A stretch of DNA of 64,000 nt, from assembly GCA_022842945.1 (NCBI GenBank), contig JALHOO010000001.1, forward strand, positions 221,830-285,829. The letters are read 5' to 3'. This document shows positions 1 to 64,000 of the stretch, piece by piece. How positions within the stretch are numbered: the stretch's first letter is position 1; every line of letters starts with the position of its first letter. Source of the stretch: Minisyncoccota bacterium (GTDB lineage: Bacteria; Patescibacteriota; Minisyncoccia; Phycocordibacterales; Phycocordibacteraceae). The notes beneath the pieces were generated by a model. That model did not search any database. It saw nothing but the letters and a program-made list of their open reading frames with translations, and had not been told where the DNA came from. A program made the translations under genes and the position numbers.

Positions 1-275
1 ACATCGTCCCTGCCCTTTCCTTGGAGGAGGGGCGTGGGGCGTTCTCGCAGTTTGCTTCCGAAATCAAGGCAGTGGTTCTTGATGGAAGTCTCGGTAGTGG
101 AGAGTTCGGACACGTCCTGGCCAAGGAAATCCGTGACGCCGGCTATACCGGGCCCATGATTGCCTGTTCCTCTCTTGCGGCCTGTGCTACCGACCTTAGG
201 GAAGGCGGCTGCGACCATGCTGTTGGAAAGGGTGATCTTGGGAACTATCTGAAACGCTTGCTTTCAGTAGCGTGA
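1..275 (+). CDS. response regulator receiver domain protein, 5' partial (C-terminal part only)
   Basis: The ORF runs off the window start. VVLDGSLGSGEFGHVLAKEIR...PMIACSS...GGCDHAVGKGDL...LKRLL matches the phospho-Asp to C-terminal helix region of a CheY-like receiver. Confidence 0.45.
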   Translation, partial: IVPALSLEEGRGAFSQFASEIKAVVLDGSLGSGEFGHVLAKEIRDAGYTGPMIACSSLAACATDLREGGCDHAVGKGDLGNYLKRLLSVA

Positions 276-282
276 GACCAAC

Positions 283-325
283 CCACCGACGGATTACCCA
301 TCCGTTTTGGTGGGTTTTCTGTTTA
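283..325 (+). terminator. rho-independent terminator-like hairpin (CCCACCGACGG...CCGTTTTGGTGGG) plus T-rich tail
   Basis: Inverted repeat followed by TTTTCTGTTT, directly after the stop of the receiver ORF and directly before repeat A1. Confidence 0.4.
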
Positions 326-326
326 C

Positions 327-354
327 TGCTGGCAGTCTGGGACGATGTTGGAAC
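327..354 (+). repeat. A-type cassette repeat, copy A1 (tgctggcagtctgggacgatgttggaac)
   Basis: Exact consensus copy; direct repeat shared with 14 other loci in this window. Confidence 0.9.
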
Positions 355-358
355 CGCT

Positions 359-733
359 CTAGTCAGCCCTAACAACATAAAAGGCTAGAGCCCCTTCTTG
401 TTGTTCCTTCTCTTCGCTCCACCAGCTCCTCAATCCCGAAAGCAGTTCCTCCTTGTCTCCAAGCTGTGAGAGGTCTTCTTCAATGAGTACGAATAGATCA
501 TTGAATGTTGGAGCACGGTAGATTTTCTTAATCTTCACTACGACTTTGCGAGCATCTTGTTCAGGCTCTATCTGCCAACCCGTGAGGTCTTCCCAAAACT
601 CTATAAAGTCACCCTCGCTCAAATCCTTCCAGGCTTCCTGGTCAAGACGAAAGTCGATTGACTGGCCGCTTTGCACAAGTGCCTCAAACGGCTCAGTGGT
701 TAGCTGGATAGACTTCTTTATCTGCATATGCAA
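359..733 (-). CDS. hypothetical acidic protein (cassette gene, array I)
   Basis: 124-aa ORF bounded by repeats A1 and A2; rich in E, D and W; no recognisable catalytic motif. Confidence 0.45.
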   Translation of the reverse strand: MHMQIKKSIQLTTEPFEALVQSGQSIDFRLDQEAWKDLSEGDFIEFWEDLTGWQIEPEQDARKVVVKIKKIYRAPTFNDLFVLIEEDLSQLGDKEELLSGLRSWWSEEKEQQEGALAFYVVRAD

Positions 734-747
734 AGTGTACCAAGGAT

Positions 748-775
748 TGCTGGCTGTCTGGGACGATGTTGGAAC
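748..775 (+). repeat. A-type cassette repeat, copy A2 (tgctggcTgtctgggacgatgttggaac)
   Basis: One mismatch to consensus. Confidence 0.9.
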
Positions 776-983
776 CTATACTATCCACAACTCTCGAGCC
801 ACCTAATTGCTTGCCAGTATCTAAATGCTAGACTTTCCTTAAGAAAGAGCGGTGCTCCGCTCTTCTGCAAGGTCGGAGTTTTTGACACCGACGGCTTAAT
901 CTCGGTTGAGACGCTAGCACGACCTTGTGCCCTTTCTTTCGGTCCTGACTTCGGTCGGGGCCTTTTCCTATACTATCTACTGT

Positions 984-1006
984 TGCTGGCAGACCAGGTA
1001 TCGAAC
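984..1006 (+). repeat. B-type junction repeat, copy B1 (tgctggcagaccaggtatcgaac)
   Basis: Shares the left arm TTGCTGGCAG with the A repeat and has a different right arm. It lies 1 nt from the TAG stop of lexA (plus-strand CTA at 1008-1010). Confidence 0.85.
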
Positions 1007-1007
1007 C

Positions 1008-1706
1008 CTACCTCTGCGGCTCAAGCTCCGTATAATACTCAACCTTAATATCGTCCACCCACTCCGTTCCCGGAATGATAGAGAGCACTTTTCCAAATAC
1101 CCTCGAGTCCTCTTCCCGTACAACTATTGGATGATAGGTTCCGTACTTGTTCTCCGGGTTCAGATACACTACCTCGTCTACCCGTGAGAAGCGCTTAATA
1201 ACAGCCATGTTTCCAAGAATAGCCACCACACGGTCTCCGTTCTCTACCTGGTCTGTTACCTCAACGATAACGTAGTCGCCGCTATGAATACCTGCGTCCT
1301 GCATAGAGTCCCCAACCGCACGCACGGCAGCAATATTCGTGTAATCCTTACGTCCGCCAATAAGACTGCGGTCAACAACGATGTACTCCCCGAAGCTCTG
1401 CTCCGCGTACACGTCCATGGCGTCACACCCAGCCGACGCAATAACCGGCACCTGAATAAGGTCAGATGAGATCTGAGACTTAACCCCGTCAAGAATAGAA
1501 ATGCTTCGGTGCTGGAAGCGGTTGCGGGTAATGAGACCTTTTCTCTCAAGGCTCTCAAGACGCTGCGTAACACTGCGTAGAGACTTCAATTTAAGTGCTG
1601 TGCCGAGCTCCGTTATGGTTGGAGACTTTCCATTGGCATCCGTATGCTCCTGGATAACCGCTAAGGTTTCTTTCTGTGCTGGTGTGAGAGAAACGAGCTT
1701 GTTCAT
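1008..1706 (-). CDS. lexA: LexA-like transcriptional repressor (S24 peptidase) with C-terminal extension
   Basis: N-terminal winged HTH (ITELGTALKLKS...LERKGLI), catalytic AVGDSM serine motif and downstream Lys (VIKRF); 232 aa. Confidence 0.8.
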   Translation of the reverse strand: MNKLVSLTPAQKETLAVIQEHTDANGKSPTITELGTALKLKSLRSVTQRLESLERKGLITRNRFQHRSISILDGVKSQISSDLIQVPVIASAGCDAMDVYAEQSFGEYIVVDRSLIGGRKDYTNIAAVRAVGDSMQDAGIHSGDYVIVEVTDQVENGDRVVAILGNMAVIKRFSRVDEVVYLNPENKYGTYHPIVVREEDSRVFGKVLSIIPGTEWVDDIKVEYYTELEPQR

Positions 1707-1793
1707 CCGTCAATCGTACACCCGAGCTGGTGGTGCGCCTATACACAACATCTGTAGTTTTCCACACAACATACACAAGTTTACGTTCTCCCT

Positions 1794-2369
1794 CTAATAC
1801 TCAATCGTAAGCGGGAACGATATCAAACGTGCGTTCTCAACCATACCTGACGGATTGTCGTTCATAAGCACAAGCACCGCTTCTCCGATGAAGCTCTCAG
1901 GAACGGTGATGGTTGAGGAAAATGGTACGAAGTCCTCCGTCATCCAGTCAGCACCTCCAACCGGCTGCCCTATACCTGTTGCGATAACGGTACCCATGGT
2001 ATCACGCACCTCAATCGGGAACGATGCTTCAAAGTACCAGGTGCCTCTCGCCTCCCCCATAACCGTTAGCGTTTTTCCAACAACAGAGCCCGGTGTTGGG
2101 TTCGTAAGCCGAATCAGATCTGCTGATGCGTTTACGTAGGTTGGCTCTGGAGCCGGGAGCTCCTCAACATAGAGTCTGCTGTCTGGGGTACGGCATTGCC
2201 GCGGGTAGCTTTCCATAACCGGGTATCCTGCTGCCTCACAGTCTAGAAACGAAAGCACTATCGGTTCCTCAGACACAGCCTGCGGACGCATGAAGAGATA
2301 GACCGAAAGCGCCACACCTCCAACAAGAAGGAGGATCAGGATAAGGAGTGGAAGCGGTTTAAGTGCCAT
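1794..2369 (-). CDS. secreted or membrane-anchored hypothetical protein (Ig-like/Gmad2-like)
   Basis: N-terminal hydrophobic signal anchor (LPLLILILLLVGGVALSVYLF); beta-rich remainder. Confidence 0.45.
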   Translation of the reverse strand: MALKPLPLLILILLLVGGVALSVYLFMRPQAVSEEPIVLSFLDCEAAGYPVMESYPRQCRTPDSRLYVEELPAPEPTYVNASADLIRLTNPTPGSVVGKTLTVMGEARGTWYFEASFPIEVRDTMGTVIATGIGQPVGGADWMTEDFVPFSSTITVPESFIGEAVLVLMNDNPSGMVENARLISFPLTIEY

Positions 2370-2374
2370 AGGTA

Positions 2375-2860
2375 TTAGAGATAACTATCAAAGTAAATTG
2401 CGTGGCAGGTATACCCTCCTGGATTCTTCTGGAGATAATCCTGATGGTGTGCCTCTGCCGGATAGAACACGGTGAACGGTTCGAGGGTTGTAACAACCGG
2501 AGAAGGCCATCGCCCAGACTCGTTAACGATACGTATCATGTCCTCCGCCACCTGTTTCTCCTCAGGGTTTCTGAAGAAGATAGCAGACCGGTACGAGGTA
2601 CCCATGTCGTTGCCTTGCTGGTTTACGGTTGTGGGGTTGTGTACCTGGAAGAAGAAGTTCAGAAGCTCCTTGTATGAGATCTTCTCGGTGTCATAGGTAA
2701 CTTCAAGAGCCTCTGCGTGTCCGGGATGGTTCTCATACGTTGGGTCCTCGTTCTCCCCTCCGGTATACCCCGCCTCAGTCTCAAGCACACCCGGAAGGGT
2801 GCGTACAAGCTCCTCAAGTCCCCAGAAGCATCCGCCCGCGAGATACGCTTTCTCAGTCAT
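2375..2860 (-). CDS. msrA: peptide methionine sulfoxide reductase MsrA
   Basis: Active-site GCFWG motif (AGGCFWGLEEL); length 161 aa. Confidence 0.85.
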   Translation of the reverse strand: MTEKAYLAGGCFWGLEELVRTLPGVLETEAGYTGGENEDPTYENHPGHAEALEVTYDTEKISYKELLNFFFQVHNPTTVNQQGNDMGTSYRSAIFFRNPEEKQVAEDMIRIVNESGRWPSPVVTTLEPFTVFYPAEAHHQDYLQKNPGGYTCHAIYFDSYL

Positions 2861-3183
2861 TAGGAGTTTCGGATATCAAGCACGGGAGACACTGGCTCCT
2901 CTATAACTACAGACGGCATAGACTGTGCACGAGCAAGATCCTCTGCAAGCTTCTTATTCTCCTTCTTAAGGCTCATGAGACGGAATCCGTCCTTAACCGC
3001 AGACGGAATAGATACAAGCAAACTTACGATTATGCCCACGGCAAACGCAATAAGGATGAGCAGTGCGAGGGAGCTTTCAAACTGCCAGCCGAGGAACGTA
3101 AGCGACACAACGGCGGTGTTCTGAAGCGCGAATAAGAGTGCGGCAACGCCGAGTAAGAAGCCAAGAATGAGGGATATGATCAT
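2860..3183 (-). CDS. small membrane protein, DUF1049/LapA-like
   Basis: Two TM helices followed by a KKENKKLAEDLARAQ coiled tail. The start is taken at the internal Met (MIISLILGF); the ORF-track extension to 3306 overlaps the trhO end. Confidence 0.4.
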   Translation of the reverse strand: MIISLILGFLLGVAALLFALQNTAVVSLTFLGWQFESSLALLILIAFAVGIIVSLLVSIPSAVKDGFRLMSLKKENKKLAEDLARAQSMPSVVIEEPVSPVLDIRNS

Positions 3184-3226
3184 GGGACCAGTATACCTTT
3201 TTAGTTCATGAAGATTGTATGTGGCC

Positions 3227-4084
3227 CTAGCAAACCGTTGAGCAGAAGACGCTTCTATTTCCGCTACAGCCTTCGCAAACGAGGAAATGCAGATGGCAGA
3301 AATCATTCGCGCAGTTCACGTACTTCTCTGTGGGAGAGCTACAGAAATGGCAGGTGCCAATGATTTCGCGTTCCCCGCCAAAGTGCATGGTCTTGCGGTC
3401 GTCAAAGGTGTAGAGAGACCCAAGGAAGTCTTTCCCTGGATACTTTTCCATGTACCCATGTATCCCGTTATCAAGCTGGTACACATCGTTGAAACCGTTC
3501 TCAAGCAGAAACGCAGACATCTTCTCGCAACGGACTCCCCCGGTGCATACCGTGAGCACCGTCTTGTCTTTGAGGTTCTCAAGCTTAGGGAGTGCCTCCG
3601 GCAAGTCGCGAGAGTTTTCGAGTCCGGGGTTAATGGAATCCTTAAAGTGCCCAGAGCGATATTCGTAATCGTTACGCATATCAACCACCACAAAGTCCTT
3701 CCCGCCCTCATACCACTCACGCAGTGTTTCAGGTGCCAGGTACTTGCCGGTGCGTTTGGTTGGATCTACGGACGCCGGAAACCTCGTCCCTACAATCTCT
3801 TCGCGCACCTTAACCGAGAGCTTTGGAAACGCTCTCCCAGTGCCTGCACTTCGTTTTATGCGCATATCGCTAAAGCGTTCGTCCTGAAGCAGTTCTTCAG
3901 CAAAAGCTTCGGTATCCTCCACACTTCCCTCAAGCGTGCCGTTAATGCCCTCTCCCGCCACAAGAATGCGCCCTACAAGGGTATGTTCCTTGGCTTGTGC
4001 CCGAAGACGCGCAGAAAGCGCCTCTGGATCCTCTACGGATACATACTTATAAAACAGGATTATTTGCGGGGTTATGGTCTCCAT
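3227..4084 (-). CDS. trhO: rhodanese-domain tRNA U34 hydroxylase TrhO/YceA family
   Basis: UPF0176 N-terminal region (ILFYKY...), rhodanese active-site loop CTGGVRCEK and C-terminal Cys-rich tail. Confidence 0.65.
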   Translation of the reverse strand: METITPQIILFYKYVSVEDPEALSARLRAQAKEHTLVGRILVAGEGINGTLEGSVEDTEAFAEELLQDERFSDMRIKRSAGTGRAFPKLSVKVREEIVGTRFPASVDPTKRTGKYLAPETLREWYEGGKDFVVVDMRNDYEYRSGHFKDSINPGLENSRDLPEALPKLENLKDKTVLTVCTGGVRCEKMSAFLLENGFNDVYQLDNGIHGYMEKYPGKDFLGSLYTFDDRKTMHFGGEREIIGTCHFCSSPTEKYVNCANDFCHLHFLVCEGCSGNRSVFCSTVC

Positions 4085-4164
4085 ATACTCTCTTTACCCT
4101 ACAACATCCTCTACATACGAGAAAGGGTCCAGCAGAGAGCTGGACCCTTTGGTCTCTATGGAGC

Positions 4165-5247
4165 TTAACGCGTTAGGGTCCAGGTTGTTCCCTGAATCGG
4201 GAAGGTGCTTGGAACGCTTGCGCCGGTTGTTGCTGATACCACATCGAGCATAAGCGTCTGTCCTGCATAGTTTCCGCTCATACCATTCAAGAGGACTTTA
4301 ATGGAGTAGATACGAATCTGTCCGGGTGGCACAACCGCTGGAAGCGGCACGTACATAAGACCGTTCTTGAAGAGACCAGCTCCATACGTGGTGTAGCGAG
4401 AACCTCCCTTGTCGTCATTTGTTGAAACACTCACAACTGCATCTGTTGAAGCAGAACCGTTCTGCTTCAGAGTAAAGCCGTCGATGTGTGCCGGCTTGTT
4501 GCTCGTGTTCACAACCTTAATGTAGGCAACAGGTATAGAGGCTCCTGGTGCAGCATTCCCTCCTGAAAGAAGTGGAAGCGCACTCATAACAAGGGTACCG
4601 CCCTTAACCGAGGCTGAGGACGGGACACCGTCTCCAACAATAAGGGTGCCTTCTCCAATAGCATCAATCTCTGCTCCCTTCTCGCCGAAGAGGGTTACGT
4701 CGTACGCACCGTCCTTAAGACTCTTTGTTACGCGCACATCCCATTCACCGCTACGCACACGCGTAACCCTGCTCTTGAACGCGAGCTTCCCATTCTCGTC
4801 CCTAATCTCAAGACGCACGGACCTCGTGTCCGTGGCTTCCCCTGAGATGGTTGGTTTTGGGTGCTCTGTAACGAGCGTGTCCTTGTTAAAAGACGCATCA
4901 ACAACCACGAGCTCTACACCGCAGTCTGCTTTGCGGCTGCCGTTTGTGAAGCGGTAGGAATATTCCGTGTCTTTGGTTGGAGAGACGGTTATAGAGTCTT
5001 CGAGATCAATCTCGTCCTTGTCGATATCAATGGCTTCCTTTGCGTTTACTCCTTTCCATTCGATAGTAACCTCGTCTCCCTTTTGAACGAGTACTTCTTC
5101 GGTCCCTTTAAACGTTGCAGAGTCGTAGGGTGTGGTAACGGTAAGCTCGCAGGAGACTCTCGAACTTGCCGCAGAAGCGCTGTTCGGGATGATGGCGAGT
5201 GCGCCAACTATGAAGACGCTGAGCGTCAGAGTGCGTAGTAAGGACAT
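4165..5247 (-). CDS. secreted beta-rich hypothetical protein
   Basis: Signal peptide MSLLRTLTLSVFIVGALAIIPNSASA; 360 aa; no catalytic motif recognised. Confidence 0.5.
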   Translation of the reverse strand: MSLLRTLTLSVFIVGALAIIPNSASAASSRVSCELTVTTPYDSATFKGTEEVLVQKGDEVTIEWKGVNAKEAIDIDKDEIDLEDSITVSPTKDTEYSYRFTNGSRKADCGVELVVVDASFNKDTLVTEHPKPTISGEATDTRSVRLEIRDENGKLAFKSRVTRVRSGEWDVRVTKSLKDGAYDVTLFGEKGAEIDAIGEGTLIVGDGVPSSASVKGGTLVMSALPLLSGGNAAPGASIPVAYIKVVNTSNKPAHIDGFTLKQNGSASTDAVVSVSTNDDKGGSRYTTYGAGLFKNGLMYVPLPAVVPPGQIRIYSIKVLLNGMSGNYAGQTLMLDVVSATTGASVPSTFPIQGTTWTLTR

Positions 5248-5391
5248 AGGTACAAATCTGAATTATCGAAGTAACTGTAGTAAACCGTAGCACGATATGA
5301 AGTATGAAGAGGATGGTGCTTCATGAAGTCTGCAACGCAAAACTCCTGAAGCATGGGCTTCAGGAGTTAAGACGGTATACCCCAAGGGGTC

Positions 5392-5628
5392 TTACGTGCC
5401 TGAGACCCTGTCACCGATGATTGCTTCGTCTGCAGTAGTCTCGATGAGCATCACACCGCTACGTGGGTGAATGCTTGGTGCGGTGTTAATTGCAGAAGAC
5501 GGGGTTGCCGCTTCTGTAGTCATAACCTCACCAGATACGTTTACGTATGCGTAGGTAGCGGCAAGCGTCACTCCTGGGATGGCGACGATCGCTGCTAGAG
5601 CGAATGCACCGACAAGTAGCTTTTTCAT
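5392..5628 (-). CDS. small secreted hypothetical protein
   Basis: Internal Met start gives MKKLLVGAFALAAIVAIPGVTLA signal peptide. A downstream hairpin plus T-tract on the minus strand (5330-5360) looks like its terminator. Confidence 0.4.
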   Translation of the reverse strand: MKKLLVGAFALAAIVAIPGVTLAATYAYVNVSGEVMTTEAATPSSAINTAPSIHPRSGVMLIETTADEAIIGDRVSGT

Positions 5629-5729
5629 ATCAACGAATGTTTTAGTTAATCTGTTAGTACGTGCTACTAACCATAGATGCATCCTACCTGCTACCCTATG
5701 AAGCCAACGTGAAGGCTTCATACTGCGTA

Positions 5730-5978
5730 CTACGATGCTCCCCCTTCGAGATGTCTGGTGAAGTGCTGCTTTATGGTGTTGTCGAGTGCTTTGCTGAATT
5801 CAATAGCGTGCTTTGGGGAGAGAACAATCTCAGAAACCAGTTGACCTGCGGTTGTGTTTGGGCGCACATATGCGAACTGGATGATAACTGAATCGTCTGA
5901 CACCGTTACCTGTGTAGCGTTTACGAATGTTGCGAGTGTGTTTGCGGGAGCCGTTATAGCAATCTGTTTCTTTTCCAT
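5730..5978 (-). CDS. hypothetical protein
   Basis: 82-aa ORF; compact, same strand as its neighbours. Confidence 0.35.
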   Translation of the reverse strand: MEKKQIAITAPANTLATFVNATQVTVSDDSVIIQFAYVRPNTTAGQLVSEIVLSPKHAIEFSKALDNTIKQHFTRHLEGGAS

Positions 5979-5981
5979 AGG

Positions 5982-6212
5982 TTATGAGAATACGGCCTGA
6001 ACCTTTTCAATAAGCTCTGCAATGAATGCGGTTATAATTTCCCATCCGTCCTTTATGTAGGTCCAGACGAACGTGAAGTTGTCCTCTCCTGTAGGAGACT
6101 GAGCAATATCCCGGATAGATATACCAAAGTAGGACAAAGCCAGAATAAGGATAATAACGAGAAGGATGAAGCGTACCATGGGGTTTAGTATACTAGCCCG
6201 AATGCCTTCCAA
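5982..6212 (-). CDS. small membrane protein (likely start at internal Met, about 66 aa)
   Basis: Hydrophobic helix MVRFILLVIILILALSYFGI. Confidence 0.3.
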   Translation of the reverse strand: MEGIRASILNPMVRFILLVIILILALSYFGISIRDIAQSPTGEDNFTFVWTYIKDGWEIITAFIAELIEKVQAVFS

Positions 6213-6855
6213 AAAGCCGCTAGAGGATACGCGCGTGGAGATTGCCCTCCTTCATCTGAAGAAGGTGGACGGTCTGCTGTACCAGAAAGCTCTCTTGGTT
6301 CAGGATCACCTTGCTTCTCGTAAGGCCTCAAAGCGCCGCTACTCAAGCCAGAAACTGTTCGCGTCCCTTGCAGCAAGTGTCACCAGCCAGCAGCTCTCCA
6401 TAAAAGCCGCCGATACTATATGGAGCAGACTTGAGCTTGCCTGCGGCGGCGAGGTTACGCCAGAAGCAATCAAGAGATTCCGAATCCCAACTCTCCGAAA
6501 AGCAGGACTCTCTGCTGCAAAGGTAAAGACGTTGAAGGAACTTTCTAAAGCGGTACTCTCCGGAGAGTTGAACCTCCCTGCTCTCAAGAAGTTGCCTGAA
6601 GAGGAAGCCATAGAGAAGCTCTCGAGTGTCTGGGGTATTGGACGCTGGACCGCAGAGATGTTTCTCATGTTTGCGCTTGAGCGAGAGGATGTGTTCTCTC
6701 CGGGAGACTTGGGTCTTCGCCGCTCCATAGAAACCCTCTACAGTCTCCCCAAGGACGTACATGTACGAGAGATTGAGGCTATAGCACAAGTCTGGTCTCC
6801 GCATCGAACCTTCGCGTCGAGAGTGTTGTGGAGGATTCGGGATGTGCAGGGTTAG
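6166..6855 (+). CDS. HhH-GPD family DNA glycosylase (AlkA/3-methyladenine glycosylase II-like)
   Basis: Helix-hairpin-helix GIGRWTAEMFLMFAL followed by the catalytic Asp region (DVFSPGD); start possibly at 6202. Confidence 0.6.
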   Translation: MKRTMGFSILARMPSKKPLEDTRVEIALLHLKKVDGLLYQKALLVQDHLASRKASKRRYSSQKLFASLAASVTSQQLSIKAADTIWSRLELACGGEVTPEAIKRFRIPTLRKAGLSAAKVKTLKELSKAVLSGELNLPALKKLPEEEAIEKLSSVWGIGRWTAEMFLMFALEREDVFSPGDLGLRRSIETLYSLPKDVHVREIEAIAQVWSPHRTFASRVLWRIRDVQG

Positions 6856-6910
6856 AGATACCTACACTTTACAAAACTATAAATATAGTGTATTATATTT
6901 ATAGGCAACG

Positions 6911-7342
6911 ATGCCCGGGCAGGAATGCCCTCAATCACCCGGAAGGGTCCTAGGAATAGGAGAAGGTACCTTGAATAACGTTCAGAGACTGATGGTTGGC
7001 AGTGCGAATCTCAATCAGATGCGTGCCGAAATCAAGATGGTAGTGAGTACGGTGGCGTCCATGATTAACGCCAATACGGGAACGCATTCCCAAAACAAGT
7101 CGGGCGTTTACTGGATCATCGACACCAAGCGCTTCACCCGGATCTACTGCCGCGATTCTGAGGAGGTGTCGCGGCGAGACTACATGCTCTACTGCTCCTC
7201 CCAGAAGAGCGACAAGGAGATGAGTCTCATCGACGTTGTCGAGGCACATCAGAGCCTCGAAGGATTCCTGGAATGGGCCATGGACCTCTACCCCGAACTT
7301 CGCGCGCAGTTGAAACCAATCTTTGAGGCCGCCGAGCTCTAA
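6911..7342 (+). CDS. hypothetical protein (outermost gene of array II)
   Basis: 143-aa ORF followed by a terminator hairpin and then repeat A4. Confidence 0.4.
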   Translation: MPGQECPQSPGRVLGIGEGTLNNVQRLMVGSANLNQMRAEIKMVVSTVASMINANTGTHSQNKSGVYWIIDTKRFTRIYCRDSEEVSRRDYMLYCSSQKSDKEMSLIDVVEAHQSLEGFLEWAMDLYPELRAQLKPIFEAAEL

Positions 7343-7354
7343 CGCTCGAAAGCC

Positions 7355-7400
7355 CCGATAGGAGAGCCTCGTCGCTCTCTATGTCGGGGCTTTTCTATTT
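7355..7400 (+). terminator. rho-independent terminator (AGCCCCGAT...ATGTCGGGGCTTTTCTATTT)
   Basis: GC stem plus T-tract right after the stop of the 6911..7342 ORF. Confidence 0.5.
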
Positions 7401-7414
7401 ACATACCAAGAGTT

Positions 7415-7442
7415 TGCTGGCTGTCTGGGACGATGTTGGAAC
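7415..7442 (+). repeat. A-type cassette repeat, copy A4 (tgctggcTgtctgggacgatgttggaac)
   Basis: One mismatch; same variant as A2. Confidence 0.9.
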
Positions 7443-7463
7443 CATATTGCTCAGCTATTGACA

Positions 7464-7495
7464 AGTACTATATATGTGTAATATAGTTATCCCAG
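7464..7495 (+). promoter_or_regulatory. sigma-70-like promoter TTGACA-N17-TATAGT
   Basis: ttgacaagtactatatatgtgtaatatagt, followed by an AAGGAGAG RBS 5 nt before the ATG at 7520. Confidence 0.5.
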
Positions 7496-7519
7496 CTCAT
7501 TTCAACAAAGGAGAGCACC

Positions 7520-7798
7520 ATGTCTGAGGCCCCTGAGGATAAAAAGGTGTTGGTCGGCGAGCGACTCATCCAAGCTCTGCTGTCCCCGGATTACTTTGAA
7601 TTAGTCCTCGACATCTTCAAGGACAGCACGAGCGTTGCGAGCATTGTCGACGTCTTCGACTGTACGGATTATTCCGATCTCGTCAAAGAGGTCTTCGGCA
7701 ATCTGACCAATGAAGAGGTCAAAGATCTTTTCCGGCCTGCACTTCCCGACGCGCTCCGCCGGTTCCTCGGCGCTCAAAGCGTCATCATCACCTGGTGA
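7520..7798 (+). CDS. hypothetical acidic small protein (cassette gene, array II)
   Basis: Own promoter, strong RBS and ATG; 92 aa; terminator downstream; flanked by repeats A4 and A5. Confidence 0.55.
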   Translation: MSEAPEDKKVLVGERLIQALLSPDYFELVLDIFKDSTSVASIVDVFDCTDYSDLVKEVFGNLTNEEVKDLFRPALPDALRRFLGAQSVIITW

Positions 7799-7802
7799 AC
7801 CC

Positions 7803-7860
7803 GTCCCTTCGTCAAACGAAAACCAAACCTTCGTTTCGGCGGAGGGGCGGTTTTCTTTTA
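7803..7860 (+). terminator. terminator hairpins with T-tract (AAACGAA..TTCGTTT and GGCGGAGGGGCGGTTTTCTTTT)
   Basis: Inverted repeats plus TTTTCTTTT immediately before repeat A5. Confidence 0.45.
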
Positions 7861-7869
7861 TCCAAATAT

Positions 7870-7897
7870 TGCTGGGGGTCTGGGACGATGTTGGAAC
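7870..7897 (+). repeat. A-type cassette repeat, copy A5 (tgctggGGgtctgggacgatgttggaac)
   Basis: CA to GG variant, also seen in A17. Confidence 0.9.
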
Positions 7898-7941
7898 CTT
7901 TATGCAATCTATGTTAGGTTCTGTCTAGAAGGAGTTTTGCA

Positions 7942-8289
7942 ATGGCCCACGACGAAAACAAGTATCTGCTGTGGTGTTTTCTATGGACCACCCACAGCTC
8001 TGACAGACCGGTTAGTGATATTGCGTGCTCGTTACATAGTTCTCTCGCAAAAGGCCAGGAGTTCTGTACGAATTACTGGCGCAACATGCCGGAACACGCC
8101 CCCTCGACCTATCTTGCGCCTACAGGTACTCGCTACCTGTGCCGAGTTGATGAAAAGACTCATAGACGCATCGTGGATAGCGATATTGGCCTCTGGTGCG
8201 TAACGGTTCCTCCCAGTACAACAGAAGCACTTGCCCTTCTTCCCCCTACTGACTTTATGTCACTCACAGAGGGCAGGATGCCGGCGTAA
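7942..8289 (+). CDS. hypothetical Cys/Trp-rich small protein (cassette gene, array II)
   Basis: AAGGAG RBS 7 nt upstream of the ATG; 115 aa; lies between A5 and B2. Confidence 0.5.
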   Translation: MAHDENKYLLWCFLWTTHSSDRPVSDIACSLHSSLAKGQEFCTNYWRNMPEHAPSTYLAPTGTRYLCRVDEKTHRRIVDSDIGLWCVTVPPSTTEALALLPPTDFMSLTEGRMPA

Positions 8290-8380
8290 TCTATGCTACC
8301 GATCTGATGAATCAAGACGGGATTCCCTGAGATAAGAAGCCGAAAACGAGAAATCGTGAGTAGGCTTTTCTCTTTTTTAT

Positions 8381-8403
8381 TGCTGGCAGACTAGGTATCG
8401 AAC
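8381..8403 (+). repeat. B-type junction repeat, copy B2 (tgctggcagactaggtatcgaac)
   Basis: Ends 2 nt before the TAG stop (plus-strand CTA at 8406-8408) of the M23 peptidase gene. Confidence 0.85.
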
Positions 8404-8405
8404 TT

Positions 8406-9773
8406 CTACAAATACGACATCGGATTCAAGTACGCACTCGGAGGAGCAACCGGCATAACCGCACCTCCTGCACTGCAGCCTGTTCCGGCCGGTTGTCCCT
8501 GCTGCTTGCGCCATGCGCCAAGGTCCATAATCTTTACACCCGTTGCAACATACACACTGAAGTGGAGGTGGGGTCCGGTTGCGTAGCCTGTCATACCTGA
8601 GAGGCCGATAGTTTGGCCGGTTGAGACACTCTGTCCTGCAGATACGGTAATACTTGAAAGGTGCGAGTATGAGGTAGCAAGCCCGTTCGGGTGCTTAATA
8701 AGTACCCACTTTCCGAAGGAGAAGCATCCTGGAACAGCGTCTGTGTTTCCGGTCCCCATAACCGTGCCTGAAAGTGCTGCCTGCACCGGGGTACCGCTTG
8801 GCATGCCGATATCGATAGCGTTGTGCCCGGAGCCGTTATAGATCTGTGAGTTGGCGGTTGCAAACGCCGTGTTGCCGAAATACTGCGTTATGCAGCGCGG
8901 GTTCCCCAGTGCCCCTGCCTTCCCTTCGCACGCTGCAGCAAAGCTTGGAGAATATGGCCACGCAAGCACGCCCGTTTGCACGGTAGGCACCTCAGCCTGC
9001 CCCACGGCCTTAAGACTGTTCTCAAGACTTGAGAGTGCCTGCTCGAAGAGTGCACGCTCTGCACGCTTCCGGGTTATGAGATCCTGGTACACGCTCTCCT
9101 GGTTCTTGGTCTGTGAGAGAAGCCTATCCTTCTCGCTCTTCTGCACATCAAGAGACTGCTTCTGGATACCAAGATCGCTCGCAAGGTTGGTAAGTTCGTT
9201 CTTCTTTGCGTCAACGTCCTGAAGCTGTGCACCAAGCGCATCCTTCGCTTGTGAGAGATTCGCTACGTTCGCACGAAGCGCCGTATTCAACGATGCTGCG
9301 TCGTCAATTGCCGTCCACGCTTCTGTGAGGTCGCCAGACGCAAACACCTGCTCAACGAGCGAGATCTCTCCGGCTTCTGCCATATTCCGGATAGATTCCT
9401 CAAGGGTACGCTTGTCGAGAGCGATAAGTTGCTCGGTGTCCTCAATGTTGTACGAGAGCTCGTTCAACTGAAGATTCGTAGAGGAAATCCTCGTCTGTGT
9501 AAGGTTAATCTGCGTGCTCGTCTGCTGGCGCGTTATATCAATAGACTTAATAGCGGTCTGCAGTGTCTGAGACTGTCCGTTCAAAATAAGGCGCTGGCGC
9601 TCTGCCTCTGCAATCTCGGCCTCCAAATCTTTAATCCTCTGTGCGTGCTCACTTATCTGGCTTTTGATCTCGTCTTCGCTCTGTGCAAAGGCTCCTTCCG
9701 GTACAACGGCACCTATACCGGCACACGCAACCAGAAGAACGAGAAGAAAGGATAAGGAACGCAAGGTCTGCAT
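8406..9773 (-). CDS. M23 family metallopeptidase with N-terminal coiled coil (EnvC/LytM-like murein hydrolase)
   Basis: Signal peptide, long coiled-coil region, and a C-terminal M23 domain with HxxxD (GHNAIDIG) and HLH (GPHLHFSV) motifs. Confidence 0.8.
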   Translation of the reverse strand: MQTLRSLSFLLVLLVACAGIGAVVPEGAFAQSEDEIKSQISEHAQRIKDLEAEIAEAERQRLILNGQSQTLQTAIKSIDITRQQTSTQINLTQTRISSTNLQLNELSYNIEDTEQLIALDKRTLEESIRNMAEAGEISLVEQVFASGDLTEAWTAIDDAASLNTALRANVANLSQAKDALGAQLQDVDAKKNELTNLASDLGIQKQSLDVQKSEKDRLLSQTKNQESVYQDLITRKRAERALFEQALSSLENSLKAVGQAEVPTVQTGVLAWPYSPSFAAACEGKAGALGNPRCITQYFGNTAFATANSQIYNGSGHNAIDIGMPSGTPVQAALSGTVMGTGNTDAVPGCFSFGKWVLIKHPNGLATSYSHLSSITVSAGQSVSTGQTIGLSGMTGYATGPHLHFSVYVATGVKIMDLGAWRKQQGQPAGTGCSAGGAVMPVAPPSAYLNPMSYL

Positions 9774-9776
9774 CCC

Positions 9777-11210
9777 TTAGAGTATAGCAAACGCTGTTCG
9801 TATTCGGGAAATTGCTTCTTCAGTACCCAGTATGGATATAAGCGTAAACGGGTCCGGAGACTTCTCGGCTCCAGAGAGCGCATAGCGAAGCGGCCAGAGT
9901 ACCGCTCCTCTACCCCCCTTTCCCTCTGCTTCCTTCTCGTCTGCAAACGGCATAAGCGCCATCTTAACGGCCTCAGCGGGAAGAGACACCGGAAGACCTC
10001 CTAGTATCTCGAGTGCGCCTTCTAGGGCTTGTTTTGTAAGTCCTGGGCGGTCTTGCGGCTCTTTTGCCGTAAGAAGATCTAGGGAAATCTCTGGAGTCTC
10101 GAAGAGGCAGGATAGTTCTCCGTTAAGCATGTCGCGTGCTTCTGCAAACGTATACGCACGTTCCTTTATGAGGGGCACTGCTTTCTTCAACCGCGCATCA
10201 TCCGTTGCATGCAATTCTCCACGGGTTATGAACTCTTCATCGGTAAGGCGACGCATGTGCTCCCGGTTTAGGTGCTTCAACTTGTCCTCGTCGAACTGCG
10301 CACCAGACTTCTGAATGCGCTCAAGTGTAAAGGCTTCAATAAGTCCAAAAGGAGTGAAGAACTCCTGATCTCCTCCAGGACTCCAGCCAAGGAGTGCCAA
10401 GAAGTTCAACATAGTCTCAGGGAGATACCCTTCACGACGGTAATCAAGGATATCCTTTGCGCCGTCTCTCTTTGAGAGCTTCTTATGTCCTCCTTCGCCT
10501 AGTATTGGTGGAAGTGTTGCAAACGCAGGCGGCACTTCTCCAAGCGCCTCGTACAGAGACAAGAACTTCGGTGTAGACGACACGAACTCCTGCCCACGCA
10601 TCACGTGCGTTATCTTCATCTCAATGTCGTCTATGACATGCGCGAAGTTGTAGGTTGGGTACCCATCGCTCTTTATGAGTATGAAATCGTCGAGTGCCTC
10701 TTCTCCGGCAGACAGTGTTCCCATAACCACGTCTTCCCATTCGTAGCGCTTAATAACCGGCACCTTGAAGCGAAGCGGCTGGGTACCGTCCCATACACCC
10801 AACGTCTCTGGACGGTGCTCGCGGAAGAGAAACGGCCGCTTCTCTGCTTCTGCTTTGGCACGCAATGCTTCAACCTCTTCTTCGGTATAAGGATCTGGGT
10901 ATGCAAACCCCGCGTCAATAAGTTGCTTTGCGTACGCACGATATGAGTCGAGACGCGAAGACTGGATGTATGGCTCATAGGGTCCGCCTATATCAATACT
11001 CTCGTCCCAGTGTATGCCGAGCCATTTCAAAGACTCCATGATGTGGCCAATAGAGCCTTCAACCTCGCGCTCCTTGTCTGTGTCCTCAATACGAAGCACA
11101 AACTTCCCATTATGCTTGCGTGCAAAGAGCCACGCATAGAGCGCGGTGCGGATGCCGCCAATGTGCATAAACCCCGTAGGGCTTGGGGCGAATCGGGTAC
11201 GGACGGTCAT
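9777..11210 (-). CDS. gltX: glutamyl-tRNA synthetase
   Basis: HIGH motif (PSPTGFMHIGGIRTA) and KMSKS-like KLSKRDG. Confidence 0.85.
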   Translation of the reverse strand: MTVRTRFAPSPTGFMHIGGIRTALYAWLFARKHNGKFVLRIEDTDKEREVEGSIGHIMESLKWLGIHWDESIDIGGPYEPYIQSSRLDSYRAYAKQLIDAGFAYPDPYTEEEVEALRAKAEAEKRPFLFREHRPETLGVWDGTQPLRFKVPVIKRYEWEDVVMGTLSAGEEALDDFILIKSDGYPTYNFAHVIDDIEMKITHVMRGQEFVSSTPKFLSLYEALGEVPPAFATLPPILGEGGHKKLSKRDGAKDILDYRREGYLPETMLNFLALLGWSPGGDQEFFTPFGLIEAFTLERIQKSGAQFDEDKLKHLNREHMRRLTDEEFITRGELHATDDARLKKAVPLIKERAYTFAEARDMLNGELSCLFETPEISLDLLTAKEPQDRPGLTKQALEGALEILGGLPVSLPAEAVKMALMPFADEKEAEGKGGRGAVLWPLRYALSGAEKSPDPFTLISILGTEEAISRIRTAFAIL

Positions 11211-11219
11211 ATACAGACT

Positions 11220-12371
11220 CTACCCGTTCTTGGCTTCATGGGAAAGCCCAATCTTCAGAGCTTCTTCAGCTATAAGGCGGCCGGCAAGAGGGTTCGCAAA
11301 CCCAGCCGCAGCACTCTTCATGCGCTCGGACACCGCGGGATCAGTACTGATGCGGTGTGCTTCAGAGGCTAGGAGATTTGGGGTGAGGTTCGCTTCCTCA
11401 AGTACAACCGCCGCACCGGTATGCGCATAGGCGTAGGCGTTGGTGCGCTGATCGTGGCTAATGGACTCAGGTATAGGAATAAGGATAGACGGTACGTTCC
11501 AGAGCGAAATCTCTGTTATGGACCCGGTACCCGCGCGCGTAATGATGATGTCGGCACTTGCGGCGGCTCTTCGCATAGTCTCTACGTTCATGTAGGGATA
11601 CGTGTGATACCGCTCCGCGTGTCCTCCCTTTCCAAGTATCACGCTTGCGGTCTGACGCACGCTCTCAAAGTGCGTCTTTCCTGTCTGATGCACAACGTTC
11701 GCAAAGGACACGAGAGACGGAAGCGCATCAAGTACGGTTTCGTTAATACGCAGAGACCCAGAGGAGCCGCCAACAATGAACACTGTTGGAAGGGTTGGAT
11801 CAAGACCAAGGGCGCTCATCGCCTCAGCGCGGTCTGGAAGCTGCATGAGGTTCTTGCGTACCGGAATACCTACCTTTGCAATCTTGTTGCGCACCTTCGC
11901 CGGGAATCCTGCAATAGCGCTCTCAAAGGCAACGGCAATGCGCGTTGCGTGCTTGGCACCAAGCAGGTTTGCGCGTCCAGGCTTCGCATCTGATTCGTGC
12001 ACAATAATAGGAATACGCAGCAAGGAGGCGGCAAGTACCGTTGGCACGCTTGCATATCCACCCTTTGAAATAACTACGTCTGGATAGAGCTTCAGGAGAA
12101 TAAAGAAACTCGAGACAACGCCTGCGAGCGTAACAAAGATATCGGTTACGTTTGCGAGAGAGAAATAGCGGCGCATTTTCCCTGCGGGCGCCTTGAGGAA
12201 GACAATGTCATTTGCGAAGAGAGCTTCCTCGTCATACGGCTTGTCTGCGATGTAGTAGAGTCTCGGTGGGAGTAGCTGCTGCTCTTTAACCAGGTCCCTC
12301 ATGGACTCTGCTATAGCAATAAGCGGATAGAAGTGTCCTCCTGTACCCCCTCCTGTGAATAGAATCTTCAT
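11220..12371 (-). CDS. murG: UDP-N-acetylglucosamine--N-acetylmuramyl-(pentapeptide) pyrophosphoryl-undecaprenol N-acetylglucosamine transferase MurG
   Basis: N-terminal GGTGGHFYPLIAIAE glycosyltransferase signature; sits in a dcw cluster context next to ftsW. Confidence 0.85.
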   Translation of the reverse strand: MKILFTGGGTGGHFYPLIAIAESMRDLVKEQQLLPPRLYYIADKPYDEEALFANDIVFLKAPAGKMRRYFSLANVTDIFVTLAGVVSSFFILLKLYPDVVISKGGYASVPTVLAASLLRIPIIVHESDAKPGRANLLGAKHATRIAVAFESAIAGFPAKVRNKIAKVGIPVRKNLMQLPDRAEAMSALGLDPTLPTVFIVGGSSGSLRINETVLDALPSLVSFANVVHQTGKTHFESVRQTASVILGKGGHAERYHTYPYMNVETMRRAAASADIIITRAGTGSITEISLWNVPSILIPIPESISHDQRTNAYAYAHTGAAVVLEEANLTPNLLASEAHRISTDPAVSERMKSAAAGFANPLAGRLIAEEALKIGLSHEAKNG

Positions 12372-12396
12372 ACGGTTAGTCCCAGTATATCAGCCC

Positions 12397-13506
12397 CTAC
12401 GCCAGCGTCTTCTTCTTGGATCGGTTGGCAGCCACGTTCAGAATAACGCCAACGGACGCCAAGGCAGCTAAAAGAGCCGTGCCTCCGTGCGACACAAAGG
12501 GCAGAGGCAATCCCGTTAAGGGCACAATACCTAGCATGGCGCCTATATTCATAAACGCGGATATGGTTATGAGGAGCGTAAGGCCCGTTGCGGCATACGT
12601 ACCAAATGCGCTCGCAGATTGGGCCGCAATGGTAAAGCCGCGCGTGGCAAACGCCGTAAAGAGAAGTACTAAGAGCACGGTACCTATGAACCCGAACTCT
12701 TCCCCGTACACCGCAAACACCGAGTCCCCTACGGGCTCTGGCAAGTAGTTGTACTTCTGTGCACTCTGTCCAAACCCGCGTCCAATCATCCCCCCTGAAC
12801 CAATAGCAATAAGGGACTGTTGAATCTGGTACCCGCTCCCCAGTCCGTCGCTCTCTGGAGAAATGAACGTCTTCACGCGCTCAAGCGCATACGGGCGGAG
12901 TGTAAGGGCAACCGCAATGAACACAATACCCGCCATAATAATGAGGCCAATATCGCGCAGACGGGCACCTGCAATGAAATACAGCGTCATAGCCGTAGCG
13001 CCAATAACCAGAATCGTACTGTTGTTTGGCTGAAGGGCGAGCAAGATAACCGGGAGACCAATAATCACGCCAAACGGTATAAGGCCCGTCTTGAAGTCTT
13101 TGATCTTCTCTTTAGCGCGCGCAAGGAACCACGCGAGCATCAAGATAACGGCAGGCTTCAGGAATTCAGCGGGCTGAATGGTAAACGGTCCAACATCAAT
13201 CCAGCGCGTAGCACCTCCTGCGTGCACTCCAAGTCCTGGGATGAATACCAAGGACGTAAGGAGAAGCGCGAATATATAGAACGGGATAACTGCGCGCTGT
13301 AGAAGCTGTTGTGGAGTGAATCGAATAACGAGGAGCGCTATAACGCCCGGAATGAGACCGAGCGCTAGCTGTGTAAGAGCAAGGCGACCAATAGACGCGC
13401 CTTCGCGTGCAAGAAGCCCTAATGCAGCTGATAGGAATATAGCCGCGCCGCCAACAACAAGGATGGCGACGATAAGAGCGAACACTCTATCTCCGGAAAG
13501 ACGCAT
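12397..13506 (-). CDS. ftsW: SEDS family peptidoglycan polymerase FtsW/RodA
   Basis: About 10 TM helices, conserved SEDS loops, adjacent to murG. Confidence 0.8.
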   Translation of the reverse strand: MRLSGDRVFALIVAILVVGGAAIFLSAALGLLAREGASIGRLALTQLALGLIPGVIALLVIRFTPQQLLQRAVIPFYIFALLLTSLVFIPGLGVHAGGATRWIDVGPFTIQPAEFLKPAVILMLAWFLARAKEKIKDFKTGLIPFGVIIGLPVILLALQPNNSTILVIGATAMTLYFIAGARLRDIGLIIMAGIVFIAVALTLRPYALERVKTFISPESDGLGSGYQIQQSLIAIGSGGMIGRGFGQSAQKYNYLPEPVGDSVFAVYGEEFGFIGTVLLVLLFTAFATRGFTIAAQSASAFGTYAATGLTLLITISAFMNIGAMLGIVPLTGLPLPFVSHGGTALLAALASVGVILNVAANRSKKKTLA

Positions 13507-13550
13507 GACCTCCCTATTCTAACGCATGGGTGGTGTGTTAAGGCGTGTAT

Positions 13551-13578
13551 AGCTGAATGTTTGGGAGGATGTTGGAAC
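13551..13578 (+). repeat. degenerate A-type repeat, copy A7 (gctgaatgtttgggaggatgttggaac)
   Basis: Right arm TGGGAgGATGTTGGAAC is conserved and the left arm has diverged. It marks the ftsW-proximal end of array III. Confidence 0.6.
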
Positions 13579-13634
13579 CCTGCACTTAGCCTGATATAGT
13601 GCCGCCAGACGTAACCCTCAACCAGAGAGATCCA

Positions 13635-13802
13635 ATGCAGACTCAAGATATTTCTGAAGACGGTGACATCCTGCGGACCGTCCATATCCCTCAATCCGAT
13701 GATCAAGCGCTGCGCGAGATCGCACAAGAAGAAGGAAGGACTGTTCCTGGATTGATACGCGAAGCGTGTATGAACTCGTTTGCGGTGCGTAAGAAATCTT
13801 GA
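13635..13802 (+). CDS. ribbon-helix-helix (CopG/Arc-like) small protein (cassette gene, array III)
   Basis: AGAGAG RBS then ATG; predicted beta-strand RTVHIP then helices DDQALREIAQEEGRTV and PGLIREAC; 55 aa. The ORF track lists a longer form starting at 13599. Confidence 0.4.
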   Translation: MQTQDISEDGDILRTVHIPQSDDQALREIAQEEGRTVPGLIREACMNSFAVRKKS

Positions 13803-13853
13803 CCACTACCCACTAGCGGAATTCCCGCTCCGGTGGGTTTTCTGTTTTATTCT

Positions 13854-14198
13854 CTACACCCTCCTCCACTCGCCGGTCTCTTCATTAAGTATTGCAACTC
13901 GATTCCCTCCAACCGGCATGCCGTTCTCGTAATAGATAACGCTGATGGCCGTCTCAGTTGAAACGTTCTGCCTACCGTGATTACCTTTTCTCATGTACTG
14001 ATATTCGATTGTCTCACCTCCGTTCTCTCCAGTACGCTCTACTTCTCGCAGATACACCCCTTGCTCGTCTGAGAGCTCCCGACCAAGAGTATACCCTTCT
14101 ATATACTGAGAGAGTGCATCGAGTACTTCCTGGCTTGAGAGGATTGTTTCTCTCTTGTTCTCTATGCTATGCGGTTGAGACCCGGGGAATTTTTCCAT
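13854..14198 (-). CDS. hypothetical protein (cassette gene, array III)
   Basis: 114-aa ORF. A bidirectional hairpin lies between it and the RHH ORF, and repeat A8 lies just upstream of its start. Confidence 0.45.
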   Translation of the reverse strand: MEKFPGSQPHSIENKRETILSSQEVLDALSQYIEGYTLGRELSDEQGVYLREVERTGENGGETIEYQYMRKGNHGRQNVSTETAISVIYYENGMPVGGNRVAILNEETGEWRRV

Positions 14199-14222
14199 AG
14201 ACTGATATTAGCATCTGGCTAT

Positions 14223-14250
14223 TACTGGCAGTCTGGGACGACGTTGGAGC
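14223..14250 (+). repeat. A-type cassette repeat, copy A8 (tActggcagtctgggacgAcgttggaGc)
   Basis: Three mismatches. Confidence 0.8.
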
Positions 14251-14299
14251 CAAACTCACTTAATGATACTGTCCTCAAGGATCCAAGAGGAGAATTGCC

Positions 14300-14518
14300 A
14301 TGACAACACACCAAGAAGCTGTGGATGGCCGCCACGCCATCCACAGGAAGTACCGCGATCTGGTCACAGGAGTAGCGGTTATCCAACACCCGACTGAGCC
14401 AGGAAGTTGGGCCGTGCGCCTGACACTCCGAAGCGAGGTCGCACCAGGAACCATTGCATCGGAACTGGACGGCATAACAATTGTGACAGAGGTGGGTGGA
14501 CCGGCAAATCTTTTATAG
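14300..14518 (+). CDS. hypothetical small protein (cassette gene, array III)
   Basis: AGAGGAGA RBS then ATG; 72 aa; terminator hairpin GCGCAGGACAAAATCCTGCGC downstream. Confidence 0.45.
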   Translation: MTTHQEAVDGRHAIHRKYRDLVTGVAVIQHPTEPGSWAVRLTLRSEVAPGTIASELDGITIVTEVGGPANLL

Positions 14519-14537
14519 AAAGCCACTGGTCTTAATG

Positions 14538-14562
14538 AGCGCAGGACAAAATCCTGCGCTTT
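14538..14562 (+). terminator. terminator hairpin GCGCAGGAcaaaaTCCTGCGC plus TTTACCG
   Basis: Perfect 8-bp stem immediately before repeat A9. Confidence 0.45.
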
Positions 14563-14567
14563 ACCGT

Positions 14568-14595
14568 TGCTGGCAGTCTGGAACGACGTTGGAAC
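14568..14595 (+). repeat. A-type cassette repeat, copy A9 (tgctggcagtctggAacgAcgttggaac)
   Basis: Two mismatches. Confidence 0.9.
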
Positions 14596-14682
14596 TTTTT
14601 TAGCAGACGATTACTTGACCCAGGTTCTAACTAATGGCTAGATGTAACCAGGAAGCATAGTAATTGAAACGGGAGAATTTTA

Positions 14683-15057
14683 GTGGCAAAAATTGGTCTT
14701 AAACGGAGCAAAAGAAGAAGAACATCAGGAAGAATGCGTGGAGGCGGTAGTGGGAACAGAAAAACTTGTAGAGTATCCCTCCGCACTATTGCGCTACTCT
14801 TTCCTCCTAGAAGCGTACAGAGAGTGTACCTGCACGGAAGGTGGCAGAAATCGAGAGGCCGACGACCCTGTCTTAGTCTAGAAAACCTGCAAGACCCTCG
14901 TCTCGCATATGAGCAGGCAGAGGAGCTCGTGGGCGAATACATTCGTTCAGTCCTAAGTACGCCCCATGCATATGGCAAATGGCAATGGGAAGGTCGCGGA
15001 CGTGAATTAGCGAAAGCGATTTCTGAACAGGTGCCTCCGGAAGAAGTGTTCTGGTAA
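14683..15057 (+). CDS. hypothetical protein (cassette gene, array III; start uncertain)
   Basis: GGGAGA RBS then GTG. The N-terminus is low-complexity R/G-rich, the C-terminal half (RLAYEQAEELVGEYIRSVL...) is protein-like. An alternative 62-aa frame also exists (14693..14881). Confidence 0.3.
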   Translation: MAKIGLKRSKRRRTSGRMRGGGSGNRKTCRVSLRTIALLFPPRSVQRVYLHGRWQKSRGRRPCLSLENLQDPRLAYEQAEELVGEYIRSVLSTPHAYGKWQWEGRGRELAKAISEQVPPEEVFW

Positions 15058-15064
15058 CCTCAAG

Positions 15065-15100
15065 CCGTCGAGTCTCTAGAAGACTCGACGGCTTTTCTTT
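15065..15100 (+). terminator. rho-independent terminator AGCCGTCGAGTCTctagaAGACTCGACGGCTTTTCTTTT
   Basis: 13-bp perfect stem plus T-tract immediately before repeat A10. Confidence 0.6.
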
Positions 15101-15105
15101 TATAT

Positions 15106-15133
15106 TGCTGGCAGTCTGGAACGATGTTGGAAC
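15106..15133 (+). repeat. A-type cassette repeat, copy A10 (tgctggcagtctggAacgatgttggaac)
   Basis: One mismatch. Confidence 0.9.
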
Positions 15134-15184
15134 CATGATAATAAAATCCCGCCTTCTTAGGGGCGGGACTTCATGGAGCCTAAT

Positions 15185-15517
15185 TTAGGTAGTCTCCCGG
15201 ATAGTTTCCAGATGGGCGTCGACGAGTTCGACCAGTTTTTTCAATACGGCGTCGCGAGCATAGACTGCGGGCAGGTTGGATCCAGAGATCCAGCGGTAAA
15301 GCGTGACCGGCGAAACACCGAAGACATGCGCCATGCTCTCTACATTGCCGAGTTTCGAAATAACCGCGCCGACAATCTGAGAGAACTCTTCTCTGTCTTT
15401 GACGTTCGTTGTCTCGAGAACTTCCTTCGCAGTCTCAAACCACGAGACATCGATGAGTCGAAGCGTAGTGAGCACGCGGCTCTGAGGACGCTCCGCCTTG
15501 ATCGGGTGAACGGTCAT
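15185..15517 (-). CDS. XRE-family helix-turn-helix transcriptional regulator (cassette gene, array III)
   Basis: HTH motif MAHVFGVSPVTLYRWISG; 110 aa; minus-strand terminator AAGTCCCGCCCCTAAGAAGGCGGGATTTT downstream of its stop. Confidence 0.55.
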   Translation of the reverse strand: MTVHPIKAERPQSRVLTTLRLIDVSWFETAKEVLETTNVKDREEFSQIVGAVISKLGNVESMAHVFGVSPVTLYRWISGSNLPAVYARDAVLKKLVELVDAHLETIRETT

Positions 15518-15612
15518 ATGTTGATACCCTCTGTGAAAAGCAAAAAAGAACGATACCGCATAGTACCCTGCAAATCAGATTTAGCAACGTAATCTAATTG
15601 TTGTAGAAGTTA

Positions 15613-15635
15613 TTCTGGCAGACCAGGTATTGAAC
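15613..15635 (+). repeat. B-type junction repeat, copy B3 (ttctggcagaccaggtattgaac)
   Basis: Abuts or overlaps by 1 nt the TAG stop (plus-strand CTA at 15635-15637) of mraY. Confidence 0.8.
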
Positions 15636-16696
15636 TATTTCAACAACGCCAACGCCAACCCAAAGATACCCGCGATAATCGTAATAACCCAGTAGCGCAT
15701 CGTAACCTTGTACGCAGGCCAGCCAATAGCTTCAAAGTGATGGTGGATAGGGGCAATACGGAAGATCTTCTTCTTCAGTACCTTCTTGCAGAACACCTGG
15801 ATCATACTCGTAGCAACCGTAACGGTAAGAGGAAGTGCGATTATGGGAAGTACGGATACCCCAACCCCGTCTCCAAGCACGTCTGTCGAGAACGCCGTTA
15901 TAGCGAGCGCAACCGTAAGGGCCATAGTGCCCGTCTCAGACAAATAGAAGCGTGCGGGCGGAATATTAAACCAAAGGAACGCGAAGAGAGATCCTGAGAC
16001 ACAGGCAGCAAACGCTGCAAGTGTCGTCTGTCCCTGTGCAAACGCAATGCCTGCATACGTCATGAAAATAATGGCGAACACGCCTCCTGCAAGCCCATCA
16101 ATGCCGTCTATAACGCCGCCGGCATAGAGCGCGAGCGTAACCAACATAAAGAACCCAATGAAGAAGACCCCAAGCTCAACAGGTCCTACAAACGGCACGC
16201 CAACCGTAGACACATCAAGCTTCTCGTAAAACCACCAGCCCGCAAACGCACCAATAGCGCCAACAACAAGAAGACGCCAGCGAAGACGCAGTCCTCCAGA
16301 AGATCTCGTAACCTCAAAGATGTCGTCTATAAGGCCAACGGCAGCTCCCGCAGCAAGCGCAAACAACGGAAGCCACGTCTGACTCCTACTTATGAAATCA
16401 AAGGAGGTAAACGGTTCTCCAAAGAAAAGCGCCAGTACCCAAAGACCAAGTGCGGTTATGAGTGTCGACGCCCACACAATAATGCCGCCCATGCGCGGCG
16501 TGGAGACCTCCCTTTCTTTGTGAAGCTCGTCAAAGAGTGGGGTGCCGTTCTTGTCCCCCATGCTGTTTCCCTTCCCGCCAACCTTCTTCCATGCACGGAA
16601 CTTGAAGAGGTAGTGGGTCAGTATTGGGGCAAGCGCAATACCAATAACGAATGACGCAACGGACGGGATTAGGACACGTGCCGCATCGATAATCAT
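15635..16696 (-). CDS. mraY: phospho-N-acetylmuramoyl-pentapeptide transferase MraY
   Basis: Polytopic membrane protein with conserved MraY loops (DDxxD-like GLIDDIFE, HHHFE motif PIHHHFEAIGW). Confidence 0.85.
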   Translation of the reverse strand: MIIDAARVLIPSVASFVIGIALAPILTHYLFKFRAWKKVGGKGNSMGDKNGTPLFDELHKEREVSTPRMGGIIVWASTLITALGLWVLALFFGEPFTSFDFISRSQTWLPLFALAAGAAVGLIDDIFEVTRSSGGLRLRWRLLVVGAIGAFAGWWFYEKLDVSTVGVPFVGPVELGVFFIGFFMLVTLALYAGGVIDGIDGLAGGVFAIIFMTYAGIAFAQGQTTLAAFAACVSGSLFAFLWFNIPPARFYLSETGTMALTVALAITAFSTDVLGDGVGVSVLPIIALPLTVTVATSMIQVFCKKVLKKKIFRIAPIHHHFEAIGWPAYKVTMRYWVITIIAGIFGLALALLK

Positions 16697-16702
16697 AGGT
16701 AG

Positions 16703-17674
16703 CTAGCGGATGCCCGCAAAGTATTCGTTCGTGCGATTAAGCAGCGTGTTCACGTCTGTGAAGCGTCCTTCTCTCGAAGACCCGAGCACCACAATTGCAA
16801 TAGGACGTCCCATACCCGCGTCATACACAATAGCGAGGTTTCCTCCGGCAAGATCCGTAAACCCAGTCTTTGAGAGGAGTGCGTTCGGTACGCGCGTTAT
16901 GCCCGGGTTTGTGTTTGGGAGCGTGTGGAGCACACCCTCGCGTGAACGAATGCTCGAGGAAGACTGCACGGTTGCGCGGGCAATCTCTGGTGCCTCCTCA
17001 AGAAGCGCTCCGGACAGAAGTGCAATGTCACGTGCCGAGCCGTATCCGCCAGACACCGAGGTGCTCTCGTCGAGGCCCGTACCGTTGAGTGCATAGGTCT
17101 GCGCAAGCCCAACCGCACTCGCAGCACTCGCAAGCATCGACTTGCCTGAGGTTGCGCGCGCGAGGGCTGCACTCTCAGCAATAGCTGCGGTTGCATCGTT
17201 AGAGGAAGAGACGAGCGCAATACGTGCAAGGTCTTCAAAGCGGAAGGTCTGCCCCTCGGCAAACCCACTCTCTCCGTCTGAGAGAAGTGCGGTATCGGTA
17301 ATAGTAACAACGGAATCTGCACTCAAAGACTCAGCGGCCGCGTATACCGTGAGGAGTTTTGTGAGGGACGCGAGTGGAAGCTGTGAACGGCTGTTCTTCT
17401 CGTACAGTGTTTCGCCGGTAACCAGGTCGTACACAATGGCGGACTTCCCTTCAAGAGCTACACCAGTGAATGCCTCAGACGCCGGCATAGACACAGGAGC
17501 CGGAGCCTCAACAAGCGCTACCGGTGCTTCCTTCTGTGCAAAGAGGGGTGCAACGAGAACCGTAAGGGAGAGGACGGCAGTGCCGGCAATGAGTGCGGTT
17601 GCTGCCTGCTTCTTCTGATGACGCTTTTCAAGGCGTCGTATCAACGTCTTTAGGTCTGGAGTGGGTGTGCTCAT
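16703..17674 (-). CDS. D-alanyl-D-alanine carboxypeptidase (S11, PBP5/6-like)
   Basis: N-terminal TM anchor, SxxK active site (LASLTKLLT), SxN-like and KTG-like (KTGFT) motifs. Confidence 0.7.
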   Translation of the reverse strand: MSTPTPDLKTLIRRLEKRHQKKQAATALIAGTAVLSLTVLVAPLFAQKEAPVALVEAPAPVSMPASEAFTGVALEGKSAIVYDLVTGETLYEKNSRSQLPLASLTKLLTVYAAAESLSADSVVTITDTALLSDGESGFAEGQTFRFEDLARIALVSSSNDATAAIAESAALARATSGKSMLASAASAVGLAQTYALNGTGLDESTSVSGGYGSARDIALLSGALLEEAPEIARATVQSSSSIRSREGVLHTLPNTNPGITRVPNALLSKTGFTDLAGGNLAIVYDAGMGRPIAIVVLGSSREGRFTDVNTLLNRTNEYFAGIR

Positions 17675-18225
17675 ACGTCAGTTGAAGCTAATGCTTGCGT
17701 TGCTTCGTGTGCAGACAGTATTGGGCTCAGTTCTGCATAGCGCGGAAGCTCTGCAAGAGTTGTCGCACCCAGATGTGCCAGTGCATCAACGGTTGGACGA
17801 TACTTCGCACGACGCTTGTCGCTCGGGTCCTCGATGCGCTCTATAAGGCCACGCATAAGGAGTGCGCGCACCGCGGTACTTGAGTTAACGCCACGCACCC
17901 AGTCAATCTCTCCGCGCGTTGCATTCCCCTTGTACAAAATAAGGGCGAGGGTCTCGAGACTCGCTTTTCCAAGATCGCGAGACAATTCGCTCTCGCGAAG
18001 ACTCTGCACTACGTCAGCGCACTCAGGGCTCGTACGCAGTTCAAGGGCGTCTTCTGTTTCAATAAGAGAGAGTCCGGAATCAGTAAGCGTAATGCGAAGA
18101 GCGTTAACAGCATCCGTAAGTCCGTCAAGGGAAACAGAGAGAAGTGTCGCCAAACGCTTCTTAGATAGGGCTTCGCCCGCGGCAAAGAGGACAGCCGTAA
18201 GCTTGGAAGAAAGAGGAAGCGCCAT
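17671..18225 (-). CDS. scpB: segregation and condensation protein B ScpB
   Basis: Winged-helix tandem and its pairing with the scpA gene nearby; 184 aa. Confidence 0.65.
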   Translation of the reverse strand: MALPLSSKLTAVLFAAGEALSKKRLATLLSVSLDGLTDAVNALRITLTDSGLSLIETEDALELRTSPECADVVQSLRESELSRDLGKASLETLALILYKGNATRGEIDWVRGVNSSTAVRALLMRGLIERIEDPSDKRRAKYRPTVDALAHLGATTLAELPRYAELSPILSAHEATQALASTDV

Positions 18226-18315
18226 AGTCCCTAAAGAATACCGTCAAAACGCCGTTGGGCAACCCTCCTAAGTTGGGGACGGCTCTTTCCTCAGGTATGT
18301 AGTATCGTACAGAGC

Positions 18316-19089
18316 ATGATGACCTGGACTGACAGTCTTATTCTCGGCGCCATTGAGGGCATAACCGAGTTCCTCCCCATTTCCTCAACCGGACACCTTA
18401 TCCTCGCAAGTGAGCTCCTTGGACTTACCCCAAGCACCTTCCTTTCTTCTTTCCATATAGCGATTCAGCTTGGTGCCATTGCAGCCGTTGTGTTCTTGTA
18501 TTGGAAATCCTTCCTCGACATCCGCTTTCTTACGAAACTCTTTGTTGCCTTCCTTCCCACGGGACTCGTAGGCTTTCTAGTTTACCCTTACGTAAAGGAA
18601 TACCTCTTGGGGAACTCCATGATTGTAGTGGCTTCCCTGTTTATTGGAGGCGTGGTGCTTATCGTCTTTGAACTCCTCCACAAAGAGAAGCCCGAGTCTC
18701 TTGAAGGTGCTAAGCAGATAACCTACAAGCAGGCACTTCTCGTTGGTTGTTTCCAGTCCATCGCTATTATTCCGGGTGTCTCACGCTCTGCCGCTACTAT
18801 CATCGGCGGACTTCTCGCTGGCATGCGCCGCGTAGCTATTGTTGAGTTCTCGTTCCTCCTTGCGGTGCCTACTATGATTGCCGCAACCGGCTACGATCTT
18901 CTTAAGTCTGCGGACACCTTCGCCTTTGACGATTTCGGTCTTCTTGCGCTTGGCTTCTTAACTGCGTTTGTGGTGGCACTCGTATCCATGCGCTTCCTCC
19001 TCACACTCGTACGCCGCTACACGTTCATACCGTTTGGTATATATCGCATTGTTCTTGCGGTGCTCTTCTTCTTTATAATCCTGTACTAG
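18316..19089 (+). CDS. uppP: undecaprenyl-diphosphate phosphatase UppP/BacA
   Basis: GITEFLPISSTGHLIL signature and 8 TM helices. Confidence 0.85.
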   Translation: MMTWTDSLILGAIEGITEFLPISSTGHLILASELLGLTPSTFLSSFHIAIQLGAIAAVVFLYWKSFLDIRFLTKLFVAFLPTGLVGFLVYPYVKEYLLGNSMIVVASLFIGGVVLIVFELLHKEKPESLEGAKQITYKQALLVGCFQSIAIIPGVSRSAATIIGGLLAGMRRVAIVEFSFLLAVPTMIAATGYDLLKSADTFAFDDFGLLALGFLTAFVVALVSMRFLLTLVRRYTFIPFGIYRIVLAVLFFFIILY

Positions 19090-19826
19090 TACCGAGGTAC
19101 TCCCGCTGACGTATTCGTTATGCGGATGTCTTCAAATGGGTCGTGCTGAGCGGCATCAACGGCGCCTTGCTTAACGAGCTCAAGAAGTGCAAGGAAGGAA
19201 ACGATAACCTCAACCTTCTCTTTGTCGCCGCTAGAGAACTCTTTGAACGAGAGTGTCATGGCGCGTTGTACCCTCGACAACAGTGTGTCCATCATCTCTT
19301 CAATCGTAACCAAGGGACGCACCCGTACTTCAGGCAACTTCTCTTCTGCCTTCTCGAGGCTCTGAAGGGCGTTCGCAAGTGCGGTTGCAAGGTGCTCAAG
19401 GGTGAGGTCTCTGGCAGGAGAGAACATAGGCTCTGGTGCCCTCTCGCCTGCAGACACCATCATTCTCTTCCCAAAGATACGCGAGAGTTCCTGTCTAGCT
19501 TCGCGCACGGCTTCGTATTGCTGAAGTCTTCGCTTCAGATCGTCCATGTCCTCCTCCTCTTCCATAGAGAGTTCAAGCTCTGGGATAAGGGACTTCGACT
19601 TAATAAGAAGCAGGGTTGCTGCTACACCAATGAATTGCGCAGCCTCTTCCATCGGGAACGCTTCGTGCCCGCGCACGAATGCAATGTAGTCGTCGGTAAC
19701 CTGAGAGAGGGACAGTTCGTTAACGGAGAGTTTCCGTTTGTCGATGAGATCAAGAATAAGATCGTAGGGCCCTTCAAAGGACGCGCTCTTAATCGTAAAA
19801 CCCGTGTACGCGGTTACCCCTTCCAT
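19086..19826 (-). CDS. scpA: segregation and condensation protein A ScpA
   Basis: 246-aa kleisin-like protein; operon partner of scpB. Confidence 0.65.
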   Translation of the reverse strand: MEGVTAYTGFTIKSASFEGPYDLILDLIDKRKLSVNELSLSQVTDDYIAFVRGHEAFPMEEAAQFIGVAATLLLIKSKSLIPELELSMEEEEDMDDLKRRLQQYEAVREARQELSRIFGKRMMVSAGERAPEPMFSPARDLTLEHLATALANALQSLEKAEEKLPEVRVRPLVTIEEMMDTLLSRVQRAMTLSFKEFSSGDKEKVEVIVSFLALLELVKQGAVDAAQHDPFEDIRITNTSAGVPRY

Positions 19827-21232
19827 GAGTCAATGAATGAAATAAGAAGACGCACAGGAGACCCGGAGGCGCCCTTAACCAGTTCCTCTCCGGGAGCGGC
19901 CGTCATTCGGGGAGCAATATCAATGTGTGCCCACGGACAATTAAGTTCTTTAGCGAACTGCCAGAGGAATATCGCGCCATTCGTAGCGCCTCCATAGCGT
20001 CCGCGAGAAATAGAATGGTTCTGTAGGTCTGCAAAGTCGCTCTTAATAACGCTCTCGTACTCGTCCCAGAGTGGAAGACGCCACAGATAGTCCCCGGTCT
20101 CTTCAGAGAGTGTAAGTAGCGTACTGGCTAGTGCATCGTCGCGTGTCATGAGACCGTTGGCGTAGGGACCAAGTGCAACACATGCCGCGCCCGTAAGCGT
20201 TGCCACGTCCACAACAACGCTCGGGTTGAAGCGCTTTGCGTAGGTAAGGGCGTCTGCGAGTACGAGTCTTCCTTCAGCGTCGGTGTCCGTAACTTCAACC
20301 GTCTTTCCTGAGAGCGAGGTGTGAATGTCTCCGGGGCGCGTCGCACCGTTCCCGAGCATATTCTCGGCAGCCGGAATAAGACCAATAACATTCTTCTTGA
20401 GTCCGAGCTTTGCAGCGAGTGCAACCGAATGAATAACGGCAGCACCTCCGGACATATCAAGATGCATTTCGTATATGCCTGTCGAGGGTTTGATGTTGAG
20501 ACCTCCTGAATCGAAGGTTATGCCCTTGCCAGCGAGCACTATAGGCTTCTGAGAAGCAGGTCCTCCTTTGTAGGAAAGCACGGTAAACGTAGGCTCTTCT
20601 GTGGATCCGGCCCCTACGCCCGCTAGAAGGCCCATACCGAGAGCTGAGAGCTTCGCACGTCCAAGTACCTCAACCGTTACGGGAAGGCCCTTAACGGCCG
20701 CTTTTGCGGCGTTCGCGAGGCCTCTTGGGGTCATGGAGCCTCCGGGGGTATTCGAGAGCTCGCGCGTGGCGTTAACGGCACGTCCAATAGCCTGGCCACG
20801 CTTTATGCCCGCCTTCATAGCAGGAGTCGCAGTGTCGTACAGGAGTATCTCCTCGATCTCGTTCCAGCCATCCTTTGGCTTTGTTTTGAACGTGGTGAAT
20901 TGGAAGTTCGCCATCTCCGCGTTCTCGGCAAATAGCTGGCTCGCTTGTTCTGGAGAAGAGAACGAAAGGTTCTTCCAGAGTTTCGGTGTGCTCTCGAACG
21001 AAACCGCAATGCGCTTCGCCTTCTGTGCACGTGCGGTCTGCACCATGGCACGGATGAGGGTTATGTACGTGCGGTTTGTTACCTCGCCTGCCTTTCCCGC
21101 TCCGAGCTCAAGAGTGTCTACCTTGCCTTCGCGCACGAGACGCTTCGCTCCCTTCGCGTCTTCCGTGAAGCGGATACGCAGAACCCCTGCAGGTGCAGAA
21201 TCAAGAGCGCCCTTGGCGAAGGTTATCTTCAT
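19814..21232 (-). CDS. pepA: leucyl aminopeptidase (M17) PepA
   Basis: NTDAEGRLVLADAL signature and metal-binding residues. Confidence 0.8.
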   Translation of the reverse strand: MKITFAKGALDSAPAGVLRIRFTEDAKGAKRLVREGKVDTLELGAGKAGEVTNRTYITLIRAMVQTARAQKAKRIAVSFESTPKLWKNLSFSSPEQASQLFAENAEMANFQFTTFKTKPKDGWNEIEEILLYDTATPAMKAGIKRGQAIGRAVNATRELSNTPGGSMTPRGLANAAKAAVKGLPVTVEVLGRAKLSALGMGLLAGVGAGSTEEPTFTVLSYKGGPASQKPIVLAGKGITFDSGGLNIKPSTGIYEMHLDMSGGAAVIHSVALAAKLGLKKNVIGLIPAAENMLGNGATRPGDIHTSLSGKTVEVTDTDAEGRLVLADALTYAKRFNPSVVVDVATLTGAACVALGPYANGLMTRDDALASTLLTLSEETGDYLWRLPLWDEYESVIKSDFADLQNHSISRGRYGGATNGAIFLWQFAKELNCPWAHIDIAPRMTAAPGEELVKGASGSPVRLLISFIDSWKG

Positions 21233-21236
21233 AGGG

Positions 21237-22586
21237 CTATGCTTCAGGCTCAGCGTCTGTTAGACGCATGTCGATGCGGTTGATGTCGCGCGGGAAGAGT
21301 GTTGCCTCCTTAACATTCGGAAGGTTCAGGAACTTTGCTGTGAGGCGTTCGAGTCCCATGCCCCATCCGCCGTGTGGTGGAATACCGTACTTGAAGGCCT
21401 GGAGGTAGTACGAGAACTTCTCCGGATCAAGACCTTTCATCTTGATGCCGTCTATAAGGTTTTGGTAATCGTGCCTGCGCTGTCCACCCGTTGTTATCTC
21501 AACCCCGCGGAACAAGAGGTCGAAGCCGTTCGTGTATCCGATATCATTTGGATCCTCGTAGGTATACATAGGACGCTTTGATACTGGGTAGTGGGTAACG
21601 AATACGAAGTCAGAATTGTGCTCCTTCTTAGACCACTCGCAGAGCCAACGCTCGTCCTCAGGCTCAAGATCGGGTTCCTCTCGCTTGTCCTTGCCGGTCT
21701 CTTTGAAGATAAGTTCCTGTGCCTCGCGTAGCTTCATGCGGGGAATCTCAGTGGGTACGGACGGTACCTCTGCGCCAAGAAGCTCGAACTCGGATGCGCA
21801 GGTGTTCTTAAGATGCTCTGCGACATACGCCATGAGCTTCGTCTCAACCGCCATCACGTCTGTGTGGTCCTTGATGAAGCCCATCTCGACATCCATCGAG
21901 GTGTACTCGTTCAAGTGCCTCGTGGTGCTGTGCTTCTCAGCGCGGAACACGATGCCTATGGAGAACACACGCTCGAGCGCACCAACCATAATCTGCTTGT
22001 AGAGTTGAGGAGAAGTCGCAAGGTGCGCGGTCTTTCCGTAGAAGTACGGTACTTCGAATACCTCGCCGCTTCCTTCAGCATCGTCTCCGATGAGTTTCGG
22101 TGCCTGGAACTCTGTGAATCCTACGCTGTTGAGGTACGCACGGTACGAGCGAACAATCTCTGCCTGCACCTTGAATATGGCGCGTGCTCGCTTGCTACGA
22201 AGTGTGTATGGAAGGTAATCAAGATAAGTATCAAGATTAAGTTCGGCATCAAGATCAAATGGAAGTTCCTGCGTCTCTGCGAGGACTTCGATGCCCTTAA
22301 TCTCAAGCTCAATGTCTCCGTTCACTTTCCCCTCCTGCACGTTCCTCTCAGGACGCTTATTCACGATGCCACTCACGGCAACCACAAACTCGTTGCGCAC
22401 TGACTTGGCGGTTTCCATGAGCGCCTCGTCTCCTGGAAGTACTACGCCCTGTACGGTCCCTGACATATCGCGGAAGTCGAAGAAGACAAGCTTCCCTTGG
22501 TCCCGGCGTACATCAACCCAGCCTTTAAGTGTTACGGTCTCCCCAGCTTTCTGGGCGAGGTCTCCTATCATCGTGCGGTCCTGCAT
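21237..22586 (-). CDS. class IIb aminoacyl-tRNA synthetase, archaeal-type AspRS or AsnRS
   Basis: N-terminal OB anticodon-binding fold; motif 2 FRAE...RHLNEYTSMDVE; motif 3 GGWGMGLERL. At 449 aa it is too short for bacterial-type AspRS. Confidence 0.6.
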   Translation of the reverse strand: MQDRTMIGDLAQKAGETVTLKGWVDVRRDQGKLVFFDFRDMSGTVQGVVLPGDEALMETAKSVRNEFVVAVSGIVNKRPERNVQEGKVNGDIELEIKGIEVLAETQELPFDLDAELNLDTYLDYLPYTLRSKRARAIFKVQAEIVRSYRAYLNSVGFTEFQAPKLIGDDAEGSGEVFEVPYFYGKTAHLATSPQLYKQIMVGALERVFSIGIVFRAEKHSTTRHLNEYTSMDVEMGFIKDHTDVMAVETKLMAYVAEHLKNTCASEFELLGAEVPSVPTEIPRMKLREAQELIFKETGKDKREEPDLEPEDERWLCEWSKKEHNSDFVFVTHYPVSKRPMYTYEDPNDIGYTNGFDLLFRGVEITTGGQRRHDYQNLIDGIKMKGLDPEKFSYYLQAFKYGIPPHGGWGMGLERLTAKFLNLPNVKEATLFPRDINRIDMRLTDAEPEA

Positions 22587-22651
22587 ATAGGCCTAAAATA
22601 CCACGCCCACGCACAAAGTGCGCGGGCGTTCTGGTATGTATGGGGTACTGG

Positions 22652-23608
22652 CTAGGACACGCCAACCGCTCGACGAACCTCTTCCATCTTCACGTTTGCA
22701 CGTTCGCGCGCAAGCTGCCCGCCCTTCTCAAGTACGTCTAGAACGGTGCGCGGATCGCTTGCTAACTCATGGTATCGCTCACGGAGGGGGGCGATAAAAG
22801 CATCAAGGTCTTCGATGAGGGCTTCCTTGAGTGCCTTGTACTTCCCTGTGTGCTCCGTGTACAGAGACTCAAGCTCGTGCTCGGTCTTTAAAAGCTTATG
22901 GATGGCGTACACGTTCTCAGGACGATCGCTTCCAGAGTCTGTAACGATGCTCATAACGAGTTCCTCAATATCTGTACGTGAAGAGAAGAGCGGAATAGTG
23001 TTGTTGTAGCTTTTGCTCATCTTCTGTCCGTCGAGACCTGGAACAACGGCAACCTCAGGAACGATGAACTCCTCAGGAAGCGTGAAGGTCTCGCCGAAGG
23101 TACGGTTGAACTTCTCAGCGGTGTCGCGCGCGAACTCAATGTGCTGCTTCTGGTCATGTCCCACAGGAACCTTTGCGGTGTTGTAGAGGAGGATGTCTGC
23201 CGCCATGAGCATCGGATAGTTGAAGGTTCCAACAGACACCTCTTTGTTCTTCGCTTCTCCATCTTTGAACGCATGTGCGCGCATGAGGTACGGCATGGTG
23301 GTGATGGTGTCGAATATCCATGCGAGCTCGGTATGCGCCGGCACGTCAGATTGCTTGAATAGCACCACCTTCTCGGGATTAAGTCCCGACGCCATGTAGG
23401 TTAGGACGAGCTCGCGCGTAAGGTCGCGCATGTCGCCTGCGTTCTGTACGAAGTTAAGCGCATGGTAGTCCGCAACCATGATGTAGCTCTGGTGGCTCCC
23501 AACCGTCTGAAACTCTACGAGCTGCTTAATAGCACCGAAGTAGTTCCCGATGTGCGGTACACCGGTTGGTTTAATGCCTGAAAGAAGGATGGGCTTGTCT
23601 GTTTCCAT
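22652..23608 (-). CDS. trpS: tryptophanyl-tRNA synthetase
   Basis: HIGH motif (GVPHIGNYFGA) and KMSKS motif. Confidence 0.85.
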   Translation of the reverse strand: METDKPILLSGIKPTGVPHIGNYFGAIKQLVEFQTVGSHQSYIMVADYHALNFVQNAGDMRDLTRELVLTYMASGLNPEKVVLFKQSDVPAHTELAWIFDTITTMPYLMRAHAFKDGEAKNKEVSVGTFNYPMLMAADILLYNTAKVPVGHDQKQHIEFARDTAEKFNRTFGETFTLPEEFIVPEVAVVPGLDGQKMSKSYNNTIPLFSSRTDIEELVMSIVTDSGSDRPENVYAIHKLLKTEHELESLYTEHTGKYKALKEALIEDLDAFIAPLRERYHELASDPRTVLDVLEKGGQLARERANVKMEEVRRAVGVS

Positions 23609-23676
23609 TGGGTATCACGATACCACGTCCTCCCTAAAGAAAAACCGCGGACCTTTGGTCCGCGGCATTCCGTTGT

Positions 23677-23916
23677 TCAAGGACGGCTGATTCCCGTGAT
23701 CAGAGCAAGGACAACATTGCCCTCGCGCTCGGGAAGCTCAACCTGAGAGCCGGCCTTCTTTCCCAGAAGCAGGGACGACCAGCAGCGGGTATTGCCAGTT
23801 GGGGTGACCGTGAAATCCTGGGGATCTCCATGGTCTCCTGCACCGACGAATTCCAGCCGAAGCTTGTCGCCTACTTGAACCACCCGCTGTGCGGGCTCGA
23901 GAGTACGTACGTTCAT
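23677..23916 (-). CDS. hypothetical small protein in high-GC islet
   Basis: AAGGAGGG RBS 4 nt before the internal Met (MNVRTLEP...); GC content is well above the window average. Confidence 0.35.
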   Translation of the reverse strand: MNVRTLEPAQRVVQVGDKLRLEFVGAGDHGDPQDFTVTPTGNTRCWSSLLLGKKAGSQVELPEREGNVVLALITGISRP

Positions 23917-24181
23917 GACACCCTCCTTCAAGGATCTAGCCGTAGTGGCTTTGTCTGCATACTAGAACTTCGCATGACGCACCGAAGGTTTCCAAACAAG
24001 AACGTCCCGCATATAGCGGGACGTTCTTTTGGTGCAGTTAGTGCGAGTGCACTGGAACCAAATCATCACAGAACTACGAGAATTGGCCGAAATCTGGGAG
24101 GTGCTCGAAGATCGTCAATAAGAAAAGACCCGCCATAGTCGTAAGACAATGGCGGGCCGATAGACTGTCGATGGTGGCCAG

Positions 24182-24631
24182 CTAGCCTGACTCCTGATAC
24201 TCCTCGAGCACGCGGATGAACGGATACTGTTGGGCGCTGAACGCGTAGCCGCGCAGCAAGTCCTTCATTCCCCGGTACTCCTCACGGTGTCCGGTGTTGA
24301 TGGAAATGCGATTCGACCACCAGTAGAAGCCGAACCCCTGCGCAGCGATAAACTCGCGGTAATGGGTCGACTCGAACTGAACGAGTCGACAGTTCAGTGC
24401 CGCACGAGCTCCGGACGTAATGCAGACACGCTGGGGTCTCGTGTCGACAGTCGACACGAAGTCCCACGGCGCATGCGCGTACCAGCCGGCGTCACGCTTG
24501 CCCAGTTCCCCGGTGAAGGGGTTCCAGGTGAGGGCGATGTGGTAGGGCTCGACGAAGGTGAAACTGGTGACGAGCACCAAGCACACCGCCGCGACACTCC
24601 CAACAATGCCTCCAATGACACGACGACCCAT
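24182..24631 (-). CDS. membrane-anchored hypothetical protein, paralog 1 (high-GC islet)
   Basis: Start MGRRVIGGIVGSVAAVCLVLV (TM helix). It is homologous to the upstream ORF and its ATG overlaps the upstream TAA (TAATG). The ORF-track N-terminal extension to 25018 overlaps the paralog in another frame and is likely spurious. Confidence 0.45.
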   Translation of the reverse strand: MGRRVIGGIVGSVAAVCLVLVTSFTFVEPYHIALTWNPFTGELGKRDAGWYAHAPWDFVSTVDTRPQRVCITSGARAALNCRLVQFESTHYREFIAAQGFGFYWWSNRISINTGHREEYRGMKDLLRGYAFSAQQYPFIRVLEEYQESG

Positions 24632-25103
24632 TACTGGGTCACCGGCGAGGCCGACGGATCGCCGCCTGGGGCTTCCTCGTTGCGAAGCTCGCGCAGGATG
24701 GTCAGGAACGGATAGGTCCGGCCGCTGCCATCGTAGGCGTAGCTCTTGAGGATGTCGTTGAGCGCGGCCTGGCCGTAGTCGCCGCGGCCGTGCCAGGACA
24801 GGAACAGTTCCAGGCCGGCCGAGTTGAATCGGACCAGCTTGCAGTTCAGCACCCGCTGGTTTGCGTTGATGCAGACCTGCATCGGCCGACCGTCGATCAC
24901 ATAGATCTGCTGGAGCCACGGAGTCTTGTGGTTCCAGCCGGTCCGAGCCAGCGGACTGATCCGGCCGGTCGTCGCGTCGAATTCGTAGCCGTGCTGATAG
25001 TTGTCGACGAAGCGCCACGAAAGGAGGAAATAGGTACCTCCCGCCAGTGCCGCAAACGCCAAGGCGACGCCGGCGATGAAGCCGATAAGCGTTCTATTCA
25101 TAC
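24631..25103 (-). CDS. membrane-anchored hypothetical protein, paralog 2 (high-GC islet)
   Basis: GGGAGG RBS then MNRTLIGFIAGVALAFAAL. Shared motifs with paralog 1: FV(D/E)xY, QVCI/RVCI, LNCKLV/LNCRLV. Confidence 0.45.
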
Positions 25104-25273
25104 TAGCCTCCCATCTCAAAGTTCGAGACAAGCACGGACAAGACCGTGCAGGTTGACGACGGATGTCGTTCCAGCACTTTTATATAACAATATTAGGCAC
25201 TATGTCAAGTCTCTAACCCCACCCAGACCAAAGCACCCTATAGGGTGCTTTGGTTCCAAAACTCTTCTTAGGG

Positions 25274-25356
25274 TGCGCCGGGGAGGATTCGAACCTCCGA
25301 AGCCGTGAGGCGACAGGTTTACAGCCTGCATGTTTTGACCACTTACCTACCGACGC
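25274..25356 (-). tRNA. tRNA-Tyr (anticodon GTA), class II with long variable arm
   Basis: Acceptor stem GCGTCGG/CCGGCGC, anticodon loop CTGTAAA and T-arm GGAGG-TTCGAAT-CCTCC; CCA not fully encoded. Confidence 0.75.
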
Positions 25357-26129
25357 GTCAAGCTCTCGTACCGGTTCTGGTGCTTCGCATTCATAGGCTG
25401 AATCTCTGCGAAGAATCTCTCCACATCGTCTCGCTTCGTTACATAAATGCAATCTGAACTCAGCTCCGATACTCGATATCCTAACCTTCGCAACATAGCC
25501 TGTAAAGCGAGAAGCAGCGGGATCGACTTATTGGTAAAGGACAGCTGCACGCCGAATCGAAGCTTATAGACCGAGCCGTCCGTATCAAAGAACCCTCTCA
25601 GGAAGGAACGCATGTATGCTTCCTTCTCAAACAGCCATCCAGGCACACCCACTTGAGCTGCCACCTTGTTTGATACCAGTCCTTGGACAATAAGCCATCG
25701 GGTAAGCTCGACCGAACCTATGTACACATCGTGAAAACCATTACTTCTGTGGCAAATAGTTGCAGGAACCTTGAACAGAGAAGTCATGAGCGCTTGCACG
25801 TAACAGACGTAGTTATATTCCTTAGTTCCGAGGGTAACGAATGTCTGATACGTGCCTACATGTCCATCACCTAGCATAATCCCGAAGAATTCAGCGAGGT
25901 CCTCTGACCGTTTTACGGGAATAGTAAGGTCAGTACGTTTTCCAAGATAGGTGCTCTTGAGTTCAGGACAGGTGGGTATTGCTAGACGCTTCAGTCTATC
26001 GAATACCGTTTTGGATGATATAGAAAGAATCGCCCCGACCTCATTAATAGTCTTATTCTGACGAACATAAAGCTCGAGCAGTGCTTCTCTATGTAAATCC
26101 TCCTCTTCAGTTGTCCATCTCCTTGCCAT
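25347..26129 (-). CDS. LAGLIDADG family homing endonuclease with N-terminal HTH domain
   Basis: Two LAGLIDADG-type motifs (FFGIMLGDGHV and GFFDTDGSV) and an N-terminal HTH (INEVGAILSISSKTVFDRLKRL). The 3' end overlaps the tRNA-Tyr 5' end by about 10 nt. Confidence 0.65.
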   Translation of the reverse strand: MARRWTTEEEDLHREALLELYVRQNKTINEVGAILSISSKTVFDRLKRLAIPTCPELKSTYLGKRTDLTIPVKRSEDLAEFFGIMLGDGHVGTYQTFVTLGTKEYNYVCYVQALMTSLFKVPATICHRSNGFHDVYIGSVELTRWLIVQGLVSNKVAAQVGVPGWLFEKEAYMRSFLRGFFDTDGSVYKLRFGVQLSFTNKSIPLLLALQAMLRRLGYRVSELSSDCIYVTKRDDVERFFAEIQPMNAKHQNRYESLTRR

Positions 26130-26177
26130 TCAAAAAGAATGACATTAAGGAGATAAAGAAACGTTAAAGTTGTATAC

Positions 26178-27428
26178 CTATTTCAATACAAGGATCACGA
26201 TATCCCTTTTGCCCTTCTTTAGCATGGCGAGGCCGTTCGCAAAGTCTCCCTCTGCAAGCTTCTGCTCACCTGAATCGACACATACACCGTTTACGCTTAT
26301 ACCCTTTCCTTCTATAAGGCGTCGCGCATCGCCCTTGGAGGACGCGAGAGAGCTTGTGGCGAGGACGTCGAGAACGGTAATGCCGGCTGAGAGGTCACGC
26401 TTCAGAACGGGCAGTATAGGCACTTCCTTAAGCACAAGTTCCCTTGCTTCCTTATCAAGCTCAGAGAGCGCTGTGTCGCCAAACAGGGCGCTTGAGGCGC
26501 CTGCTGCAGCACTAGCTGCGCGCTCTCCGTGCACAAGCGCCGTTACGCTCTCGGCTAAGGTCTTCTGCGCCTTGCGCACTCCCGGGTTCTCCTGGTGCCA
26601 GGAAAGGAGTGTATCAATCTCCTCAACGGGTATGAAGGTGTACATCTTGAGATAGCTGCCAACCATGCTGTCCGGCTGGTTGAGCCAGAACTGGTAGAAG
26701 GCGAAAGGAGAGGTCTTTGAGGCATCAAGCCAGATAGCGTTCCCTTCTGATTTGCCGAACTTCTTTCCGGTTGCGTCCGTAACGAGAGGAGTGGTAAGCG
26801 CGAATGCTTCTTTGCCGAGCTTGCGGCGCACGAGCTCAACCCCCGAAAGAATATTCGTCCACTGGTCAGAGGCACCAATCTGCAGGTCTACTCCCTTCTC
26901 CTTGTTCAGGATCATGTAGTCATAGCCCTGGAGAAGCGAGTATGCGAACTCGGTGTACGAAATACTGTCGTCCGGATTCTCAAGACGGCGGCGAATGATA
27001 TCGCGCTTTATGAGCTCGTTAACGGTGAAGTGCTTCCCGATGTCTCTGAGGAAGTCGATGAGTTTAACCTTAAGTAGCCAGTCCGCGTTATCAACCAATG
27101 TCACGTGCGTACCCACGATATTCTGCATCTGTTTCTTCAGTGCCTTCTTGTTCTTCTCGACAATCTTGGTGTCTGCGAGAACGCGCTCTCCGCTATCGCG
27201 CGGGTCCCCGATCATACCGGTGCCGCCCCCAACAAGAAGCACAATCTTGTGTCCGGCATCAGCCAAGCGCTTAAGCAAAAGCACTACCAGCAGGTTCCCC
27301 GCATGCATAGAGTCCGCAGACGGATCAACACCGAGGTATACGGTGCGCTTCTTCTCGAGGATGGTCTCAATGGGTGCTGAGGCGTGCTCAACAAGTCCGC
27401 GTGCTTTCAATTCTTCAGCGAGGTTCAT
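26178..27428 (-). CDS. tyrS: tyrosyl-tRNA synthetase
   Basis: HIGH-like SMHAGNL motif, KMSKS-like KFGKS and a C-terminal S4-like domain. Confidence 0.85.
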   Translation of the reverse strand: MNLAEELKARGLVEHASAPIETILEKKRTVYLGVDPSADSMHAGNLLVVLLLKRLADAGHKIVLLVGGGTGMIGDPRDSGERVLADTKIVEKNKKALKKQMQNIVGTHVTLVDNADWLLKVKLIDFLRDIGKHFTVNELIKRDIIRRRLENPDDSISYTEFAYSLLQGYDYMILNKEKGVDLQIGASDQWTNILSGVELVRRKLGKEAFALTTPLVTDATGKKFGKSEGNAIWLDASKTSPFAFYQFWLNQPDSMVGSYLKMYTFIPVEEIDTLLSWHQENPGVRKAQKTLAESVTALVHGERAASAAAGASSALFGDTALSELDKEARELVLKEVPILPVLKRDLSAGITVLDVLATSSLASSKGDARRLIEGKGISVNGVCVDSGEQKLAEGDFANGLAMLKKGKRDIVILVLK

Positions 27429-27450
27429 GCGTACGAGTATAACAGAATAG

Positions 27451-28083
27451 CTACCCTAAATGGGCGTGGTCGTTCCAGGTCAGAAGCCTCCAAGGCTTTC
27501 TGTTGGTCGGATCAAACTGCAGAACAGTTAGGCCGGTGTTGCTGGCAATAAATGCTTCGAGGATATGGCCGCAGTCTTTGCCCGTTAGTTGCTCTCCAAA
27601 GACTACCTGCGCCACGATATTTCGGAGAAAGACTCCGTGCGTAACAACGAGTATCTTGTCTTTCGGATGGTTCTCTAAGAATGTGAGTGCACTCGCTGTA
27701 CGTACATTCAGATCGTCAAAGTTCTCCTCGTCTGAGAATCGCATTCCGGGAATGCTCGAGCTCTGCATGATTGCTTCTTCTGCCGCCCTCACGAGAGGAT
27801 CGTCCTTTGGTCTATCAATCTGCTCGGTTGGTCTGCGCCGCTCAACGAAGAGCTCAGAAGACTCAACAGGAAGACCGATTCTGTCCGAGATTATCTCTGC
27901 GGTCTGCTGAGCACGAATCATGGTGCTCGCCAGAAGTGCCTCGGGTTTCAGTCGTGCGGCGCGCTCTGCCATCTGTGCGGCTTGCGCACGACCAAGTTCA
28001 GTTAGCGGCGTGAATTCGTTCTGATAGTGCGTGCCTGCATTTCCCTCGCTTTCGCCATGGCGTACGAGGTAAATCTCTTTCAT
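27451..28083 (-). CDS. histidine phosphatase (phosphoglycerate mutase-like) family protein
   Basis: RHGESEGN catalytic motif at the N-terminus. Confidence 0.7.
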   Translation of the reverse strand: MKEIYLVRHGESEGNAGTHYQNEFTPLTELGRAQAAQMAERAARLKPEALLASTMIRAQQTAEIISDRIGLPVESSELFVERRRPTEQIDRPKDDPLVRAAEEAIMQSSSIPGMRFSDEENFDDLNVRTASALTFLENHPKDKILVVTHGVFLRNIVAQVVFGEQLTGKDCGHILEAFIASNTGLTVLQFDPTNRKPWRLLTWNDHAHLG

Positions 28084-28086
28084 ACT

Positions 28087-29715
28087 CTAGACCGGAAGCT
28101 CAACGACAAACCGAGAGCCCTTTCCTTCTCCCTCAGACTCTGCCCATACCTTTCCGCCATGTGCCTCAATGATGTTCTTAACGATGTAGAGACCGAAGCC
28201 GGTGGACTCAACGTTAATCTTGGTTGAGTTTGCTCCGTGTCCGCCCTCTGTAAAGAGGTGGTCCATATCCTCTTTGGTGATGCCTACGCCTGTGTCTTCT
28301 ACCGTAAAGCGTACAGTCTTTCCTTCCTGTACAAGCTTCACGCGCACCTCTCCCTTCGGTGTGTACTTTATGGAGTTATCGATAAGGTTCTTGAACGCAT
28401 TCACCAGCTGACCCTTATCTCCCGGATACATGAGAGGCGCTGAGCCTGTATCAACGGAAAGCGTAAGATTCTTGGTCTCTGCGACTGGCTTCAGATCCGC
28501 CACCGTTTCATCTACCAGTAACTTCAAATCAAACGGTTCTTTGTTGTACGTAACCTTGCCACTCTTAATGTTTGCGGCATTAAGGATTTCTTGAATGGTG
28601 TTCACCCCCTTCGTGTCTGATTTGAACCCTTCCTCAACCATAGGCTTCATAGCTTCTGGTACTGGACCGAAATCCCCTTCTCGCATCATTGAGAAGATAT
28701 TTCGCGACTTAGTTACAAAGCCCTTAATCTGGTGCGTAATGAAGTGGATAAGCGTAACCTGCTGCTTGTTTGCTTTCTCAAGATCAGAGGCAAGTTTTTG
28801 AATACGTTCGCGTTGCTCAACTTCACGCCGTACGCCCTTGATGAGGAAATAGCCAATGATGCTGAAGAGTACCAGGTTAACAATGATAATCAGACGCATA
28901 TTCTCAACGGACCGTACAAAGAGTTGGAAGAACGTAAGGAGCCAAAGTGAGATAACTAATGCCTGCGCTCCCAGAATCTTTACATTAAAGGTTCTGAATC
29001 TGATTGTCGTATACGCTAGGAACGCGATAAATATAGGCATGCCAATCAAGCCTATCTGTGCAAGTTCCCAATCCTCGGTAAGGCTACCGATAATATTTCC
29101 GGAAGAGAACGCGATCAAGAAAATGATGATGCCTGTAGTAAAGAGCTTAATCGGCGCTCTATGCCCCGGTGTTCTTGCAGCCTCTCGAAATGCAACAAAC
29201 AGAATAGACAGTGCAATAAGTATTTGAACCGCGTAACTGTAGAAAATGATAAACGGAGCTTCAAGTGCATTGCAGTAAGCGATGTCTATACCCTGAAGAG
29301 CGTAACTGGTAGGTATAACCGCGACAATGGGTAGAATAATTAACGCGAGAATTGATATGAGTACTGGGTGTGGGTCCTTATTTGCTATGAACGTATACGA
29401 CAGGCAAAACGCAGATGCGTAAAAGAGTGCCTCGAGAAGAATCTGGATATTCCAAAGGAAAAGGACCAAATCAGGTCTGTTCGAAGCCCAAAGCAACGTA
29501 TCGATAACCGTCCATATCGAGAAAAGAAAGATAGTAACAAACAGCCAGCGTACCGTGCTGTTCTCTCGTATGCGTCCAATAAGGGCAAGGGCAAATACAA
29601 CTGCCGCTAGAATCGCAACCAGATGCGAATAATAGTGGAGTGAAGGGATGTTGGATGAGAAGAGGAAGTACAGCGGCGCCTCCCAGGGACAAAGTAAATC
29701 CATAGTCTCAAGCAT
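28087..29715 (-). CDS. membrane sensor histidine kinase
   Basis: About 8 N-terminal TM helices, HisKA-like region and an HATPase_c G2 box (STGFGLYIVKNIIEAHGG). Confidence 0.7.
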   Translation of the reverse strand: MLETMDLLCPWEAPLYFLFSSNIPSLHYYSHLVAILAAVVFALALIGRIRENSTVRWLFVTIFLFSIWTVIDTLLWASNRPDLVLFLWNIQILLEALFYASAFCLSYTFIANKDPHPVLISILALIILPIVAVIPTSYALQGIDIAYCNALEAPFIIFYSYAVQILIALSILFVAFREAARTPGHRAPIKLFTTGIIIFLIAFSSGNIIGSLTEDWELAQIGLIGMPIFIAFLAYTTIRFRTFNVKILGAQALVISLWLLTFFQLFVRSVENMRLIIIVNLVLFSIIGYFLIKGVRREVEQRERIQKLASDLEKANKQQVTLIHFITHQIKGFVTKSRNIFSMMREGDFGPVPEAMKPMVEEGFKSDTKGVNTIQEILNAANIKSGKVTYNKEPFDLKLLVDETVADLKPVAETKNLTLSVDTGSAPLMYPGDKGQLVNAFKNLIDNSIKYTPKGEVRVKLVQEGKTVRFTVEDTGVGITKEDMDHLFTEGGHGANSTKINVESTGFGLYIVKNIIEAHGGKVWAESEGEGKGSRFVVELPV

Positions 29716-29718
29716 ACC

Positions 29719-30564
29719 TTATAGTTTCCGCACCTGTGCGTTAAAGTTACGGAAACCTCCCCCGAAGTCGTATTTGATTAATACTTCTATGGTGTTCCCC
29801 TTCTGCACTTCAACGTCTTTCTCAAGCGGTAGTACAACGGGAGCGTTTAGTGCGGCCGTATCGCCTACCGTCGTTTGCTCATCAAGAACCGTCTCGCTCG
29901 TTATATAGACACTATTAACCGTACCCGACTCCTGAGCCTCGAAAGTCATCGTGGAATCGAATGAGAGAGGATTGACGGTGTGAAATGAGATTGAATTGAG
30001 CAGCTCTGTCTTTGTAAGGAGGCTCATATCAATGGTGCAGTGAGGCTCCCACACATGCCGTACCATGCGCATCATCAATCCGTAATTACTAAAATCAGCC
30101 TGTGCAAGGGCTATGAAGGTGTCCTGGCGCTGTGGAATGAAGCGAGTCTCGCTGGTAACGTAACCCTTCTTATGGAGGTTGTTCATTGTCCACACCTGGT
30201 ACTCATCAATCATGCCCGTAGTCAGCATTTCCATGATCACTACGTCAAACACAGTGTCCTTTGAAAAATTAACGTTCCGTACATCGCCGACAACGATATC
30301 GACAATATCGGAGAATCCGTTCTCTGCGACGTTCTGAGCTGCTAGTTTTGCGATGTACGGATCATATTCAACGGCATACACCTTCTTTGCACCTGCTCTC
30401 GCTGCCATAAGAGCCAATATGCCTGAGCCCGTACCTGAATCAAGCACCACATCTCCCGGTTTTACAATGCGCCCGATCACCTCTTCAAACTTCGCAGTCC
30501 TCTTCTTATCTGTCAGACACTGCGTTACAAGATCTATGGAACTAAAAGCCTCATCCATGTCCAT
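29719..30564 (-). CDS. class I SAM-dependent methyltransferase (PRMT/PrmA-like)
   Basis: Motif I VLDSGTGSGILALMAA and motif post-I (VYAVEYD). Confidence 0.6.
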   Translation of the reverse strand: MDMDEAFSSIDLVTQCLTDKKRTAKFEEVIGRIVKPGDVVLDSGTGSGILALMAARAGAKKVYAVEYDPYIAKLAAQNVAENGFSDIVDIVVGDVRNVNFSKDTVFDVVIMEMLTTGMIDEYQVWTMNNLHKKGYVTSETRFIPQRQDTFIALAQADFSNYGLMMRMVRHVWEPHCTIDMSLLTKTELLNSISFHTVNPLSFDSTMTFEAQESGTVNSVYITSETVLDEQTTVGDTAALNAPVVLPLEKDVEVQKGNTIEVLIKYDFGGGFRNFNAQVRKL

Positions 30565-30661
30565 ACAAATTTTTATTAGTTTCCAAAATCTTAATCAACT
30601 CGAGTATACGTACGTATTCTTGTTCCAAATAGTACCACAATATGTGTTCTAGTTAACGGAA

Positions 30662-31738
30662 TTACAAGTAGGACTGAAGCGTGCCCTCACGGCGTACGTC
30701 CAGGGTGGCGCAATGTACTGAGCCGCCGAACGGATAGAAATTCCTAAACGGAATTGGAATTGGTTCGAATCCCCAACTCTTAAGAGCGTCGATAAGCGGC
30801 TGCTCCTGCTCCTCAACGATTATCCTTTTCTCATCGATACTCAACGTATTGATCGTAAGCCAGTCGCTAGAGAAATAGAGTGCCTTGTCTTCTGATTTTG
30901 TGGGTTCTGGTGCAATGAGCACGTCCCAAGAATCAAAGAAAGGCGGAAGCTTCTTAACCCACTCAGGATTAATAAGAATCTTTCCAGGGGCAAGCGGAAC
31001 AATGGTGGTGTCAATGTGCATCGGATGCATATCTCCGAAGTCAACCTCGTGGATCGTGAATTCCGAACCAACGTGACGTCGCACCCACTCAATGCCCTTT
31101 TCGTTCGTAACATTGCTCTTCTGTACGAACACGTCCTTTCCACAGCGGATAAAATCCGCTGCATCAAACGCAATCTCGTTCTCCGTGATTACGAAGCGTT
31201 TCTTCCCGTCCTTCATCGGTTCATTTCGGTCGTAGGTCTCATCGTAAAAACCTTCGGCCATTGTGGACTTTGGAGCCACAAGCCAACGGCCTCCCTTGTC
31301 GAAGTACTCGTTCATGAGCGGTCGATAGGCAAGATGCTCAAAATAACGTGTTCTCCACGCCATAGGCGCTTCGATTATGGTGTCGCCAAAAACCATGAAC
31401 ACGTCACGTGGCATTGCAGCGTACAGACCGCGGCTCTTCCACCATGGGGTCTGAAACTCCTTCGAGAAATCCATAGAGTCTGGCCGTCTCACTGTTACGC
31501 CAAGCTCGGTTAGCACTTTAACCAATCCATCAAGCTCTACAGTAGCCTTCTCAATCATTTCGTCCGGAAACGGCTTCCCTCCGTACTCTCTGAAAAACCA
31601 CTCTGCATGTTCAGGAGTTATGGCCTTTACCGCTTCATCAAATACAGGAACTATCGCTCCCTCAACTGAGCCAACAATTACCTCCTTCAGCGGATCCCAT
31701 TCGTTACAAGACCAAACCGGGCGCGAGAGTTCTTTCAT
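30662..31738 (-). CDS. amidinotransferase family protein (GATM/StrB1-like)
   Basis: C-terminal GGSVHCATLDVRREG, the conserved active-site Cys region of amidinotransferases. Confidence 0.6.
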   Translation of the reverse strand: MKELSRPVWSCNEWDPLKEVIVGSVEGAIVPVFDEAVKAITPEHAEWFFREYGGKPFPDEMIEKATVELDGLVKVLTELGVTVRRPDSMDFSKEFQTPWWKSRGLYAAMPRDVFMVFGDTIIEAPMAWRTRYFEHLAYRPLMNEYFDKGGRWLVAPKSTMAEGFYDETYDRNEPMKDGKKRFVITENEIAFDAADFIRCGKDVFVQKSNVTNEKGIEWVRRHVGSEFTIHEVDFGDMHPMHIDTTIVPLAPGKILINPEWVKKLPPFFDSWDVLIAPEPTKSEDKALYFSSDWLTINTLSIDEKRIIVEEQEQPLIDALKSWGFEPIPIPFRNFYPFGGSVHCATLDVRREGTLQSYL

Positions 31739-31747
31739 AACAGTAGA

Positions 31748-31945
31748 TTAAGGTTGTTCCTCTGGCTCAACAGAATCTTCCTGATCATCGCTCTCAGGAT
31801 CGAGCTCTTCAGCTTCAAGCTCGATTACCTCTTCCTCTGAATTAATTATTTCAAAGTCGCGCGTTACAAACGAACGCTGATACGTGAAATAGATAGAAGC
31901 ACATATTGCCAAGAACAAGCCAACGTAGATAAAAGTTGATTTCAT
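31748..31945 (-). CDS. small membrane protein with acidic C-terminal tail
   Basis: One TM helix (FIYVGLFLAICASIYF) followed by E/D-rich tail. Confidence 0.35.
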   Translation of the reverse strand: MKSTFIYVGLFLAICASIYFTYQRSFVTRDFEIINSEEEVIELEAEELDPESDDQEDSVEPEEQP

Positions 31946-32007
31946 TGTATAGCTACTCTAGTCCCCTTACTATACCACGCTTGATAAAAAGAGAACCCCT
32001 CCGCACA

Positions 32008-32634
32008 CTAGGTACGAAGGGGTCGAATGACCGCCAAGGCGAATACCGCAACCAGGCTGTGGGTAAGAAGGCCCACGACCGGATATGCAACTTCCTCAAT
32101 GGTGTCAAAGGTAAAGGCTGACGAAGTCAGGAACAGCACAAAGGCAGTGGTCCATAGGATCCACGGCATGAGATGCTCTCGCTCCCTTCCAGTCAGCAGT
32201 GCCCGGTACATCGGAATGAAGGCCACAACGGCAGTTGCCTGGAGCGCAAGGTTTGCTACCGCGGGCGGAGCAAGCTCGTGCGAGCCGAAGCTTAGCGACG
32301 CGGCGCTTGCCTCGTGCCATGACCAGACTCCGATGATGACAATGTCGACGAGCACAACGCACCAGTCGAACCTGTCGGGCCATGAGAAGCGCTTACGGAT
32401 GAATCCAATCACGAACGTAAGGATACTTCCGATAGCAAACGCGGCAGGCACAATCGATTTCCACCAGTCCTCGGTCATGTCGAAATATGACGCAAGGTCG
32501 AGAGAGTCACCGAAAGCCAGGATAATCCAAGTGCCCGTGCTTATCTTTTCTTCTTTAAGGTTGTATGCCGCAAAGGCGACAAGAACAACCAGGCCGGCTG
32601 CAATGTTGCAGCCGATCGCGATCTGTTCGGGCAT
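32008..32634 (-). CDS. polytopic membrane protein, function unknown
   Basis: 208-aa ORF with 5-6 predicted TM helices. Confidence 0.45.
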   Translation of the reverse strand: MPEQIAIGCNIAAGLVVLVAFAAYNLKEEKISTGTWIILAFGDSLDLASYFDMTEDWWKSIVPAAFAIGSILTFVIGFIRKRFSWPDRFDWCVVLVDIVIIGVWSWHEASAASLSFGSHELAPPAVANLALQATAVVAFIPMYRALLTGREREHLMPWILWTTAFVLFLTSSAFTFDTIEEVAYPVVGLLTHSLVAVFALAVIRPLRT

Positions 32635-32722
32635 GTCGCCCTCCCTGTAAGGTCCACGTAGCGGCCAATCCCGTTACATTACTACTATAGCACAGAACTA
32701 TATAAATTGCAAGTATGCGGGG

Positions 32723-34186
32723 CTAATCTCTAGGGCGCATCAACGGGAACAACTGCGCTTCTCGTACATCCTTGTTCGCAAGAAAACTGAAAAGTCTCTC
32801 TGAAAGTCCAAATCCAAACGCTGGCGGCATGCCGTACTCAAGTGCCTCAACGAAGTCCATATCAGCCATCTGCGCTTCGTCGTCTCCCGCATCGCGAAGT
32901 GCTTGCTGCTTCATGAATCGTTCCTTCTGATCTATGGGATTGTTGAGCTCTGAGAAGCCTTTGCCCATTTCGCTTCCGGCAAGAATAATCTGGAAGCGCT
33001 CAACAACCTTGTCGTTCTTCTCGCTCTTCTTTGCAAGTGGCTCAAGATAGACCGGTACACCAATAAGGAAACCAGGACCTGAGATAGTCTTTCGTACTTT
33101 CTTCCAGAGGAGATCAACACCACGTTCGATGCTCATGGTCTCTCCTTCTTTCTCAATACCTGCCTTTTGAAGAGCACTCTTAACCTCTTCAAGAGACGCG
33201 GTTAATGGATCAAGACCATACTCATTCTTAAGCACCTCACAGAAATCATACGTAACCCACTCGTCTGCAAGATTAACGGTGTGCTCGCCTATGGTGAACT
33301 CAAGAGTACCGAAAGTCTCCTGTGCGATGGTGCGGTACATATCCGTAACCATGCGCATACCCTCCTCATAGTCTGAGTAGGCCTGGTAGAACTCAAGCTG
33401 CGTGTAGTCCTGAAGGTGTTCGCGGGACATGCCTTCGTTTCGGAATATACGTCCAATCTCAAACGTCTTTGGAAGTCCGCCAACGAGAAGCATCTTCTGC
33501 CAGAGCTCTCCTGCTGAGATACGCAGGAACACATCAATATCAAGTGCGTTGTGGTGCGTAACAAAAGGACGTGCTTCTGCGCCTCCGGTGGTGTTCTCAA
33601 GCACAGGAGTCTCAACCTCAACAAAGTCACGCGCAAGTAAGTACGTGCGTAGCGAGTTCCAGAAGATTGAACGCTTCTTTGCATTCTCCAACACCTCCTT
33701 GTTGAGGAGCATATCAAGATACCTACGGCGGAACCGCTCGTCCTCGTCAGCAAGTCCGTACCATTCGTCAGGAATAGGACGCAGGGTCTTTGCAAGCATC
33801 TGCCAGCTCGACACCATAAGGCTCTCCTGCCCGCTCTTGGTGCGTATAGGTGTACCTGCCGCTTCGATGAAGTCTCCAGTGTCAACCGTATCAATGAAGA
33901 GCTCAAACATCTCTGCTCCAATCTCATCCTTCTTCAGGAACAACTGCATGCGCCCCGTACCGTCTTCAATATCAACGAATGAAGAGCCGCCATGGGTACG
34001 CATTGCGCGAACACGTCCGTTTATAACCAGACTTCCACCCTCTGTCTCTAGTACCGAAAAGCCGCCCAGAACCTGCCCAATCTCGTGGGTCCTGTTGGTG
34101 CGGTTCGGATAGGGATTTATACCCCTCTCCTCAAGGAGTGCGAGCTTCCGAAGACGCTCTGCACGAATTTCATCTAGTGCTGACAT
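32723..34186 (-). CDS. lysS: lysyl-tRNA synthetase (class II)
   Basis: N-terminal OB fold; class II motifs 2 and 3 (FRNEG..., GGxGxGxxRL-like GFGLSERLF). Confidence 0.85.
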   Translation of the reverse strand: MSALDEIRAERLRKLALLEERGINPYPNRTNRTHEIGQVLGGFSVLETEGGSLVINGRVRAMRTHGGSSFVDIEDGTGRMQLFLKKDEIGAEMFELFIDTVDTGDFIEAAGTPIRTKSGQESLMVSSWQMLAKTLRPIPDEWYGLADEDERFRRRYLDMLLNKEVLENAKKRSIFWNSLRTYLLARDFVEVETPVLENTTGGAEARPFVTHHNALDIDVFLRISAGELWQKMLLVGGLPKTFEIGRIFRNEGMSREHLQDYTQLEFYQAYSDYEEGMRMVTDMYRTIAQETFGTLEFTIGEHTVNLADEWVTYDFCEVLKNEYGLDPLTASLEEVKSALQKAGIEKEGETMSIERGVDLLWKKVRKTISGPGFLIGVPVYLEPLAKKSEKNDKVVERFQIILAGSEMGKGFSELNNPIDQKERFMKQQALRDAGDDEAQMADMDFVEALEYGMPPAFGFGLSERLFSFLANKDVREAQLFPLMRPRD

Positions 34187-34210
34187 GATGTGAATATCGT
34201 ATCACGGAGA

Positions 34211-36010
34211 TTAGGTACCGTTGCTGTCGTCCAGGAACCCGCCCGCCTGTATGCTCCACAGCTTCTGGTACAATCCGCCCTTGTTCGCCACAAGCTCGTC
34301 ATGGGTACCCTCAGCCGCAATCTTCCCGCCCTCAATAACCACAATACGATCCATAGTCATGATGGTCGAGAGGCGGTGTGCGATAACAATAACCGTCTTG
34401 CCTTCCATGAGTACGCGAAGCGCATCCTGAATCAAGGCCTCTGATTCCGAATCAAGGGCAGACGTTGCTTCGTCGAGAATGAGTATCGGCGCGTTCTTAA
34501 GAATGGCACGCGCAATAGCGACGCGCTGGCGCTCGCCTCCAGACAGCTTTACGCCCCGCTCCCCTACATGCGTCTCGTATCCTTCAGAAAGACCTTCTAT
34601 AAATTCATGGCAGTGTGCCTTCTTTGCGGCCTCTATAACCTCCTCGTCCGTCGCGTCAGGACGTCCGTAGCGGATATTGTCGCGCAGAGAGCGATGGAAG
34701 AGCATCGGCTCTTGCGGAACAAAGGAGATAGTATCGCGCAGGCTCTCCTGCGTAACCTCAGCGATACTCTGTCCGTCTACGCGAATGCTTCCTTCCGTTA
34801 CGTCATACATGCGTAGAAGGAGCTTCGTAACGGTAGACTTGCCGGCTCCAGAAGGCCCTACAAGCGCAATCTTTTCTCCCGCAGCAACTCGGAGATTGAA
34901 GTCCTCAAGCACTACACGCTCATTACCGAAACCGAATGAGACATCTTTGAGTGCAATCTCGCCCTTTCCTATGATTAAGGGCACCGCTCCCTCAGCATCA
35001 GTAACAGAGTACGGAGTCTCAAATATCTCTATCATCTCCTGCACATCAGCGAGTGCACTGAACAATCTTCTGATGCTGTTTCCGATATAGGAAATGCGTT
35101 CAATAAGGCCAATAACGTATATCTGGATGAGCACAAAGTCTCCCACCGTGAGCAGTCCCTGTTGCCACAGCATAAGCGCGCCAAACAGAAGACCTACTTC
35201 GATAATGACCGCAAAGAATCCCTGGATGCCCCAGATCCACCAGTCAGCTATATGTGTCCTCATAGCGGCTCGATACCAGTTACCGAGAGCCGCGCCGAGC
35301 ATGGTACGCTCGTGATTGCTTGCCGCAAACTGACTAACCGTTGATTGGTTGCTTATAGAGTCAGATAACACGCCAGTAAGGCCACTTTCCGCCTCTGCGC
35401 GAGCGACACGCAAAGGGTGCCTGTACTTTGCAACAAGTACTTGAATATAGATAAACAACGCCGCCCAGATAGCTATTACAATGCCGAGCATTGGACTGCG
35501 TTGCCAGAGAACGAAGATGGCACCTCCAAAGAATATGGCGGTTGAAAAGAAATCGAAGACCGCCGTTTCCAGGATCGAATCAAATGATTGCGCGTAACGG
35601 CTAACGCGTCTTTGCAGGGTACCTGCAAAGTTAGAAGTAAAAAACTGATGGGAATGCTTGATGAGATACGAGAACGCCTTGTCGTATAGGTCAACAATCA
35701 CTTTAGATTCCAAGTAGACAAGCGAAAGTATTTGAGTTCGGCCGACAATCCATCTCAGAACAAGCACTAGTGCATACATGGCCAGGATGCTTGTAAGAGC
35801 CGTTGTGGTAGCTCCTGCAGCATCGCTTGAGATGAGATTAATGAAATCCTTTATGAAGAGCGGCGCAATAACGCTGGCTATAGAAAAGAGAAAGCTCGAA
35901 GTAAGAAGTACAGAAAGGAGCCACGGATACTTCTTCGCCGCTTTGAAATAGTCCCGTATAACCGGGATAGACCGTCTTGGTCTCTTTGTGGTTTCTATAG
36001 GAGGCGTCAT
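34211..36010 (-). CDS. ABC transporter, fused permease/ATP-binding exporter (MsbA-like)
   Basis: 6-TM domain; Walker A GPSGAGKST; ABC signature LSGGERQRVAIARA; Walker B ILILDEATS. Confidence 0.8.
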   Translation of the reverse strand: MTPPIETTKRPRRSIPVIRDYFKAAKKYPWLLSVLLTSSFLFSIASVIAPLFIKDFINLISSDAAGATTTALTSILAMYALVLVLRWIVGRTQILSLVYLESKVIVDLYDKAFSYLIKHSHQFFTSNFAGTLQRRVSRYAQSFDSILETAVFDFFSTAIFFGGAIFVLWQRSPMLGIVIAIWAALFIYIQVLVAKYRHPLRVARAEAESGLTGVLSDSISNQSTVSQFAASNHERTMLGAALGNWYRAAMRTHIADWWIWGIQGFFAVIIEVGLLFGALMLWQQGLLTVGDFVLIQIYVIGLIERISYIGNSIRRLFSALADVQEMIEIFETPYSVTDAEGAVPLIIGKGEIALKDVSFGFGNERVVLEDFNLRVAAGEKIALVGPSGAGKSTVTKLLLRMYDVTEGSIRVDGQSIAEVTQESLRDTISFVPQEPMLFHRSLRDNIRYGRPDATDEEVIEAAKKAHCHEFIEGLSEGYETHVGERGVKLSGGERQRVAIARAILKNAPILILDEATSALDSESEALIQDALRVLMEGKTVIVIAHRLSTIMTMDRIVVIEGGKIAAEGTHDELVANKGGLYQKLWSIQAGGFLDDSNGT

Positions 36011-36057
36011 AAGTTCGTGATTATACCACGAACTTCATAAAACTCCTTATGGTCTAG

Positions 36058-36564
36058 TTAGCGCGCTGTTACGTAGGTGCCGACAAGTGGCGCCAAAAAC
36101 CACCAGAAGAAATACTTGTCCGGCGCAAAGAGCGCATCCAGTGAAGGCGTAAGCGGGATAACTGCAGCAATGTTCAATACGTGATATCCAAGCGCAAGCA
36201 CGAACCCTCCCGTAACAAGAGCAAGAAGAGAGAGTGTTAGTGGGTTGATCTGCATGCGCGCGGTAGACGCAATACGCCGCAGAAGGATGTAGGGGAAGAA
36301 CGTAAACACTGCAAAGAGCGCGATGCCAGCAACCGCACGCACCAAAGGAGTGTCGCCTACGATAAACAGCTCTTTGTATGGGAATGCCGTAAAGAGAGCG
36401 AACCCTACATAGAGCGCAAGGATAAGCGAGACTAAAAGAGATCTCCCTGCCCGAAGCGCAAAGAAGAACAGGAGGGCTGCAATAACAAGGAGAACGAGGA
36501 AGTTCCCGAAGAAGCCTACGATGTCGCTAAAGCCCCCTGTTGCAAATGCGTTGAGTGAATCCAT
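36058..36564 (-). CDS. CvpA-like membrane protein
   Basis: 4 TM helices, about 168 aa, resembling the colicin V production family; weak call. Confidence 0.35.
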   Translation of the reverse strand: MDSLNAFATGGFSDIVGFFGNFLVLLVIAALLFFFALRAGRSLLVSLILALYVGFALFTAFPYKELFIVGDTPLVRAVAGIALFAVFTFFPYILLRRIASTARMQINPLTLSLLALVTGGFVLALGYHVLNIAAVIPLTPSLDALFAPDKYFFWWFLAPLVGTYVTAR

Positions 36565-36616
36565 AGCTATAGGATAGCAGACACTCGCACGTATGAACGG
36601 AGGGTGTTGTGACTTT

Positions 36617-37681
36617 CTAGAGTCCTTCGGTGCGAAGATCCTCTATAGCCTTCTTCGCTTTGGAAGAGAGCTTCTTTGGAAGGGTTGCCGTCATGCGGAT
36701 GAGGAGATCTCCCTCATGGCTATCTATAACCACGCCCTTGCCCTTCAAACGAAGTGTTTGCTCTGCGGCGGTCATGGGAGGAATCTTAACCTCAAGCTTC
36801 TTGTCGTCGATGGTGGTGATGGACTCAGTGGTACCAAGGAGCGCATCGGTAAGCTTCATAGGCATCTGCATAACAAGGTTCATACCTTCCTTCTTAAACA
36901 CAGGATGCGGCTTCACGTGTACTTTTACGTAAAGGTCTCCGGACGCACCGCCCTTAACTGCCTCTCCCTGTCCTGGCATGCGGATCATTTCTCCCGCATC
37001 GATGCCCTTAGGAATCTGAATCTTTATCTCCTCTTCCTTGCGCAGTATTCCCTGTCCCGAACAGACCGGACATTTCTCCTTAGGAATCTTTCCGGCTCCC
37101 TCGCAGGAGGCACAGGTGCGTACACTTGTGAACGCACCAAGGGGAGAGTTGCGTGTCTCATGCATCTTCCCCTGCCCGTTACAGGTCTTGCAGGTGTCCA
37201 TAGACGTTCCCTTCTTCGCTCCCGATCCTTCACACGTGTCGCAGGTCCCAACCTTCGTCAAAAGCACGACGCGCGTAACCCCAAGAATGGACTCTTTGAA
37301 CGAGACCTCGATATCTATAGAAATGTCTCTCCCGCGCTTTGTGCGCTGGCGTCCTCCTCCAAAGATGTCTCCAAAGCCCTCGAAGAGATCGTTCAGGTCG
37401 AACTCAACACCGCCGTTCCCGAAGCCCGAGAACTGGGACGGATCAAACCCCCCATAGCCTCCCGCGCCTCCTCCCTGGAAGGTCTGGCCGTATGAGTCGT
37501 ACTCGCGGCGCTTCTTTTCGTCCGAGAGCGTGCTATATGCCTCGGTTATCTCCTTGAACTTCGCTTCGTCTCCACCCTTATCAGGATGGTGCTTCTGCGC
37601 AAGGGTACGAAATGCCTTCTTAACGTCCTCCTTTGAGGCCTTCTTGTCTACGCCGAGTATGTCGTAATAGTTCTTCGCCAT
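36617..37681 (-). CDS. dnaJ: chaperone DnaJ
   Basis: J domain with HPD motif (YDILGV...HHPDKGG), G/F-rich region and four CxxCxGxG zinc-finger repeats. Confidence 0.9.
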   Translation of the reverse strand: MAKNYYDILGVDKKASKEDVKKAFRTLAQKHHPDKGGDEAKFKEITEAYSTLSDEKKRREYDSYGQTFQGGGAGGYGGFDPSQFSGFGNGGVEFDLNDLFEGFGDIFGGGRQRTKRGRDISIDIEVSFKESILGVTRVVLLTKVGTCDTCEGSGAKKGTSMDTCKTCNGQGKMHETRNSPLGAFTSVRTCASCEGAGKIPKEKCPVCSGQGILRKEEEIKIQIPKGIDAGEMIRMPGQGEAVKGGASGDLYVKVHVKPHPVFKKEGMNLVMQMPMKLTDALLGTTESITTIDDKKLEVKIPPMTAAEQTLRLKGKGVVIDSHEGDLLIRMTATLPKKLSSKAKKAIEDLRTEGL

Positions 37682-37791
37682 ATCTATCTACTATACGCTG
37701 GCTCGATTGCAGAGGCAAAAGTACGATTCATAAAAAGAAAACGGGCGATCCTCACAAGGAGAATCGCCCGTCTTTGAACCCGAAGGTTCTG

Positions 37792-38235
37792 TCAGCGGCC
37801 GTCGCGAAAGATGCGGCAGGACTCGCTGGTGCGATACCGCGGATTGCGGCACATCTCGCTTTCACGCTGCGCATAGCGGCGTGCAGCGATACGCTCGCCG
37901 ATGCATTCCCTGAAGCCCGCACCCATGATGGAGGTACAGTCGACGTAGAGGTAGCCGCGACGTCCCGAGCGATACCGACGCTCGTACTCGGCACGGTCTT
38001 GCAGAGCGGCCGCTTCTTCGGCTGAGACCGCCCGGATTTCAGCCAGAACAGTCTGGCCGTCGATGCGGAGGGTCTCGTACCATTTGCCGGAGCAGATGAG
38101 GTCCACCTGCCGGGGCAGGTTCTCCGCTCGCGCCGGTGCACGGCAAGTCGTGATGTCGAGCGCCGAATCCTGGGCCAGTGCCGGAGTGACAAAGGCGCAG
38201 AAAGCCAGAGCTATCGCGATGATGATCGAACGCAT
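37792..38235 (-). CDS. secreted Cys-containing hypothetical protein in high-GC islet
   Basis: CGGAGA RBS then MRSIIIAIALAFCAFVTPALAQ signal peptide; GC about 60%; its own minus-strand terminator at 37738-37790. Confidence 0.45.
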   Translation of the reverse strand: MRSIIIAIALAFCAFVTPALAQDSALDITTCRAPARAENLPRQVDLICSGKWYETLRIDGQTVLAEIRAVSAEEAAALQDRAEYERRYRSGRRGYLYVDCTSIMGAGFRECIGERIAARRYAQRESEMCRNPRYRTSESCRIFRDGR

Positions 38236-38367
38236 GGAAAGATCTCCGTGTTGCGCGTCCCGAAGGACCCAATTGACGTTGGGTTGATAATATACCATAA
38301 TCATACAAAAGTCAATGCCTTGTGGAGATAGAACGATGGGCGCTGGGAGAGTATCCCAGCGCCCATA

Positions 38368-38535
38368 TCAGCACATAACCGGCTTCTTCGTTGTTGCAGG
38401 GCTGCGACGAGCGTTCCAGACAGGCCTATGCGTTTGAACGTATAGCTCCACCGCAGGCATGTTCTTGATCAGCTCTCTGAGTTGATCGTTCTTTCGCTTG
38501 TCGTATGCAGCAAGCGCCTTGCGTGCTTTCCTCAG
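38368..38535 (-). CDS. small basic hypothetical protein (high-GC islet)
   Basis: AGGGAGG RBS 7 nt upstream of ATG; about 55 aa; K/R-rich; not in the ORF track (below 60 aa). Confidence 0.25.
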   Translation of the reverse strand: MRKARKALAAYDKRKNDQLRELIKNMPAVELYVQTHRPVWNARRSPATTKKPVMC

Positions 38536-38589
38536 ATTGACCATAGCTCAACCTCCCTTTCTTCCTGCATCCTATCATTGACATTAGTA

Positions 38590-38625
38590 ATAAAACAAGC
38601 CGGCTCAATTGCCGGCTTGTTTACA
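38590..38625 (-). terminator. rho-independent terminator of dnaK (AACAAGCCGGCaattgaGCCGGCTTGTTTT)
   Basis: Perfect 11-bp stem followed by T-tract on the minus strand, just downstream of the dnaK stop. Confidence 0.6.
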
Positions 38626-38641
38626 ACACATGAGTCTAAGA

Positions 38642-40528
38642 CTACTCCTTCGGCTTCGCTTCCTCCGTAAACTCAGCGTCAGTGGTGCCGGCCTCTGGAG
38701 CTGCTTCTCCTTCCTTTGCAGGCTCCTCCTTCATCATAGACTCGCCAATCTTTGAGAGTGAAGTTGAGAGCGCTTCAGACGCGGTCTTGATTGCGTCGAG
38801 ATCTTCCCCGTCGCGAGCAGTGCGAAGAAGAGCGATCTTCTCGTTCACTTCCGTAACTACGTCAGCGGGAGCCTTCTCGCCTGCGTCCTTAACTGCCTTC
38901 TCAGCCGTGTAGATCATCTGCTCTGCGAGGTTCTTTGCCTCAACAATCTCTTTGCGCTTTGCGTCTTCTCCTGCATGCGCCTCTGCATCAGCCTTCATCT
39001 TCTCGATGTCAGCTTCTGAGAGTCCTGTTGAGCCTTCGATGCGGATAGACTGCTCCTTGCCGGTTGTCTTCTCAACCGCCTTCACGGTTAGGATACCGTT
39101 GGTATCAAGATCAAATGACACCTCTACCTGCGGAAGACCGCGTGGAGCCGGTGGGATGCCGTCGAGCATGAAGCGTCCAAGAGACTTGTTGTCTGCAGCC
39201 ATAGCGCGCTCTCCCTGCGTAACATGAATCTCAACCGAGGTCTGGTTGTCGCTTGCCGTTGAGAACGTCTGGCTACGTGAGGTTGGGACAGCGGTATTGC
39301 GCTCGATGAGCTTGGTAGCAACGCCTCCCATAGTCTCAATAGAGAGCGAGAGCGGAATAACGTCCACGAGAAGGATGTCCTTCACGTCGCCCTGGAGAAT
39401 ACCTGCCTGAATAGCAGCGCCAATAGCCACAACCTCGTCCGGATTCACGTCGCGGTGTGGCTTCTTTCCGAAGAGCTTCTCAACCTCTTCCTGGATCTTC
39501 GGCATGCGGGTCTGCCCTCCAACAAGAATGATCTCGCTAATATCGGAAGCCTTGAAGCCTGACGCCTCGAGCGCGCGCTTGGTGATGTCTATTGAGCGTG
39601 CGATGTACCCGTCTGCAAGAGACTCGAGGTTCGCGCGTGTGAGCTTAACGAGAAGGTGCTGTGGCGTACCGTCTGAACCAACGGTTATGAACGGGATGTT
39701 TACTTCTGTCTCTGAAGACGTTGAGAGTTCGTGCTTCGCCTTCTCAGCACCCTCGTCAAGACGCTGGAGCGCGAGCGGGTCCTTCGTTACATCGAGTCCA
39801 GTCTCCTTCTTAAACTCGTCTGCGATGTAGCGAACAATCTTCTGGTCGATATCGCGTCCACCCATGTGGCTGTCGCCGTCGGTAGACTTCACCTCGATAA
39901 CATCGTCGCCAACCTCAAGCACCGACACGTCGAAGGTTCCTCCGCCGAAGTCGTAGACAACAATCTTTTCTTCCTTCTTCTTGTTGAAGCCGTACGCGAG
40001 AGCGGCTGCGGTTGGCTCGTTGATGATGCGAAGCACTTCAAGACCCGCAACCTGTCCCGCAGCCTTAGTAGCGGCACGCTGTGCGTCGTCAAAGTAGGCA
40101 GGCACCGTAATAACCGCCTGGGTGATAGTCTCGCCTAGCTTCTTCTCAGCATCAGCCTTCATCTTCGAAAGGATCATTGCAGACACCTCCTCAGGACGAT
40201 AGTCCTTGTCGCCAAGGTGTACCTCAACACCGCCATTAGGTCCGCTCTTGATCTCGTACGGCACGACATCCTTGTCTTTCGTTACGACACTGTCGGTGAA
40301 CGCATGGCCCATGAAGCGCTTGATGCCGTAGATAGTATTCTTCGGATTCGTTACGGCCTGACGCTTTGCGAGTGTTCCTACGAGACGCTCACCATTCTTT
40401 GCGATTGCAACAACCGATGGCGTGGTGCGCGTACCCTCCGCGTTCTCAAGGACGCGTGGCTCGCCTCCCTCCATGATCGCCATGGCGGAGTTGGTTGTAC
40501 CGAGGTCTATACCGAGAATCTTTCCCAT
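38642..40528 (-). CDS. dnaK: chaperone DnaK (Hsp70)
   Basis: [18 protein letters not shown] and [10 protein letters not shown] Hsp70 signatures; 628 aa. Confidence 0.95.
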
Positions 40529-40636
40529 AGTGAAAATTGGCTAATTGAATAACACTCTAGTTCGCACACTATAAAAGTCCCCCTGTTCCTGAAGCACTCA
40601 TTTTACGCTTCCTACCGTAGGGTTCAAGGGGTCTCC

Positions 40637-41191
40637 CTATCCCGCAAACGAGCCTACACGCACCTTCGCTGCGCGCACGATAAGCTCCCCTGCTTTCCAT
40701 CCGGTTTCAAGAACGGCCGTAACAATTTCATCCTGCTCGCTAGAGTCTACCGGGTCCTGTCCAAGTGCCTCATGTCGCATAGGATCGAAGGCTTCTCCAA
40801 CCTCGCCGAACTGTACGAGACCGAGACTCCCTGTGGCGTCATGTAGCTGCTTTGCTATAGCTTGGAAGGATGCAGGAATTTCTCCTGTTGCTTCTGCGCG
40901 CGCGAGCGAGTCCATGGGCGTAATGAACGCATGGGACGCCTTCAGTACACCAAGCTTAATGGCCTCCATGCGCTCTTCTTCGAAGCGCTTGAGGGCGTTT
41001 ACGTAATCTGCCTTTGCGCGCTGCCATCCATCAAGATGTTCCTGGCGCTCCTTTTTGCAGATATCAAGTTCAGCTTTAAGCTTCTTGGTCTTCGCATCCA
41101 TGCGCGACTCCGTTGCCTCGAGCTCTTCCTCGCTCATGCCGTCTTCTTCAGCGCCGTCGCGCTCAACTGAAATGTCATCGTTCTCATCCAT
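40637..41191 (-). CDS. grpE: nucleotide exchange factor GrpE
   Basis: Coiled-coil N-terminal half plus C-terminal beta domain, in the grpE-dnaK-dnaJ order. Confidence 0.8.
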   Translation of the reverse strand: MDENDDISVERDGAEEDGMSEEELEATESRMDAKTKKLKAELDICKKERQEHLDGWQRAKADYVNALKRFEEERMEAIKLGVLKASHAFITPMDSLARAEATGEIPASFQAIAKQLHDATGSLGLVQFGEVGEAFDPMRHEALGQDPVDSSEQDEIVTAVLETGWKAGELIVRAAKVRVGSFAG

Positions 41192-41267
41192 ATACTAAGA
41201 CTATGCCTGAAAGCATGAGTCGAGTCAAAACGTGTTTTCTTAGAAGAAGATTCTCAGAAATAAATAA

Positions 41268-41660
41268 CTATTCCGTTGTATCGCCCAGATATTCTTCGTG
41301 ATCTTTGTCGGCGTCTGCTTTTGTCTTGTGCACTACACCGTCCTCGTGATGTGGCATGGCATAGATACTGTAGAGCTTTAGATCTATGTCTCCTGTGTTA
41401 ATGATGTTGTGCTCTGTACCTGCTGGAATAACAGTAGCGGAGTCGTCCTTTAGGGCGTGCTCTACTCCGTCTAGAATTGCCTTCCCTTCTCCCGCCTCTA
41501 CACGGATAAACTGGTCTTGCCCGTGTATCTCTACACCAATGTCTTCTCCTTTCGGAATAGACATAACAACCAGCTGCATGTAAGAGGCTGTGTAGAGCAC
41601 CTTCCTGAAGTTGGTGTTGTCGAGCGTCTCGCGCTCAATGTCTGCTAGGTATCCTTTCAT
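41268..41660 (-). CDS. cupin domain protein
   Basis: Two-His cupin motifs (GVEIHGQDQF... and GTEHNIINTG); 130 aa. Confidence 0.55.
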   Translation of the reverse strand: MKGYLADIERETLDNTNFRKVLYTASYMQLVVMSIPKGEDIGVEIHGQDQFIRVEAGEGKAILDGVEHALKDDSATVIPAGTEHNIINTGDIDLKLYSIYAMPHHEDGVVHKTKADADKDHEEYLGDTTE

Positions 41661-41798
41661 GGTGTGCAGGTTAGTTTTCTATACGGTACCACGCATTGAA
41701 TGGTGCGCACATGAAGAAAAGAATTCAGCCCCGACGTCCTGATGGACGCGGGGCTGAGGGTTGTGTCACCCGAAGGTGAGGTTGATGGTCGCGCGATA

Positions 41799-41918
41799 TC
41801 AGCTGGGGCCGGCCGAAGCGGCACGGAGTTCCAGCAGCGGGTGCGGACGGTCGACAGCGGGAGCGACGGCGGCCAGGGCGATGTCGGAGCCGATGTGGCC
41901 CGGGGGAAGGTTCTTCAT
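41799..41918 (-). CDS. small ORF (39 aa) in high-GC mini-insert
   Basis: GGAGAG RBS 6 nt before the ATG; downstream hairpin plus T-tract on the minus strand (41726-41760); GC above 60%. Confidence 0.2.
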   Translation of the reverse strand: MKNLPPGHIGSDIALAAVAPAVDRPHPLLELRAASAGPS

Positions 41919-42060
41919 CTCTGTCTCTCCAGAGGCTGTGATATCGAAAGCGGGATGCTCTCGATTCCCCAAGAGTACTCCTATCTTCATGAAGTACAAG
42001 AGGTTATCAACAAACAACAAATCCCCGCAGGAAGCGGGGATTTGTTGGTGTGATGCGATA

Positions 42061-42465
42061 TTAACGCTTCGACCACTGTGGACTCTTGCGAGCCTTGCGA
42101 AGACCTGGCTTCTTGCGCTCAACGGCACGAGGGTCGCGCTTAAGGAATCCTGCAGCCTTGAGTGCTGGACGGCTTCCCTCCTCGATAAGAGTAAGAGCGC
42201 GAGAGATAGCGTGACGTACGGCAACTGCCTGTGCGCTCTTGCCTCCTCCCTGTACGCGAGCCATAACCTCGTAGTTGTTCTTGTGCTCCTCAACACGGAA
42301 GGCGTCTCCGGTGATGGACTCGCGCTCTGCAGTGTTGAAATACTCGCGAGCGTCCATACCGTTAACCGTAACGGTGTTCTTCTCCGACGGAGTGAGCTTT
42401 ACGCGTGCGCTTGCCGTCTTGCGACGACCGACAGCGGTAACGTACTTCTGGGTGTTCTCAGCCAT
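42061..42465 (-). CDS. rpsI: 30S ribosomal protein S9
   Basis: Conserved C-terminus ...RKSPQWSKR; 134 aa. Confidence 0.9.
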   Translation of the reverse strand: MAENTQKYVTAVGRRKTASARVKLTPSEKNTVTVNGMDAREYFNTAERESITGDAFRVEEHKNNYEVMARVQGGGKSAQAVAVRHAISRALTLIEEGSRPALKAAGFLKRDPRAVERKKPGLRKARKSPQWSKR

Positions 42466-42470
42466 AGAAT

Positions 42471-42848
42471 CTAGTCGGTAATAGTAAGACGCTTCATGCG
42501 CTCCTTGCGAAGCTTGTTGCGCGGAATCATGCCGTCAACTGCCTTCCAGAGAGCCTCGCTCACACCCTTCTTCTGAAGAAGGTTTGAGAGAGACGTAATG
42601 CGAAGACCTCCTGGGTAGCCGGTGTAGCGGGTGTACTCCTTTCCCGCTATGCGCTTCTCGGTCATAACGAGCTTTGAGGCGTTGATAATCTCAACCTCAG
42701 CTGCAACGACTTCGTTCTGCATGTACTGTGCAGACTTCTTTCCAAGAAGGATAGAAGCAGCCTCGCTCGCTACGCGTCCAAGCGAACCTCCTGCCGCGTC
42801 TACGGTGTAGAGCGTGCGCTCTCCTTTCTGTGTCTTAGTAGTAGCCAT
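42471..42848 (-). CDS. rplM: 50S ribosomal protein L13
   Basis: L13 family sequence, paired with rpsI. Confidence 0.9.
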   Translation of the reverse strand: MATTKTQKGERTLYTVDAAGGSLGRVASEAASILLGKKSAQYMQNEVVAAEVEIINASKLVMTEKRIAGKEYTRYTGYPGGLRITSLSNLLQKKGVSEALWKAVDGMIPRNKLRKERMKRLTITD

Positions 42849-42853
42849 AAATA

Positions 42854-43207
42854 TTATACGAATGCGATATACGCGGTCTTGCGTCCGTCTGAAGCGGTTG
42901 CTGCACGCTTAACGATGCGGGTGTAGCCTCCAGGACGCTCGGTGTAGCGAGGCGCAATGGTCGCAAAGAGCTTCGCAGTGGACTCGTCATCGTTTCCAAG
43001 ACGTGCCGCAACCAAACGGCGATTCGCAACGGAATCGACGCGGGCATGGGATACGAGCTTCTCGATGATCGGGCGGAGCTCCTTAGCCTTTGCCTCGGTT
43101 GTCGAGATACGCTCGTGGATGATCAGGGAGCGCATGAGGGAACGCATCAACGCTGTGCGCTGGTCATGCGGTCGTCCGAACGTCCTTCCTTTGTGGTGAT
43201 GGCGCAT
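42854..43207 (-). CDS. rplQ: 50S ribosomal protein L17
   Basis: MRHHHKGRTFGR... start, typical of L17. Confidence 0.9.
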   Translation of the reverse strand: MRHHHKGRTFGRPHDQRTALMRSLMRSLIIHERISTTEAKAKELRPIIEKLVSHARVDSVANRRLVAARLGNDDESTAKLFATIAPRYTERPGGYTRIVKRAATASDGRKTAYIAFV

Positions 43208-43253
43208 ATACTTGTTTTAACACGATTTCTGACCTGAGTCCAAATCCCTACTA

Positions 43254-44204
43254 TTATTCGCCCTTAAGCTCGAGTCCAAGGGCATCGAGTGCCTCCTTGA
43301 TCTCAGTTACTGCCTTCTCGCCAACACCCTCGAGCTCGAGGAGCTGTGAGGCGGTCTTCTTCACGAGTCCTGCTACAGACTTGATGCCAGCGTCGCTGAG
43401 CGCGGTCTCAATACGAGCACCAAGACCGAGTTCCTCGATCTTTGCCTTTGCTGGGTCCTTGCCCGGAGCCTTGTCCTCAGACTTCGCTGGAAGGTCCGTT
43501 ACCGACTCTGATGTTGCCTCCTGGAAGCCAACGATAGCTGAGAGCTGGTGGATCATAACCTCGATTGAGCTCTCAAGAGCCTCGCGAGGGGTGATAGTGC
43601 CGTTGGTCTCGATGAGCATACGGAGACGGTTGAAGTCCGTACGGTCTCCAACGCGCATGTTCTCAACCTCGTAGTTAACGCGGCGAATTGGGGTGAATGT
43701 TGCATCGAGTGCAATGGTACCGATATCAACCTTGTCCTTGGTAAGAAGCTCGCGGGCAACGTAGCCGAGACCGCGCTCGATAGTAGCCTCTAGCTCAAAC
43801 GAGATCTTGCCTGATACGTCCGCAATGTGCGCGTCTGGGTTTGCAATCTCAACCTGGCTCGGAAGCTTGAAGTCTGCTGCCGTAACCTGCTTTGGTCCCT
43901 TAACAGAAAGAGAGATAGTCTGCGGCTCGTCTCCGTGAAGTGCGAAGTGTACGCGCTTCAAGTTGAGGAGAACCTCCATAACAGACTCGCGCACGCCCTC
44001 CATGGTAGCGAACTCGTGTGAGACGCCGTCAATCTTAACGGAGGTAACTGCAGCTCCTGGAAGAGATGCGTGAATAATACGGCGTAGTGAGTTGCCGAGC
44101 GTGTGGCCGTAGCCTGGATAGAGCGAATCTATCTCATAAATTCCCTGTACGCCTTCTTCTGAGACGACGCGGGGCTTCGAGGGGAGCGTGATGTGGTGTT
44201 CCAT
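43254..44204 (-). CDS. rpoA: DNA-directed RNA polymerase subunit alpha
   Basis: N-terminal dimerisation domain and C-terminal alpha-CTD HhH; lies between rpsD and rplQ. Confidence 0.9.
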   Translation of the reverse strand: MEHHITLPSKPRVVSEEGVQGIYEIDSLYPGYGHTLGNSLRRIIHASLPGAAVTSVKIDGVSHEFATMEGVRESVMEVLLNLKRVHFALHGDEPQTISLSVKGPKQVTAADFKLPSQVEIANPDAHIADVSGKISFELEATIERGLGYVARELLTKDKVDIGTIALDATFTPIRRVNYEVENMRVGDRTDFNRLRMLIETNGTITPREALESSIEVMIHQLSAIVGFQEATSESVTDLPAKSEDKAPGKDPAKAKIEELGLGARIETALSDAGIKSVAGLVKKTASQLLELEGVGEKAVTEIKEALDALGLELKGE

Positions 44205-44248
44205 GACTCAATCAGATTAAACCAACAATAAAGCTGAACGTATAAAGA

Positions 44249-44863
44249 CTAGCGGCTGTAGAACGAAAGCACAGTAACCAGGTTGCCTGCAGGAGCCGCC
44301 GCCTCTTCAGTCGGGACTTCTACAACGCCACCCTCCATGGTCTTCGCATTCCATGAGAGCCACGACGCAAGCGTCGGACGCTCAAGGAACTTCTCTGCGA
44401 AGTTCTCGAACAAAACGGCACTCTTCGAGCCCTCGCGCACACCGATGGTCTCACCGATCTTCATCGCGCGTGATGGGATCGTGGTCTTCACTCCGTTCAC
44501 CGTAAGGTGCCCGTGAGAGACCATCTGGCGTGCTGCGCGACGCGTTGGCGCAAGTCCAATGCGGTACGCAACGTTGTCGAGACGAAGCTCGAGAAGGCGG
44601 TGGAGGGTTTCTGCAGGAGGAAGACCGTGGGTTGCGTTTGCTGTTGCAACGTAGTTTGAGAACTGCTTCTCAGAAAGGCCGTAGGTCATACGAACCTTCT
44701 GCTTCTCTAGAAGCTGCTTGCCGAACTCAGTCTGGTTCTGGCGACGTCCCTTCTTGTTGCGTGCTGCACGCTCTTCAGCGATAGCAAACTTCTGGGTCTG
44801 GGTCTTCTCGAAGACGCTTGCACCGAGGCGCTTTGCGATCTTGTACTTAGGTCCGATTTTCAT
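44249..44863 (-). CDS. rpsD: 30S ribosomal protein S4
   Basis: S4 domain, 204 aa. Confidence 0.9.
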   Translation of the reverse strand: MKIGPKYKIAKRLGASVFEKTQTQKFAIAEERAARNKKGRRQNQTEFGKQLLEKQKVRMTYGLSEKQFSNYVATANATHGLPPAETLHRLLELRLDNVAYRIGLAPTRRAARQMVSHGHLTVNGVKTTIPSRAMKIGETIGVREGSKSAVLFENFAEKFLERPTLASWLSWNAKTMEGGVVEVPTEEAAAPAGNLVTVLSFYSR

Positions 44864-44887
44864 AGGTAGGTAAAAAGAAGTGAAAGA

Positions 44888-45322
44888 CTATACGCGACGA
44901 GCCTTCTTCGGGCGTGGGCCGTTGTGCGGCACCGGTGTTGCGTCCTTGATAGCGCGAATGGCAATACCCTTTCCAGCAAAGGCACGGAGTGCGGACTCGC
45001 GTCCAGCACCGATACCGCGGATAACAACCGAAGCCTCCTTCACACCGATAAGAAGTGCCTTGTCGCCAAGGAGCTCGCCAACTTTTGCAGCGGCGTACGG
45101 AGTAGACTTGCGGGCTCCAGAGAAGCCAAGCGCGCCCGCAGAAGAAGAGATGATCGCATTGCCCTTGTCGTCGGTAAGGACGGCCTTGGTGTTGTTGAAG
45201 GTGGCCTCAACGTGAAGAACACCACGCTCGAGACGCTTCTTAACGGCCTTGGACATCGCACGGTCCTTGCGACCCTGGTCCATGCCCTTTCCGGACTTCT
45301 TGATGATTCTCTTCTTTCCCAT
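44888..45322 (-). CDS. rpsK: 30S ribosomal protein S11
   Basis: S11 family sequence, 144 aa. Confidence 0.9.
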   Translation of the reverse strand: MGKKRIIKKSGKGMDQGRKDRAMSKAVKKRLERGVLHVEATFNNTKAVLTDDKGNAIISSSAGALGFSGARKSTPYAAAKVGELLGDKALLIGVKEASVVIRGIGAGRESALRAFAGKGIAIRAIKDATPVPHNGPRPKKARRV

Positions 45323-45355
45323 AGTAATTGGTTCGTTGAATTAAAAGTATGCGGT

Positions 45356-45736
45356 CTATGTCTTCTCAAGCGTACGACGTCCGCTACCCATAGTCTTGCG
45401 GGTGTTGCCGCGGACGGTGCGGGAGTTGGTCTTAGTGCGCTGTGCGCGTACCGGAAGACGGCGCTCGTGACGGATGCCACGTGCTGAACGAATGTCCTTA
45501 AGACGCTTAACGTTCTGGCTCTCCTCGCGGCGGAGCTCTCCTTCGATGGTGTACGCCTCTGAGAGGGTACGAATCTTCTGCTCCTCATCTGCAGAGAGAT
45601 CCTTGCCCTTGCGTGTTGGCTCTACACCAGCCTCCTTAAGAATAGTGAGGGCGCGTGTTGGACCAATGCCAAAGATAAGAGGCAGTGCGTACGCAAGCTG
45701 CTTGTCGTCTGGAAGGGTAACACCGGCGATACGCAT
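45356..45736 (-). CDS. rpsM: 30S ribosomal protein S13
   Basis: MRIAGVTLP... start typical of S13. Confidence 0.9.
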   Translation of the reverse strand: MRIAGVTLPDDKQLAYALPLIFGIGPTRALTILKEAGVEPTRKGKDLSADEEQKIRTLSEAYTIEGELRREESQNVKRLKDIRSARGIRHERRLPVRAQRTKTNSRTVRGNTRKTMGSGRRTLEKT

Positions 45737-45783
45737 GGATACGAGGAATTAAAAAGAGAAATACAGGATAAGTAATGTGGCGA

Positions 45784-45900
45784 CTAGCCCTGACGAGCTT
45801 TGCGGCGCGGGTTGCGCTTGTTGATACGGTACAAGCGTCCGCGTCGGCGGACGATGATATCTCCAGGTTCTTGAACTTTTATGGATGCACGTACCTTCAT
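45784..45900 (-). CDS. rpmJ: 50S ribosomal protein L36
   Basis: MKVRASIK...[20 protein letters not shown], 38 aa; not in the ORF track because it is short. Confidence 0.75.
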
Positions 45901-45913
45901 CTTTCAGGGTTTT

Positions 45914-46129
45914 TTAGCTAAGTCGCCTCACAATGCGCGCACGTCCGCCATACGGGTCGATGACCAGTTCAACCTGATCTCCTACCAGCACGCGTATACG
46001 GTGCAAACGCATCTTTCCAGCGAGGTAGGCAAGCTGGAGCTCTCCCGTTGGCATCCTAACCCTAAAAAGGGAATTAGGAAGCACCTCCTCTACGGAGCCG
46101 GTTGCTGCGCCTTCTTTACTTACCTCCAT
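45914..46129 (-). CDS. infA: translation initiation factor IF-1
   Basis: S1-like OB fold with IF-1 hallmarks (LPNSLFRV...GKMR...IRVLVGDQVELVIDPY). The ORF-track N-terminal extension to 46207 is probably not translated. Confidence 0.8.
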   Translation of the reverse strand: MEVSKEGAATGSVEEVLPNSLFRVRMPTGELQLAYLAGKMRLHRIRVLVGDQVELVIDPYGGRARIVRRLS

Positions 46130-46226
46130 GTGAAGCTTTATTATCCTACCAAGCAAGAGAAACAACGTCAACCAGCCGAATTGGTATATCGGCTGGGAAC
46201 GCCGCACAATGCCTAGACTTTTATAA

Positions 46227-47483
46227 TTACGGTTCGTTTCGAACCGTTACCTTTATCTTCGCTGGGTCTGCCGGGAACGAACGGTTCCAGAAAGGACGAA
46301 GGATAGAGTCTGCGCGGTCTACTTCTGGGAATCCAGAGAGAATAGTCCTTGCGGACTCCGCTGACTTCCCTGACACTGCCCCTGCAATACGGCTTGAATC
46401 AACGATCCAGAGGATTGTCGTGTTGCCGGCAAGAGAGAATGCGAACTCCGTTACCCCTGGGGTTGGAAGATCCCCTACCGGGGTAAGGGTAAGGCCAGAA
46501 ACATCTGATAGAACCACGCTCTGGCCGCTATAGGACCCAACAACCTGATACGCAATGCTGCGTGCGAGGCTTGCTGAAGGAAATACAGTAGCAACGGCAA
46601 TTGCCTTCTCTGAAAGCTCAACCTTTCCACCGGCTGCCGCCACGTCAGGCTGTGCCTCATACGACACACGGCTGGCTCCAGGAATAAGCACGTAGCCTTC
46701 TGGTACCCCGGCCTGAAGTGCGGCATCAATGCCCCCAGAGAGTTCTGCACGAAGTTCTGCTGCCGTCTTTTCACGTGTAGCAGTTCCAACACTTGGGCGC
46801 GGTCCCGCAAACCCGCCCTTCATAGCTTCTGCAGAGCGGGCGGTAACGAGCGTGAAAGTAGCTCCTCCCGCAAGACCCGGAAGCGTGAACGAGGTAGGAC
46901 CTACGTTGTACGACTCTCCCGTAGCGTCCGCATATACCGTAGTTTCAAGGCTTCCGGGAGTCCCGTTGCGACTTGCAGGAACGGTAACTGAGTCCCGAAT
47001 ACGGAAGATAAGCCCGTCTGGAGTCTCAAAGCGCGTGTTCTTGATGAGTTGCTGAGGAACATCCTGCTTGTTCTCAATAGTGATAGTTCCCTGTGCGGAC
47101 TGGTTAACAGTCTCCGTACCTTCGCTTTCAACTGAAGCACTCGCAACCTTCTCAACCGTAATAACCTCAAACGCAAGATCCCCTGCCCCTGCGGTCGCGA
47201 TGAATTCGCCTGTTACAGTGCTCCTGTTTTCGGTTGCCGTTACGGTAACCTCAGCTCCAGAAAACGCAAAGAGTGCTCCAACCGATATGAGCACAACGAG
47301 ACCTGCAACAATTGCCGTGCCCATAGGAAACGAGCGCCTGCGACGGGCTGGTGGCTGCGGACGAGCGTAGCTCGGGCGTTCAGGCGGGAGACCTCCTGAA
47401 GAGGTGTAGGTGGGAACATCTTCAGCGCCCTCCATAGTGCGGCGTCGGGACGGCGGGATGATATCGTTCAGGTTCTTTTGCAT
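46227..47483 (-). CDS. membrane-anchored extracytoplasmic hypothetical protein
   Basis: Pro/Arg-rich cytoplasmic N-terminus, one TM helix (AIVAGLVVLISVGALFAF) and a large beta-rich ectodomain. Confidence 0.5.
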   Translation of the reverse strand: MQKNLNDIIPPSRRRTMEGAEDVPTYTSSGGLPPERPSYARPQPPARRRRSFPMGTAIVAGLVVLISVGALFAFSGAEVTVTATENRSTVTGEFIATAGAGDLAFEVITVEKVASASVESEGTETVNQSAQGTITIENKQDVPQQLIKNTRFETPDGLIFRIRDSVTVPASRNGTPGSLETTVYADATGESYNVGPTSFTLPGLAGGATFTLVTARSAEAMKGGFAGPRPSVGTATREKTAAELRAELSGGIDAALQAGVPEGYVLIPGASRVSYEAQPDVAAAGGKVELSEKAIAVATVFPSASLARSIAYQVVGSYSGQSVVLSDVSGLTLTPVGDLPTPGVTEFAFSLAGNTTILWIVDSSRIAGAVSGKSAESARTILSGFPEVDRADSILRPFWNRSFPADPAKIKVTVRNEP

Positions 47484-47570
47484 AAAACGGTAAAAAGCCT
47501 CGAATGAATGGTATGGGGATAAGTATACACCGTATACAAAGTACTCGATGGAGCTGCGGGTATAACCCTC

Positions 47571-48770
47571 CTACTTCTCCTCAATACGTGCAACAAAGAG
47601 CGCGAGGAGGGCCATGTACAGATCGCCCGTTCCCTGCCCTCGGGTTTTAACGTGTGCAGCGAGATGCGCAGGTTCAAGCGCGATTATGGAAAGAGGCTCG
47701 TCCATAAGCCAAAGCGACTTGAGCTCTCTCTCGTCAAGAATGCGCTTTATATACGGACGCACTTCCGTGTCCGCGAGCAAGAAGATGGTACGAGGAAGCG
47801 CTTCCTTTGTAGAGAACCGTAAGAATGCAGCATGCAGACTCGCTATCCAACCTTTCTGTATCTCCTCACATGCCTTCTCGAATTCCTCGTTAACGGGCTC
47901 TGGAATGAGTGCATCAGAGTCTGTATGGGTACGTGCCCCTGCCGCACGAACCTTAGAGCACAGCTCATGGGTTCCTAAGGGAATGGCAACAACAGCAGAC
48001 AGAAGGCCACGCTTAACCATAACCATGTCGGTACCACTTGCTGAAACATCAAGCACAATGAAATCTTCCTGGTGCGGGTAGAGACCTTTAAATACCTCAT
48101 ACACTATGGGTGCAAAAGCGGTTATGTGTAGGTCATGTGTATGGAATGTGCGTCGTAGAGAGGTTTCAATCTGGTGTGCAGCCTCTTTCTCAAGCGTTGA
48201 CGTAAGCAAGACAATCTCAGCCCGGGACACATATCTTCCATAGGGATGCTTAGTGTCGTACCCATTAAGCATGCTTGCGATAACACTCTGCCCGCTTAGT
48301 ATGCGACCCTGCTGAAGCTTCGGAACCCTGCGCTCTGCCTCAGCCAGGTGCCGATGGGTAAATATAAAGGATTTCCCGGTATTAAACTGGGTAATCGAGA
48401 CAATACTTTGCTGCCATGGCGCTGAAACGGAGACAAGAATGTGGTCTATCGCTGCACTACCCGTTTCCCTGCGCAAGGCTGGCGCACCCTCTTCAATCAT
48501 AAGTCGCTCAAGAAAGACCAGGGAGCGCATCATACTGTCACGGATGTCCTCCTCCTCGCGTACCTCAACCTCAACTCGTGCGGTGTAGTAGATGATAGGT
48601 TTTTCTCCATCCACCACATACACATACGCCCCGCCTACAGACGAGGAGCCGATATCGATAAGTGCGACGATGCGCGCTTTCTTTTTTCCCCACGAAAAAA
48701 GACCCATATAGATGGAGTATAGCAGTCTAGTACGCACTATGAGAGTGCTGTGTTGGTTTGATTTGTACAA
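47571..48770 (-). CDS. actin-like ATPase (FtsA/PilM/MreB superfamily), orphan
   Basis: Phosphate-1 motif ALIDIGSSSVGG near the N-terminus; a more likely start is the internal Met at about 48707. Confidence 0.45.
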   Translation of the reverse strand: MYKSNQHSTLIVRTRLLYSIYMGLFSWGKKKARIVALIDIGSSSVGGAYVYVVDGEKPIIYYTARVEVEVREEEDIRDSMMRSLVFLERLMIEEGAPALRRETGSAAIDHILVSVSAPWQQSIVSITQFNTGKSFIFTHRHLAEAERRVPKLQQGRILSGQSVIASMLNGYDTKHPYGRYVSRAEIVLLTSTLEKEAAHQIETSLRRTFHTHDLHITAFAPIVYEVFKGLYPHQEDFIVLDVSASGTDMVMVKRGLLSAVVAIPLGTHELCSKVRAAGARTHTDSDALIPEPVNEEFEKACEEIQKGWIASLHAAFLRFSTKEALPRTIFLLADTEVRPYIKRILDERELKSLWLMDEPLSIIALEPAHLAAHVKTRGQGTGDLYMALLALFVARIEEK

Positions 48771-49630
48771 ACCTGTACTCTAGGGATATGCGAACGGTTT
48801 CAAAGAAAGTACTCAGTATCGCTCTCATGAGTGTAGCGGCCATGCTTGGCGGAGCGCTCTTGCTCTACGTCTCTTCTAGCGGAGAAGCACAAACACTTCT
48901 TGAAGAATACGCATCCATACCTCCCGCAGAGTCTCCTCTTGAGACGGGTCCTCCCACTTATGTTGAGATTATGGAGTCCTGCGGGGCCTTGTTTGAAGGA
49001 GACTGCGTGCATGTACGCATTGATCCTAATGTCACTGCTCCGTCCTATATGCAAGCACGTGCGGGCATGGTGCTTCCTGTTGCCAAAGAGATCGTTACGG
49101 ACGACTCCGGAAGAGCATGGTACCGCGTACAGTTTACGGAGTGGCTACGCTATGCAGATCGTGTACCTAAAGACCTCTATATCGCAGAAGAGTTTGTAGT
49201 GCCCGTGTACAACCCGGTATCTGAAATACTTCCTACGGTTGGTGCGCAGGAAACTAATAAGCGTATTGTGGTGGATCGCTCTGAACAGACGCTATATGCG
49301 TATGAAGGAGATGAGCTCTATATGCAGACTACTATCTCAACGGGACTGGACCTAAGTCCAACACCCCGCGGTACGTTCACAGTCTTTAGAAAGACACCGA
49401 GTCGCTATATGCAGGGTCCTCTGCCTGGTATATCAGATCAGTACTATGATCTTCCAGGTGTGCCGTGGACGCTCTACTTTACGGAAGATGGCGGAGCCAT
49501 ACATGGTGCGTACTGGCATAACGACTTTGGTGCACAGCGATCTCATGGGTGTGTAAATGTGCCGCTTAGTCTTGCAAGAAAGCTGTACGAGTGGGCTCCG
49601 GTTGGGACATTAGTTGTTGTACGGGATTAG
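48758..49630 (+). CDS. L,D-transpeptidase (YkuD domain)
   Basis: N-terminal TM anchor; catalytic HGxxxxxxxxSHGC motif (HNDFGAQRSHGCVNVP). Confidence 0.7.
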   Translation: MICTNLYSRDMRTVSKKVLSIALMSVAAMLGGALLLYVSSSGEAQTLLEEYASIPPAESPLETGPPTYVEIMESCGALFEGDCVHVRIDPNVTAPSYMQARAGMVLPVAKEIVTDDSGRAWYRVQFTEWLRYADRVPKDLYIAEEFVVPVYNPVSEILPTVGAQETNKRIVVDRSEQTLYAYEGDELYMQTTISTGLDLSPTPRGTFTVFRKTPSRYMQGPLPGISDQYYDLPGVPWTLYFTEDGGAIHGAYWHNDFGAQRSHGCVNVPLSLARKLYEWAPVGTLVVVRD

Positions 49631-50030
49631 TAGGCACTTCGAGACGATATTGGAGCCTCTATGTGTTCGTGATACGTTTCTCGAAGAGTTGAAAGGGTTG
49701 AACATGCTCAGAGAACAAGAAGTTGCCTTGCAACAGATTGATGCCATACGCAAACAAGCGGCACGTAGCCTTACTGAGTTTCTAGAGTCAGGATTCGTAG
49801 GCTCAACAGACGAGGTCATATTCAGCAAGACAGTAGAGGCGTTTGTGCAGTTCTGCGGGGTTTCGGCTGAGGAGCTCGCAGAAGAATGGGCAATGCAACC
49901 AGCAACGGTACGCCGGTACATGCAGGACGGGGCACACTGCCCGATTAATATGCGTCCATACCGTCTCGGCTTAATCCTTACGCGTCTTAAGGGACGGACA
50001 AATAATGTTGTGTATCTTAATAGCCCTTAG
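49614..50030 (+). CDS. hypothetical protein (outermost gene of array IV; start probably near 49704)
   Basis: GAAAGGG RBS before the internal Met MLREQEV...; terminator hairpin ATAGCCCttagtcgGGGCTAT downstream. Confidence 0.4.
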   Translation: MLYGISRHFETILEPLCVRDTFLEELKGLNMLREQEVALQQIDAIRKQAARSLTEFLESGFVGSTDEVIFSKTVEAFVQFCGVSAEELAEEWAMQPATVRRYMQDGAHCPINMRPYRLGLILTRLKGRTNNVVYLNSP

Positions 50031-50044
50031 TCGGGGCTATTCTT
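50020..50044 (+). terminator. terminator hairpin ATAGCCC-ttagtcg-GGGCTAT plus TCTTTT
   Basis: 7-bp stem plus T-tract, 1 nt before repeat A12. Confidence 0.45.
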
Positions 50045-50045
50045 T

Positions 50046-50073
50046 TGCTGGCAGCCTGGGACGACGTTGGAAC
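50046..50073 (+). repeat. A-type cassette repeat, copy A12 (tgctggcagCctgggacgAcgttggaac)
   Basis: Two mismatches. Confidence 0.9.
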
Positions 50074-50075
50074 CC

Positions 50076-50417
50076 TTACCCTTCAACTTCGTACTGTTCA
50101 GGGTTCCATGCCGGGGTGCACGCAATGATGAGAACGAGCCTTCCGTCCCACCACACCCGCTCTCCTTTCTCAATTAGAACCACGTCCCCTTTCTTGAGAG
50201 GAATCGTTTCATTATTGACAGTTACGTTTCCTTCCCCTTCTTGGACATATACCAACTCTGAAACGGCTTTATTAATCGCACTTCCTTCTAAGGGGTACCG
50301 ACCGGTTATCTCTATGCGTGCCAGATTAATGTCAGGCTCCCCTGTCTGGTATTCAAAGGCTATGCAGGAGGATGCGTTCTCGAATCTTTTTGCATCAGTT
50401 CCGCATACGATTTTCAT
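50076..50417 (-). CDS. cupin domain protein (cassette gene, array IV)
   Basis: Cupin beta-barrel motifs; 113 aa; bounded by repeats A12 and A13. Confidence 0.5.
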   Translation of the reverse strand: MKIVCGTDAKRFENASSCIAFEYQTGEPDINLARIEITGRYPLEGSAINKAVSELVYVQEGEGNVTVNNETIPLKKGDVVLIEKGERVWWDGRLVLIIACTPAWNPEQYEVEG

Positions 50418-50436
50418 CTACTTATTCTAGCAATAT

Positions 50437-50464
50437 TGCTGGCAGTCTGGGACGATGTTGGAAC
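50437..50464 (+). repeat. A-type cassette repeat, copy A13 (exact consensus)
   Basis: tgctggcagtctgggacgatgttggaac. Confidence 0.9.
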
Positions 50465-50513
50465 TCATATACAAGAGTGTTATGGTTTTCTCCAGACCAG
50501 AACGGAGAACGAC

Positions 50514-50654
50514 ATGACCACCCCTTTGCGTCCCACCGGAGCAAAATCCGACAGGGACATTACTGACGCATTCGGCAAGTTTGCCTTGGAGCTTCCTGGT
50601 GCGAAACGTATTTTGCGTGTACCGACAAGTGCGCCGAAAGACCAGAAACGTTGA
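50514..50654 (+). CDS. small hypothetical protein, 46 aa (cassette gene, array IV)
   Basis: GGAGAA RBS then ATG; terminator CCCCCGATggaaacgTCGGGGG plus CTTTCTT downstream. The ORF-track version 50436..50654 starts inside the repeat. Confidence 0.35.
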   Translation: MTTPLRPTGAKSDRDITDAFGKFALELPGAKRILRVPTSAPKDQKR

Positions 50655-50712
50655 ATGCTTCACAAACCAGTTGCTTACCCCCGATGGAAACGTCGGGGGC
50701 TTTCTTAAAAAT

Positions 50713-50738
50713 CCTGCTGTCTGGAACAATGTTGGAAC
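50713..50738 (+). repeat. A-type repeat variant, copy A14 (cctgctgtctggaacaatgttggaac)
   Basis: Belongs to the AACAATG subfamily together with A15 and A16; 2-nt shorter left arm. Confidence 0.75.
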
Positions 50739-50780
50739 TTCCATTAGAAATGGCCGGCACCTTGCGAGTGCCGGCCAAGA

Positions 50781-50978
50781 TCAAAAGAATGATTTGTGTT
50801 GATTGACTATTATGGACGCAAGAATGCATCCGCGACGGTCTTGGCGATATCGAGCGGAACCCCTCGATCGAGGTTCTTTCCGATAAGACGCTTGTACCGG
50901 TTGGTTCTGCGCCAGGGCTTGGTAGCTGGTGCTGCTTTCACATGCATAGGAATCTCCAGAAATGAGCGGTATGCCCAC
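50781..50978 (-). CDS. small hypothetical protein (cassette gene, array IV; GTG start)
   Basis: 65-aa ORF. A minus-strand hairpin GGCCGGCACtcgcaagGTGCCGGCC follows immediately downstream of its stop. Confidence 0.25.
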   Translation of the reverse strand: MGIPLISGDSYACESSTSYQALAQNQPVQASYRKEPRSRGSARYRQDRRGCILASIIVNQHKSFF

Positions 50979-51040
50979 TCTTAGGAACTAACCTCAACAA
51001 TCTAAGGTTTCTTCTTAAATACTGTGCTAGGTATGGAGAT

Positions 51041-51068
51041 TGCCAGCTGTCTGGAACAATGTTGGAAC
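51041..51068 (+). repeat. A-type repeat variant, copy A15 (tgccagctgtctggaacaatgttggaac)
   Basis: CCAGCTG and AACAATG variant. Confidence 0.85.
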
Positions 51069-51069
51069 C

Positions 51070-51573
51070 CTATTCCTTTCTAGGGAATGAGTGCAGCCAA
51101 GAAATAAGACGCTCTAGTGGTACGGTACGGTCCTTCTGTTCAGTCTTAAAGCAACGAGGTACAAGCGAGACTGGTACGGTGTAGACACGCTCTTCGGACT
51201 CAGAAAGATACGCCTTTCTCTGCTCAACAAACAAACAGTTTGGATAGTCTTGGCCTTCCCATACCTTCTCAAAAGAGCTCTCCTGACTCCGGTACGCAAG
51301 TATTTCTACCCCTCCTCCTTCTCGGCTGCTTGCAGAGAATGCATAATACTCTGCGTCCTTTGCCTTGAGAGAAAGATCTGTCTCTGGCGGCAATTCTAGT
51401 TCTTGCTTGGCCTTCTCAAGTACGGCAGAAAAACCTTCAGTTTGACTCATCTCTTCTGCATTTGCCCGGGCACTCGCCTCAAGCGATTCGGTGCTTTTGG
51501 GGGTTAGGAGGAAAATAGCTGCTGCCAATGTTAGTACGAAGATTCCTATTGCAAGGTTTCCGTGCGCTTTCAT
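51070..51573 (-). CDS. secreted hypothetical protein (cassette gene, array IV)
   Basis: Signal peptide MKAHGNLAIGIFVLTLAAAIFLL; 167 aa; bounded by repeats A15 and A16. Confidence 0.5.
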   Translation of the reverse strand: MKAHGNLAIGIFVLTLAAAIFLLTPKSTESLEASARANAEEMSQTEGFSAVLEKAKQELELPPETDLSLKAKDAEYYAFSASSREGGGVEILAYRSQESSFEKVWEGQDYPNCLFVEQRKAYLSESEERVYTVPVSLVPRCFKTEQKDRTVPLERLISWLHSFPRKE

Positions 51574-51606
51574 GCTTTAAATTGTATCAGTTGTGTATAC
51601 CTTTAC

Positions 51607-51634
51607 TGCCAGCTGTCTGGAACAATGTTGGAAT
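51607..51634 (+). repeat. A-type repeat variant, copy A16 (tgccagctgtctggaacaatgttggaaT)
   Basis: Same subfamily as A15. Confidence 0.85.
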
Positions 51635-51683
51635 CCTCCAGGCACAGTGCTATTATCGGCCTAGGCAGAACAAGGAGCCTCAA

Positions 51684-51917
51684 GTGGTACATGAATCAAC
51701 ATTCACCTTCGTGAGTGCGGACGGCCAGAGAATCGAGGCCAACCGCAGGACCAACCCTGATGGCTCTGTCGGAGGATGGGTTGCTGGAAACGCTGACGTG
51801 CATCCGACTGCGATCATCAATGTCGACGCAATTGTCGAGCCTGGCGCTATCGTGGGCGAGAACGAGCATCTCGCCGCAGGAGAGACCAAGAGCGGCGACG
51901 GGTGGACGAACGCGTAA
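51684..51917 (+). CDS. small left-handed beta-helix (hexapeptide-repeat) protein (cassette gene, array IV)
   Basis: AAGGAG RBS 6 nt before a GTG in frame with the track ORF; hexapeptide periodicity IINVDA/IVEPGA/IVGENE/HLAAGE; terminator GGGCAGTCGGAC..GTCCGACTGCCC downstream. Confidence 0.45.
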   Translation: MVHESTFTFVSADGQRIEANRRTNPDGSVGGWVAGNADVHPTAIINVDAIVEPGAIVGENEHLAAGETKSGDGWTNA

Positions 51918-51963
51918 GAATAGGGGCAGTCGGACGAATCTTGTCCGACTGCCCTTTCTTAAT

Positions 51964-51991
51964 TGCTGGGGGTCTGGGACGATGTTGGAAC
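51964..51991 (+). repeat. A-type cassette repeat, copy A17 (tgctggGGgtctgggacgatgttggaac)
   Basis: Same GG variant as A5 in array II. Confidence 0.9.
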
Positions 51992-52360
51992 CGTCTTGAC
52001 ACTCCACAGACAGGTGTATACTTAACAGTGGAAGTAAGGGAGGACATCAAACGAGACTCTCGGCCCAACAGCCGGGACCAGGCCATCCTTCGAGAAGTCA
52101 CGCTAAATGCTTCGGCAGCCATAGAGGGTTCCAGCCCCGTAAGCGGTACAACTTCAAAGAAGGTCTGAGTAAGCTTGTGCAAGTGCGCACATGTACAAGC
52201 CCAACACGGGTGGTTCTGCTTAAGCCGTTAGGCGTCAGCAAGTAGAGTTGGGTTTCGACCCAATGAACCGGTTCTCACTTTTGAGCTGCCATCCAAGCCT
52301 AAGCCCTTTCTTCCAACTTTTCTTTCAGGCCACCTCTCGGGGTGGTCTTTCTCTTTAGAT

Positions 52361-52388
52361 TGCTGGCAGTCTGGGACGACGTTAGAAC
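52361..52388 (+). repeat. A-type cassette repeat, copy A18 (tgctggcagtctgggacgAcgttAgaac)
   Basis: Two mismatches; preceded by a terminator GGCCACCtctcgGGGTGGTC plus TTTCTCTTT. Confidence 0.85.
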
Positions 52389-52392
52389 TTTA

Positions 52393-52698
52393 CTACGCCT
52401 TAACGATGGTTTTCTTAACAGACTCAACAAATAGTCTAAAAGCAGGACGGTCTTCTTTCTCGTATACAACCTTAACTCCAAGCAGGTGTTGCCTAGGGCA
52501 AGAAAGATCTTTTCTCGCGATAGAAACCTTCGGGTCCCGTATTCTGTCCAAGTACAGCCTTCTTAATGCGCCTGGACCATCTTTCTGGTACCGGCAGATT
52601 TCCACGCCGCACTTCTCGCATGTAATAGCGAGTAAACGAGAATATCCCCCGCGGCTTCTGCGGAATTTATCGTTCTTAAACTTCTCGCTCATACGCAA
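52393..52698 (-). CDS. Cys-rich zinc-ribbon-like small protein (cassette gene, array IV)
   Basis: CEKCGVEIC ... CPRQH, a four-Cys arrangement; basic; 101 aa. Confidence 0.4.
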   Translation of the reverse strand: MRMSEKFKNDKFRRSRGGYSRLLAITCEKCGVEICRYQKDGPGALRRLYLDRIRDPKVSIARKDLSCPRQHLLGVKVVYEKEDRPAFRLFVESVKKTIVKA

Positions 52699-52716
52699 AG
52701 GTTAGCACAGCGATAT

Positions 52717-52739
52717 TGCTGGCAGACTAGGGACCGAAC
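52717..52739 (+). repeat. B-type junction repeat, copy B4 (tgctggcagactagggaccgaac)
   Basis: Directly abuts the TAG stop (plus-strand CTA at 52740-52742) of alaS. Confidence 0.8.
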
Positions 52740-54656
52740 CTACACCAACACCGCCTTGATACGGCGCACTCCAGACGCAACCGCCTCTTCCTTCTGTATC
52801 TTGAACCTGCGGTCCTCAGCGTGGATCTCGCTGGTATTCGCTACGTGCGGGCCTCCACAGAACTCAAGAGAGAACGCGTTTGGAATATCAGGATTCTCTT
52901 CAGTTGCGTGTATAGGGCCAACTGAGTACACCGACACCATGTCTGGATACTTAACCCCGAACTCCATCTCTGCACCAAGCTTCTCTGCTTCCTCGCGAGG
53001 CATAACAGAACGCGTAACCGGAAGATCCTGATATATGATGTCGTTCACAATCTTTTCAACCTCAGCCTTCTGCTCGTCCGTCATCTTTCCAGGCGACGCA
53101 AAGTCTATACGAAGACGTTCAGAGGTTATGTTGGAGCCTCTCTGCTTAACTTCTGGCCCCAAGACCATTTGCAAAGCCTTAAGAAGAATGTGGTGTGTGG
53201 TGTGGTAGCGGACGGTTTGTTCTGCATGGTCGGCAAGACCTCCTGCAAAGCGCTGGGCACCCCCTGCACGGGATGTCTCCTGGTGTTTCTTCATAAGCTC
53301 CATAACCGCCGTAAGATCAATTTCAATCTCACGCTCCTTTGCAATCTCTTCTGTAAGCTCAATAGGAAAGCCATAGGTAGTGAAGAGGGTAAACACGTCT
53401 TCCGGTGTAATAGCCCCTTTAGAAACGAGCTTCTCAAGCTCTCGAAGTCCTGTGGTGAGAGTCTTGCGGAACTTCTCTTCCTCCTTCGCTATCTCCTCAC
53501 GTATCTTGTCCGCGTTTTGTGCTACATGCGGATAGTGATCGGCATACACGTCGCCGTATCCCTTCGCTACGTCAGCGAGTACTGCGTCATGAATACCCAG
53601 GCGATCTGATTCGCGAATGGCGCGGCGTAGAAGCCTGCGAAGCACATACCCTGCCTCAGAGTTAGAAGGCACGATACCTTCAGCGAGCATGAAAGAAGCC
53701 GCGCGCATGTGGTCAAGGATGATGCGGAACGAGCGCATGGTTGCCTCGTCTGAGTGATACTTCTTTCCTGAGCGCTCCTCAATAACGGCGCGAGCAGCGT
53801 CAAAGATATCAAGCTCAAAGATGTCTGGACCAACCGTTGCCATGGTTATGCGCTCAAGTCCCCCGCCAAAATCAATATTCTTCTTCGGAAGCTCTACAAA
53901 CGAACCATCCTCCTGCTTCATGAACTGCATGAACACCGAGTTTCCAATCTCTACAAAGCGTCCACAGTCGCAGTTAGGGTGGCAATGCGCACCCCACTTC
54001 GGATCGTGCTCTGTACCAAAGTCATAGAAGATCTCTGAGTCCGGTCCCCCTGGCTCCCCTGCAGGCATGTTGCTTGGTACGCCCGAACGGCTCCACCAGT
54101 TCTTCTTCGCGTCGTATGCAAAGATGCGGTCGTTTGGTCCCATACCCTTTTCGTACCCCGCCTCCTCGCTCCCTATGTTTGAGAACTCTGCAGAGACGCC
54201 GACCTCGCCAAAAAGACGCTTCCACAGTTCAATAGCCTCCGTATCTAGAGGAATACCTGCCTCCGTGTCTTCTGCAAACACCGTTACATAGAGCCTGTTC
54301 GGGTCAATACCAAAGCCGGTTTCCTTGCTTGTGAGGAACTCAAATATCCACGGAAGCTGTTCCTGTTTGAAATAGTCGCCAAAGGACCAGTTCCCAAGCA
54401 TCTCGAAGAAGGTGGTGTGACGGTTGTCACCCACTTCTTCAATGTCTCCCGCTCGAAACGAGAGCTGCGCATTAACCACACGCTTACCTTCTGGGTGGTC
54501 CTCACCGAGAAAATACGGCAAGAGTGGCTGCATGCCGCTTGAGGTGAAGAGGGTAGTTGGATCGTTGCCGGGGACTATGGGTGCTGACGGGATAATCACG
54601 TGCCCACGTGCCTCATAGAAAGCCAAGAACCTGCGGCGTACTTCAGATACGGTCAT
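52740..54656 (-). CDS. alaS: alanyl-tRNA synthetase (short form, 638 aa)
   Basis: N-terminal class II AlaRS catalytic core (FLAFYEARGHVIIPSAPIVPGNDPTTLFTSSGMQ) and editing-domain HxxxH (TTHHILLKALQ). It lacks the long C-terminal extension of typical bacterial AlaRS. Confidence 0.8.
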   Translation of the reverse strand: MTVSEVRRRFLAFYEARGHVIIPSAPIVPGNDPTTLFTSSGMQPLLPYFLGEDHPEGKRVVNAQLSFRAGDIEEVGDNRHTTFFEMLGNWSFGDYFKQEQLPWIFEFLTSKETGFGIDPNRLYVTVFAEDTEAGIPLDTEAIELWKRLFGEVGVSAEFSNIGSEEAGYEKGMGPNDRIFAYDAKKNWWSRSGVPSNMPAGEPGGPDSEIFYDFGTEHDPKWGAHCHPNCDCGRFVEIGNSVFMQFMKQEDGSFVELPKKNIDFGGGLERITMATVGPDIFELDIFDAARAVIEERSGKKYHSDEATMRSFRIILDHMRAASFMLAEGIVPSNSEAGYVLRRLLRRAIRESDRLGIHDAVLADVAKGYGDVYADHYPHVAQNADKIREEIAKEEEKFRKTLTTGLRELEKLVSKGAITPEDVFTLFTTYGFPIELTEEIAKEREIEIDLTAVMELMKKHQETSRAGGAQRFAGGLADHAEQTVRYHTTHHILLKALQMVLGPEVKQRGSNITSERLRIDFASPGKMTDEQKAEVEKIVNDIIYQDLPVTRSVMPREEAEKLGAEMEFGVKYPDMVSVYSVGPIHATEENPDIPNAFSLEFCGGPHVANTSEIHAEDRRFKIQKEEAVASGVRRIKAVLV

Positions 54657-54699
54657 AGTGGTATGACGATACCACGCTTAGACGCTCGAATAAAACCCT

Positions 54700-56457
54700 T
54701 TATTTGATGAGCTTCTCAAGGCGAGCTACGTCGCGCTCTATAGACTTGAGTCCCTCAAGGAAGATGTCTGGTTTCTTCGTGTTTAGGCCACACGTTTTGA
54801 AGATATCTTCAGGCGACATGCTTTCACCCGCAGAAAGGAATCCGTCTACTTTCTTGATGTAATTTGGGTCCTTTTCAAGCTTCGCGTGGAGCCCCTTGCT
54901 TATAAGCTGTCCGTACGCGTAGGAGTACACGTAGAAGAACCTCCTGATATGGCTCCAGTTAACGAAGAAATACCCGTCTCCCCGCTTCAGGGTAAACGCA
55001 GGACCAAGATAGGACTGCATGTGCTCGTTCATAAGGTCTGCAATGCGCTCCTTTGATACATACCCCTCCTTTCGTATAAGCGCGTGTAGGGAGCGCTCAA
55101 AGCTAAAGCAGGCAATTTGTCGGAACACCGTACTTACGTCGTCCTGGATAACGTTATGCAGTGCGATTATCTGTTCATCTGCAGGAAGGCTTGCAACGAG
55201 TCGCTTCAATGCTGCGTACTCGAAGAATGTGCTCGCTGTCTCTGCGGTTGAGATTGGGTGTCCTTGGTACAGAGGACGCTGATCCTTTGCGCGCTCTGCA
55301 TGAACGGCATGCCCCATCTCGTGCGCAAGTGTCTTAAGAGACTCAAACGTATCTGTGTGGTTAAGAAGCACGAACGTCGGCACATTCTGGCCACTTGAAC
55401 AGTACGCACCGCCTGACTTCCCCTTCTTTGGGTATACATCTACCTGGCCGTTGGCGAGCAAACGATCAAAAATGGCTCCGTAGCTAGGATCTAGCTCAAC
55501 AAACACTTCGCGCACAATTTCTACTGCCTTCTCAAAAGAGATCTTTGTCTTTAATTCGCCAACTGAGGCGCTCCTATCTGCATACGTAAGGGTATCGAGT
55601 TTGAGTAGCTTGCGCTTCGCCTCATAGAAGCGGTGTGATATTTTCTTACTCTTTTCAACCGCATCGACGAGCGCAAGCACGCTCTTAACATCGTTCTGGT
55701 ACCCGCGAATAGTTGCCTCGTACGGCTCTTTCATGCCACGCAACTCGTCCTCAATCTTCTTGTCGGTATAGATAGCATTTATCTCTCCCTCAGCTACATC
55801 CGCTACGCTTTCATATGCTTCGTTCAAGAGTTGGCCGAGCTTCTGGCGCTTGGCGGTTGGCAGGTTCGCCATGATACCGCCTGCTTCAGGAAGCGGTAGA
55901 GTCTTTCCGTCAAACTCAACAACCTTCTTGTTGAGTACATTATCTGTTAGCTGAACCCATCGGCCATGCGACACATCATCCTTGAGCGAAAGGATTTTCT
56001 CTTCAGGCTCTGAAAGATCGTATCGTGCGTTCTCGAACACCTGAGCAAGCCAATAACGGAAAGGTGCGAGTACTGGAGCCGCAAGAAATGCTTTTTGCTT
56101 CTCGGAAGGGATCTTTCCAAGCTCGAGTGCGAAGAAAAGAAGCTTGTTGCCACGCTTCGTTGAACGATCCTCAAGACGCGCTGCGAGTGCCTCTGCTTCT
56201 TTGTCCTCTACGTTCAAGTCCTTTCTAAAGTACACGTAATAGCTGGCCTTGGCTGCCGGCATGCCAATGAGTGCCTCGTATGCTGTGAGCGCTTCGGCAA
56301 GAGCTTTTGCATTCTTCAAGTGACGCTTGTCCTCGGTGTACTTCTTAGCAAATGCAGATACCGCCTTGTCTGCATCTTTCTGATCCTTTTCGATTGCAGG
56401 GTCAGTGGCAGAGGAGTAAAAGACGGAGAGGTCCCATTGGGTTTTAAGTGCAGTCAT
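54700..56457 (-). CDS. pepF: oligoendopeptidase F (M3B)
   Basis: HEMGH zinc-binding motif (LAHEMGHAVHAE). Confidence 0.8.
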   Translation of the reverse strand: MTALKTQWDLSVFYSSATDPAIEKDQKDADKAVSAFAKKYTEDKRHLKNAKALAEALTAYEALIGMPAAKASYYVYFRKDLNVEDKEAEALAARLEDRSTKRGNKLLFFALELGKIPSEKQKAFLAAPVLAPFRYWLAQVFENARYDLSEPEEKILSLKDDVSHGRWVQLTDNVLNKKVVEFDGKTLPLPEAGGIMANLPTAKRQKLGQLLNEAYESVADVAEGEINAIYTDKKIEDELRGMKEPYEATIRGYQNDVKSVLALVDAVEKSKKISHRFYEAKRKLLKLDTLTYADRSASVGELKTKISFEKAVEIVREVFVELDPSYGAIFDRLLANGQVDVYPKKGKSGGAYCSSGQNVPTFVLLNHTDTFESLKTLAHEMGHAVHAERAKDQRPLYQGHPISTAETASTFFEYAALKRLVASLPADEQIIALHNVIQDDVSTVFRQIACFSFERSLHALIRKEGYVSKERIADLMNEHMQSYLGPAFTLKRGDGYFFVNWSHIRRFFYVYSYAYGQLISKGLHAKLEKDPNYIKKVDGFLSAGESMSPEDIFKTCGLNTKKPDIFLEGLKSIERDVARLEKLIK

Positions 56458-56521
56458 ATAAAGACAATACCAATTTAGAGGGGATGGTGTCTAATTGCTC
56501 TTTTGTGAGGTGTGTCCAAAC

Positions 56522-57196
56522 CTACATCCACTCAATACCCTTCTTCTCCTTCATCTCGAGATACTCATTCGTCTTGCTAAACGGCCTCGAGCCAAAGAAC
56601 CCGCTGTGTGCTGAAAACGGTGAAGGATGCGGAGACTCAATAACCAGGTGTTTTGTACGATCAATATGTATCCCTTTCGTACGGGCGTAGGTGCCCCACA
56701 ATATGAATACAAGGTTCTCCCGCTCCTCTGAAAGGACTTTCATAACCGCGTCTGTAAACTGTTCCCACCCTTTCTTCTGGTGCGAGCCAGGAGAGCCACT
56801 ACGCACCGTAAGGGTGGCATTTAGAAGAAGCACCCCTTGTTGTGCCCAGCGGGTAAGGTCCCCGTCCCTATGCTCAAGGGGTTCTCCAAGATCGCTCTCT
56901 AATTCCTTGTAGATATTGCGTAGGGAAGGCGGAAGGGTTGTTCCAGACTCAACAGAGAACGAAAGACCTACAGCCTGACCTGCTCCATGGTATGGATCCT
57001 GTCCAAGAATAACTACCTTAACTGCATCAAAGGGTGTGAGCTCAAATGCACGGAATATGTTCTTTGACTCCGGGTACACTGTAGACTCTGCATACTCCTT
57101 TTCAACAAAGGCTGCGAGCTCTGCAAAGTATGGTCTGCCTAACTCCCCTGCGAGCTTTGCCTTCCAGGATGGTTCAAGTGCAGTATCCATACGCAC
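56522..57196 (-). CDS. ung: uracil-DNA glycosylase (family 1)
   Basis: Water-activating loop GQDPYH and HPSPFSAH motif. Confidence 0.85.
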   Translation of the reverse strand: MRMDTALEPSWKAKLAGELGRPYFAELAAFVEKEYAESTVYPESKNIFRAFELTPFDAVKVVILGQDPYHGAGQAVGLSFSVESGTTLPPSLRNIYKELESDLGEPLEHRDGDLTRWAQQGVLLLNATLTVRSGSPGSHQKKGWEQFTDAVMKVLSEERENLVFILWGTYARTKGIHIDRTKHLVIESPHPSPFSAHSGFFGSRPFSKTNEYLEMKEKKGIEWM

Positions 57197-57198
57197 TG

Positions 57199-57981
57199 CT
57201 ACTTCTGGAGAGCCTTGTGCATGGCAAGCAGTTTCTTCCCTGCTGCTTCGCGGTAGGGACAGAACTCACATGCACTACCCGTTGGTGGTATGACGTCTGC
57301 ATCAAGTGTTTCCTTAATCTTAGGCAGGATCTCGTCAATCCACTCCGTATTTCCTTCGCACTCCACAACCGTAACTTCAAACTCAAGCTTCCCGTCAAAG
57401 GCCTGCTTGTCGTCATACGCGTTCGCGTAGACTAGGTACCCCATAGAAGACACCTCAAACCCATTCTGTCGCAATAGCCACTGATATACGCCCATTTGCC
57501 TGCGATACTGCTCGTTCCAGCTTGAGTCTCCAAGGGTCTCTATGGTGCCGGGTTTTGAGGTTGCCTTGTAGTCAACAACAATAAGCTCTCCTGAGGGCGC
57601 AACCCAAATGTCGTCAACAGCTCCTGAGATAACAAACCCCGTAGATGGGTGCGTGTACTCAACACCCTCGAAGTTCTCCCTCCAGGTATCCATCTTTGCG
57701 TGCACAAAAGGGACCGCATCAATGCCGTACTTCTCCATAAGTGGATGCGCGGTTGCTGCTGTGCGGTGCGCATCGAACTCTCTTTTGAAGAGTGCATCAA
57801 CTGCTTTGTTAAGCGTAAACTCTGGCATGCCAGGACGCTTGGTCCCTAGCTTGTTGTCTACATAAAAACACCGAGGACACTCAACGAAGTACTCAATCTT
57901 TGAGCGGGATAGGCGCCATTTCTTTCCGCCATAGTTCCAGTCTGCGCCTCGGTTTGGGTTGTATCGTTTGAAATCGCTCAT
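57199..57981 (-). CDS. PD-(D/E)XK nuclease superfamily protein with Cys cluster (Cas4/RecB-nuclease-like)
   Basis: N-terminal CPRCFY and C-terminal CEFCPY Cys pairs flank a core with D...(I/V)VDYK, a Cas4-like architecture. Start taken at MSDFKRY, 1 nt after the upstream stop. Confidence 0.5.
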   Translation of the reverse strand: MSDFKRYNPNRGADWNYGGKKWRLSRSKIEYFVECPRCFYVDNKLGTKRPGMPEFTLNKAVDALFKREFDAHRTAATAHPLMEKYGIDAVPFVHAKMDTWRENFEGVEYTHPSTGFVISGAVDDIWVAPSGELIVVDYKATSKPGTIETLGDSSWNEQYRRQMGVYQWLLRQNGFEVSSMGYLVYANAYDDKQAFDGKLEFEVTVVECEGNTEWIDEILPKIKETLDADVIPPTGSACEFCPYREAAGKKLLAMHKALQK

Positions 57982-57982
57982 A

Positions 57983-58816
57983 TTAGTCTTTCTCGCACAG
58001 GGTATTAGCTTCCGCAACAACCGTGCCTATGCGCTCAGGCGTAAGGCCAACAGTACGGAGTACATCCCGGTGTTCACGAACCTGGTCGCAGGTAACAATA
58101 CCCTTATCAATAAGAAGTCGCTTCTCTGCCTTCTTTAAGGTGGTGAGTGCGGTAACCGGGAACAATGCGTTGGCAATCATGCGGTCATAGAGATTGCCGG
58201 TGTGCGGATAGCTCCATCCAAGAAGTCCCATACCCGCACAGGTAGCGTAGTCTATGGCTTGCTTCGTGAACTTGGTGTTCGTAATAAGAAAACCCACATC
58301 AACCGGACAGGTCTTAGCATCCTCCTCTTTGCACTGCCAAATATCGTCAAAGCGCGCCTTAACATAGAGCGCCACTTTCACGTCCGTCTTGTATCCAGGG
58401 GTATTGTGATACTTAAGTTCGGCCGCAAGGTGTTCGTTACCTCTAGACGCATACACATCCACCTCGTGCGGTACACACTTCCCAGGAATCATGCGGCGTC
58501 CTTCAACTGTCCAGCCTTCTTTCTTGAATAGCTCAGCAACAAAGTCCTCGAACGGATGTCCGGACGGACCAAGATCGAACAACGCACGGCGAAGGCTGTA
58601 CCGAGCCGCTGCAGGACGTGCGTCTTGCCGCAGCATCTGAAACGCACGCTTATAAATGTCAGAGCTCTCGGCTAGCGGACCCATGGACGCTTCGATAGTG
58701 TGGCGAATGCGTTCTGCGGTTGCGTCTGTTGCACCTGCACGACGCAGCGACGCTTCGAGCTTCGTTCCCTCGAACATTTCTACACTCCCATCAGCTTTGA
58801 TGATTTCAGGCTTCAT
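57983..58816 (-). CDS. ATP-cone domain fused to Mrr-like restriction-endonuclease (PD-(D/E)XK) domain
   Basis: N-terminal ATP-cone-like region (IIKADGSVEMFEGTKLEASLRRAG) and a C-terminal VDVY...ELKYH nuclease-like core. Confidence 0.45.
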   Translation of the reverse strand: MKPEIIKADGSVEMFEGTKLEASLRRAGATDATAERIRHTIEASMGPLAESSDIYKRAFQMLRQDARPAAARYSLRRALFDLGPSGHPFEDFVAELFKKEGWTVEGRRMIPGKCVPHEVDVYASRGNEHLAAELKYHNTPGYKTDVKVALYVKARFDDIWQCKEEDAKTCPVDVGFLITNTKFTKQAIDYATCAGMGLLGWSYPHTGNLYDRMIANALFPVTALTTLKKAEKRLLIDKGIVTCDQVREHRDVLRTVGLTPERIGTVVAEANTLCEKD

Positions 58817-58840
58817 TTGCCCTCATCATAGCATCCCGCT

Positions 58841-59875
58841 CTAGGACACTATCCCGCCGCCAAGCACTTGGTCTTCTTGATACAGCACGAGAGATTGTCC
58901 GGGAGCTAAAGGTTCTGGAAGTGTTTCTGAAGGCGTGAACGTGGTTCTGCTTGTGCTGAGTACCCCCTCTACAAAAGGACCGTGGTACCGAAACTGAGCG
59001 GAAACAGTCTCTTCTATAGGTTCAGCGGTAAACCAATTGGTCTCCGTGAGATGTATAGCTTCGGCTGTTCCGCCTTCCAGACGTTCCTTAGACACCACGA
59101 GAACATTCTTCTCGATATCCTTCCTACGCACATACCAAGGACCCGGTGCCGCACGCTGAAGCGCGATACGTTCGCCAAGCGTGTGCAAAAGTGCTCCTTC
59201 ATGTCGCCCTACAATATTCCCTGCGTCGTCAATTGCGTCTCCCGCTTCGCACCCAAACTCGCTCTTCAAAAAATCATCTACGGAAATACTTCCCAAGAAA
59301 CATATGCCTTGGCTGTCCCGCTTTGTTGCGTTTGGAAGATGATACTTCTCTGCCAATCTGCGCGTTGCTTCTTTATGTATAGCTCCTAGCGGAAACAGCG
59401 TCTTTGAAAGAGCTTCCTTCGGTACCGCCCAGAGAAAGTAGCTTTGATCCTTGCCCGCATCAATTCCCTTCAGAAGACTTCCATTCCTTGTCTGTGCGTA
59501 GTGTCCAGTTGCTATGAGATCCGCACCCTTTAATAGAGCGTAGCGATAGAAGGCACCGAACTTAACCTCTCGGTTACACATAACGTCCGGGTTTGGTGTT
59601 CTGCCAGCTTTGTATTCAGAAAGCAGGTAGTCTATAACACCTTGCTTGTACTCGCTCGACGCATCAAGTGTCGTAAAAGGAACACCGAGCCTCGCAGCTA
59701 CACGCATCGCATCCTTGCGATCCTCTGCCCACGCGCAGGGCATGCCTGGCGGGTACCAGCCTTTAATAAACACACCAAATACATCTGCCCCTGCTTCCTT
59801 AAGAAGTGCTGCGGTTACTCCAGAATCAACGCCTCCAGAGAGACCTACAAATACACGCTTTCCTTTCACGTTCAT
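58841..59875 (-). CDS. mnmA: tRNA-specific 2-thiouridylase MnmA
   Basis: PP-loop (VGLSGGVDSGV) and catalytic Cys residues. Confidence 0.85.
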   Translation of the reverse strand: MNVKGKRVFVGLSGGVDSGVTAALLKEAGADVFGVFIKGWYPPGMPCAWAEDRKDAMRVAARLGVPFTTLDASSEYKQGVIDYLLSEYKAGRTPNPDVMCNREVKFGAFYRYALLKGADLIATGHYAQTRNGSLLKGIDAGKDQSYFLWAVPKEALSKTLFPLGAIHKEATRRLAEKYHLPNATKRDSQGICFLGSISVDDFLKSEFGCEAGDAIDDAGNIVGRHEGALLHTLGERIALQRAAPGPWYVRRKDIEKNVLVVSKERLEGGTAEAIHLTETNWFTAEPIEETVSAQFRYHGPFVEGVLSTSRTTFTPSETLPEPLAPGQSLVLYQEDQVLGGGIVS

Positions 59876-59999
59876 GCTGAAGGTATACCACGATTACGGA
59901 CACGGCAGTGCACTCAAGACATTACTTTGGTAGCTTCTACAATGTGTGGTAGGTTCTGTCTAGATCTGAAATGCAACCACAGAAATAGAGAGACCGGTA

Positions 60000-61061
60000 A
60001 TGCAACACACAGATGATCTTTTCAATCCAATGCATCGGTTTGTAGATACAGCATGCCTCCGGGCAGCGTATCTACAGTATGAGGAAAGCAGGAATCCGGG
60101 AGCCCAAAACTTCGTTACGCTTCCCGAAGGTGGGATGGAGCTCGGTATTGTATCGAGTGAAGACCCTAGAATCGCACGTGCGATCTCGTCTTTGCTTACA
60201 CGATCACTTGAAGGAGCGCGGTGCGACAAAGGTGGCCATCTGCCACCTGAAGTTGTAACGCGTGTACAGCGAGACATCATTTCACCCGAAGGCGTTTCGA
60301 CACTTTGGGGTATCGCCGGACACCGCTTTGTGCTCGCTCGCAGGCACGACGTGCACACGCACGAGATTCTCGCGACTATCCTCGTTGGAAGAAGCAAGGA
60401 CACCATCTTCTTCTTCACTGGCCGATACAACAACTTACGGTATTCAACGATTGCCGAGGATGTTGATTTCGATCAGCCTGACCAGGACAATTCTGCCCAT
60501 AAATGGTTCGACCGATTCGCGTTTCCGAGCCCTGAACGGTTCAAGCCGGATCGGTTCCATCACATCGCGAACTTTGTCGTTAGTCCCGAGCATCGTAGCG
60601 GAGGACTGGCATCACTTTTTCTTCGAAGTATCGTCCGTTACTACAGTAGGGATGTTCTCGACAGCAATGGTTACCCTATCATCCACTCGCAGTACTTGTT
60701 GTGTGGCCGTGGACTATGGCAGATAGGAGACCCGCCATGGTTGGCTCGAATGAAGAAGCTTGGCTTTTACCGTCGTTGGGGCGCTGAAAGCTTCTTCATA
60801 GAACATAACTGGGCGCCACTCCCTGTTGTTGTTATGCAGGGGAAACAGATTGATAACGTGGCGTATAACCGTATGTACGACATGCCTACCTGCTACGGAA
60901 TCGATCAAATCCCACATGCCTCTAACGAGCATCTGCTCGAGCGTATCCCGGAGGTTATGCGTCTTGCGCTTGATCCGAGGGCAAAGCTTCAATATTTCCA
61001 AGCCATGTTCGACTTTATGCCGGATGTGGAGAAAGGAGACCGCCATGACGACATGGAGTAG
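60000..61061 (+). CDS. hypothetical protein, possible GNAT-like acetyltransferase fold
   Basis: HIANFVVSPEHRSGGLASLFL resembles GNAT motif A; weak call. Confidence 0.35.
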   Translation: MQHTDDLFNPMHRFVDTACLRAAYLQYEESRNPGAQNFVTLPEGGMELGIVSSEDPRIARAISSLLTRSLEGARCDKGGHLPPEVVTRVQRDIISPEGVSTLWGIAGHRFVLARRHDVHTHEILATILVGRSKDTIFFFTGRYNNLRYSTIAEDVDFDQPDQDNSAHKWFDRFAFPSPERFKPDRFHHIANFVVSPEHRSGGLASLFLRSIVRYYSRDVLDSNGYPIIHSQYLLCGRGLWQIGDPPWLARMKKLGFYRRWGAESFFIEHNWAPLPVVVMQGKQIDNVAYNRMYDMPTCYGIDQIPHASNEHLLERIPEVMRLALDPRAKLQYFQAMFDFMPDVEKGDRHDDME

Positions 61062-61908
61062 AAAACCACACAGTATAGGCACTCAGAAAGTGGAGGAATT
61101 TACTGGCGAGGGTGCCTACCACGGTTCAACCAAGCAGAAACCAGTAACAGCACCTCTCCCTCGGGTTGAAACGGTAGCTGAGTCCAGACCCACGACTCTC
61201 GAGTTGCGCGTGCGGCAAGAGAGCTCGGAGATTCAAACTTTCGATGCCTACTTCCCAAACGCGTTTCGAGTTATAGAACAGCATCCTGTTCCCACACAAG
61301 AACAGGTGCGTGACGACGGCGTAACGTTCTGCTGGTGCCCCTTCGAAAAGGCGCTTACGTTGGCAGGTCCGCTAACGAGGAGTGTGCTTAACGGCATGCG
61401 TCCGGGCCTTTCGGGACGGAAGCGTCATGTCTACATCGATTCGAAGATCCAGCACTTCGAACCCGGTGATCTCCCTGTCGATAGCTGCCTTCGCCACGTT
61501 GATGGCACTATTGCGGTGCGTGACGAACGGGTGCGTCCCTTTGGAGCGTCCGTTCTGCACGACATGCGTGCCAGACTTGAGGGCCATGATCCGCCAACCT
61601 ACATGGCGTATCAATCCTCTGACCACTGTGCTACGGGCTTCCTAGCCGAGCCGCTACGCTTGAGGATGCCGGAGTTGATTCCTAACTTTGAAGATTTCGA
61701 CGGCATGGTTCGCAAAGGTGAGGTTCGTGAGATCGCACACCCTGCTGGCGCGATTGTCGCCTACGACGGGCTTACGGTGCATTGGGCTACTCCCGCAACC
61801 TCTTCTGGATGGAGGTTGTGGATACGATGTACGGAGACGGACGTTGAAATCGTCCCTAGCGCATCGGTCATCGATTGCTACGGGACAGTGTTTCGTCCTC
61901 AACGATAG
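61045..61908 (+). CDS. hypothetical protein (possible cupin/2OG-oxygenase-like)
   Basis: AAAGGAGA RBS then ATG; overlaps the end of the upstream ORF by 17 nt, so an operon pair. The ORF-track version starts at 60826. Confidence 0.35.
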   Translation: MTTWSRKPHSIGTQKVEEFTGEGAYHGSTKQKPVTAPLPRVETVAESRPTTLELRVRQESSEIQTFDAYFPNAFRVIEQHPVPTQEQVRDDGVTFCWCPFEKALTLAGPLTRSVLNGMRPGLSGRKRHVYIDSKIQHFEPGDLPVDSCLRHVDGTIAVRDERVRPFGASVLHDMRARLEGHDPPTYMAYQSSDHCATGFLAEPLRLRMPELIPNFEDFDGMVRKGEVREIAHPAGAIVAYDGLTVHWATPATSSGWRLWIRCTETDVEIVPSASVIDCYGTVFRPQR

Positions 61909-62014
61909 ACCAAAGACTTAACGACCCGATGCGTATACGTATCGGGTCGTTCTTTTTGCCATTCCCACCTATTTGTGACATAGTGCTTTTGGAAAACTTG
62001 GAAGGAGTGTCCAA

Positions 62015-62488
62015 ATGTGCACTGAATCAAAAGGCGATATAGATCGCGCAAGAACCGAAGAACAACGGGCTGCTTATGCGGGAACGATCGGACAAGGAGT
62101 CTGTCCATTCTGTGGAAAGACTGAGGACCTGCCGAAAGAAATCCGCGAACAGATACTTATTGAAGGCGTCTACTGGAGGGCCTGGCGCAATCCATTTCCC
62201 TATCCGGGCCATGCGGCGCACATTATTTTGGCGCCGATCCAACACTGGACGCAGCCAGGAGAAGGTCCGCCGGAGGCTGCGCAGGAATGGATGGAAATCA
62301 ATGTGCGCTTGATTCAGGAACTGGAACTTCCTGGTGGAGGAATTGTGATGCGGTTCGGGGGTCATGAACACAAGGGAGGGTCGATAACCCATCTGCACTC
62401 TCATATTCAGGTCCCCAACAGGAAAACCTTTTCCATCGCGGTCTTTTACGCAGACAATCAGCTTAAGGAGTTTCTCAGAACTACCTAA
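62015..62488 (+). CDS. HIT-family (histidine triad) nucleotide hydrolase/transferase-like protein
   Basis: HxHxHxx motif (THLHSHIQV) and CPFC Zn-binding motif. Confidence 0.55.
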   Translation: MCTESKGDIDRARTEEQRAAYAGTIGQGVCPFCGKTEDLPKEIREQILIEGVYWRAWRNPFPYPGHAAHIILAPIQHWTQPGEGPPEAAQEWMEINVRLIQELELPGGGIVMRFGGHEHKGGSITHLHSHIQVPNRKTFSIAVFYADNQLKEFLRTT

Positions 62489-62564
62489 CTGTTGTACATA
62501 CCATACTTCGAGGCCCGTCTCCTGTAAGGGAACGGGCCTTTCATGTATCAAGAAATGTTGAGAG

Positions 62565-63968
62565 CTACGTAGGAAGATTGCTTGGAGCCTCACTTGTTGT
62601 GGACTGAATACGTGGAAGACTTGGTGTCGTAACGCTGCTTGATGGGATGTGGTAGATGGTAGCGAGCTCCTCGATACTCATCACATTGTGCACGCCCACA
62701 TACGGCGCATGGAAGAATGCCCGTCTTCGATAGAACTCAAGAACACTGTGGTTTGCGTGCGCGGAGTGGTGTCCGTGCTTGTCCTCCCACGGGTAATCAT
62801 TGAAATGGTTAGACCACCTTCCGTCTGCCGGCATGAGTGAGTTGGCATTCTCTGAGTTAAACGGCTTGAAGATGTTCACGAGCACGCCACCCATAGTGCC
62901 GTACGCGGAATCTTTGGGCGCGCAGTAGATGCCGCGAATACCCACGTCATACGCTTGCTTGCCAGTGTTCTTCTCAATAGCCTCGATGCGGTTTGTCATT
63001 GCGCGCGTCGGGTTTGGGTAGCTTGTCGTTACGCGCTTCACACCACTTGCGTCCACATACTCATTCTCCACCTTATCCTCCTCGCGAAGCGCTGCAATAA
63101 CCTCCTTGGCTTCGTCCTTCCAGTTTCGCTTCTGGTCCGAACCATACTTCTCGCCCTTATGAATACGTACTACAAACTGGAGCCACAACTGCTCTTTCGG
63201 ACCCAACGATCCAAGAACTTCAAGCAGCTGCGCAAGCGGATCTACCTGTTCTTCAGGCTTCGCAACCTTGTCGAGACCGTAGTCTACATAGGTCTTCAAA
63301 GGATACGGATCGGGCTTGGTCTTTGTAAACTCAAAGGCCGTCATGGTGTAGGGCGCATGAGACGGATCGATGAGCCGGCTGTAGTCCATAGCTTCAATAA
63401 CCTCCACACCCGGATACTGCGCGTAAATGTAGCTCTCGAAAGGACGACGCCATCCTTCACGCATCCACACAAAGTAGTGTACCTGTCCGCCAATAGACGC
63501 TATCTCGTAGGAATACCAGGGTCGTGAACGGCCTTCGATAATGCGCTTGTACCAGGTCGTCTCACCTCCTCCGATATGCATACTGGAGAACACGGTCTCC
63601 ATCGCAAGCGGTGTCCTGCGAGTATCGCGTGGAAGCTTAATCTCAAGAAGAATCGTATCCTGCCTCTTAATGAAGGCAACACGGTTCGCATCTATGTAGC
63701 GCATTATGGTGAAGTGGAAGAGCACCACAGGCATCCAAAGTGGCGCCGCGAACAGAAGGAACTGGAAGTTCGTAACAGACTGCGCAGGAGCTACCACAAA
63801 GAACATAACAATCTCCGCAATGAAAGCGATGATGAGCGGCTTGAACGGCACCGCAGTACCGCCCTCGTTGTGCGCACCATGCATCCAATGCTGAATAGCC
63901 CCGAGTCCGGGAAGTCCGCCACCGTGTCCACCTGAAGACATATAGGTAAAGTATACCCGACAAAACAA
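62565..63968 (-). CDS. membrane protein, function unknown (likely start at about 63941)
   Basis: Several N-terminal TM helices plus a large soluble domain. Confidence 0.45.
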   Translation of the reverse strand: MFCRVYFTYMSSGGHGGGLPGLGAIQHWMHGAHNEGGTAVPFKPLIIAFIAEIVMFFVVAPAQSVTNFQFLLFAAPLWMPVVLFHFTIMRYIDANRVAFIKRQDTILLEIKLPRDTRRTPLAMETVFSSMHIGGGETTWYKRIIEGRSRPWYSYEIASIGGQVHYFVWMREGWRRPFESYIYAQYPGVEVIEAMDYSRLIDPSHAPYTMTAFEFTKTKPDPYPLKTYVDYGLDKVAKPEEQVDPLAQLLEVLGSLGPKEQLWLQFVVRIHKGEKYGSDQKRNWKDEAKEVIAALREEDKVENEYVDASGVKRVTTSYPNPTRAMTNRIEAIEKNTGKQAYDVGIRGIYCAPKDSAYGTMGGVLVNIFKPFNSENANSLMPADGRWSNHFNDYPWEDKHGHHSAHANHSVLEFYRRRAFFHAPYVGVHNVMSIEELATIYHIPSSSVTTPSLPRIQSTTSEAPSNLPT

Positions 63969-64000
63969 ACCGCCTCGCTGTTGCGAGGCGGTTTGTGTGT
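63961..64000. terminator. strong hairpin AAACCGCCTCGCtgttGCGAGGCGGTTT
   Basis: 12-bp perfect inverted repeat at the window edge; strand assignment ambiguous. Confidence 0.4.

Follow-up and report, generated by a model that had tools for sequence, protein, structure and literature searches.

The closest described systems are integrons, mobile elements that target tRNA genes, and pdif modules. Sedentary chromosomal integrons and CALINs carry numerous short cassettes, most with one gene and of unknown function, delimited by one type of site in constant orientation; their content is highly variable between strains while the flanks are conserved, and new cassettes arrive beside a special, attI-like terminal site. 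The attC site is an imperfect palindrome of ~55–140 nt that forms a hairpin with R''/L''/L'/R' boxes, and only this structure is conserved. An IntI-type gene adjoins the array, and the mostly promoterless cassettes face one way behind a single attI and Pc; CALINs are attC clusters without an adjacent integrase. Elements that target tRNA genes, and CIMEs, are bounded by direct-repeat att sites that copy the tRNA 3' end and leave the tRNA intact, and can pile up in tandem between att copies (reviewed in PMC5704250; PMC7563491). Such islands span several kb, and CIMEs, which have no integrase of their own, are mobilized in cis by an adjacent integrase-encoding element. Tandem ssrA-specific genomic islands of Dehalococcoides are a subject of PMC3146451. 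In pdif modules and IMEXs, short sites (28–29 nt) flank units that have no recombinase of their own and rely on a housekeeping tyrosine recombinase; dif itself is 28 nt, with an 11-6-11 imperfect dyad, and pdif sites alternate in orientation. At ssrA of Dehalococcoides, several islands reportedly lie in tandem, strain-variable and with direct repeats of the gene 3' end between them; they are said to be large, each with its own recombinase.

Here we describe arrays of small genes in a 64 kb stretch of DNA from a Minisyncoccota bacterium (the window). Four clusters of a direct repeat, making up about 11% of the window, are best read, with a probability of roughly 0.6, as arrays of tiny mobile gene cassettes that move by conservative site-specific recombination at an att site derived from tRNA-Gln. 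We found no published description of such a cassette system.

The repeat, which we call the I-site, is an asymmetric 35-nt motif, TTGCTGGC-N-GTCTGGGACGATGTTGGAAC-CTTTnT (consensus from related sites), in which position 8 is free and CTTTnT comes after GGAAC. The window holds 15 full I-sites and a sixteenth, eroded copy; the + strand carries all of them, and they are confined to the four clusters. A 29-mer query allowing up to 3 mismatches gave 11 matches in the window, and a 20-nt core query gave 15, all on the + strand, where shuffles expect 0. The identical 15 sites were recovered (E <= 7e-5) by an nhmmer profile built from out-of-window sites only, together with the eroded copy (49638-49663, E = 0.049). 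These searches agree with the first-pass annotation, which had reported a recurrent repeat in one orientation and in four clusters only. It had put the repeat at ~28 nt, but the conserved block is 35 nt long, with sharp edges and no information in the flanks, in genomes of 28% to 58% GC; conservation is stronger in the right 27 nt than in the left 8 nt. Array 4, placed at 50046 onward in that annotation, truly starts at about 49634, at the ykuD stop. The parts of the four arrays are as follows.

326-354, + strand: I-site 1, left end of array 1 (motif and profile match)
359-733, - strand: cassette gene of ~122 aa, apparently leaderless; weak colicin/pyocin immunity protein match
747-775, + strand: I-site 2 (motif and profile match)
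776-982, + strand: cassette without credible ORF, with its own promoter-like site and terminator hairpin (fold z = -2.57); may encode a small RNA
983-1006, + strand: T-site closing array 1, a piece of the tRNA-Gln 3' end lying 1 nt from the lexA TAG stop
1008-1706, - strand: lexA
7414-7442, + strand: I-site 3, left end of array 2 (motif and profile match)
7520-7798, + strand: cassette gene, 92 aa, no family match
7869-7897, + strand: I-site 4 (motif match)
7898-7927: conserved 30-nt promoter module directly 3' of I-site 4
7942-8289, + strand: cassette gene, 115 aa, no family match
8380-8403, + strand: T-site closing array 2; a 2-nt gap separates it from the M23 peptidase TAG stop
8406-9773, - strand: M23 peptidase gene
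13550-13578, + strand: I-site 5, left end of array 3, left part diverged (core and profile match)
13579-14221: double cassette, made up of a + strand RHH gene at 13599-13802 and a - strand 114-aa gene at 13854-14198
14222-14250, + strand: I-site 6 (motif and profile match)
14300-14518, + strand: cassette gene, 72 aa
14567-14595, + strand: I-site 7 (motif and profile match)
14683-15057, + strand: cassette gene, 124 aa
15105-15133, + strand: I-site 8, between the 3' ends of two genes
15185-15517, - strand: cassette gene, 110 aa, weak HTH/Cro-like domain matches
15612-15635, + strand: T-site of array 3, with a 1-nt overlap with the TAG stop of the GT4 gene
15635-16696, - strand: glycosyltransferase family 4 (GT4) gene
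49634-49662, + strand: eroded I-site beside the ykuD stop, recognizable in its right part alone (E = 0.049); array 4 truly starts here
49614-50030, + strand: cassette gene, weak HTH_60 match; its true start is probably the ATG near 49705
50045-50073, + strand: I-site 9 (motif and profile match)
50076-50417, - strand: cassette gene, a 113-aa cupin; stop 2 nt and start 18 nt from the flanking I-sites
50436-50464, + strand: I-site 10, exact consensus, between the starts of two divergent genes
50514-50654, + strand: cassette gene, 46 aa
50710-50738, + strand: I-site 11, left part diverged (core and profile match)
50810-50947, - strand: cassette gene, 45 aa
51040-51068, + strand: I-site 12 (core and profile match)
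51070-51573, - strand: cassette gene, 167 aa, hydrophobic N-terminus
51606-51634, + strand: I-site 13, whose own TTGGAA is the -35 element of a promoter-like site
51684-51917, + strand: cassette gene, 77 aa
51963-51991, + strand: I-site 14 (motif and profile match)
51992-52359, + strand: cassette with promoter and terminator, without credible ORF (fold z = -2.73, nothing matched in Rfam); possible small-RNA gene
52360-52388, + strand: I-site 15 (motif and profile match)
52393-52698, - strand: cassette gene, 101 aa, Cys-rich motifs (whole cassette 52389-52715)
52716-52739, + strand: T-site of array 4, directly abutting the alaS TAG stop
52740-54656, - strand: alaS

Site-to-site distances, given earlier as 250–600 bp, measure 236–671 bp. 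A CRISPR array (repeats of 28–37 nt, non-coding spacers of ~30–40 nt) is ruled out by these gene-bearing intervals and by the lack of cas genes in the array flanks. The sole Cas4-type match is a PD-(D/E)XK nuclease ORF (57199-58020), at the Pfam cut-off and ~4.5 kb from array 4.

The description of one small gene per interval holds for most intervals, the departures being the two genes in 13579-14221 and the two cassettes without a credible ORF (776-982 and 51992-52359). Because its 114-aa part occurs as a stand-alone cassette in other genomes, the double cassette probably represents two cassettes fused after loss of the intervening site. Cassette genes do lie on either strand while repeat orientation stays constant. 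As for each gene having its own signals, terminator-like hairpins are enriched (7 versus 2.8 expected, and 6 versus 1.7 expected), but strict sigma-70 matches are not, and those present take the repeat's own TTGGAA as their -35 element. Integron cassettes, mostly promoterless and pointing one way, differ from the units here, which have their own promoters, with -10 elements, and terminators on both strands.

Could the 35-mer be a bidirectional promoter core or operator, and the arrays clusters of co-controlled accessory genes? In ~17% of sites, TTGGAA is followed at 17–18 nt by a -10 hexamer; in ~13%, such a hexamer stands 6–7 nt to the left of the site, with leaderless starts after it; and the 30-nt downstream promoter module is found without the repeat too. 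Since many I-sites thus double as promoter parts, a regulatory role contributes to I-site conservation. However, many I-sites lie between two gene 3' ends (50045, 15105, 326), where there is no gene to control; others separate two gene starts (50436, 51606) or genes in tandem. Their presence in all these contexts argues for a DNA-level boundary rather than a single-gene signal. Nor would regulation account for the constant orientation, the tRNA-derived terminal site, the breakpoints within sites or the near-invariance over 35 nt, and we regard it as very unlikely that the 35-mer is above all a regulatory element.

In secondary structure, too, the I-site departs from known recombination sites: it is without the dyad symmetry customary in tyrosine-recombinase core sites, a point against site-specific recombination. 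Folded as a single strand, it has an energy of 0 to -0.3 kcal/mol, and shuffles fold equally well; no dyad between the arms was found on reading the consensus, and no hairpin is predicted. The RYYYAAC...GTTRRRY pair is absent from the I-site, and searches of it against Rfam and for tRNAs gave no match. These data bear out the earlier remark that the repeat (35 nt, no dyad, folding energy about 0) is not attC-like. They also set it apart from dif, and all copies here are direct, unlike those in pdif modules. Whereas integrons conserve site structure only, here the site sequence itself is conserved lineage-wide.

The copies that end each array on the right (983-1006, 8380-8403, 15612-15635, 52716-52739), counted in the first-pass annotation as further repeats, are a separate site type. 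This T-site, TTGCTGGCAGACYAGGKAYCGAAC, is the 3' end of tRNA-Gln. All four T-sites in the window are on the + strand and last in their array, adjoining the TAG stops of lexA, the M23 peptidase gene, the GT4 gene and alaS. In other Patescibacteria, such arrays run up to an entire tRNA-Gln gene, of which the T-site forms the 3' end; at least 12 loci (distinct contexts) show this, their tRNA-Gln genes having anticodon UUG or CUG. T-sites on the stops of protein genes adjoin TAG in 27/29 cases, with zero spacing in 18/29. The cassette model leaves this exact placement at TAG in unrelated genes unexplained. Apart from one 5-nt insertion, the I-site aligns with the same 28 nt of the tRNA-Gln end, and the segment that the two site types have in common, the left TTGCTGG(C/G), corresponds to the acceptor 3' strand, discriminator base and trailer. 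Judged by these alignments, I-site and T-site both derive from the tRNA-Gln 3' end. Given this origin and the special terminal site, 'tandem att-site' is the more accurate of the two initial suggestions, the other being 'integron-like'.

A tRNA origin might also point to RNA: tRNA-like segments could be cut by tRNA-processing enzymes, freeing cassette mRNAs as in mitochondrial transcripts. The T-site plus TAG stop is indeed predicted to form a short T-arm-like hairpin (-2.1 to -2.4 kcal/mol). However, the I-site has no such predicted structure, no match to Rfam or tRNAs and no 5' acceptor strand, and the genes lie on both strands relative to it, which makes this idea extremely improbable.

Two outcomes that the first-pass annotation had named as speaking against mobile cassettes did not materialize. 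The repeats are not scattered in other genomes. Same-orientation arrays bounding small cassettes occur in at least 193 related loci in Parcubacteria-type genomes, with at least 439 I-sites and at least 82 T-sites, all of these distribution figures being lower bounds. Every one of the at least 439 I-sites is direct within its own locus, with no mixing of orientation among the related loci listed, and within an array in these loci an I-site never lies beyond the T-site. Cassettes (at least 319) have a median size of 503 bp, with units of 0.25–1.2 kb, and almost all are mutually unrelated.

Array content is not fixed either; as in integrons, it varies while flanks are conserved, and close relatives differ completely in their cassettes. 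The alaS-ykuD gap holds eight cassettes in the window, but in L123, whose AlaRS is 98% identical, it is free of sites and has one unrelated gene. In L119, L120, L124-128 and L122 (83–90% identical), one or two cassettes lie behind the T-site in this gap; they have no sequence in common with those of the window, and content varies by lineage. Turnover also separates near-identical strains: L271 has extra cassettes between the last cassette and the T-site relative to L094, and the two diverge directly after TTGCTGG. A given cassette can also turn up in different contexts. The window cassette next to the T-site of array 4 (52389-52715) matches an internal L302 cassette along its entire length at 88% identity, with homology ending directly after TTGCT(G/A)GCAG. 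In the L310/L349 pair, the left breakpoint is at about position 9 of the site. Breakpoints thus fall within sites, as derived from a few pairs of cassettes.

DNA uptake is generally assumed for Patescibacteria, and the 35-mers could serve as portable homology arms through which RecA swaps cassettes after uptake, with no dedicated recombinase. Site length and identity are enough for inefficient homologous exchange, and no recombinase is linked to the arrays. Yet I-site and T-site have a common stretch of just 7–10 nt, and junctions fall there; RecA would not account for the T-site always being terminal, or for the left 8 nt being less conserved than the right 27 nt. We consider exchange by RecA alone quite unlikely.

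Consistent with the first-pass annotation, which had reported no recombinase gene in the 64 kb, we found no Phage_integrase or other recombinase domain there (Pfam, essentially all ORFs). No intI, attI or Pc promoter is present at the window arrays. Among the related loci listed, no recombinase recurs within ~8 kb of the arrays, and no integrase-bearing unit occurs among the at least 319 cassettes listed or their flanks. In phmmer searches with XerD and lambda Int queries, the sole find was a XerD-like gene at two loci, L034 and L338, where it abuts the array. The gene is conserved in these genomes, and this XerD-like tyrosine recombinase is the only candidate enzyme seen.

Absence of an integrase would also fit a relic, in which successive integrase-bearing islands or prophages in tRNA-Gln have decayed to single genes and left dead att scars, CIME-like and without ongoing traffic. 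Sites that copy the tRNA-Gln 3' end, as in classical tRNA-targeted islands, are in line with this, as is the erosion of some of them (including 13550, 49634 and one in L372). Scars would be expected to decay, however, whereas the 35-mer is nearly invariant across very divergent genomes. Further points against a relic are the tight, small size distribution of the cassettes, with no integrase remnant in any of the at least 319 listed, the whole-cassette differences between near-identical strains, the location of several arrays at gene ends instead of tRNA, and the refined I-site pattern's 0 matches in 2.9 million viral contigs. On balance, a relic appears unlikely.

We return to site-specific recombination. 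The T-site would act like attB or attI, either as a real tRNA-Gln 3' end or as a 24–27-nt copy on a housekeeping-gene TAG stop, and the I-site, a copy that has diverged from that end and contains a 5-nt insertion, would act like attP or attC. Strand exchange would occur within the common TTGCTGG(C/G) segment. The mobile unit would run from ..GTCTGGGACGATGTTGGAAC CTTTnT, through one gene on either strand with its own promoter and terminator, to TTGCTGG. Insertion of a circular cassette bearing one I-site would target the T-site or any I-site; it would regenerate the T-site beside the anchor gene and leave an I-site distally. Every array would as a result read I-c-I-c-...-T, its sites all pointing the same way. 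The recombinase would work in trans, encoded elsewhere. We infer the recombination chemistry, the circular intermediate and the trans enzyme from comparative anatomy, which supports the trans-acting, site-specific cassette capture that had been suggested initially. Against this model, we saw no empty site paired with an occupied counterpart at an exact junction among the loci compared. Circle-type matching ends were absent from all 120 metagenome stretches, and no excised circle was seen.

How, then, does this system relate to those described? Like integrons, it has many short, mostly single-gene cassettes, one type of internal site in constant orientation, and new cassettes beside a special terminal site; like CALINs, its arrays have no adjacent integrase. 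It differs in the asymmetric 35-nt site, the lack of an IntI-type gene in the 64 kb, and the presence of several arrays in that length. With tRNA-targeted elements and CIMEs it shares direct-repeat att sites copied from an intact tRNA, tandem accumulation and units without an integrase. However, the units are single genes rather than islands of several kb, and no integrase-encoding partner was seen in the arrays listed here; arrays also sit on tRNA-fragment copies at protein-gene stops, and the internal site does not duplicate the tRNA end exactly, being a diverged version that is itself conserved. The cassettes lack the recombinase ascribed to each Dehalococcoides island, and in this, as in short sites and presumed reliance on a housekeeping tyrosine recombinase, they resemble pdif modules. 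The best reading is a system that is integron-like in its working, yet shows none of the marks that define membership of the integrons.

For the Parcubacteria-type Patescibacteria, we see about an even chance that this is a lineage-wide, integron-analogous system, with a 35-nt tRNA-Gln-derived site, single-gene cassettes, many arrays per tiny genome, docking on tRNA-Gln or on 3'-end copies exactly at TAG stops, and a conserved housekeeping-type recombinase, not a dedicated integrase, acting in trans. The interchangeable one-gene modules appear to represent a mode of small-gene exchange that resembles integrons and has yet to be described. If true, the cassette system would be among the chief ways in which these reduced genomes gain and lose genes.

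The direct repeat that bounds the cassettes, here termed the I-site, recurs as the first-pass annotation had claimed. In the window, a 29-mer with ≤3 mismatches gives 11 matches and a 20-nt core gives 15, all on the + strand, with 0 expected in shuffled sequence. A profile made solely from copies in other genomes returned the same 15 sites (E ≤ 7e-5), along with one eroded copy:

49638-49663, + strand, eroded 16th I-site, directly past the ykuD stop codon

The repeat is larger than the ~28 nt originally proposed. Position-by-position profiling of 196 copies revealed a conserved block of 35 nt with sharp edges and the consensus TTGCTGGC-N-GTCTGGGACGATGTTGGAAC-CTTTnT, in which position 8 is free. 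Conservation is 60–90% in the left 8 nt versus mostly >90% in the right part, the right 27 nt being highly constant. Cassette genes lie on either strand while every window repeat is +, as first described. The site does not depend on gene direction, as some I-sites are flanked on both sides by gene ends (326, 15105, 50045) and others on both sides by gene starts (50436, 51606). The lack of structure in the I-site, together with the presence of genes on both strands, makes a role for the sites in RNA processing unlikely.

Grouping all members of each cluster as one repeat held for the internal copies, whereas the last 'copy' per cluster belongs to a separate site type, the T-site (TTGCTGGCAGACYAGGKAYCGAAC). 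It occurs four times in the window, each time −1 to +2 nt from the TAG codon that ends a housekeeping gene of the minus strand:

983, + strand, T-site of array 1, adjoining lexA (1008-1706, −)
8380, + strand, T-site of array 2, adjoining an M23 peptidase gene (8406-9773, −)
15612, + strand, T-site of array 3, adjoining a family-4 glycosyltransferase gene (15635-16696, −)
52716, + strand, T-site of array 4, adjoining alaS (52740-54656, −)

The T-site forms the 3′ end of an entire tRNA-Gln gene (anticodon UUG or CUG), lying on the opposite strand, in 12 or more separate contexts. The four T-sites of the window are 24–27-nt copies of this end, and the I-site can be aligned to the same 28 nt with a single 5-nt insertion. 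No tRNA genes or known RNA families were detected at the repeats by ARAGORN or Rfam, including a permissive Rfam run on array 4. The sole tRNA gene in the window is that for tRNA-Tyr (25272-25356), whose end is overlapped by a LAGLIDADG homing-endonuclease-like ORF (25347-26129, −). This ORF is flanked by a Trp/Tyr-type class I tRNA synthetase gene (22652-23608) on one side and tyrS (26178-27428) on the other.

Outside tRNA genes, 29 of 55 T-sites adjoin the stop codon of a convergent ORF; of these 29, 27 have TAG as that stop and 18 have no nucleotide in between. At the corresponding T-site/stop junction point, tRNA-Gln reads GAAC|CTAG. The excess of TAG is marked relative to a 41% TAG background (p ∼4e-9) and still significant, at an estimated ∼1.5e-3, relative to the window's own 68%. 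Among 47 confident genes in the window, TAG is the commonest stop codon (32 TAG, 13 TAA, 2 TGA). Nearly all housekeeping genes here lie on the − strand, against the direction of the repeats, and GC skew of the + strand is negative all along the window. In one stretch fetched for comparison (L123, 1933-1975), post-stop sequence TGCTCCTAGAAGCCGGAA is faintly like an eroded T-site (TCCCTAGTCTGCCAGCAA).

Array content varies among relatives, consistent with the cassette claim. The flanks of the alaS–ykuD gap are conserved, and the contents differ (L-numbers denote related stretches):

Window: 8 cassettes
L123, AlaRS 98% identical to that of the window: one pilin-like gene; no recognisable T- or I-site
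L119 and L120, AlaRS 90%: T-site, then a HIT-family cassette and a 108-aa cassette
L124, AlaRS 90%: T-site, then a single 158-aa ORF; no I-site
L125-L128, AlaRS 90%: T-site, then two other cassettes
L121, AlaRS 85%: no sites
L122, AlaRS 83%: perfect tRNA-Gln-type T-site and two more cassettes

The pilin-like gene of L123 may be a former cassette, now fixed. If the arrays were decayed scars of larger islands, they would not be expected to remain invariant across the lineage, nor to be uniformly tiny, nor to differ between near-identical strains, between which cassette content turns over.

Three comparisons locate breakpoints within the sites. The last cassette of the window (52389-52715) lies between an I-site and a T-site, and an internal cassette of L302 that lies between two I-sites matches its full length at 88% identity; the flanks of the two are unrelated, and homology stops directly past TTGCT(G/A)GCAG. 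L094 and L271, both from Hainich groundwater metagenomes, are near-identical upstream, the T-site and anchor gene of the former being replaced in the latter by an I-site and further cassettes, with divergence beginning directly past TTGCTGG. For the pair L310/L349, the left breakpoint falls at about position 9 of the I-site. Taken together, these breakpoints point to an exchange point at about site positions 3–9, in keeping with the weaker conservation of the left 8 nt. Were the 35-mer a purely regulatory element, breakpoints inside the site would be unexplained, as would the tRNA-type terminal site and the sites between gene ends. RecA-mediated exchange between 35-mers could contribute, although just 7–10 nt are available at I/T junctions.

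The comparative evidence supports the cassette/att-site interpretation. In the recombination chemistry that we infer, a circular cassette bearing one I-site would recombine with a T-site or I-site, with crossover within the common TTGCTGG(C/G) segment. The products would carry an I-site on the distal side and a restored T-site on the proximal side, and repeated insertion would yield I-c-I-c-...-T in constant orientation, the arrangement seen in the arrays. Crossover at the right end (GAAC) would give the tRNA-proximal site an I-type left part; this is excluded, because the tRNA-adjoining site always retains the tRNA's own sequence. No circular cassette contigs were found among 120 metagenome stretches fetched.

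The first-pass annotation had reported no recombinase gene, and indeed no recombinase domain was found in the 64 kb. Recurrent long ORFs near arrays, clustered and then compared with Pfam, yielded no adjacent integrase, only housekeeping genes; recurrent neighbours include dnaX, dus, ftsQ, serS, alaS, mnmA, xthA and cca. Searches by phmmer with E. coli XerD and lambda Int returned only one conserved XerD-like gene, at two orthologous loci, with relatives in L372-L375:

L034, 4195-5142: XerD-like gene, stop codon adjoining the leftmost I-site
L338, 5431-6471: XerD-like gene, stop codon 14 nt from the leftmost I-site

The protein is encoded by a single-locus gene in the lineage (76–100% identity across the best 120 matches). 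In four relatives inspected, the xerD–xthA gap is variable, with 0–3 unrelated genes and sites eroded or absent; that of L373 measures 50 nt and includes an inverted repeat. This gap is a variable spot and can be ruled out as a general array platform. Because most arrays lie elsewhere, we regard the XerD-like protein as a candidate enzyme for the cassettes and the locus as no demonstrated platform.

Across related loci, the median length of the 319 intervals is 503 bp (5th–95th percentiles, 249–1223 bp), and nearly all of them are unrelated to one another. Cargo in the window consists of small genes on either strand, encoding a cupin, an RHH protein and several proteins without family, with weak matches of one protein to HTH/Cro-like and one to colicin-immunity families. 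Defence-system models (PADLOC) gave no match to 10 cassette proteins. The rule of one gene per interval mostly holds, the exceptions being one double cassette and two intervals without an ORF. The double cassette (13579-14221) comprises two convergent genes, the 114-aa part of which forms a ~365 bp cassette by itself in two other loci (L250, L332); it resembles two cassettes that became joined when the I-site separating them was lost. Intervals 776-982 and 51992-52359 contain a promoter-like site and a strong terminator, with no credible ORF. Their predicted RNA folds are somewhat better than those of shuffles (z = −2.57 and −2.73), and Rfam gave no match for the one of the two checked. These intervals may carry small-RNA cargo.

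The view that each cassette gene has its own promoter and terminator fared unevenly: terminator-like hairpins are enriched in the arrays, whereas strict sigma-70 matches are not, and those that occur take the I-site's own TTGGAA as the −35 element. A sigma-54 or ECF reading of the motif was rejected, as spacings read directly from the sequence are unsuitable. Across 391 sites, a −10 hexamer is enriched 16–17 nt to the right of the I-site, and also 6–7 nt to the left, where leaderless start codons follow. Genes running leftward from I-sites often lack a Shine-Dalgarno sequence and have a TATAAT-like hexamer 6–7 nt ahead of the ATG (e.g. window 726-746, 50418-50435, 51574-51605, and many related loci). 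The pattern suggests that leaderless mRNAs are common among cassettes. Some of the right-hand −10 hexamers are part of a conserved 30-nt promoter module that is found without the I-site too:

Window, 7898-7927: 30-nt promoter module
Window, 59933-59962: 30-nt promoter module
L015, L035, L071, L072, L077, L081, L104, L107: 30-nt promoter module

The module (CTTTCTGCAACATATGGTAGGTTCTGTCTAG, extended −10 TGnTAGGTT) lies behind GGAAC and ahead of unrelated genes. It is also present upstream of a non-cassette ORF (60000-61061) and at loci that lack the left part of the I-site, and may serve as the operator for one shared regulator.

The window is bacterial chromosome, with genes for aminoacyl-tRNA synthetases, dnaK/dnaJ/grpE, rpoA and cell-wall functions; the aminoacyl-tRNA synthetase genes, dnaK and rpoA rule out a phage genome or phage promoter repeats. 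Its AlaRS is 77–98% identical to proteins of Patescibacteria/Parcubacteria metagenome-assembled genomes. The core was scanned against one genome per species, with a metagenome scan added afterwards. It is present in many Patescibacteria (Paceibacterota, Parcubacteria, Nomura-, Kaiser-, Wolfe- and Lloydbacteria labels), in one Berkelbacteria and in several assemblies labelled 'Saccharibacteria', labels being as deposited. The two scans identified at least 193 loci with at least 439 I-sites and at least 82 T-sites. None of the 193 loci (GC 28–58%) has mixed site orientation, and the T-site is always last within the array. High-GC core matches in Rhodobacterales and Myxococcus are a coding look-alike unrelated to the I-site, a conserved stretch that reads roughly ...VWDDVGTFDGRPWRG... 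in translation (L002, L003, L005 and other high-GC loci). The same look-alike occurs in many IMG/VR contigs (L129-L248), and it swamps pattern scans unless the pattern includes the left part of the I-site. A viral origin was rejected: every viral-contig match among those listed is this look-alike, and 2.9 million viral contigs contain no match to the refined I-site pattern.

The arrays are functionally like integrons, yet fail every defining integron feature tested: they are without intI, an attC-type folded site, attI and a Pc promoter, and their cassettes have their own promoters and lie on both strands. Unlike dif/pdif, the sites have neither a dyad nor alternating orientation. The att logic is common to tRNA-targeted integrative elements and their integrase-less CIME derivatives (PMC5704250, PMC7563491) and to Dehalococcoides islands reported to integrate at ssrA (PMC3146451). 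What sets the arrays apart from all of these is unit size, the lack of a partner that carries an integrase, the use of tRNA-end copies at stop codons as docking points, and an internal site that is conserved but diverged. Literature searches, literal sequence included, found no description of the motif, only analogues (CIMEs, ssrA islands); a hypervariable region of Gracilibacteria is unrelated.

It is poorly understood how Patescibacteria, whose genomes are very small and streamlined, gain and shuffle accessory genes. The cassette element, which covers roughly a tenth of the window, suggests part of the answer. Should the element prove to be a functioning recombination system, evolution would have solved the problem addressed by integrons a second time and independently, using a short linear tRNA-derived site in place of the folded attC. 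The site, at 35 nt, would be well delimited and the enzymes to consider few, and the system would also offer an easy marker with which to find the flexible gene pool of metagenome-assembled genomes. Small unknown proteins in their hundreds, and possibly small RNAs, would be flagged as exchangeable cargo.

Follow-up and report, generated by a model that had tools for sequence, protein, structure and literature searches.

The window, by which we mean the whole 64-kb stretch of DNA analyzed here, contains four arrays of small gene cassettes, each lying behind a host gene: lexA, an M23 peptidase gene, mraY, and alaS (Table 1). The arrays hold 15 copies of a repeat that we call A, and the gene-proximal end of each array is formed by a second repeat, B. 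A search of the window with the pattern TTGCTGGCAGACYAGGKAYYGAAC, allowing up to two mismatches, returned four matches, all on the + strand, and none in shuffled sequence; in gene sense, B reads (TAG)GTTCGATMCCTRGTCTGCCAGCAA, and in the mraY copy the left arm is degenerate (ATTCTGGCAG). We thereby confirmed the four B copies that a first-pass annotation of this DNA had placed beside the TAG stop codons of the host genes, at the gene-proximal array ends; their positions hold, except that the true start lies one base earlier than it had given (983, not 984).

Table 1. Attachment sites, host genes, and cassette genes in the window. For B sites, the distance given runs from the TAG stop codon of the host gene to GTTC.
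Feature	Position	Strand	Remarks
A site, attP-type, array 1	326..355	-	
A site, array 1	747..776	-	
B site 1, attB-type, tRNA-Gln 3'-part mimic	983..1006	-	stop codon of lexA +1 nt; gene sense TAG G GTTCGATACCTGGTCTGCCAGCAA
lexA, host gene of array 1	1008..1706	-	Pfam LexA_DNA_bind + Peptidase_S24
A site, array 2, distal	7414..7443	-	
A site, array 2	7869..7898	-	variable dinucleotide CC; flanks 7798-7929 conserved in >10 loci
Cassette gene, 115 aa	7942..8289	+	antisense to host gene; homologues in arrays of L010, L159, L224
B site 2	8380..8403	-	stop codon of M23 peptidase gene +2 nt
M23 peptidase gene, host gene of array 2	8406..9773	-	Pfam Peptidase_M23
ftsW	12397-13506		separated from mraY by array 3; Pfam FTSW_RODA_SPOVE
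A site, array 3, terminal	13550..13579	-	degenerate; ftsW start 43 nt away
Cassette gene, 114 aa	13854..14198	-	homologues in arrays at other host genes (L010, L159, L198, L242)
A site, array 3	14222..14251	-	
A site, array 3	14567..14596	-	
A site, array 3	15105..15134	-	
B site 3	15612..15635	-	1-nt overlap (-1) with mraY TAG; degenerate core CCAGAAT
mraY, host gene of array 3	15635..16696	-	Pfam Glycos_transf_4
A site, array 4, distal	50045..50074	-	
Cassette gene, cupin-domain protein	50076..50417	-	Pfam Cupin_2; TAA stop 1 nt from A site
A site, array 4	50436..50465	-	
A site, array 4	50710..50739	-	degenerate core
A site, array 4	51040..51069	-	core CTGGCAA
A site, array 4	51606..51635	-	core CTGGCAG
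A site, array 4	51963..51992	-	variable dinucleotide CC
A site, array 4	52360..52389	-	distal boundary of alaS-side cassette
Cassette 1 of array 4	52390..52715	-	small CxxC protein, 52393-52698, minus strand
B site 4	52716..52739	-	abuts alaS TAG (0 nt); register = tRNA T-stem (TAGGTTCG)
alaS, host gene of array 4	52740..54656	-	638 aa, short form; Pfam tRNA-synt_2c + tRNA_SAD (AlaRS)

The cassette units are 0.3 to 0.7 kb in length and carry a single gene, lie in both orientations, and have their own terminators. Their products include a cupin, a NUDIX hydrolase, a ribbon-helix-helix protein, and an immunity-like protein, and homologous cassettes are preceded by different host genes in different genomes. 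The A sites closest to B match the consensus best, with mean mismatches of 1.85, 2.65, and 5.6 at ranks 0, 1, and 2 from B, and terminal and nonterminal A sites differ in their mismatches (p = 0.036). The terminal A sites bear no founding footprint of a "TA" crossover, as the bases after TA differ from the expected remainder of a stop codon.

Anatomy of the A and B sites

Logos built from 74 B copies and 363 A copies from related genomes read, in gene sense, GGTTC-N5-CTAGTC-NN-CCAGCAA for B and GGTTC-N10-CCAGAC-NN-CCAGCAA for A. The two repeats had been thought to share only a 10-nt left arm. A left arm is indeed shared, but it shrinks to TTGCTGG (gene sense CCAGCAA), invariant across the 363 A copies, because the next two bases vary (TG, AG, CC, and others), and two further elements are common to the repeats: GWCTRG in the inner part and, offset by 5 nt, GAACC at the terminus.

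Canonical sites of large serine recombinases (LSRs) are quasi-palindromic. Two such half-sites were not seen here: the right arm does not mirror the left inner arm as an inverted repeat, and for the small cassettes the logo carries no information to the right of CCAGCAA(T). The outer GGTTC motif lies 5 bp nearer the core in B than in A, in agreement with serine integrases, in which the zinc-ribbon-domain motif is shifted by 5 bp between attP and attB and lies nearer the center in attB (PMC3783163).

Cassette 1 of array 4 helps to locate the point of exchange. It is 88% identical over ~380 bp to a cassette at the related locus L181 that is flanked by two A sites, and homology breaks on both sides at CTGCYAGCAAT. 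Since the cassette borders on B in the window and on A elsewhere, in a second genome, the crossover is placed within this sequence, which bears out the earlier proposal that a single type of recombination site, with a shared crossover core, occurs in two forms, A and B. If GGTTC were positioned within the half-site as in the structure of the Listeria (LI) integrase, the central dinucleotide would be NN. Despite this fit to the LI-integrase geometry, we rejected NN as the crossover dinucleotide, because it differs between B and A within an array and the tRNA bases 3' of it are kept at attL: B retains the variable dinucleotide TG even where all A sites of its array have CC, and the attL junctions in L247 and L282 retain tRNA-specific acceptor bases. 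The difference in NN between B and A of one array implies either a longer half-site in this LSR family or that the argument from geometry holds only approximately.

B as a copy of the tRNA-Gln 3' part

B corresponds to a copy of approximately positions 50 to 75 of a tRNA-Gln gene, comprising the T-arm, the 3' acceptor strand, the discriminator G, and CA(A). Using ARAGORN, we identified tRNA-Gln genes with B-matching 3' parts, followed by A arrays, at L158, L162, L203, L220, L238, L247, L264, and L282, so that integration at the 3' end of a tRNA gene is found at at least eight related loci. At L158, a second, partial tRNA-Gln copy extends as far back as the anticodon stem, which suggests a second integrase also using tRNA-Gln. 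None of the B copies that follow protein genes was called as a tRNA by ARAGORN; these copies are therefore fragments, not genes. The 64-kb window has no tRNA-Gln gene, its only tRNA being tRNA-Tyr at 25272-25356, and Rfam searches (gathering thresholds for the whole window; E-value mode for 200-1100) returned only this tRNA-Tyr and a chance lncRNA match. The tRNA-Gln of the window organism would be expected to begin with TGGCAGA and to end in ...TCTGCCAG.

We collected 62 distinct B sites, 54 of which have an A site at most 2.6 kb away. Seven lie in tRNA-Gln genes, 36 directly follow an open reading frame of at least 100 aa, and 19 are located elsewhere. Among the 36 that follow a reading frame, the stop codon is TAG in 33, and 24 stand directly after the stop in the tRNA register; once the stop codon is included, the T-arm geometry of B is exact (TAGG TTCGATN CCTA). 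The four TAG stops in the window carry little meaning, because TAG is already the main stop codon there (37 of 56 genes), and we rejected TAG as a specific target, given that its enrichment across loci probably results from the match to the tRNA T-stem. Genome compaction was likewise rejected as the cause of the abutment: spacings of at most 3 nt make up only about a quarter of those between same-strand genes in the window, and compaction alone is therefore insufficient.

The exact T-arm geometry, the tRNA register, and the enrichment of TAG would also be compatible with a role of B mainly at the RNA level, as a tRNA-like 3' element (compare the t-elements of plant mitochondria) that defines or stabilizes the host mRNA at its 3' end or keeps it apart from cassette transcripts, with recombination secondary or absent. 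We regard this as unlikely. B lacks the 5' acceptor strand and has neither a significant fold nor an Rfam match, its copies away from genes do not have the TAGG strand, LSR elements occupy B, and the A sites would be left without explanation. B may nevertheless have a dual role, in RNA and in recombination.

According to the first-pass annotation, the right arm of B plus the stop codon was a preexisting chromosomal target, so that B would be an attB formed by the 3' flank and stop codon of essential genes, and the element would aim at those ends. Such a reading would account for B being always gene proximal in its array, for its abutting the stop codon at 36 of 62 sites, and for orthologous B positions (behind alaS, M23, pilC, and ychF-like genes) in distant genomes. 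However, orthologues without arrays argue against it. The mraY-ftsW junction is without B in L172 (TAG GCGG ATG-ftsW) and L217; alaS is followed by B in L004, L015, L029, L175, and L260 but not in L265; pilC lacks B after its stop in L166 and L184, as does a 220-aa gene in the window (56522-57196), L029, and L265. B follows the M23 orthologues in L003, L019, L172, L217, and L268. An empty attB, that is, a B-like sequence in the 3' flank of array-free relatives, is thus absent for the mraY and alaS orthologues, and the C termini of the proteins are identical between array-free and array-bearing orthologues. In addition, nothing is conserved upstream of TAG in the B logo, and B is not confined to arrays at gene ends, with the 19 sites in other contexts and the 7 within genuine tRNA-Gln genes. 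We consider a preexisting chromosomal attB quite improbable. As the B arm is the tRNA-Gln 3' part, the natural target is the tRNA gene, and the copies behind protein genes came with the arrays; these copies are secondary landing pads and not ancestral chromosomal sequence.

A large serine recombinase adjoining the sites

Proteins of 486 to 504 aa with Resolvase, Recombinase, and Zn_ribbon_recom domains adjoin the sites in L247, L181, L282, and L284; the domains in L247 and L181 are Pfam PF00239, PF07508, and PF13408, found also at the P0019 and P0014 loci. With the N terminus MKYVLYCRKSTDTEDKQ, these proteins possess the features of the LSR class, namely, a resolvase catalytic domain with the nucleophilic Ser of Y-x-R-x-S-T, a recombinase domain, and a zinc-ribbon domain, and the closest solved structure is that of the SPbeta integrase. 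In L284, whose contig has no A site, the LSR lies directly against the B that abuts the pilC stop codon.

The reading frame of the LSR enters the shared core, so that its last codons are read through into the site, and it does so in all three contexts (B, tRNA-Gln, and A). The C-terminal tails of 120 LSR homologues can be sorted into three classes, each of them the antisense translation of the site next to the gene: ...MLxD* where this is a B site, ...DLDSNQ... where it is a tRNA T-arm, and ...LLAVWDDVGT where it is an A site. A 5,696-bp element recurs in eight independent assemblies as exact circular permutations, its sole A site lying at the 3' end of its LSR gene (P0019), and integrated LSR elements are found between B or tRNA-Gln and an A site in L247, L181, and L282. 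There is hence an attP on a circle, an attB in the chromosome, and hybrid flanks, and the first-pass view that B marks the chromosomal junction whereas A separates tandem units agrees with the 5.7-kb circle and with the placement of the integrated elements. Because the LSR adjoins tRNA-Gln and B sites and the circle carries a single A, we assign A to the attP type and B to the attB type.

The LSR-bearing elements measure 4 to 7 kb, also have a rolling-circle Rep gene, and carry a Shedu defense nuclease and a reverse transcriptase. The sites are present in both Saccharibacteria and Paceibacterota. No LSR gene was found among the window ORFs scanned (those beside the arrays and on the + strand), and the probable link between the LSR and the arrays of the window is drawn from the identity of the site sequences and from related genomes.

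Prochlorococcus tycheposons offer a further comparison. Their hallmark is a tyrosine recombinase (910 of 937 elements), their separators are partial tRNAs, and their islands lie at real tRNA genes (bioRxiv 10.1101/2020.12.28.424599). The likenesses include integration at tRNA genes, newer arrivals that push older ones deeper, partial tRNA copies with degenerate remnants, a gain of flexible genes by streamlined genomes, and replication genes on the elements. By analogy, tyrosine-recombinase elements could reside at tRNA-Gln and leave A and B as partial-tRNA scars, with the LSR elements as unrelated co-residents of a hot spot, an explanation that is favored by the frequent use of tRNA genes as integration hot spots and by the second partial tRNA-Gln copy in L158. 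We judge it very unlikely, as A is no partial tRNA, the LSR frame enters the core in three contexts, the circular LSR element has exactly one A, and no tyrosine recombinase was seen to recur among 140 neighboring ORF families. In contrast to tycheposons, the system here has a serine recombinase, uses a distinct attP-type repeat, A, as the separator, and has tRNA mimics that abut the stop codons of protein genes.

Although small and mostly single-gene cassettes of accessory or unknown function, cassettes common to several arrays, and apparent polar growth from one special proximal site beside many cassette-borne sites recall integrons, the possibility that a tyrosine integrase joins folded single-stranded attC-type A sites with an attI-type B is extremely remote, since A and B are unstructured double-stranded sites of ~30 nt (DNA-fold z-scores of 0.04 to 1.26 on both strands) and not 57- to 141-bp imperfect palindromes folding as hairpins, no tyrosine recombinase recurs among the neighboring ORF families listed as recurring, no integrase and thus no IntI gene with attI beside a single array was detected among the scanned window ORFs (beside arrays and + strand), the 64 kb hold four arrays instead of one, both cassette orientations occur with own terminators, and the recombinase found physically linked to the sites is of the serine type.

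Proposed stacking of cassettes at secondary landing pads

We hypothesize, with a probability of about 0.75, that an LSR family widespread in Patescibacteria uses A and B as its two kinds of attachment site; B is most likely the docking site at which the LSR stacks small mobile gene cassettes. A circular cassette with an A site would recombine with B inside the core CAGCA(A). The sequence to the right of the core would be exchangeable and unconserved, in which case the proximal product would again be B-like and the distal product again A-like. B could then accept successive cassettes, with the newest beside the host gene, giving arrays of the form B-c1-A-c2-A..., and recombination between B and A in cis would excise cassettes as circles with an A site. 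The small cassettes encode no recombinase and would thus depend on an LSR in trans, presumably provided by the 4- to 7-kb element with the rolling-circle Rep gene. LSR chemistry alone cannot put a B arm beside a new gene; a candidate for the spread of the decoy is a B-arm...A-arm unit that moves as a whole. At L202 (1061-1100), an A arm is joined directly to a B arm. More tentatively, and at slightly under even odds, we propose that Patescibacteria possess a genome-wide integron-like LSR cassette system in which the pads are tRNA-Gln 3' decoys set on the stops of essential genes in the tRNA register, several per genome and self-spreading. A decoy regenerated after each insertion would allow unlimited iterative capture.

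Among known systems, SCC (SCCmec) of staphylococci uses Ccr, an LSR, and integrates at the very 3' end of rlmH/orfX. Its composite islands are tandem, with direct repeats of the integration site between units, of which only the gene-side half is well conserved, and its nonautonomous units are mobilized in trans; there is one locus per genome, and empty strains still have the target, which is part of the coding sequence of rlmH. The system described here resembles SCC in the LSR, the 3' end of a conserved gene, the tandem units split by site repeats, the conserved gene-side half, and the predicted mobilization in trans. It differs in that the target is not within the host gene and empty orthologues are without B (mraY, alaS, pilC, and the 220-aa gene), in having at least four loci in 64 kb and single-gene units of 0.3 to 0.7 kb, and in a site that mimics tRNA-Gln. 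With phage integrases (A118/LI, SPbeta, phiC31, and Bxb1), the LSR shares the domain architecture (the best PDB match being the SPbeta integrase), an attP on a circle and an attB in the chromosome, and an outer motif 5 bp nearer the center in attB (PMC3783163), whereas, in place of a phage, the cargo consists of a single gene or a small plasmid-like element. As the right half-site is unconserved here, the products appear to stay substrates, allowing iterative insertion, and because attP overlaps the 3' end of the LSR gene, integration alters the C terminus of the protein. Relative to integrons, the differences lie in the serine recombinase, the 30-nt sites, the many arrays per genome, and the lack of an integrase gene beside the arrays.

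Searches beyond Patescibacteria gave matches that we set aside. In viral contigs, the A 20-mer had more than 120 matches, all within a single coding region conserved in high-GC phage contigs (...VWDDVGTFDGRPWRG...) and not followed by the core, which we judged a coincidence involving a well-sampled gene; the B pattern had three identical matches there, in an unrelated context. Outside Patescibacteria, the genome scan matched B in Prevotella, Deltaproteobacteria, and others; these matches seem to be fortuitous, in unrelated sequence, and in several cases the match recurs in homologous sequences. A literature search, which included the repeat sequence itself, returned no description of the A/B cassette system.

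Patescibacteria have tiny genomes, for which, to our knowledge, few mobile elements have been described. Four arrays in 64 kb, and sites in Saccharibacteria as well as in Paceibacterota, suggest that Patescibacteria store and trade a considerable part of their accessory genes via the A/B system. If our reading is correct, a serine integrase whose products are still substrates would provide a reusable site, unlike the one-way phage integrases of genome engineering, and a reusable landing pad of ~27 bp with a 32-bp donor site could have practical interest. For the organisms themselves, it would constitute a new route by which ultrasmall genomes hold and exchange accessory genes.

Junction repeats and cassette arrays

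A degenerate pattern for the B repeat, which marks the host-gene end of the arrays, matched the window four times and shuffled sequence not at all. The matches adjoin the TAG stop codons of lexA, an M23 peptidase gene, mraY and alaS, as the first-pass annotation had noted, and the observation of B junction repeats is real. Every one of them is the closing end of an array of A repeats, which in gene sense read (A)GGTTCCAACATCGTCCCAGAC-NN-CCAGCAA(T), NN being two variable bases; the window's four arrays together contain 15 A copies at spacings of 270 to 670 bp.

B repeats in the window and the junctions with their host genes
B site	Host ORF	Strand of host ORF	Junction, gene sense
983-1006	LexA	minus	...AGG TAG G GTTCGATACCTGGTCTGCCAGCAA
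8380-8403	M23 peptidase	minus	...TTG TAG AA GTTCGATACCTAGTCTGCCAGCAA
15612-15635	MraY	minus	...AAA TAG TTCAATACCTGGTCTGCCAGAAT
52716-52739	short AlaRS	minus	...GTG TAG GTTCGGTCCCTAGTCTGCCAGCAA

Each cassette carries a single small ORF on either strand, those on the plus strand with their own terminators, and Pfam recognized only a cupin, a weak colicin-immunity-like match and a ribbon-helix-helix protein among them. The same cassettes were found behind different host genes across genomes. More than 10 unrelated loci share the flanks of one A site (7869-7898; flanks within 7798-7929) at 78 to 93% identity, especially TTTATGCAATCTATGTTAGGTTCTGTCTAGAAGGAG just upstream of the plus-strand cassette ORF 7942-8289, and this looks like an outward promoter and ribosome-binding module shared by an A-site subfamily. 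The lexA-side cassette (778-982) confines no ORF of at least 50 aa, the only such ORFs around it (728-1048 and 927-1187, both plus strand) crossing the flanking repeats; it has a promoter-like TTGCTT-N16-TAGACT and a clear terminator (cggtcctgacttcggtcggggcctttt), Rfam found nothing in it, and its product may be a small RNA or a micro-peptide.

The same system occurs widely among Patescibacteria. Scanning species-representative genomes with the B pattern gave 34 loci, about 23 of them in Parcubacteria/Paceibacterota or Saccharibacteria, where the same sequence lies behind orthologous genes (alaS, M23, pilC, ychF-like and others). The remaining matches, in unrelated sequence of other phyla, look like chance resemblances. 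When mismatches were allowed, nearly all B repeats had at least one A site 165 to 1550 nt downstream, and an A pattern scan of metagenomes added 116 further loci. Logos of 363 A and 74 B copies are conserved from (A/T)AGGTTC through CCAGCAA(T), with the two bases before CCAGCAA variable in A (TG 121, AG 73, CC 66, AC 32, others).

Resemblance of B to tRNA-Gln

Several B-like matches in metagenome loci fall within true tRNA-Gln genes with anticodons UUG and CUG (for example TGGGAGATCGTCTAATGGTAGGACAGCGGCCTTTGAAGCCGTGAATCTAGGTTCGATCCCTAGTCTCCCAGC, then AATAAA, then A-repeat arrays), and B therefore has exact tRNA geometry. Its (C)TAGG and CCTAG are the T-stem strands, with the T-loop TTCGATN between them, and its 3' end comprises the acceptor 3' strand TCTGCCA, the discriminator G and CA(A); the core CCAGCAA shared with A runs from acceptor positions 70-72 over the discriminator into the first bases of the trailer. 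B is the 3' part of tRNA-Gln. Of the 62 distinct B sites, 36 come immediately behind an ORF of 100 aa or more, 7 lie within tRNA-Gln genes and the other 19 are in different places. Among the 36 behind an ORF, 24 keep the exact tRNA register TAG|GTTCG; the stop codons of all 36 ORFs comprise 33 TAG, 3 TAA and no TGA. TAG also predominates, unusually for bacteria, among the stop codons of the window's 56 long ORFs (37 TAG, 15 TAA, 4 TGA).

The array-free orthologues of mraY, alaS, pilC and a 220-aa gene carry no trace of B after the stop codon. Empty mraY junctions read ...AAATAG GCGG ATG(ftsW) in locus L172 and ...AAATAG AT ATG in L217, and unrelated sequence follows alaS (L265), pilC (L166, L184) and the 220-aa gene (L029, L265 and the window itself, 56522-57196), and the protein C-termini are identical whether B is present or absent. 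Hence B did not belong to the ancestral chromosome but came with the array, which refutes the proposal that its right arm plus the stop codon was a chromosomal target at the 3' ends of essential genes.

Other features were observed at these loci. The mraY-ftsW gap of L019 holds a 560-bp insert (1635-2192) with a reverse-strand 121-aa ORF, a terminator and no recognizable A or B site; it is an array that has decayed completely or else an insertion of independent origin. The window AlaRS (52740-54656) is a short form of 638 aa ending right after ...RRIKAVLV of the second additional domain, as in six related genomes, and hence lacks the long C-terminal extension of full-length bacterial AlaRS. 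In L158 (7773-7945), behind the tRNA-Gln gene lies another, partial copy that extends back to the anticodon stem, which suggests that another integrase, with its crossover in the anticodon loop, also targets this tRNA-Gln. The tRNA-Gln of L181 (8-125) has a divergent T-arm (GGATCGTACCC), and 17 nt on lies a canonical B fragment carrying a recombinase element; this tRNA may be a variant escaping the recombinase, its old 3' end displaced.

Recombinase, crossover and array growth

The ORFs abutting tRNA-Gln or B in L247 and L181 encode proteins of 486 to 502 aa with Resolvase, Recombinase and zinc-ribbon domains, and a rolling-circle Rep gene adjoins them in both loci. A recombinase gene of the same kind reads into tRNA-Gln(CUG), followed by 7 or 8 A sites, in L282; in L284 it reads into a B abutting the pilC stop codon, which shows that decoy B repeats at protein genes do serve as integration sites. 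This large serine recombinase (LSR) family gave 1,791 matches at E <= 1e-20, and its closest solved relative is the SPbeta integrase.

For one homologue, P0019, eight independent assemblies are exact circular permutations of one 5,696-bp element, with one A site at the LSR gene 3' end and genes for Rep, a 526-aa protein and a Shedu-type nuclease. Since the circle bears A and elements are integrated at B or tRNA-Gln, A is of attP type and B or tRNA-Gln of attB type. Defence-type cargo was seen as a Shedu nuclease domain (SduA_C) on the 5.7-kb circle L274 and as a reverse transcriptase (RVT_1) adjoining the recombinase in L283 (1192-2199).

The attachment site overlaps the 3' end of the recombinase gene (L247 1590-1650; L181 96-125; homologues P0001-P0120), so that the C-terminal tail differs between circle, B and tRNA. 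The last codons are an antisense translation of the site in three forms: ...(M/L)L-x-D-stop at B, whose CTAG supplies the stop; ...MLPDLDSNQD...SYH at the tRNA, where the ORF reads through the gene with its CTTGG T-stem and gains 16 residues; and ...LLAVWDDVGT... before an A site in the circular form. This change of tail may be a regulatory switch. The A-arm 20-mer GTTCCAACRTCGTCCCAGAC is also present in over 120 viral contigs (IMG/VR, L035-L154) within one conserved coding region (...VWDDVGTFDGRPWRGAVD...), VWDDVGT being likewise the A-arm translation in the C-terminal tail of the circular-form recombinase; these matches were treated as coincidence.

The site formula is GGTTC-N5-CTAGTC-NN-CCAGCAA for B and GGTTC-N10-CCAGAC-NN-CCAGCAA for A, which places the outer motif GGTTC 5 bp closer to the core in B. 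A zinc-ribbon-domain motif shifted by 5 bp between attB and attP has been described for serine integrases (PMC3783163), and the offset seen here is that same difference. There is a geometric tension, as GGTTC fits the LI-integrase zinc-ribbon-domain windows only with NN as the site centre.

The alaS-side cassette (52390-52715) is 88% identical to an L181 cassette bounded by two A sites. Their homology begins right after the B arm (window) or A arm (L181) and ends past CCAGCAAT of the following A site, which places the exchange within CTGCYAGCAAT and bears out the earlier idea of hybrid att sites around a common crossover core. Crossover at NN was rejected: B has TG though all array A sites have CC (L004, L009, L012, L241), and attL in L247 and L282 retains tRNA-specific acceptor bases 3' of NN. 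Crossover therefore falls within CAGCA(A).

In the logos, no position to the right of the core is conserved; each insertion thus regenerates a B-like site proximally and an A-like site distally. B could thereby be reused repeatedly, which would build the B-c-A-c-A architecture. Mismatches to the A consensus rise from B outward (1.85, 2.65 and 5.6 at ranks 0, 1 and 2; terminal versus nonterminal sites, p = 0.036), and this decay gradient and the recurrent cassettes agree with insertion next to B.

Placement at stop codons and nature of the system

Serine-recombinase exchange swaps only DNA right of the core and hence cannot set a B arm beside a new gene. The abutment of B on stop codons is tighter than ordinary, only about a quarter of same-strand gene spacings in the window being 3 nt or less, and B-to-stop spacing differs by a few bases among orthologues. 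Within one genome (Ga0181349: L220, L172, L175), B copies match its own tRNA-Gln acceptor variant. The inner arm and core are gone from terminal A sites. In L202 (1016-1100), a 45-nt stretch after the ychF-like stop ends in an A-arm remnant (CGTCCCAAAT) joined directly to the B arm with no core between; this single junction would fit movement of a whole B...A unit.

An integron-type mechanism is unlikely, as both A and B are short and lack structure, and the 140 ORF families neighbouring the arrays include no recurrent tyrosine recombinase. B may have a second function at the RNA level, but neither folding nor Rfam supports one.

Literature searches, including the repeat sequence as query, found no description of this A/B cassette system, whose nearest analogues are SCC/Ccr islands, tycheposons and integrons. 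The description that suits it best is a new form of serine-recombinase integration acting like a multi-locus integron. The earlier target claim was thus wrong in an interesting way, the supposed chromosomal arm turning out to be a mimic of tRNA-Gln.

Follow-up and report, generated by a model that had tools for sequence, protein, structure and literature searches.

Between positions 7414 and 8403 of the window, the 64-kb stretch of Minisyncoccota DNA under study, two small genes are each set off by copies of a short repeat, and the question raised by this locus is what such units are and whether they move. The initial annotation, made from the sequence alone, described them as autonomous expression units with cargo resembling an integron cassette pool; its observations were partly confirmed and its interpretation is partly supported. 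As units of expression the two are indeed self-contained, each with a promoter, a ribosome-binding site (RBS), a small ORF and a terminator (Table 1). The hexamers TTGACA and TATAGT proposed for cassette 1 were recovered, separated by 18 nt rather than the 17 originally given; both RBS assignments and the cassette 1 terminator were located as described. The 92-aa product is acidic (17 D/E versus 9 K/R) and the 115-aa product is rich in Cys and Trp, also as described.

Table 1. Coordinates of the focal array (array 2) and of the other arrays in the window
Feature	Position	Strand	Remarks
30-nt repeat	7414..7443	+	left edge of cassette 1; distal site of array 2
sigma70-like promoter TTGACA-N18-TATAGT, cassette 1	7458..7487	+	11/12 consensus matches; homologous promoter in the L366 cassette copy
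92-aa acidic ORF	7520..7798	+	RBS AAGGAGAG at 7508-7515; small all-helical protein family
double-hairpin intrinsic terminator module	7805..7865	+	includes terminator 7831-7850 followed by a T-run
30-nt repeat separating cassettes 1 and 2	7869..7898	+	TTGGAA at 7891-7896 is a -35-like box
conserved leader, cassette 2	7891..7934	+	TTGGAA-N18-TGT-TAGGTT, extended -10 at 7912-7920; RBS AAGGAG at 7929-7934
115-aa Cys/Trp-rich ORF	7942..8289	+	purifying selection; 5 Cys, 4 Trp
conserved 3' tail and terminator, cassette 2	8297..8379	+	about 80-90% identical to L016
terminal anchor TTGCTGGCAGACTAGGTATCGAAC	8380..8403	+	tRNA-Gln 3'-end mimic (T-loop to acceptor end, opposite strand)
array 1	326..1006	+	repeats 326, 747; anchor 983-1006 abuts lexA stop codon; two units, one ORF-less
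array 3	13550..15635	+	repeats 13550, 14222, 14567, 15105; anchor 15612-15635; between ftsW and mraY
array 4	50045..52739	+	repeats 50045, 50436, about 50710, 51040, 51606, 51963, 52360; anchor 52716-52739 abuts alaS stop codon

Conservation of the ORFs, on which the initial annotation had made its case depend, held up. For the 115-aa ORF, comparison with a 65%-identical homolog gave a dN of 0.24 and a pS of 0.80, with dS saturated, and to judge from this substitution pattern the gene is under purifying selection. A word-indexed search alone had left the 92-aa ORF an orphan, a status overturned by exhaustive HMMER searching, which found five homologs of 89-95 aa at 34-50% identity. On these sequence comparisons both focal ORFs are real genes. 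Structure prediction, also suggested at the outset, gave a partial return: the 92-aa family was modelled as six helices with a pLDDT of 79 and no match in the PDB (best E 4.2), and the 115-aa product reached a pLDDT of 51, a model of insufficient quality for a structure search.

Both units are flanked by an asymmetric 30-nt direct repeat, TTGCTGGnnGTCTGGGACGATGTTGGAACC. Matches to it at three or fewer mismatches number 11 in the window, against 0 expected by chance, and altogether 15 copies fall into four clusters, corresponding to four arrays, all on the same strand. When 504 distinct copies were compared, conservation stopped at the edges of the 30-nt block, within which a 20-nt arm, TCTGGGACGATGTTGGAACC, is nearly invariant and constant across classes. 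Each unit runs from this arm through about 0.3-0.8 kb of cargo to TTGCTGGnnG. Genome contigs yielded 64 arrays and 162 units with a median length of 507 bp, and addition of metagenome loci brought the units to 332 (323-800 bp from the 10th to the 90th percentile, typically with one small gene each). Array polarity is constant, all sites within one array being direct and in a single orientation. The repeat itself lacks dyad symmetry (best dyad 5/9) and is unstructured as ssDNA (dG 0 to -0.3 kcal/mol, z > +1, weaker than most shuffles). A CRISPR array, which needs short spacers and 23-50-nt repeats, was rejected on the spacing of the repeats and on the nature of the intervals, which are genes with expression signals.

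Every array terminates at a tRNA-Gln 3' end or at a 24-25-nt mimic of one, and the mimics sit directly behind the stop codons of housekeeping genes. In the window the anchors are 24 nt long and abut the stop codons of lexA, the M23 peptidase gene, mraY and alaS, the focal one being separated by 2 nt from the TAG that closes the M23 peptidase gene (minus strand, 8406-9773). Several anchors per genome are present, four of them here within 64 kb. Nine loci (L001, L004, L008, L048, L077, L104, L105, L295 and L366) have a genuine tRNA-Gln 3' end as anchor, and that of L077 matches the mimic anchors of the same genome (L015 and L016) over 26 nt. GGTTC and CTSCCAGCAA are common to the repeat and the tRNA-Gln 3' end; the internal repeats have an arm type of their own and did not arise as displaced tRNA ends. 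A same-strand repeat lies within 1.6 kb upstream of 66 of the 67 anchor-like sites. The stop codon is TAG at 22 of 23 anchors, an enrichment that is only modest because TAG already closes 27 of 39 host genes. This tRNA-Gln type of array end, which defines the arrays, was absent from the initial annotation. Actual tRNA genes at the window anchors were sought and rejected, ARAGORN and Rfam detecting only a tRNA-Tyr at 25272-25356, and Rfam searches of arrays 1, 2 and 4 with thresholds as loose as E 1 returned nothing meaningful.

The cargo had been characterised as regulatory, toxin-antitoxin-like, immunity-like or secreted, but in the wider survey it is not specifically of these kinds. When 140 cassette ORFs were searched against Pfam, most had no match and 64 families were hit by one or two members each, including SDRs, methyltransferases, NUDIX, GNAT, HAD, transporters and DUFs, and PADLOC on 10 cassette proteins found nothing; the cargo is broad. 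Individual assignments within the window fared unevenly. The proposed RHH protein (13635..13802) scored marginally, with 20.7 bits against a cutoff of 20.5, and the HTH match of the proposed XRE regulator (15185..15517) was weak (E about 1e-3). One cupin of the two is solid (50076-50417, E 5e-8), the other solid cupin (41268-41660) lying outside the arrays; the supposedly secreted protein at 51070-51573 has a hydrophobic N-terminus; and the zinc ribbon (52393..52698) and beta-helix (51684..51917) received no Pfam support.

That every unit has a promoter of its own is true for the two focal units, which are both of the antisense-to-anchor type, but not in general. Possession of a promoter and terminator is orientation-dependent: of the 115 ORFs that run antisense to the anchor, 20% have sigma70-like promoters and 52% terminators, versus 9% and 10% for anchor-sense ORFs (n=202, two-thirds of the total); SD motifs precede 50% of the former and 14% of the latter. 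Antisense cassettes would be transcribed from their own promoter, often with the TTGGAA of the repeat as -35 box, and would use their own SD motif and terminator. In 44 of 99 antisense units TAnnnT is found 16-19 nt past this TTGGAA, and the leader of cassette 2 is conserved in alignment with other loci and in L239. The sense cassettes mostly lack such signals and may rely on read-through from whichever gene anchors the array, tRNA or host, or on leaderless expression. The host codon fit of cassette ORFs is poorer than that of housekeeping genes.

Comparison between loci bears directly on whether the cassettes move. Orthologous anchors hold different cargo behind alaS (L062, L072), M23/HhH-GPD (L035, L025) and ftsW (L064). 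The 92-aa cassette, complete with promoter, UTR and terminator, is also found in the tRNA-Gln-anchored array of L366, and homologs of the 115-aa cassette lie in arrays L239 and L247. One unit of array 4 (52390-52715) aligns from end to end, at 88% identity, with an internal unit of L295, and the similarity stops at the repeats. Finally, L372 matches window positions 986-5263 at 91.8% nucleotide identity, with an identical LexA, and yet carries different repeat-bounded cassettes behind lexA, the anchor-proximal ones differing from those of the window; similarity stops right after CTGCCAG of the anchor, inside the TTGCTGG core. These alignments argue that cassette turnover and mobility between arrays are real, and in this respect, as in the organisation of discrete cassettes in arrays, the likeness to an integron cassette pool was well drawn. 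Neither circular intermediates nor empty anchors nor polymorphism within a population came to light, which counts against the reading of these units as mobile cassettes. Repeat arm variants proved uninformative as linkage markers. Viral donors were also rejected, all 120 of 120 IMG/VR matches to the 20-mer lacking the left block; the two examined closely (L003 and L120) fall within a C5 DNA methyltransferase gene.

A dedicated recombinase was searched for at several scales, and 1.5 Mb of loci were screened with motifs and with jackhmmer. There was none in the 64-kb window (Pfam on essentially all window genes), none inside the large units inspected (850 bp or more) and none recurring near the 64 arrays, where the clustered neighbours were housekeeping proteins (DnaX, Dus, SerRS, FtsQ-like and LepA-like); remnants of integrase or replication genes were absent from more than 300 units. 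The sole array-adjacent recombinase is an Xer-like gene abutting the distal repeat in one clade (L034, L324, L355). Three more distant orthologs of the encoded protein have no downstream array and its conservation is no better than that of its neighbours, and it is a weak candidate.

We consider it likely that 7414-8403 is a two-unit array whose units belong to a family of miniature integrative gene cassettes spread throughout Patescibacteria. Insertion and removal of these cassettes, as circles, would be the work of a site-specific recombinase supplied in trans and most probably of the tyrosine type; it would act at the anchor or at another repeat and exchange strands in or beside the shared TTGCTGG core, which corresponds to CCAG/CAA at the tRNA-like 3' terminus. 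By analogy, the anchor would act as the equivalent of attI and the repeat as that of attC, and the outcome would be a strain-variable pool of small accessory genes within a compact, conserved chromosome. The lack of dyad symmetry, unusual for a simple tyrosine-recombinase core site, counts against this explanation, as do the absence of a recombinase gene from the 64-kb window and the large units and the restriction of the array-adjacent Xer-like gene to one clade. More tentatively, and with slightly less than even confidence, we propose a previously unrecognised gene-capture system of Patescibacteria, an integron analogue of independent origin in which a conserved trans recombinase would place single-gene minicircles at many chromosomal landing pads, these being copies of the tRNA-Gln 3' terminus directly behind essential genes. 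Full-text literature searches, with the literal motif included, returned no prior description, and this integron-like system found across Patescibacteria (CPR) is apparently undescribed.

Exchange might instead need no dedicated recombinase, with the repeats serving as portable homology for RecA after natural DNA uptake. Patescibacteria carry competence and pilus genes, the arrays have no linked recombinase and the 30-nt repeats are near-identical across lineages. Moreover, promoter and terminator modules are shared around unrelated ORFs: the terminator module of cassette 1, for one, recurs with unrelated ORFs in at least 10 loci. Such sharing suggests recombination between cassettes. We nevertheless regard RecA-mediated swapping as unlikely, since it leaves unaccounted for the invariance of the asymmetric 20-nt arm across classes, the single orientation of sites in each array and the docking at the 3' end of a tRNA, where integrases classically act, and since the breakpoint between L372 and the window lies in the core rather than in homologous flanking DNA.

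The arrays could also be passive scars, left where full-size elements with an integrase, such as tycheposons, ICEs or prophages, repeatedly entered at tRNA-Gln and decayed to att repeats and leftover genes. In their likeness to the 3' end of tRNA-Gln the repeats do recall att scars derived from partial tRNAs, the arrays lack a linked integrase, and tandem accretion at tRNA genes is well known (10.1101/2020.12.28.424599). However, the units are uniformly tiny, with one gene each, they contain no element remnants, the arm has not decayed in 504 copies, the internal repeats are of a separate arm type, intact units recur in unrelated arrays with their edges at the repeats, and cassettes have turned over at 92% nucleotide identity, all of which makes the scar explanation rather improbable. 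Resemblance to tycheposons and to CIME or ICE accretion is genuine in the docking at a tRNA 3' end with partial-tRNA-related repeats, found here at no fewer than nine tRNA-Gln loci, and further resemblance to tycheposons lies in flexible islands within streamlined genomes and would extend to successive insertions that push older ones outward (10.1101/2020.12.28.424599). But Prochlorococcus tycheposons span several kb and carry their own integrase and replication module (10.1101/2020.12.28.424599), whereas the units here measure 0.3-0.8 kb and have neither, and more than 300 of them include no recognisable deletion derivative of such an element. Here, too, the internal sites are a dedicated arm type and anchors also occur as mimics behind protein-coding genes.

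If the repeat were simply a regulatory or boundary element (a -35/UP element, an insulator or a factor-binding site) marking accessory genes, the arrays would not be mobile by means of it. The spacing of TTGGAA and TAnnnT in antisense units favours this reading, as does the presence outside the arrays, at 59935-59964, of the leader that follows the repeat. It is very improbable all the same: two-thirds of the cassette genes point away from the -35 box, the tRNA-Gln anchor, the unit-precise edges of homology and the cassette replacement in L372 are left unaccounted for, and promoter and recombination roles can coexist.

A true integron, or a CALIN (an attC cluster without integrase), is effectively refuted: the single-gene cassette arrays with diverse cargo mostly without known function would suit it, and some CPR Xer-like proteins bear the NCBI name 'site-specific tyrosine recombinase/integron integrase', but the 30-nt repeat has no inverted core sites and no ssDNA structure, no array adjoins intI, the gene for a tyrosine recombinase with the IntI-specific domain, the Xer-like protein scores 127-133 bits against the TIGR02249 integron-integrase cutoff of 265, a genome has several anchors, and promoters of their own are present in many cassettes.

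The proposed cassette family is still integron-like. As in sedentary chromosomal integrons and CALINs, arrays are unidirectional, their cassettes are small and mostly hold a single gene, each array has one special site at its end beside many cassette-borne repeated sites, the cargo is hypervariable and turns over between close strains at a stable platform position, and sense cassettes, largely without signals, could rely on platform transcription. It is not an integron, because the repeat is unstructured, no integrase is linked and several anchors are present per genome. attC is an imperfect palindrome of about 60-140 nt (R''-L''...L'-R'), recognised as a folded single strand and conserved in structure, whereas the site here is a short asymmetric duplex conserved in primary sequence and the anchors are tRNA-Gln-derived. 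In integrons the cassettes as a rule lack promoters and are transcribed from Pc, the promoter of the platform; here about a third of the cassettes have their own promoter and terminator, and those in the sense orientation mostly have neither.

Two further systems offer partial parallels. Acinetobacter pdif modules and IMEX at dif are likewise small modules with short (about 28-30 bp) sites and no recombinase of their own, and are presumed to be served in trans by the host Xer. dif and pdif, however, are imperfect palindromes of two 11-bp arms and a 6-bp spacer, with pdif orientation alternating; the repeat here has no such symmetry, all copies are direct, and linkage to Xer is not general. The R64 shufflon recombinase Rci is a tyrosine recombinase acting on asymmetric sfx sites, each a 7-bp core plus one conserved arm, much as TTGCTGG is joined here to one conserved arm. 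The shufflon, though, inverts segments of one gene between inverted sites, while direct sites here bound independent genes.

CPR/Patescibacteria genomes are tiny and streamlined, and little is understood of how these bacteria gain genes. On the gene-capture reading, the system would furnish a large part of the accessory genes that differ between strains of these ultra-small organisms. If the cassette reading is correct, it would explain where strain-variable small genes are located and by what means they pass between lineages even as far apart as Saccharibacteria and Paceibacteria; integron-like architecture could then evolve from a tRNA attachment site. It would also imply a recombinase with a short, asymmetric and highly conserved target, a possible genetic tool where almost none exist. 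The motif could be used to retrieve CPR cassettes from metagenomes, by PCR or by mining of reads, in the way that attC primers were used for integrons. For annotation, the arrays interrupt conserved operons (mraY / array / ftsW here), and short-read assemblies break at the repeats. Logan contigs of the source runs (SRR28154518-25) are collinear with the window and end at repeats because the repeat copies are identical over 31 nt.

The 30-nt repeat, TTGCTGGnnGTCTGGGACGATGTTGGAACC, is present in the window in 11 copies at three or fewer mismatches, versus 0 expected, and in 15 copies if degenerate ones are counted, all of them on the + strand in four clusters, each with one terminal site at its right end (see table). 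The rest of the window is ordinary CPR chromosome (gltX, murG, ftsW, aminoacyl-tRNA synthetases, ribosomal proteins, rpoA, dnaK/dnaJ/grpE). Array 3 (13550-15635; four cassettes, 2.1 kb) lies inside the conserved dcw cell-division and cell-wall cluster at the mraY-ftsW junction, which likewise bears an array in L064 (L handles denote recovered genome or metagenome loci). Alignment of 504 distinct copies limited conservation to 30 nt: TTGCTGG, then three positions with little conservation, then a 20-nt arm that hardly varies. Dyad symmetry is absent (best 5/9), and single-stranded repeat DNA is unstructured (dG 0 to -0.3 kcal/mol, z above +1); the repeat is therefore not an attC site. Read on the tRNA strand it is GGTTC-CAACATCGTCCCAGA-CTGCCAGCAA, and the tRNA-Gln end is GGTTC-GATCCCTAGT-CTCCCAGCAA, both flanks being common to the two.

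A search with the 20-mer repeat core recovered over 118 genome and over 120 metagenome loci, and those from Patescibacteria repeat the same layout, in which one terminal site closes a same-strand array. In nine loci (L001, L004, L008, L048, L077, L104, L105, L295 and L366) a true tRNA-Gln gene supplies that site with its T-arm and acceptor 3' end. Elsewhere, including the window, the anchor only mimics this end, over about 24-26 nt, and lacks a tRNA body; neither ARAGORN nor Rfam detected a tRNA at the window's terminal sites. In Parcubacteria C7867-008, two mimics (L015, L016) equal the genome's own real tRNA-Gln end (L077) over 26 nt. A repeat lies at most 1.6 kb upstream at 66/67 anchor-like sites. 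The sole site with no nearby upstream repeat, a tRNA-Gln-end mimic at L295 1-125, lies 16 nt away from a true tRNA-Gln gene whose sequence differs, and looks like a displaced tRNA 3' fragment. More than half of the mimic anchors (23/40) abut, at a distance of -1 to +4 nt, the stop of an ORF of 80 or more codons in convergent orientation. TAG is found at 22 of these 23 stops, only a modest enrichment because it is the commonest host stop (TAG 27, TAA 11 and TGA 1 among 39 window housekeeping genes).

Coordinates of the four window arrays and of the two focal units of array 2
Feature	Position	Strand	Details
Repeat cluster, array 1	326-776	+	terminal site at 983, abutting lexA stop codon
Repeat cluster, array 2	7414-7898	+	terminal site at 8380, abutting M23 peptidase gene stop codon
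Repeat cluster, array 3	13550-15134	+	terminal site at 15612, abutting mraY stop codon
Repeat cluster, array 4	50045-52389	+	terminal site at 52716, abutting alaS stop codon
Repeat opening unit 1	7414-7443	+	
Promoter, unit 1	7458-7487		TTGACA-N18-TATAGT, 11/12 matches
RBS, unit 1	7508-7515		AAGGAGAG
ORF, unit 1	7520-7798		92 aa, acidic
Terminator, unit 1	7831-7850 (scan)		long double hairpin with T-run; module of about 55-65 nt, 7805-7865
Repeat opening unit 2	7869-7898	+	
Leader, unit 2	7891-7896 (repeat's TTGGAA)		18 nt, then TGT-TAGGTT (extended -10-like box)
RBS, unit 2	7929-7934		AAGGAG
ORF, unit 2	7942-8289		115 aa, 5 Cys and 4 Trp
Conserved tail, unit 2	8297-8379		
Terminal site closing array 2	8380-8403		TTGCTGGCAGACTAGGTATCGAAC, related to repeat yet distinct; 2 nt from TAG stop of minus-strand M23 peptidase gene

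Across the genome loci, 64 arrays held 162 units, whose median length was 507 bp (10th-90th percentile 323-800 bp), and 152/156 units had a single dominant ORF (median 130 aa). Evidence that these discrete units move came from several comparisons. A homolog of the 92-aa protein (P0004, 50% identical) lies between two repeats of the tRNA-Gln-anchored array L366, where the TTGACA/TATATA promoter, the 5' UTR and the terminator are homologous as well. The 115-aa cassette recurs in L239 (65% identical, same repeat and leader, VanZ gene beside it) and in L247 (46-58%), whose array additionally bears a homolog of the 114-aa gene of window array 3. Unit 52390-52715 is 88% identical over its full length to an internal unit of the unrelated array L295, the similarity ending at the repeats. 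Furthermore, anchor positions are orthologous at 42-80% protein identity with different cassettes (alaS: L062, L072; M23/HhH-GPD: L035, L025; ftsW: L064). The relative L372, from another sequencing run, matches window 986-5263 at 91.8% identity and encodes exactly the same LexA, and past the anchor it carries other repeat-bounded cassettes (a DUF1905 protein, a 116-aa ORF). The similarity stops right after CTGCCAG, at the TTGCTGG core or within it, and from this alignment we read the difference as a probable cassette replacement with its crossover between CCAG and CAA, at the tRNA-like 3' terminus. Such a crossover is compatible with a model whereby a circular unit (arm, cargo, core) would recombine with the core of an anchor. 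The tRNA-type arm would then stay in place in all legitimate recombination, in agreement with the terminal position of anchor-type sites in 66/67 cases.

Both focal units share a grammar of repeat, promoter/leader, RBS, ORF and terminator/tail that can be read directly from the sequence. The ORFs, both RBSs and the unit 1 terminator were found as initially annotated, as was the TTGACA/TATAGT promoter, the spacer of which is 18 nt and not the 17 nt claimed. The terminator module (..CGAAAACCAAACCTTCGTTTCG..GGGGCGGTTTTCTTTTAT) also occurs in L081, L297, L355, L366 (twice), L277, L284, L247, L309, L313 and L365; it is 82-96% conserved at cassette 3' ends where the encoded proteins are unrelated, and its G-U pairs imply that it acts as RNA. 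Promoter/leader modules are likewise common to cassettes with unrelated ORFs, and the terminator distribution suggests a common cassette chassis or frequent cassette-cassette recombination. A copy of the cassette leader, TTCTACAATGTGTGGTAGGTTCTGTCTAGA, is found outside the arrays with no adjacent repeat (59935-59964, 83% to 7900-7929), upstream of an unannotated ORF at 60000-61061. Region 6828-7342 possibly represents an old third unit of array 2: its 143-aa ORF (6911-7342) has its own promoter (TTTACA-N17-TATTAT) and is missing at the orthologous L035 site, and the HhH-GPD gene overlaps in its final codons with a heavily degenerated repeat-like sequence, which is clearer in L035 (900-925).

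In 317 single-ORF units, terminators (25% vs 2% in shuffled sequence), sigma70-like promoters (13% vs 5%) and SD motifs (27% vs 10%) were enriched in a strongly orientation-dependent manner. ORFs antisense to the anchor's tRNA or gene (n = 115) had a terminator in 52%, an SD motif in 50% and a promoter in 20%, and those in the anchor's sense (n = 202) in 10%, 14% and 9%, respectively. Additionally, TAnnnT follows the repeat's TTGGAA by 16-19 nt in 44/99 antisense units. Thus the proposal that every unit has a promoter of its own holds for a minority class, the antisense, autonomous type to which both focal units belong; most units may be leaderless or, in an integron-like way, co-transcribed from the side of the anchor.

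By sequence comparison, both focal ORFs are genes. The initial annotation had named absence of coding signal or homologs as counting against cassette function; both are conserved, the 115-aa pair with dN 0.24 and saturated synonymous sites (pS 0.80) and the 92-aa ORF as one of six family members that have 15 invariant positions in common; its codon-model score is equivocal (z 2.6; an antisense frame scored higher). Cassette ORFs generally scored lower than housekeeping genes (-0.17 to 0.19 versus 0.26 +/- 0.08), which fits the expectation for foreign genes. A TGA stop in 3/14 cassette ORFs is consistent with foreign origin or some mis-called ORFs. The focal ORFs had no significant Pfam match (best E about 0.09) and their products no PADLOC match. 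The 92-aa family is predicted to be all-helical (pLDDT 79), its model having no match in the PDB; the 115-aa prediction is unreliable (pLDDT 51).

Among the cargo initially listed for the window, a cupin is solid (Cupin_2 at 50076-50417, E 5e-8), the RHH protein marginal and the HTH regulator weak by Pfam, and 359-733 has a weak colicin-immunity-like match below cutoff (E 0.006); Pfam assigned none of the other window cassettes. The cargo is not specifically regulatory or immunity-related, as had been proposed, but a broad accessory pool: among 140 cassette ORFs, 64 Pfam families were matched, each by 1-2 members, including SDRs, methyltransferases, NUDIX, GNAT, HAD, TauE, EamA, DAG kinase and many DUFs. 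Two repeat-bounded units, 777-982 and 51993-52355, have no plausible ORF, and comparable units occur in L034 and L035. The latter window unit has a TTGACA-N17-TATACT promoter and a terminator, and its 333-nt transcript folds better than 100/100 shuffles (z -2.9) with no Rfam match; from these features, ORF-less units are candidate cassette-borne small RNAs.

No recombinase was found in the 64-kb window or in large units, and none is recurrent beside arrays. In L034 and L324 a XerA/XerD-type tyrosine recombinase gene extends directly into the distal repeat, and in L355 it lies close to an array, these being orthologous loci of one clade; by rough estimate, chance alone would yield one Xer adjacency in about 60 arrays with a probability of about 0.2. 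More distant Xer-like orthologs in conserved synteny have no array beside them, and the conservation of the Xer-like protein is not out of the ordinary. It is still the only named candidate for a trans-acting enzyme, on the analogy of modules serviced by Xer.

By integron membership tests the array system falls outside that class: it works in a similar way, with a putative docking site closing each array, single-gene cassettes that all point one way, fast turnover and platforms that stay put, but has neither attC structure nor IntI, and has several anchors per genome. Like pdif modules it has short sites with no recombinase, but pdif sites are palindromic and the repeat is not. It resembles tycheposon-type elements in tRNA docking, but its units are without the integrase and replication modules that define tycheposons (10.1101/2020.12.28.424599). 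Full-text literature searches, the literal motif included, and a Hainich Patescibacteria HGT paper yielded no prior description. We place the system among site-specific gene-cassette systems, and there is a substantial chance that it merits a category to itself.

The 20-mer also occurs inside a cytosine-5 DNA methyltransferase ORF (..AVVWDDVGTFDG..PCQPFS..ENV) of Rhodobacterales and Myxococcus prophages (L003 5553-5584; L120 about 3248-3275; many IMG/VR loci, L119-L238), the likeness extending to GGCAG upstream after a 3-nt gap and CTT downstream. Since about 9 chance matches are expected in 596 Gb, a single chance match that a gene family has multiplied is plausible, although there may be a real link. 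Certain repeat copies share 31 identical nt (7868-7898 and 51962-51992), which is why short-read Logan contigs of the source population (L240-L245, SRR28154518-25) break exactly at repeats; k=31 assemblies will systematically fragment or collapse these arrays. Finally, a 260-aa LAGLIDADG homing-endonuclease ORF (25347-26129, minus strand; PF14528, E 2e-17) reaches about 10 nt into the 5' end of tRNA-Tyr (25272-25356), the window's only tRNA gene.
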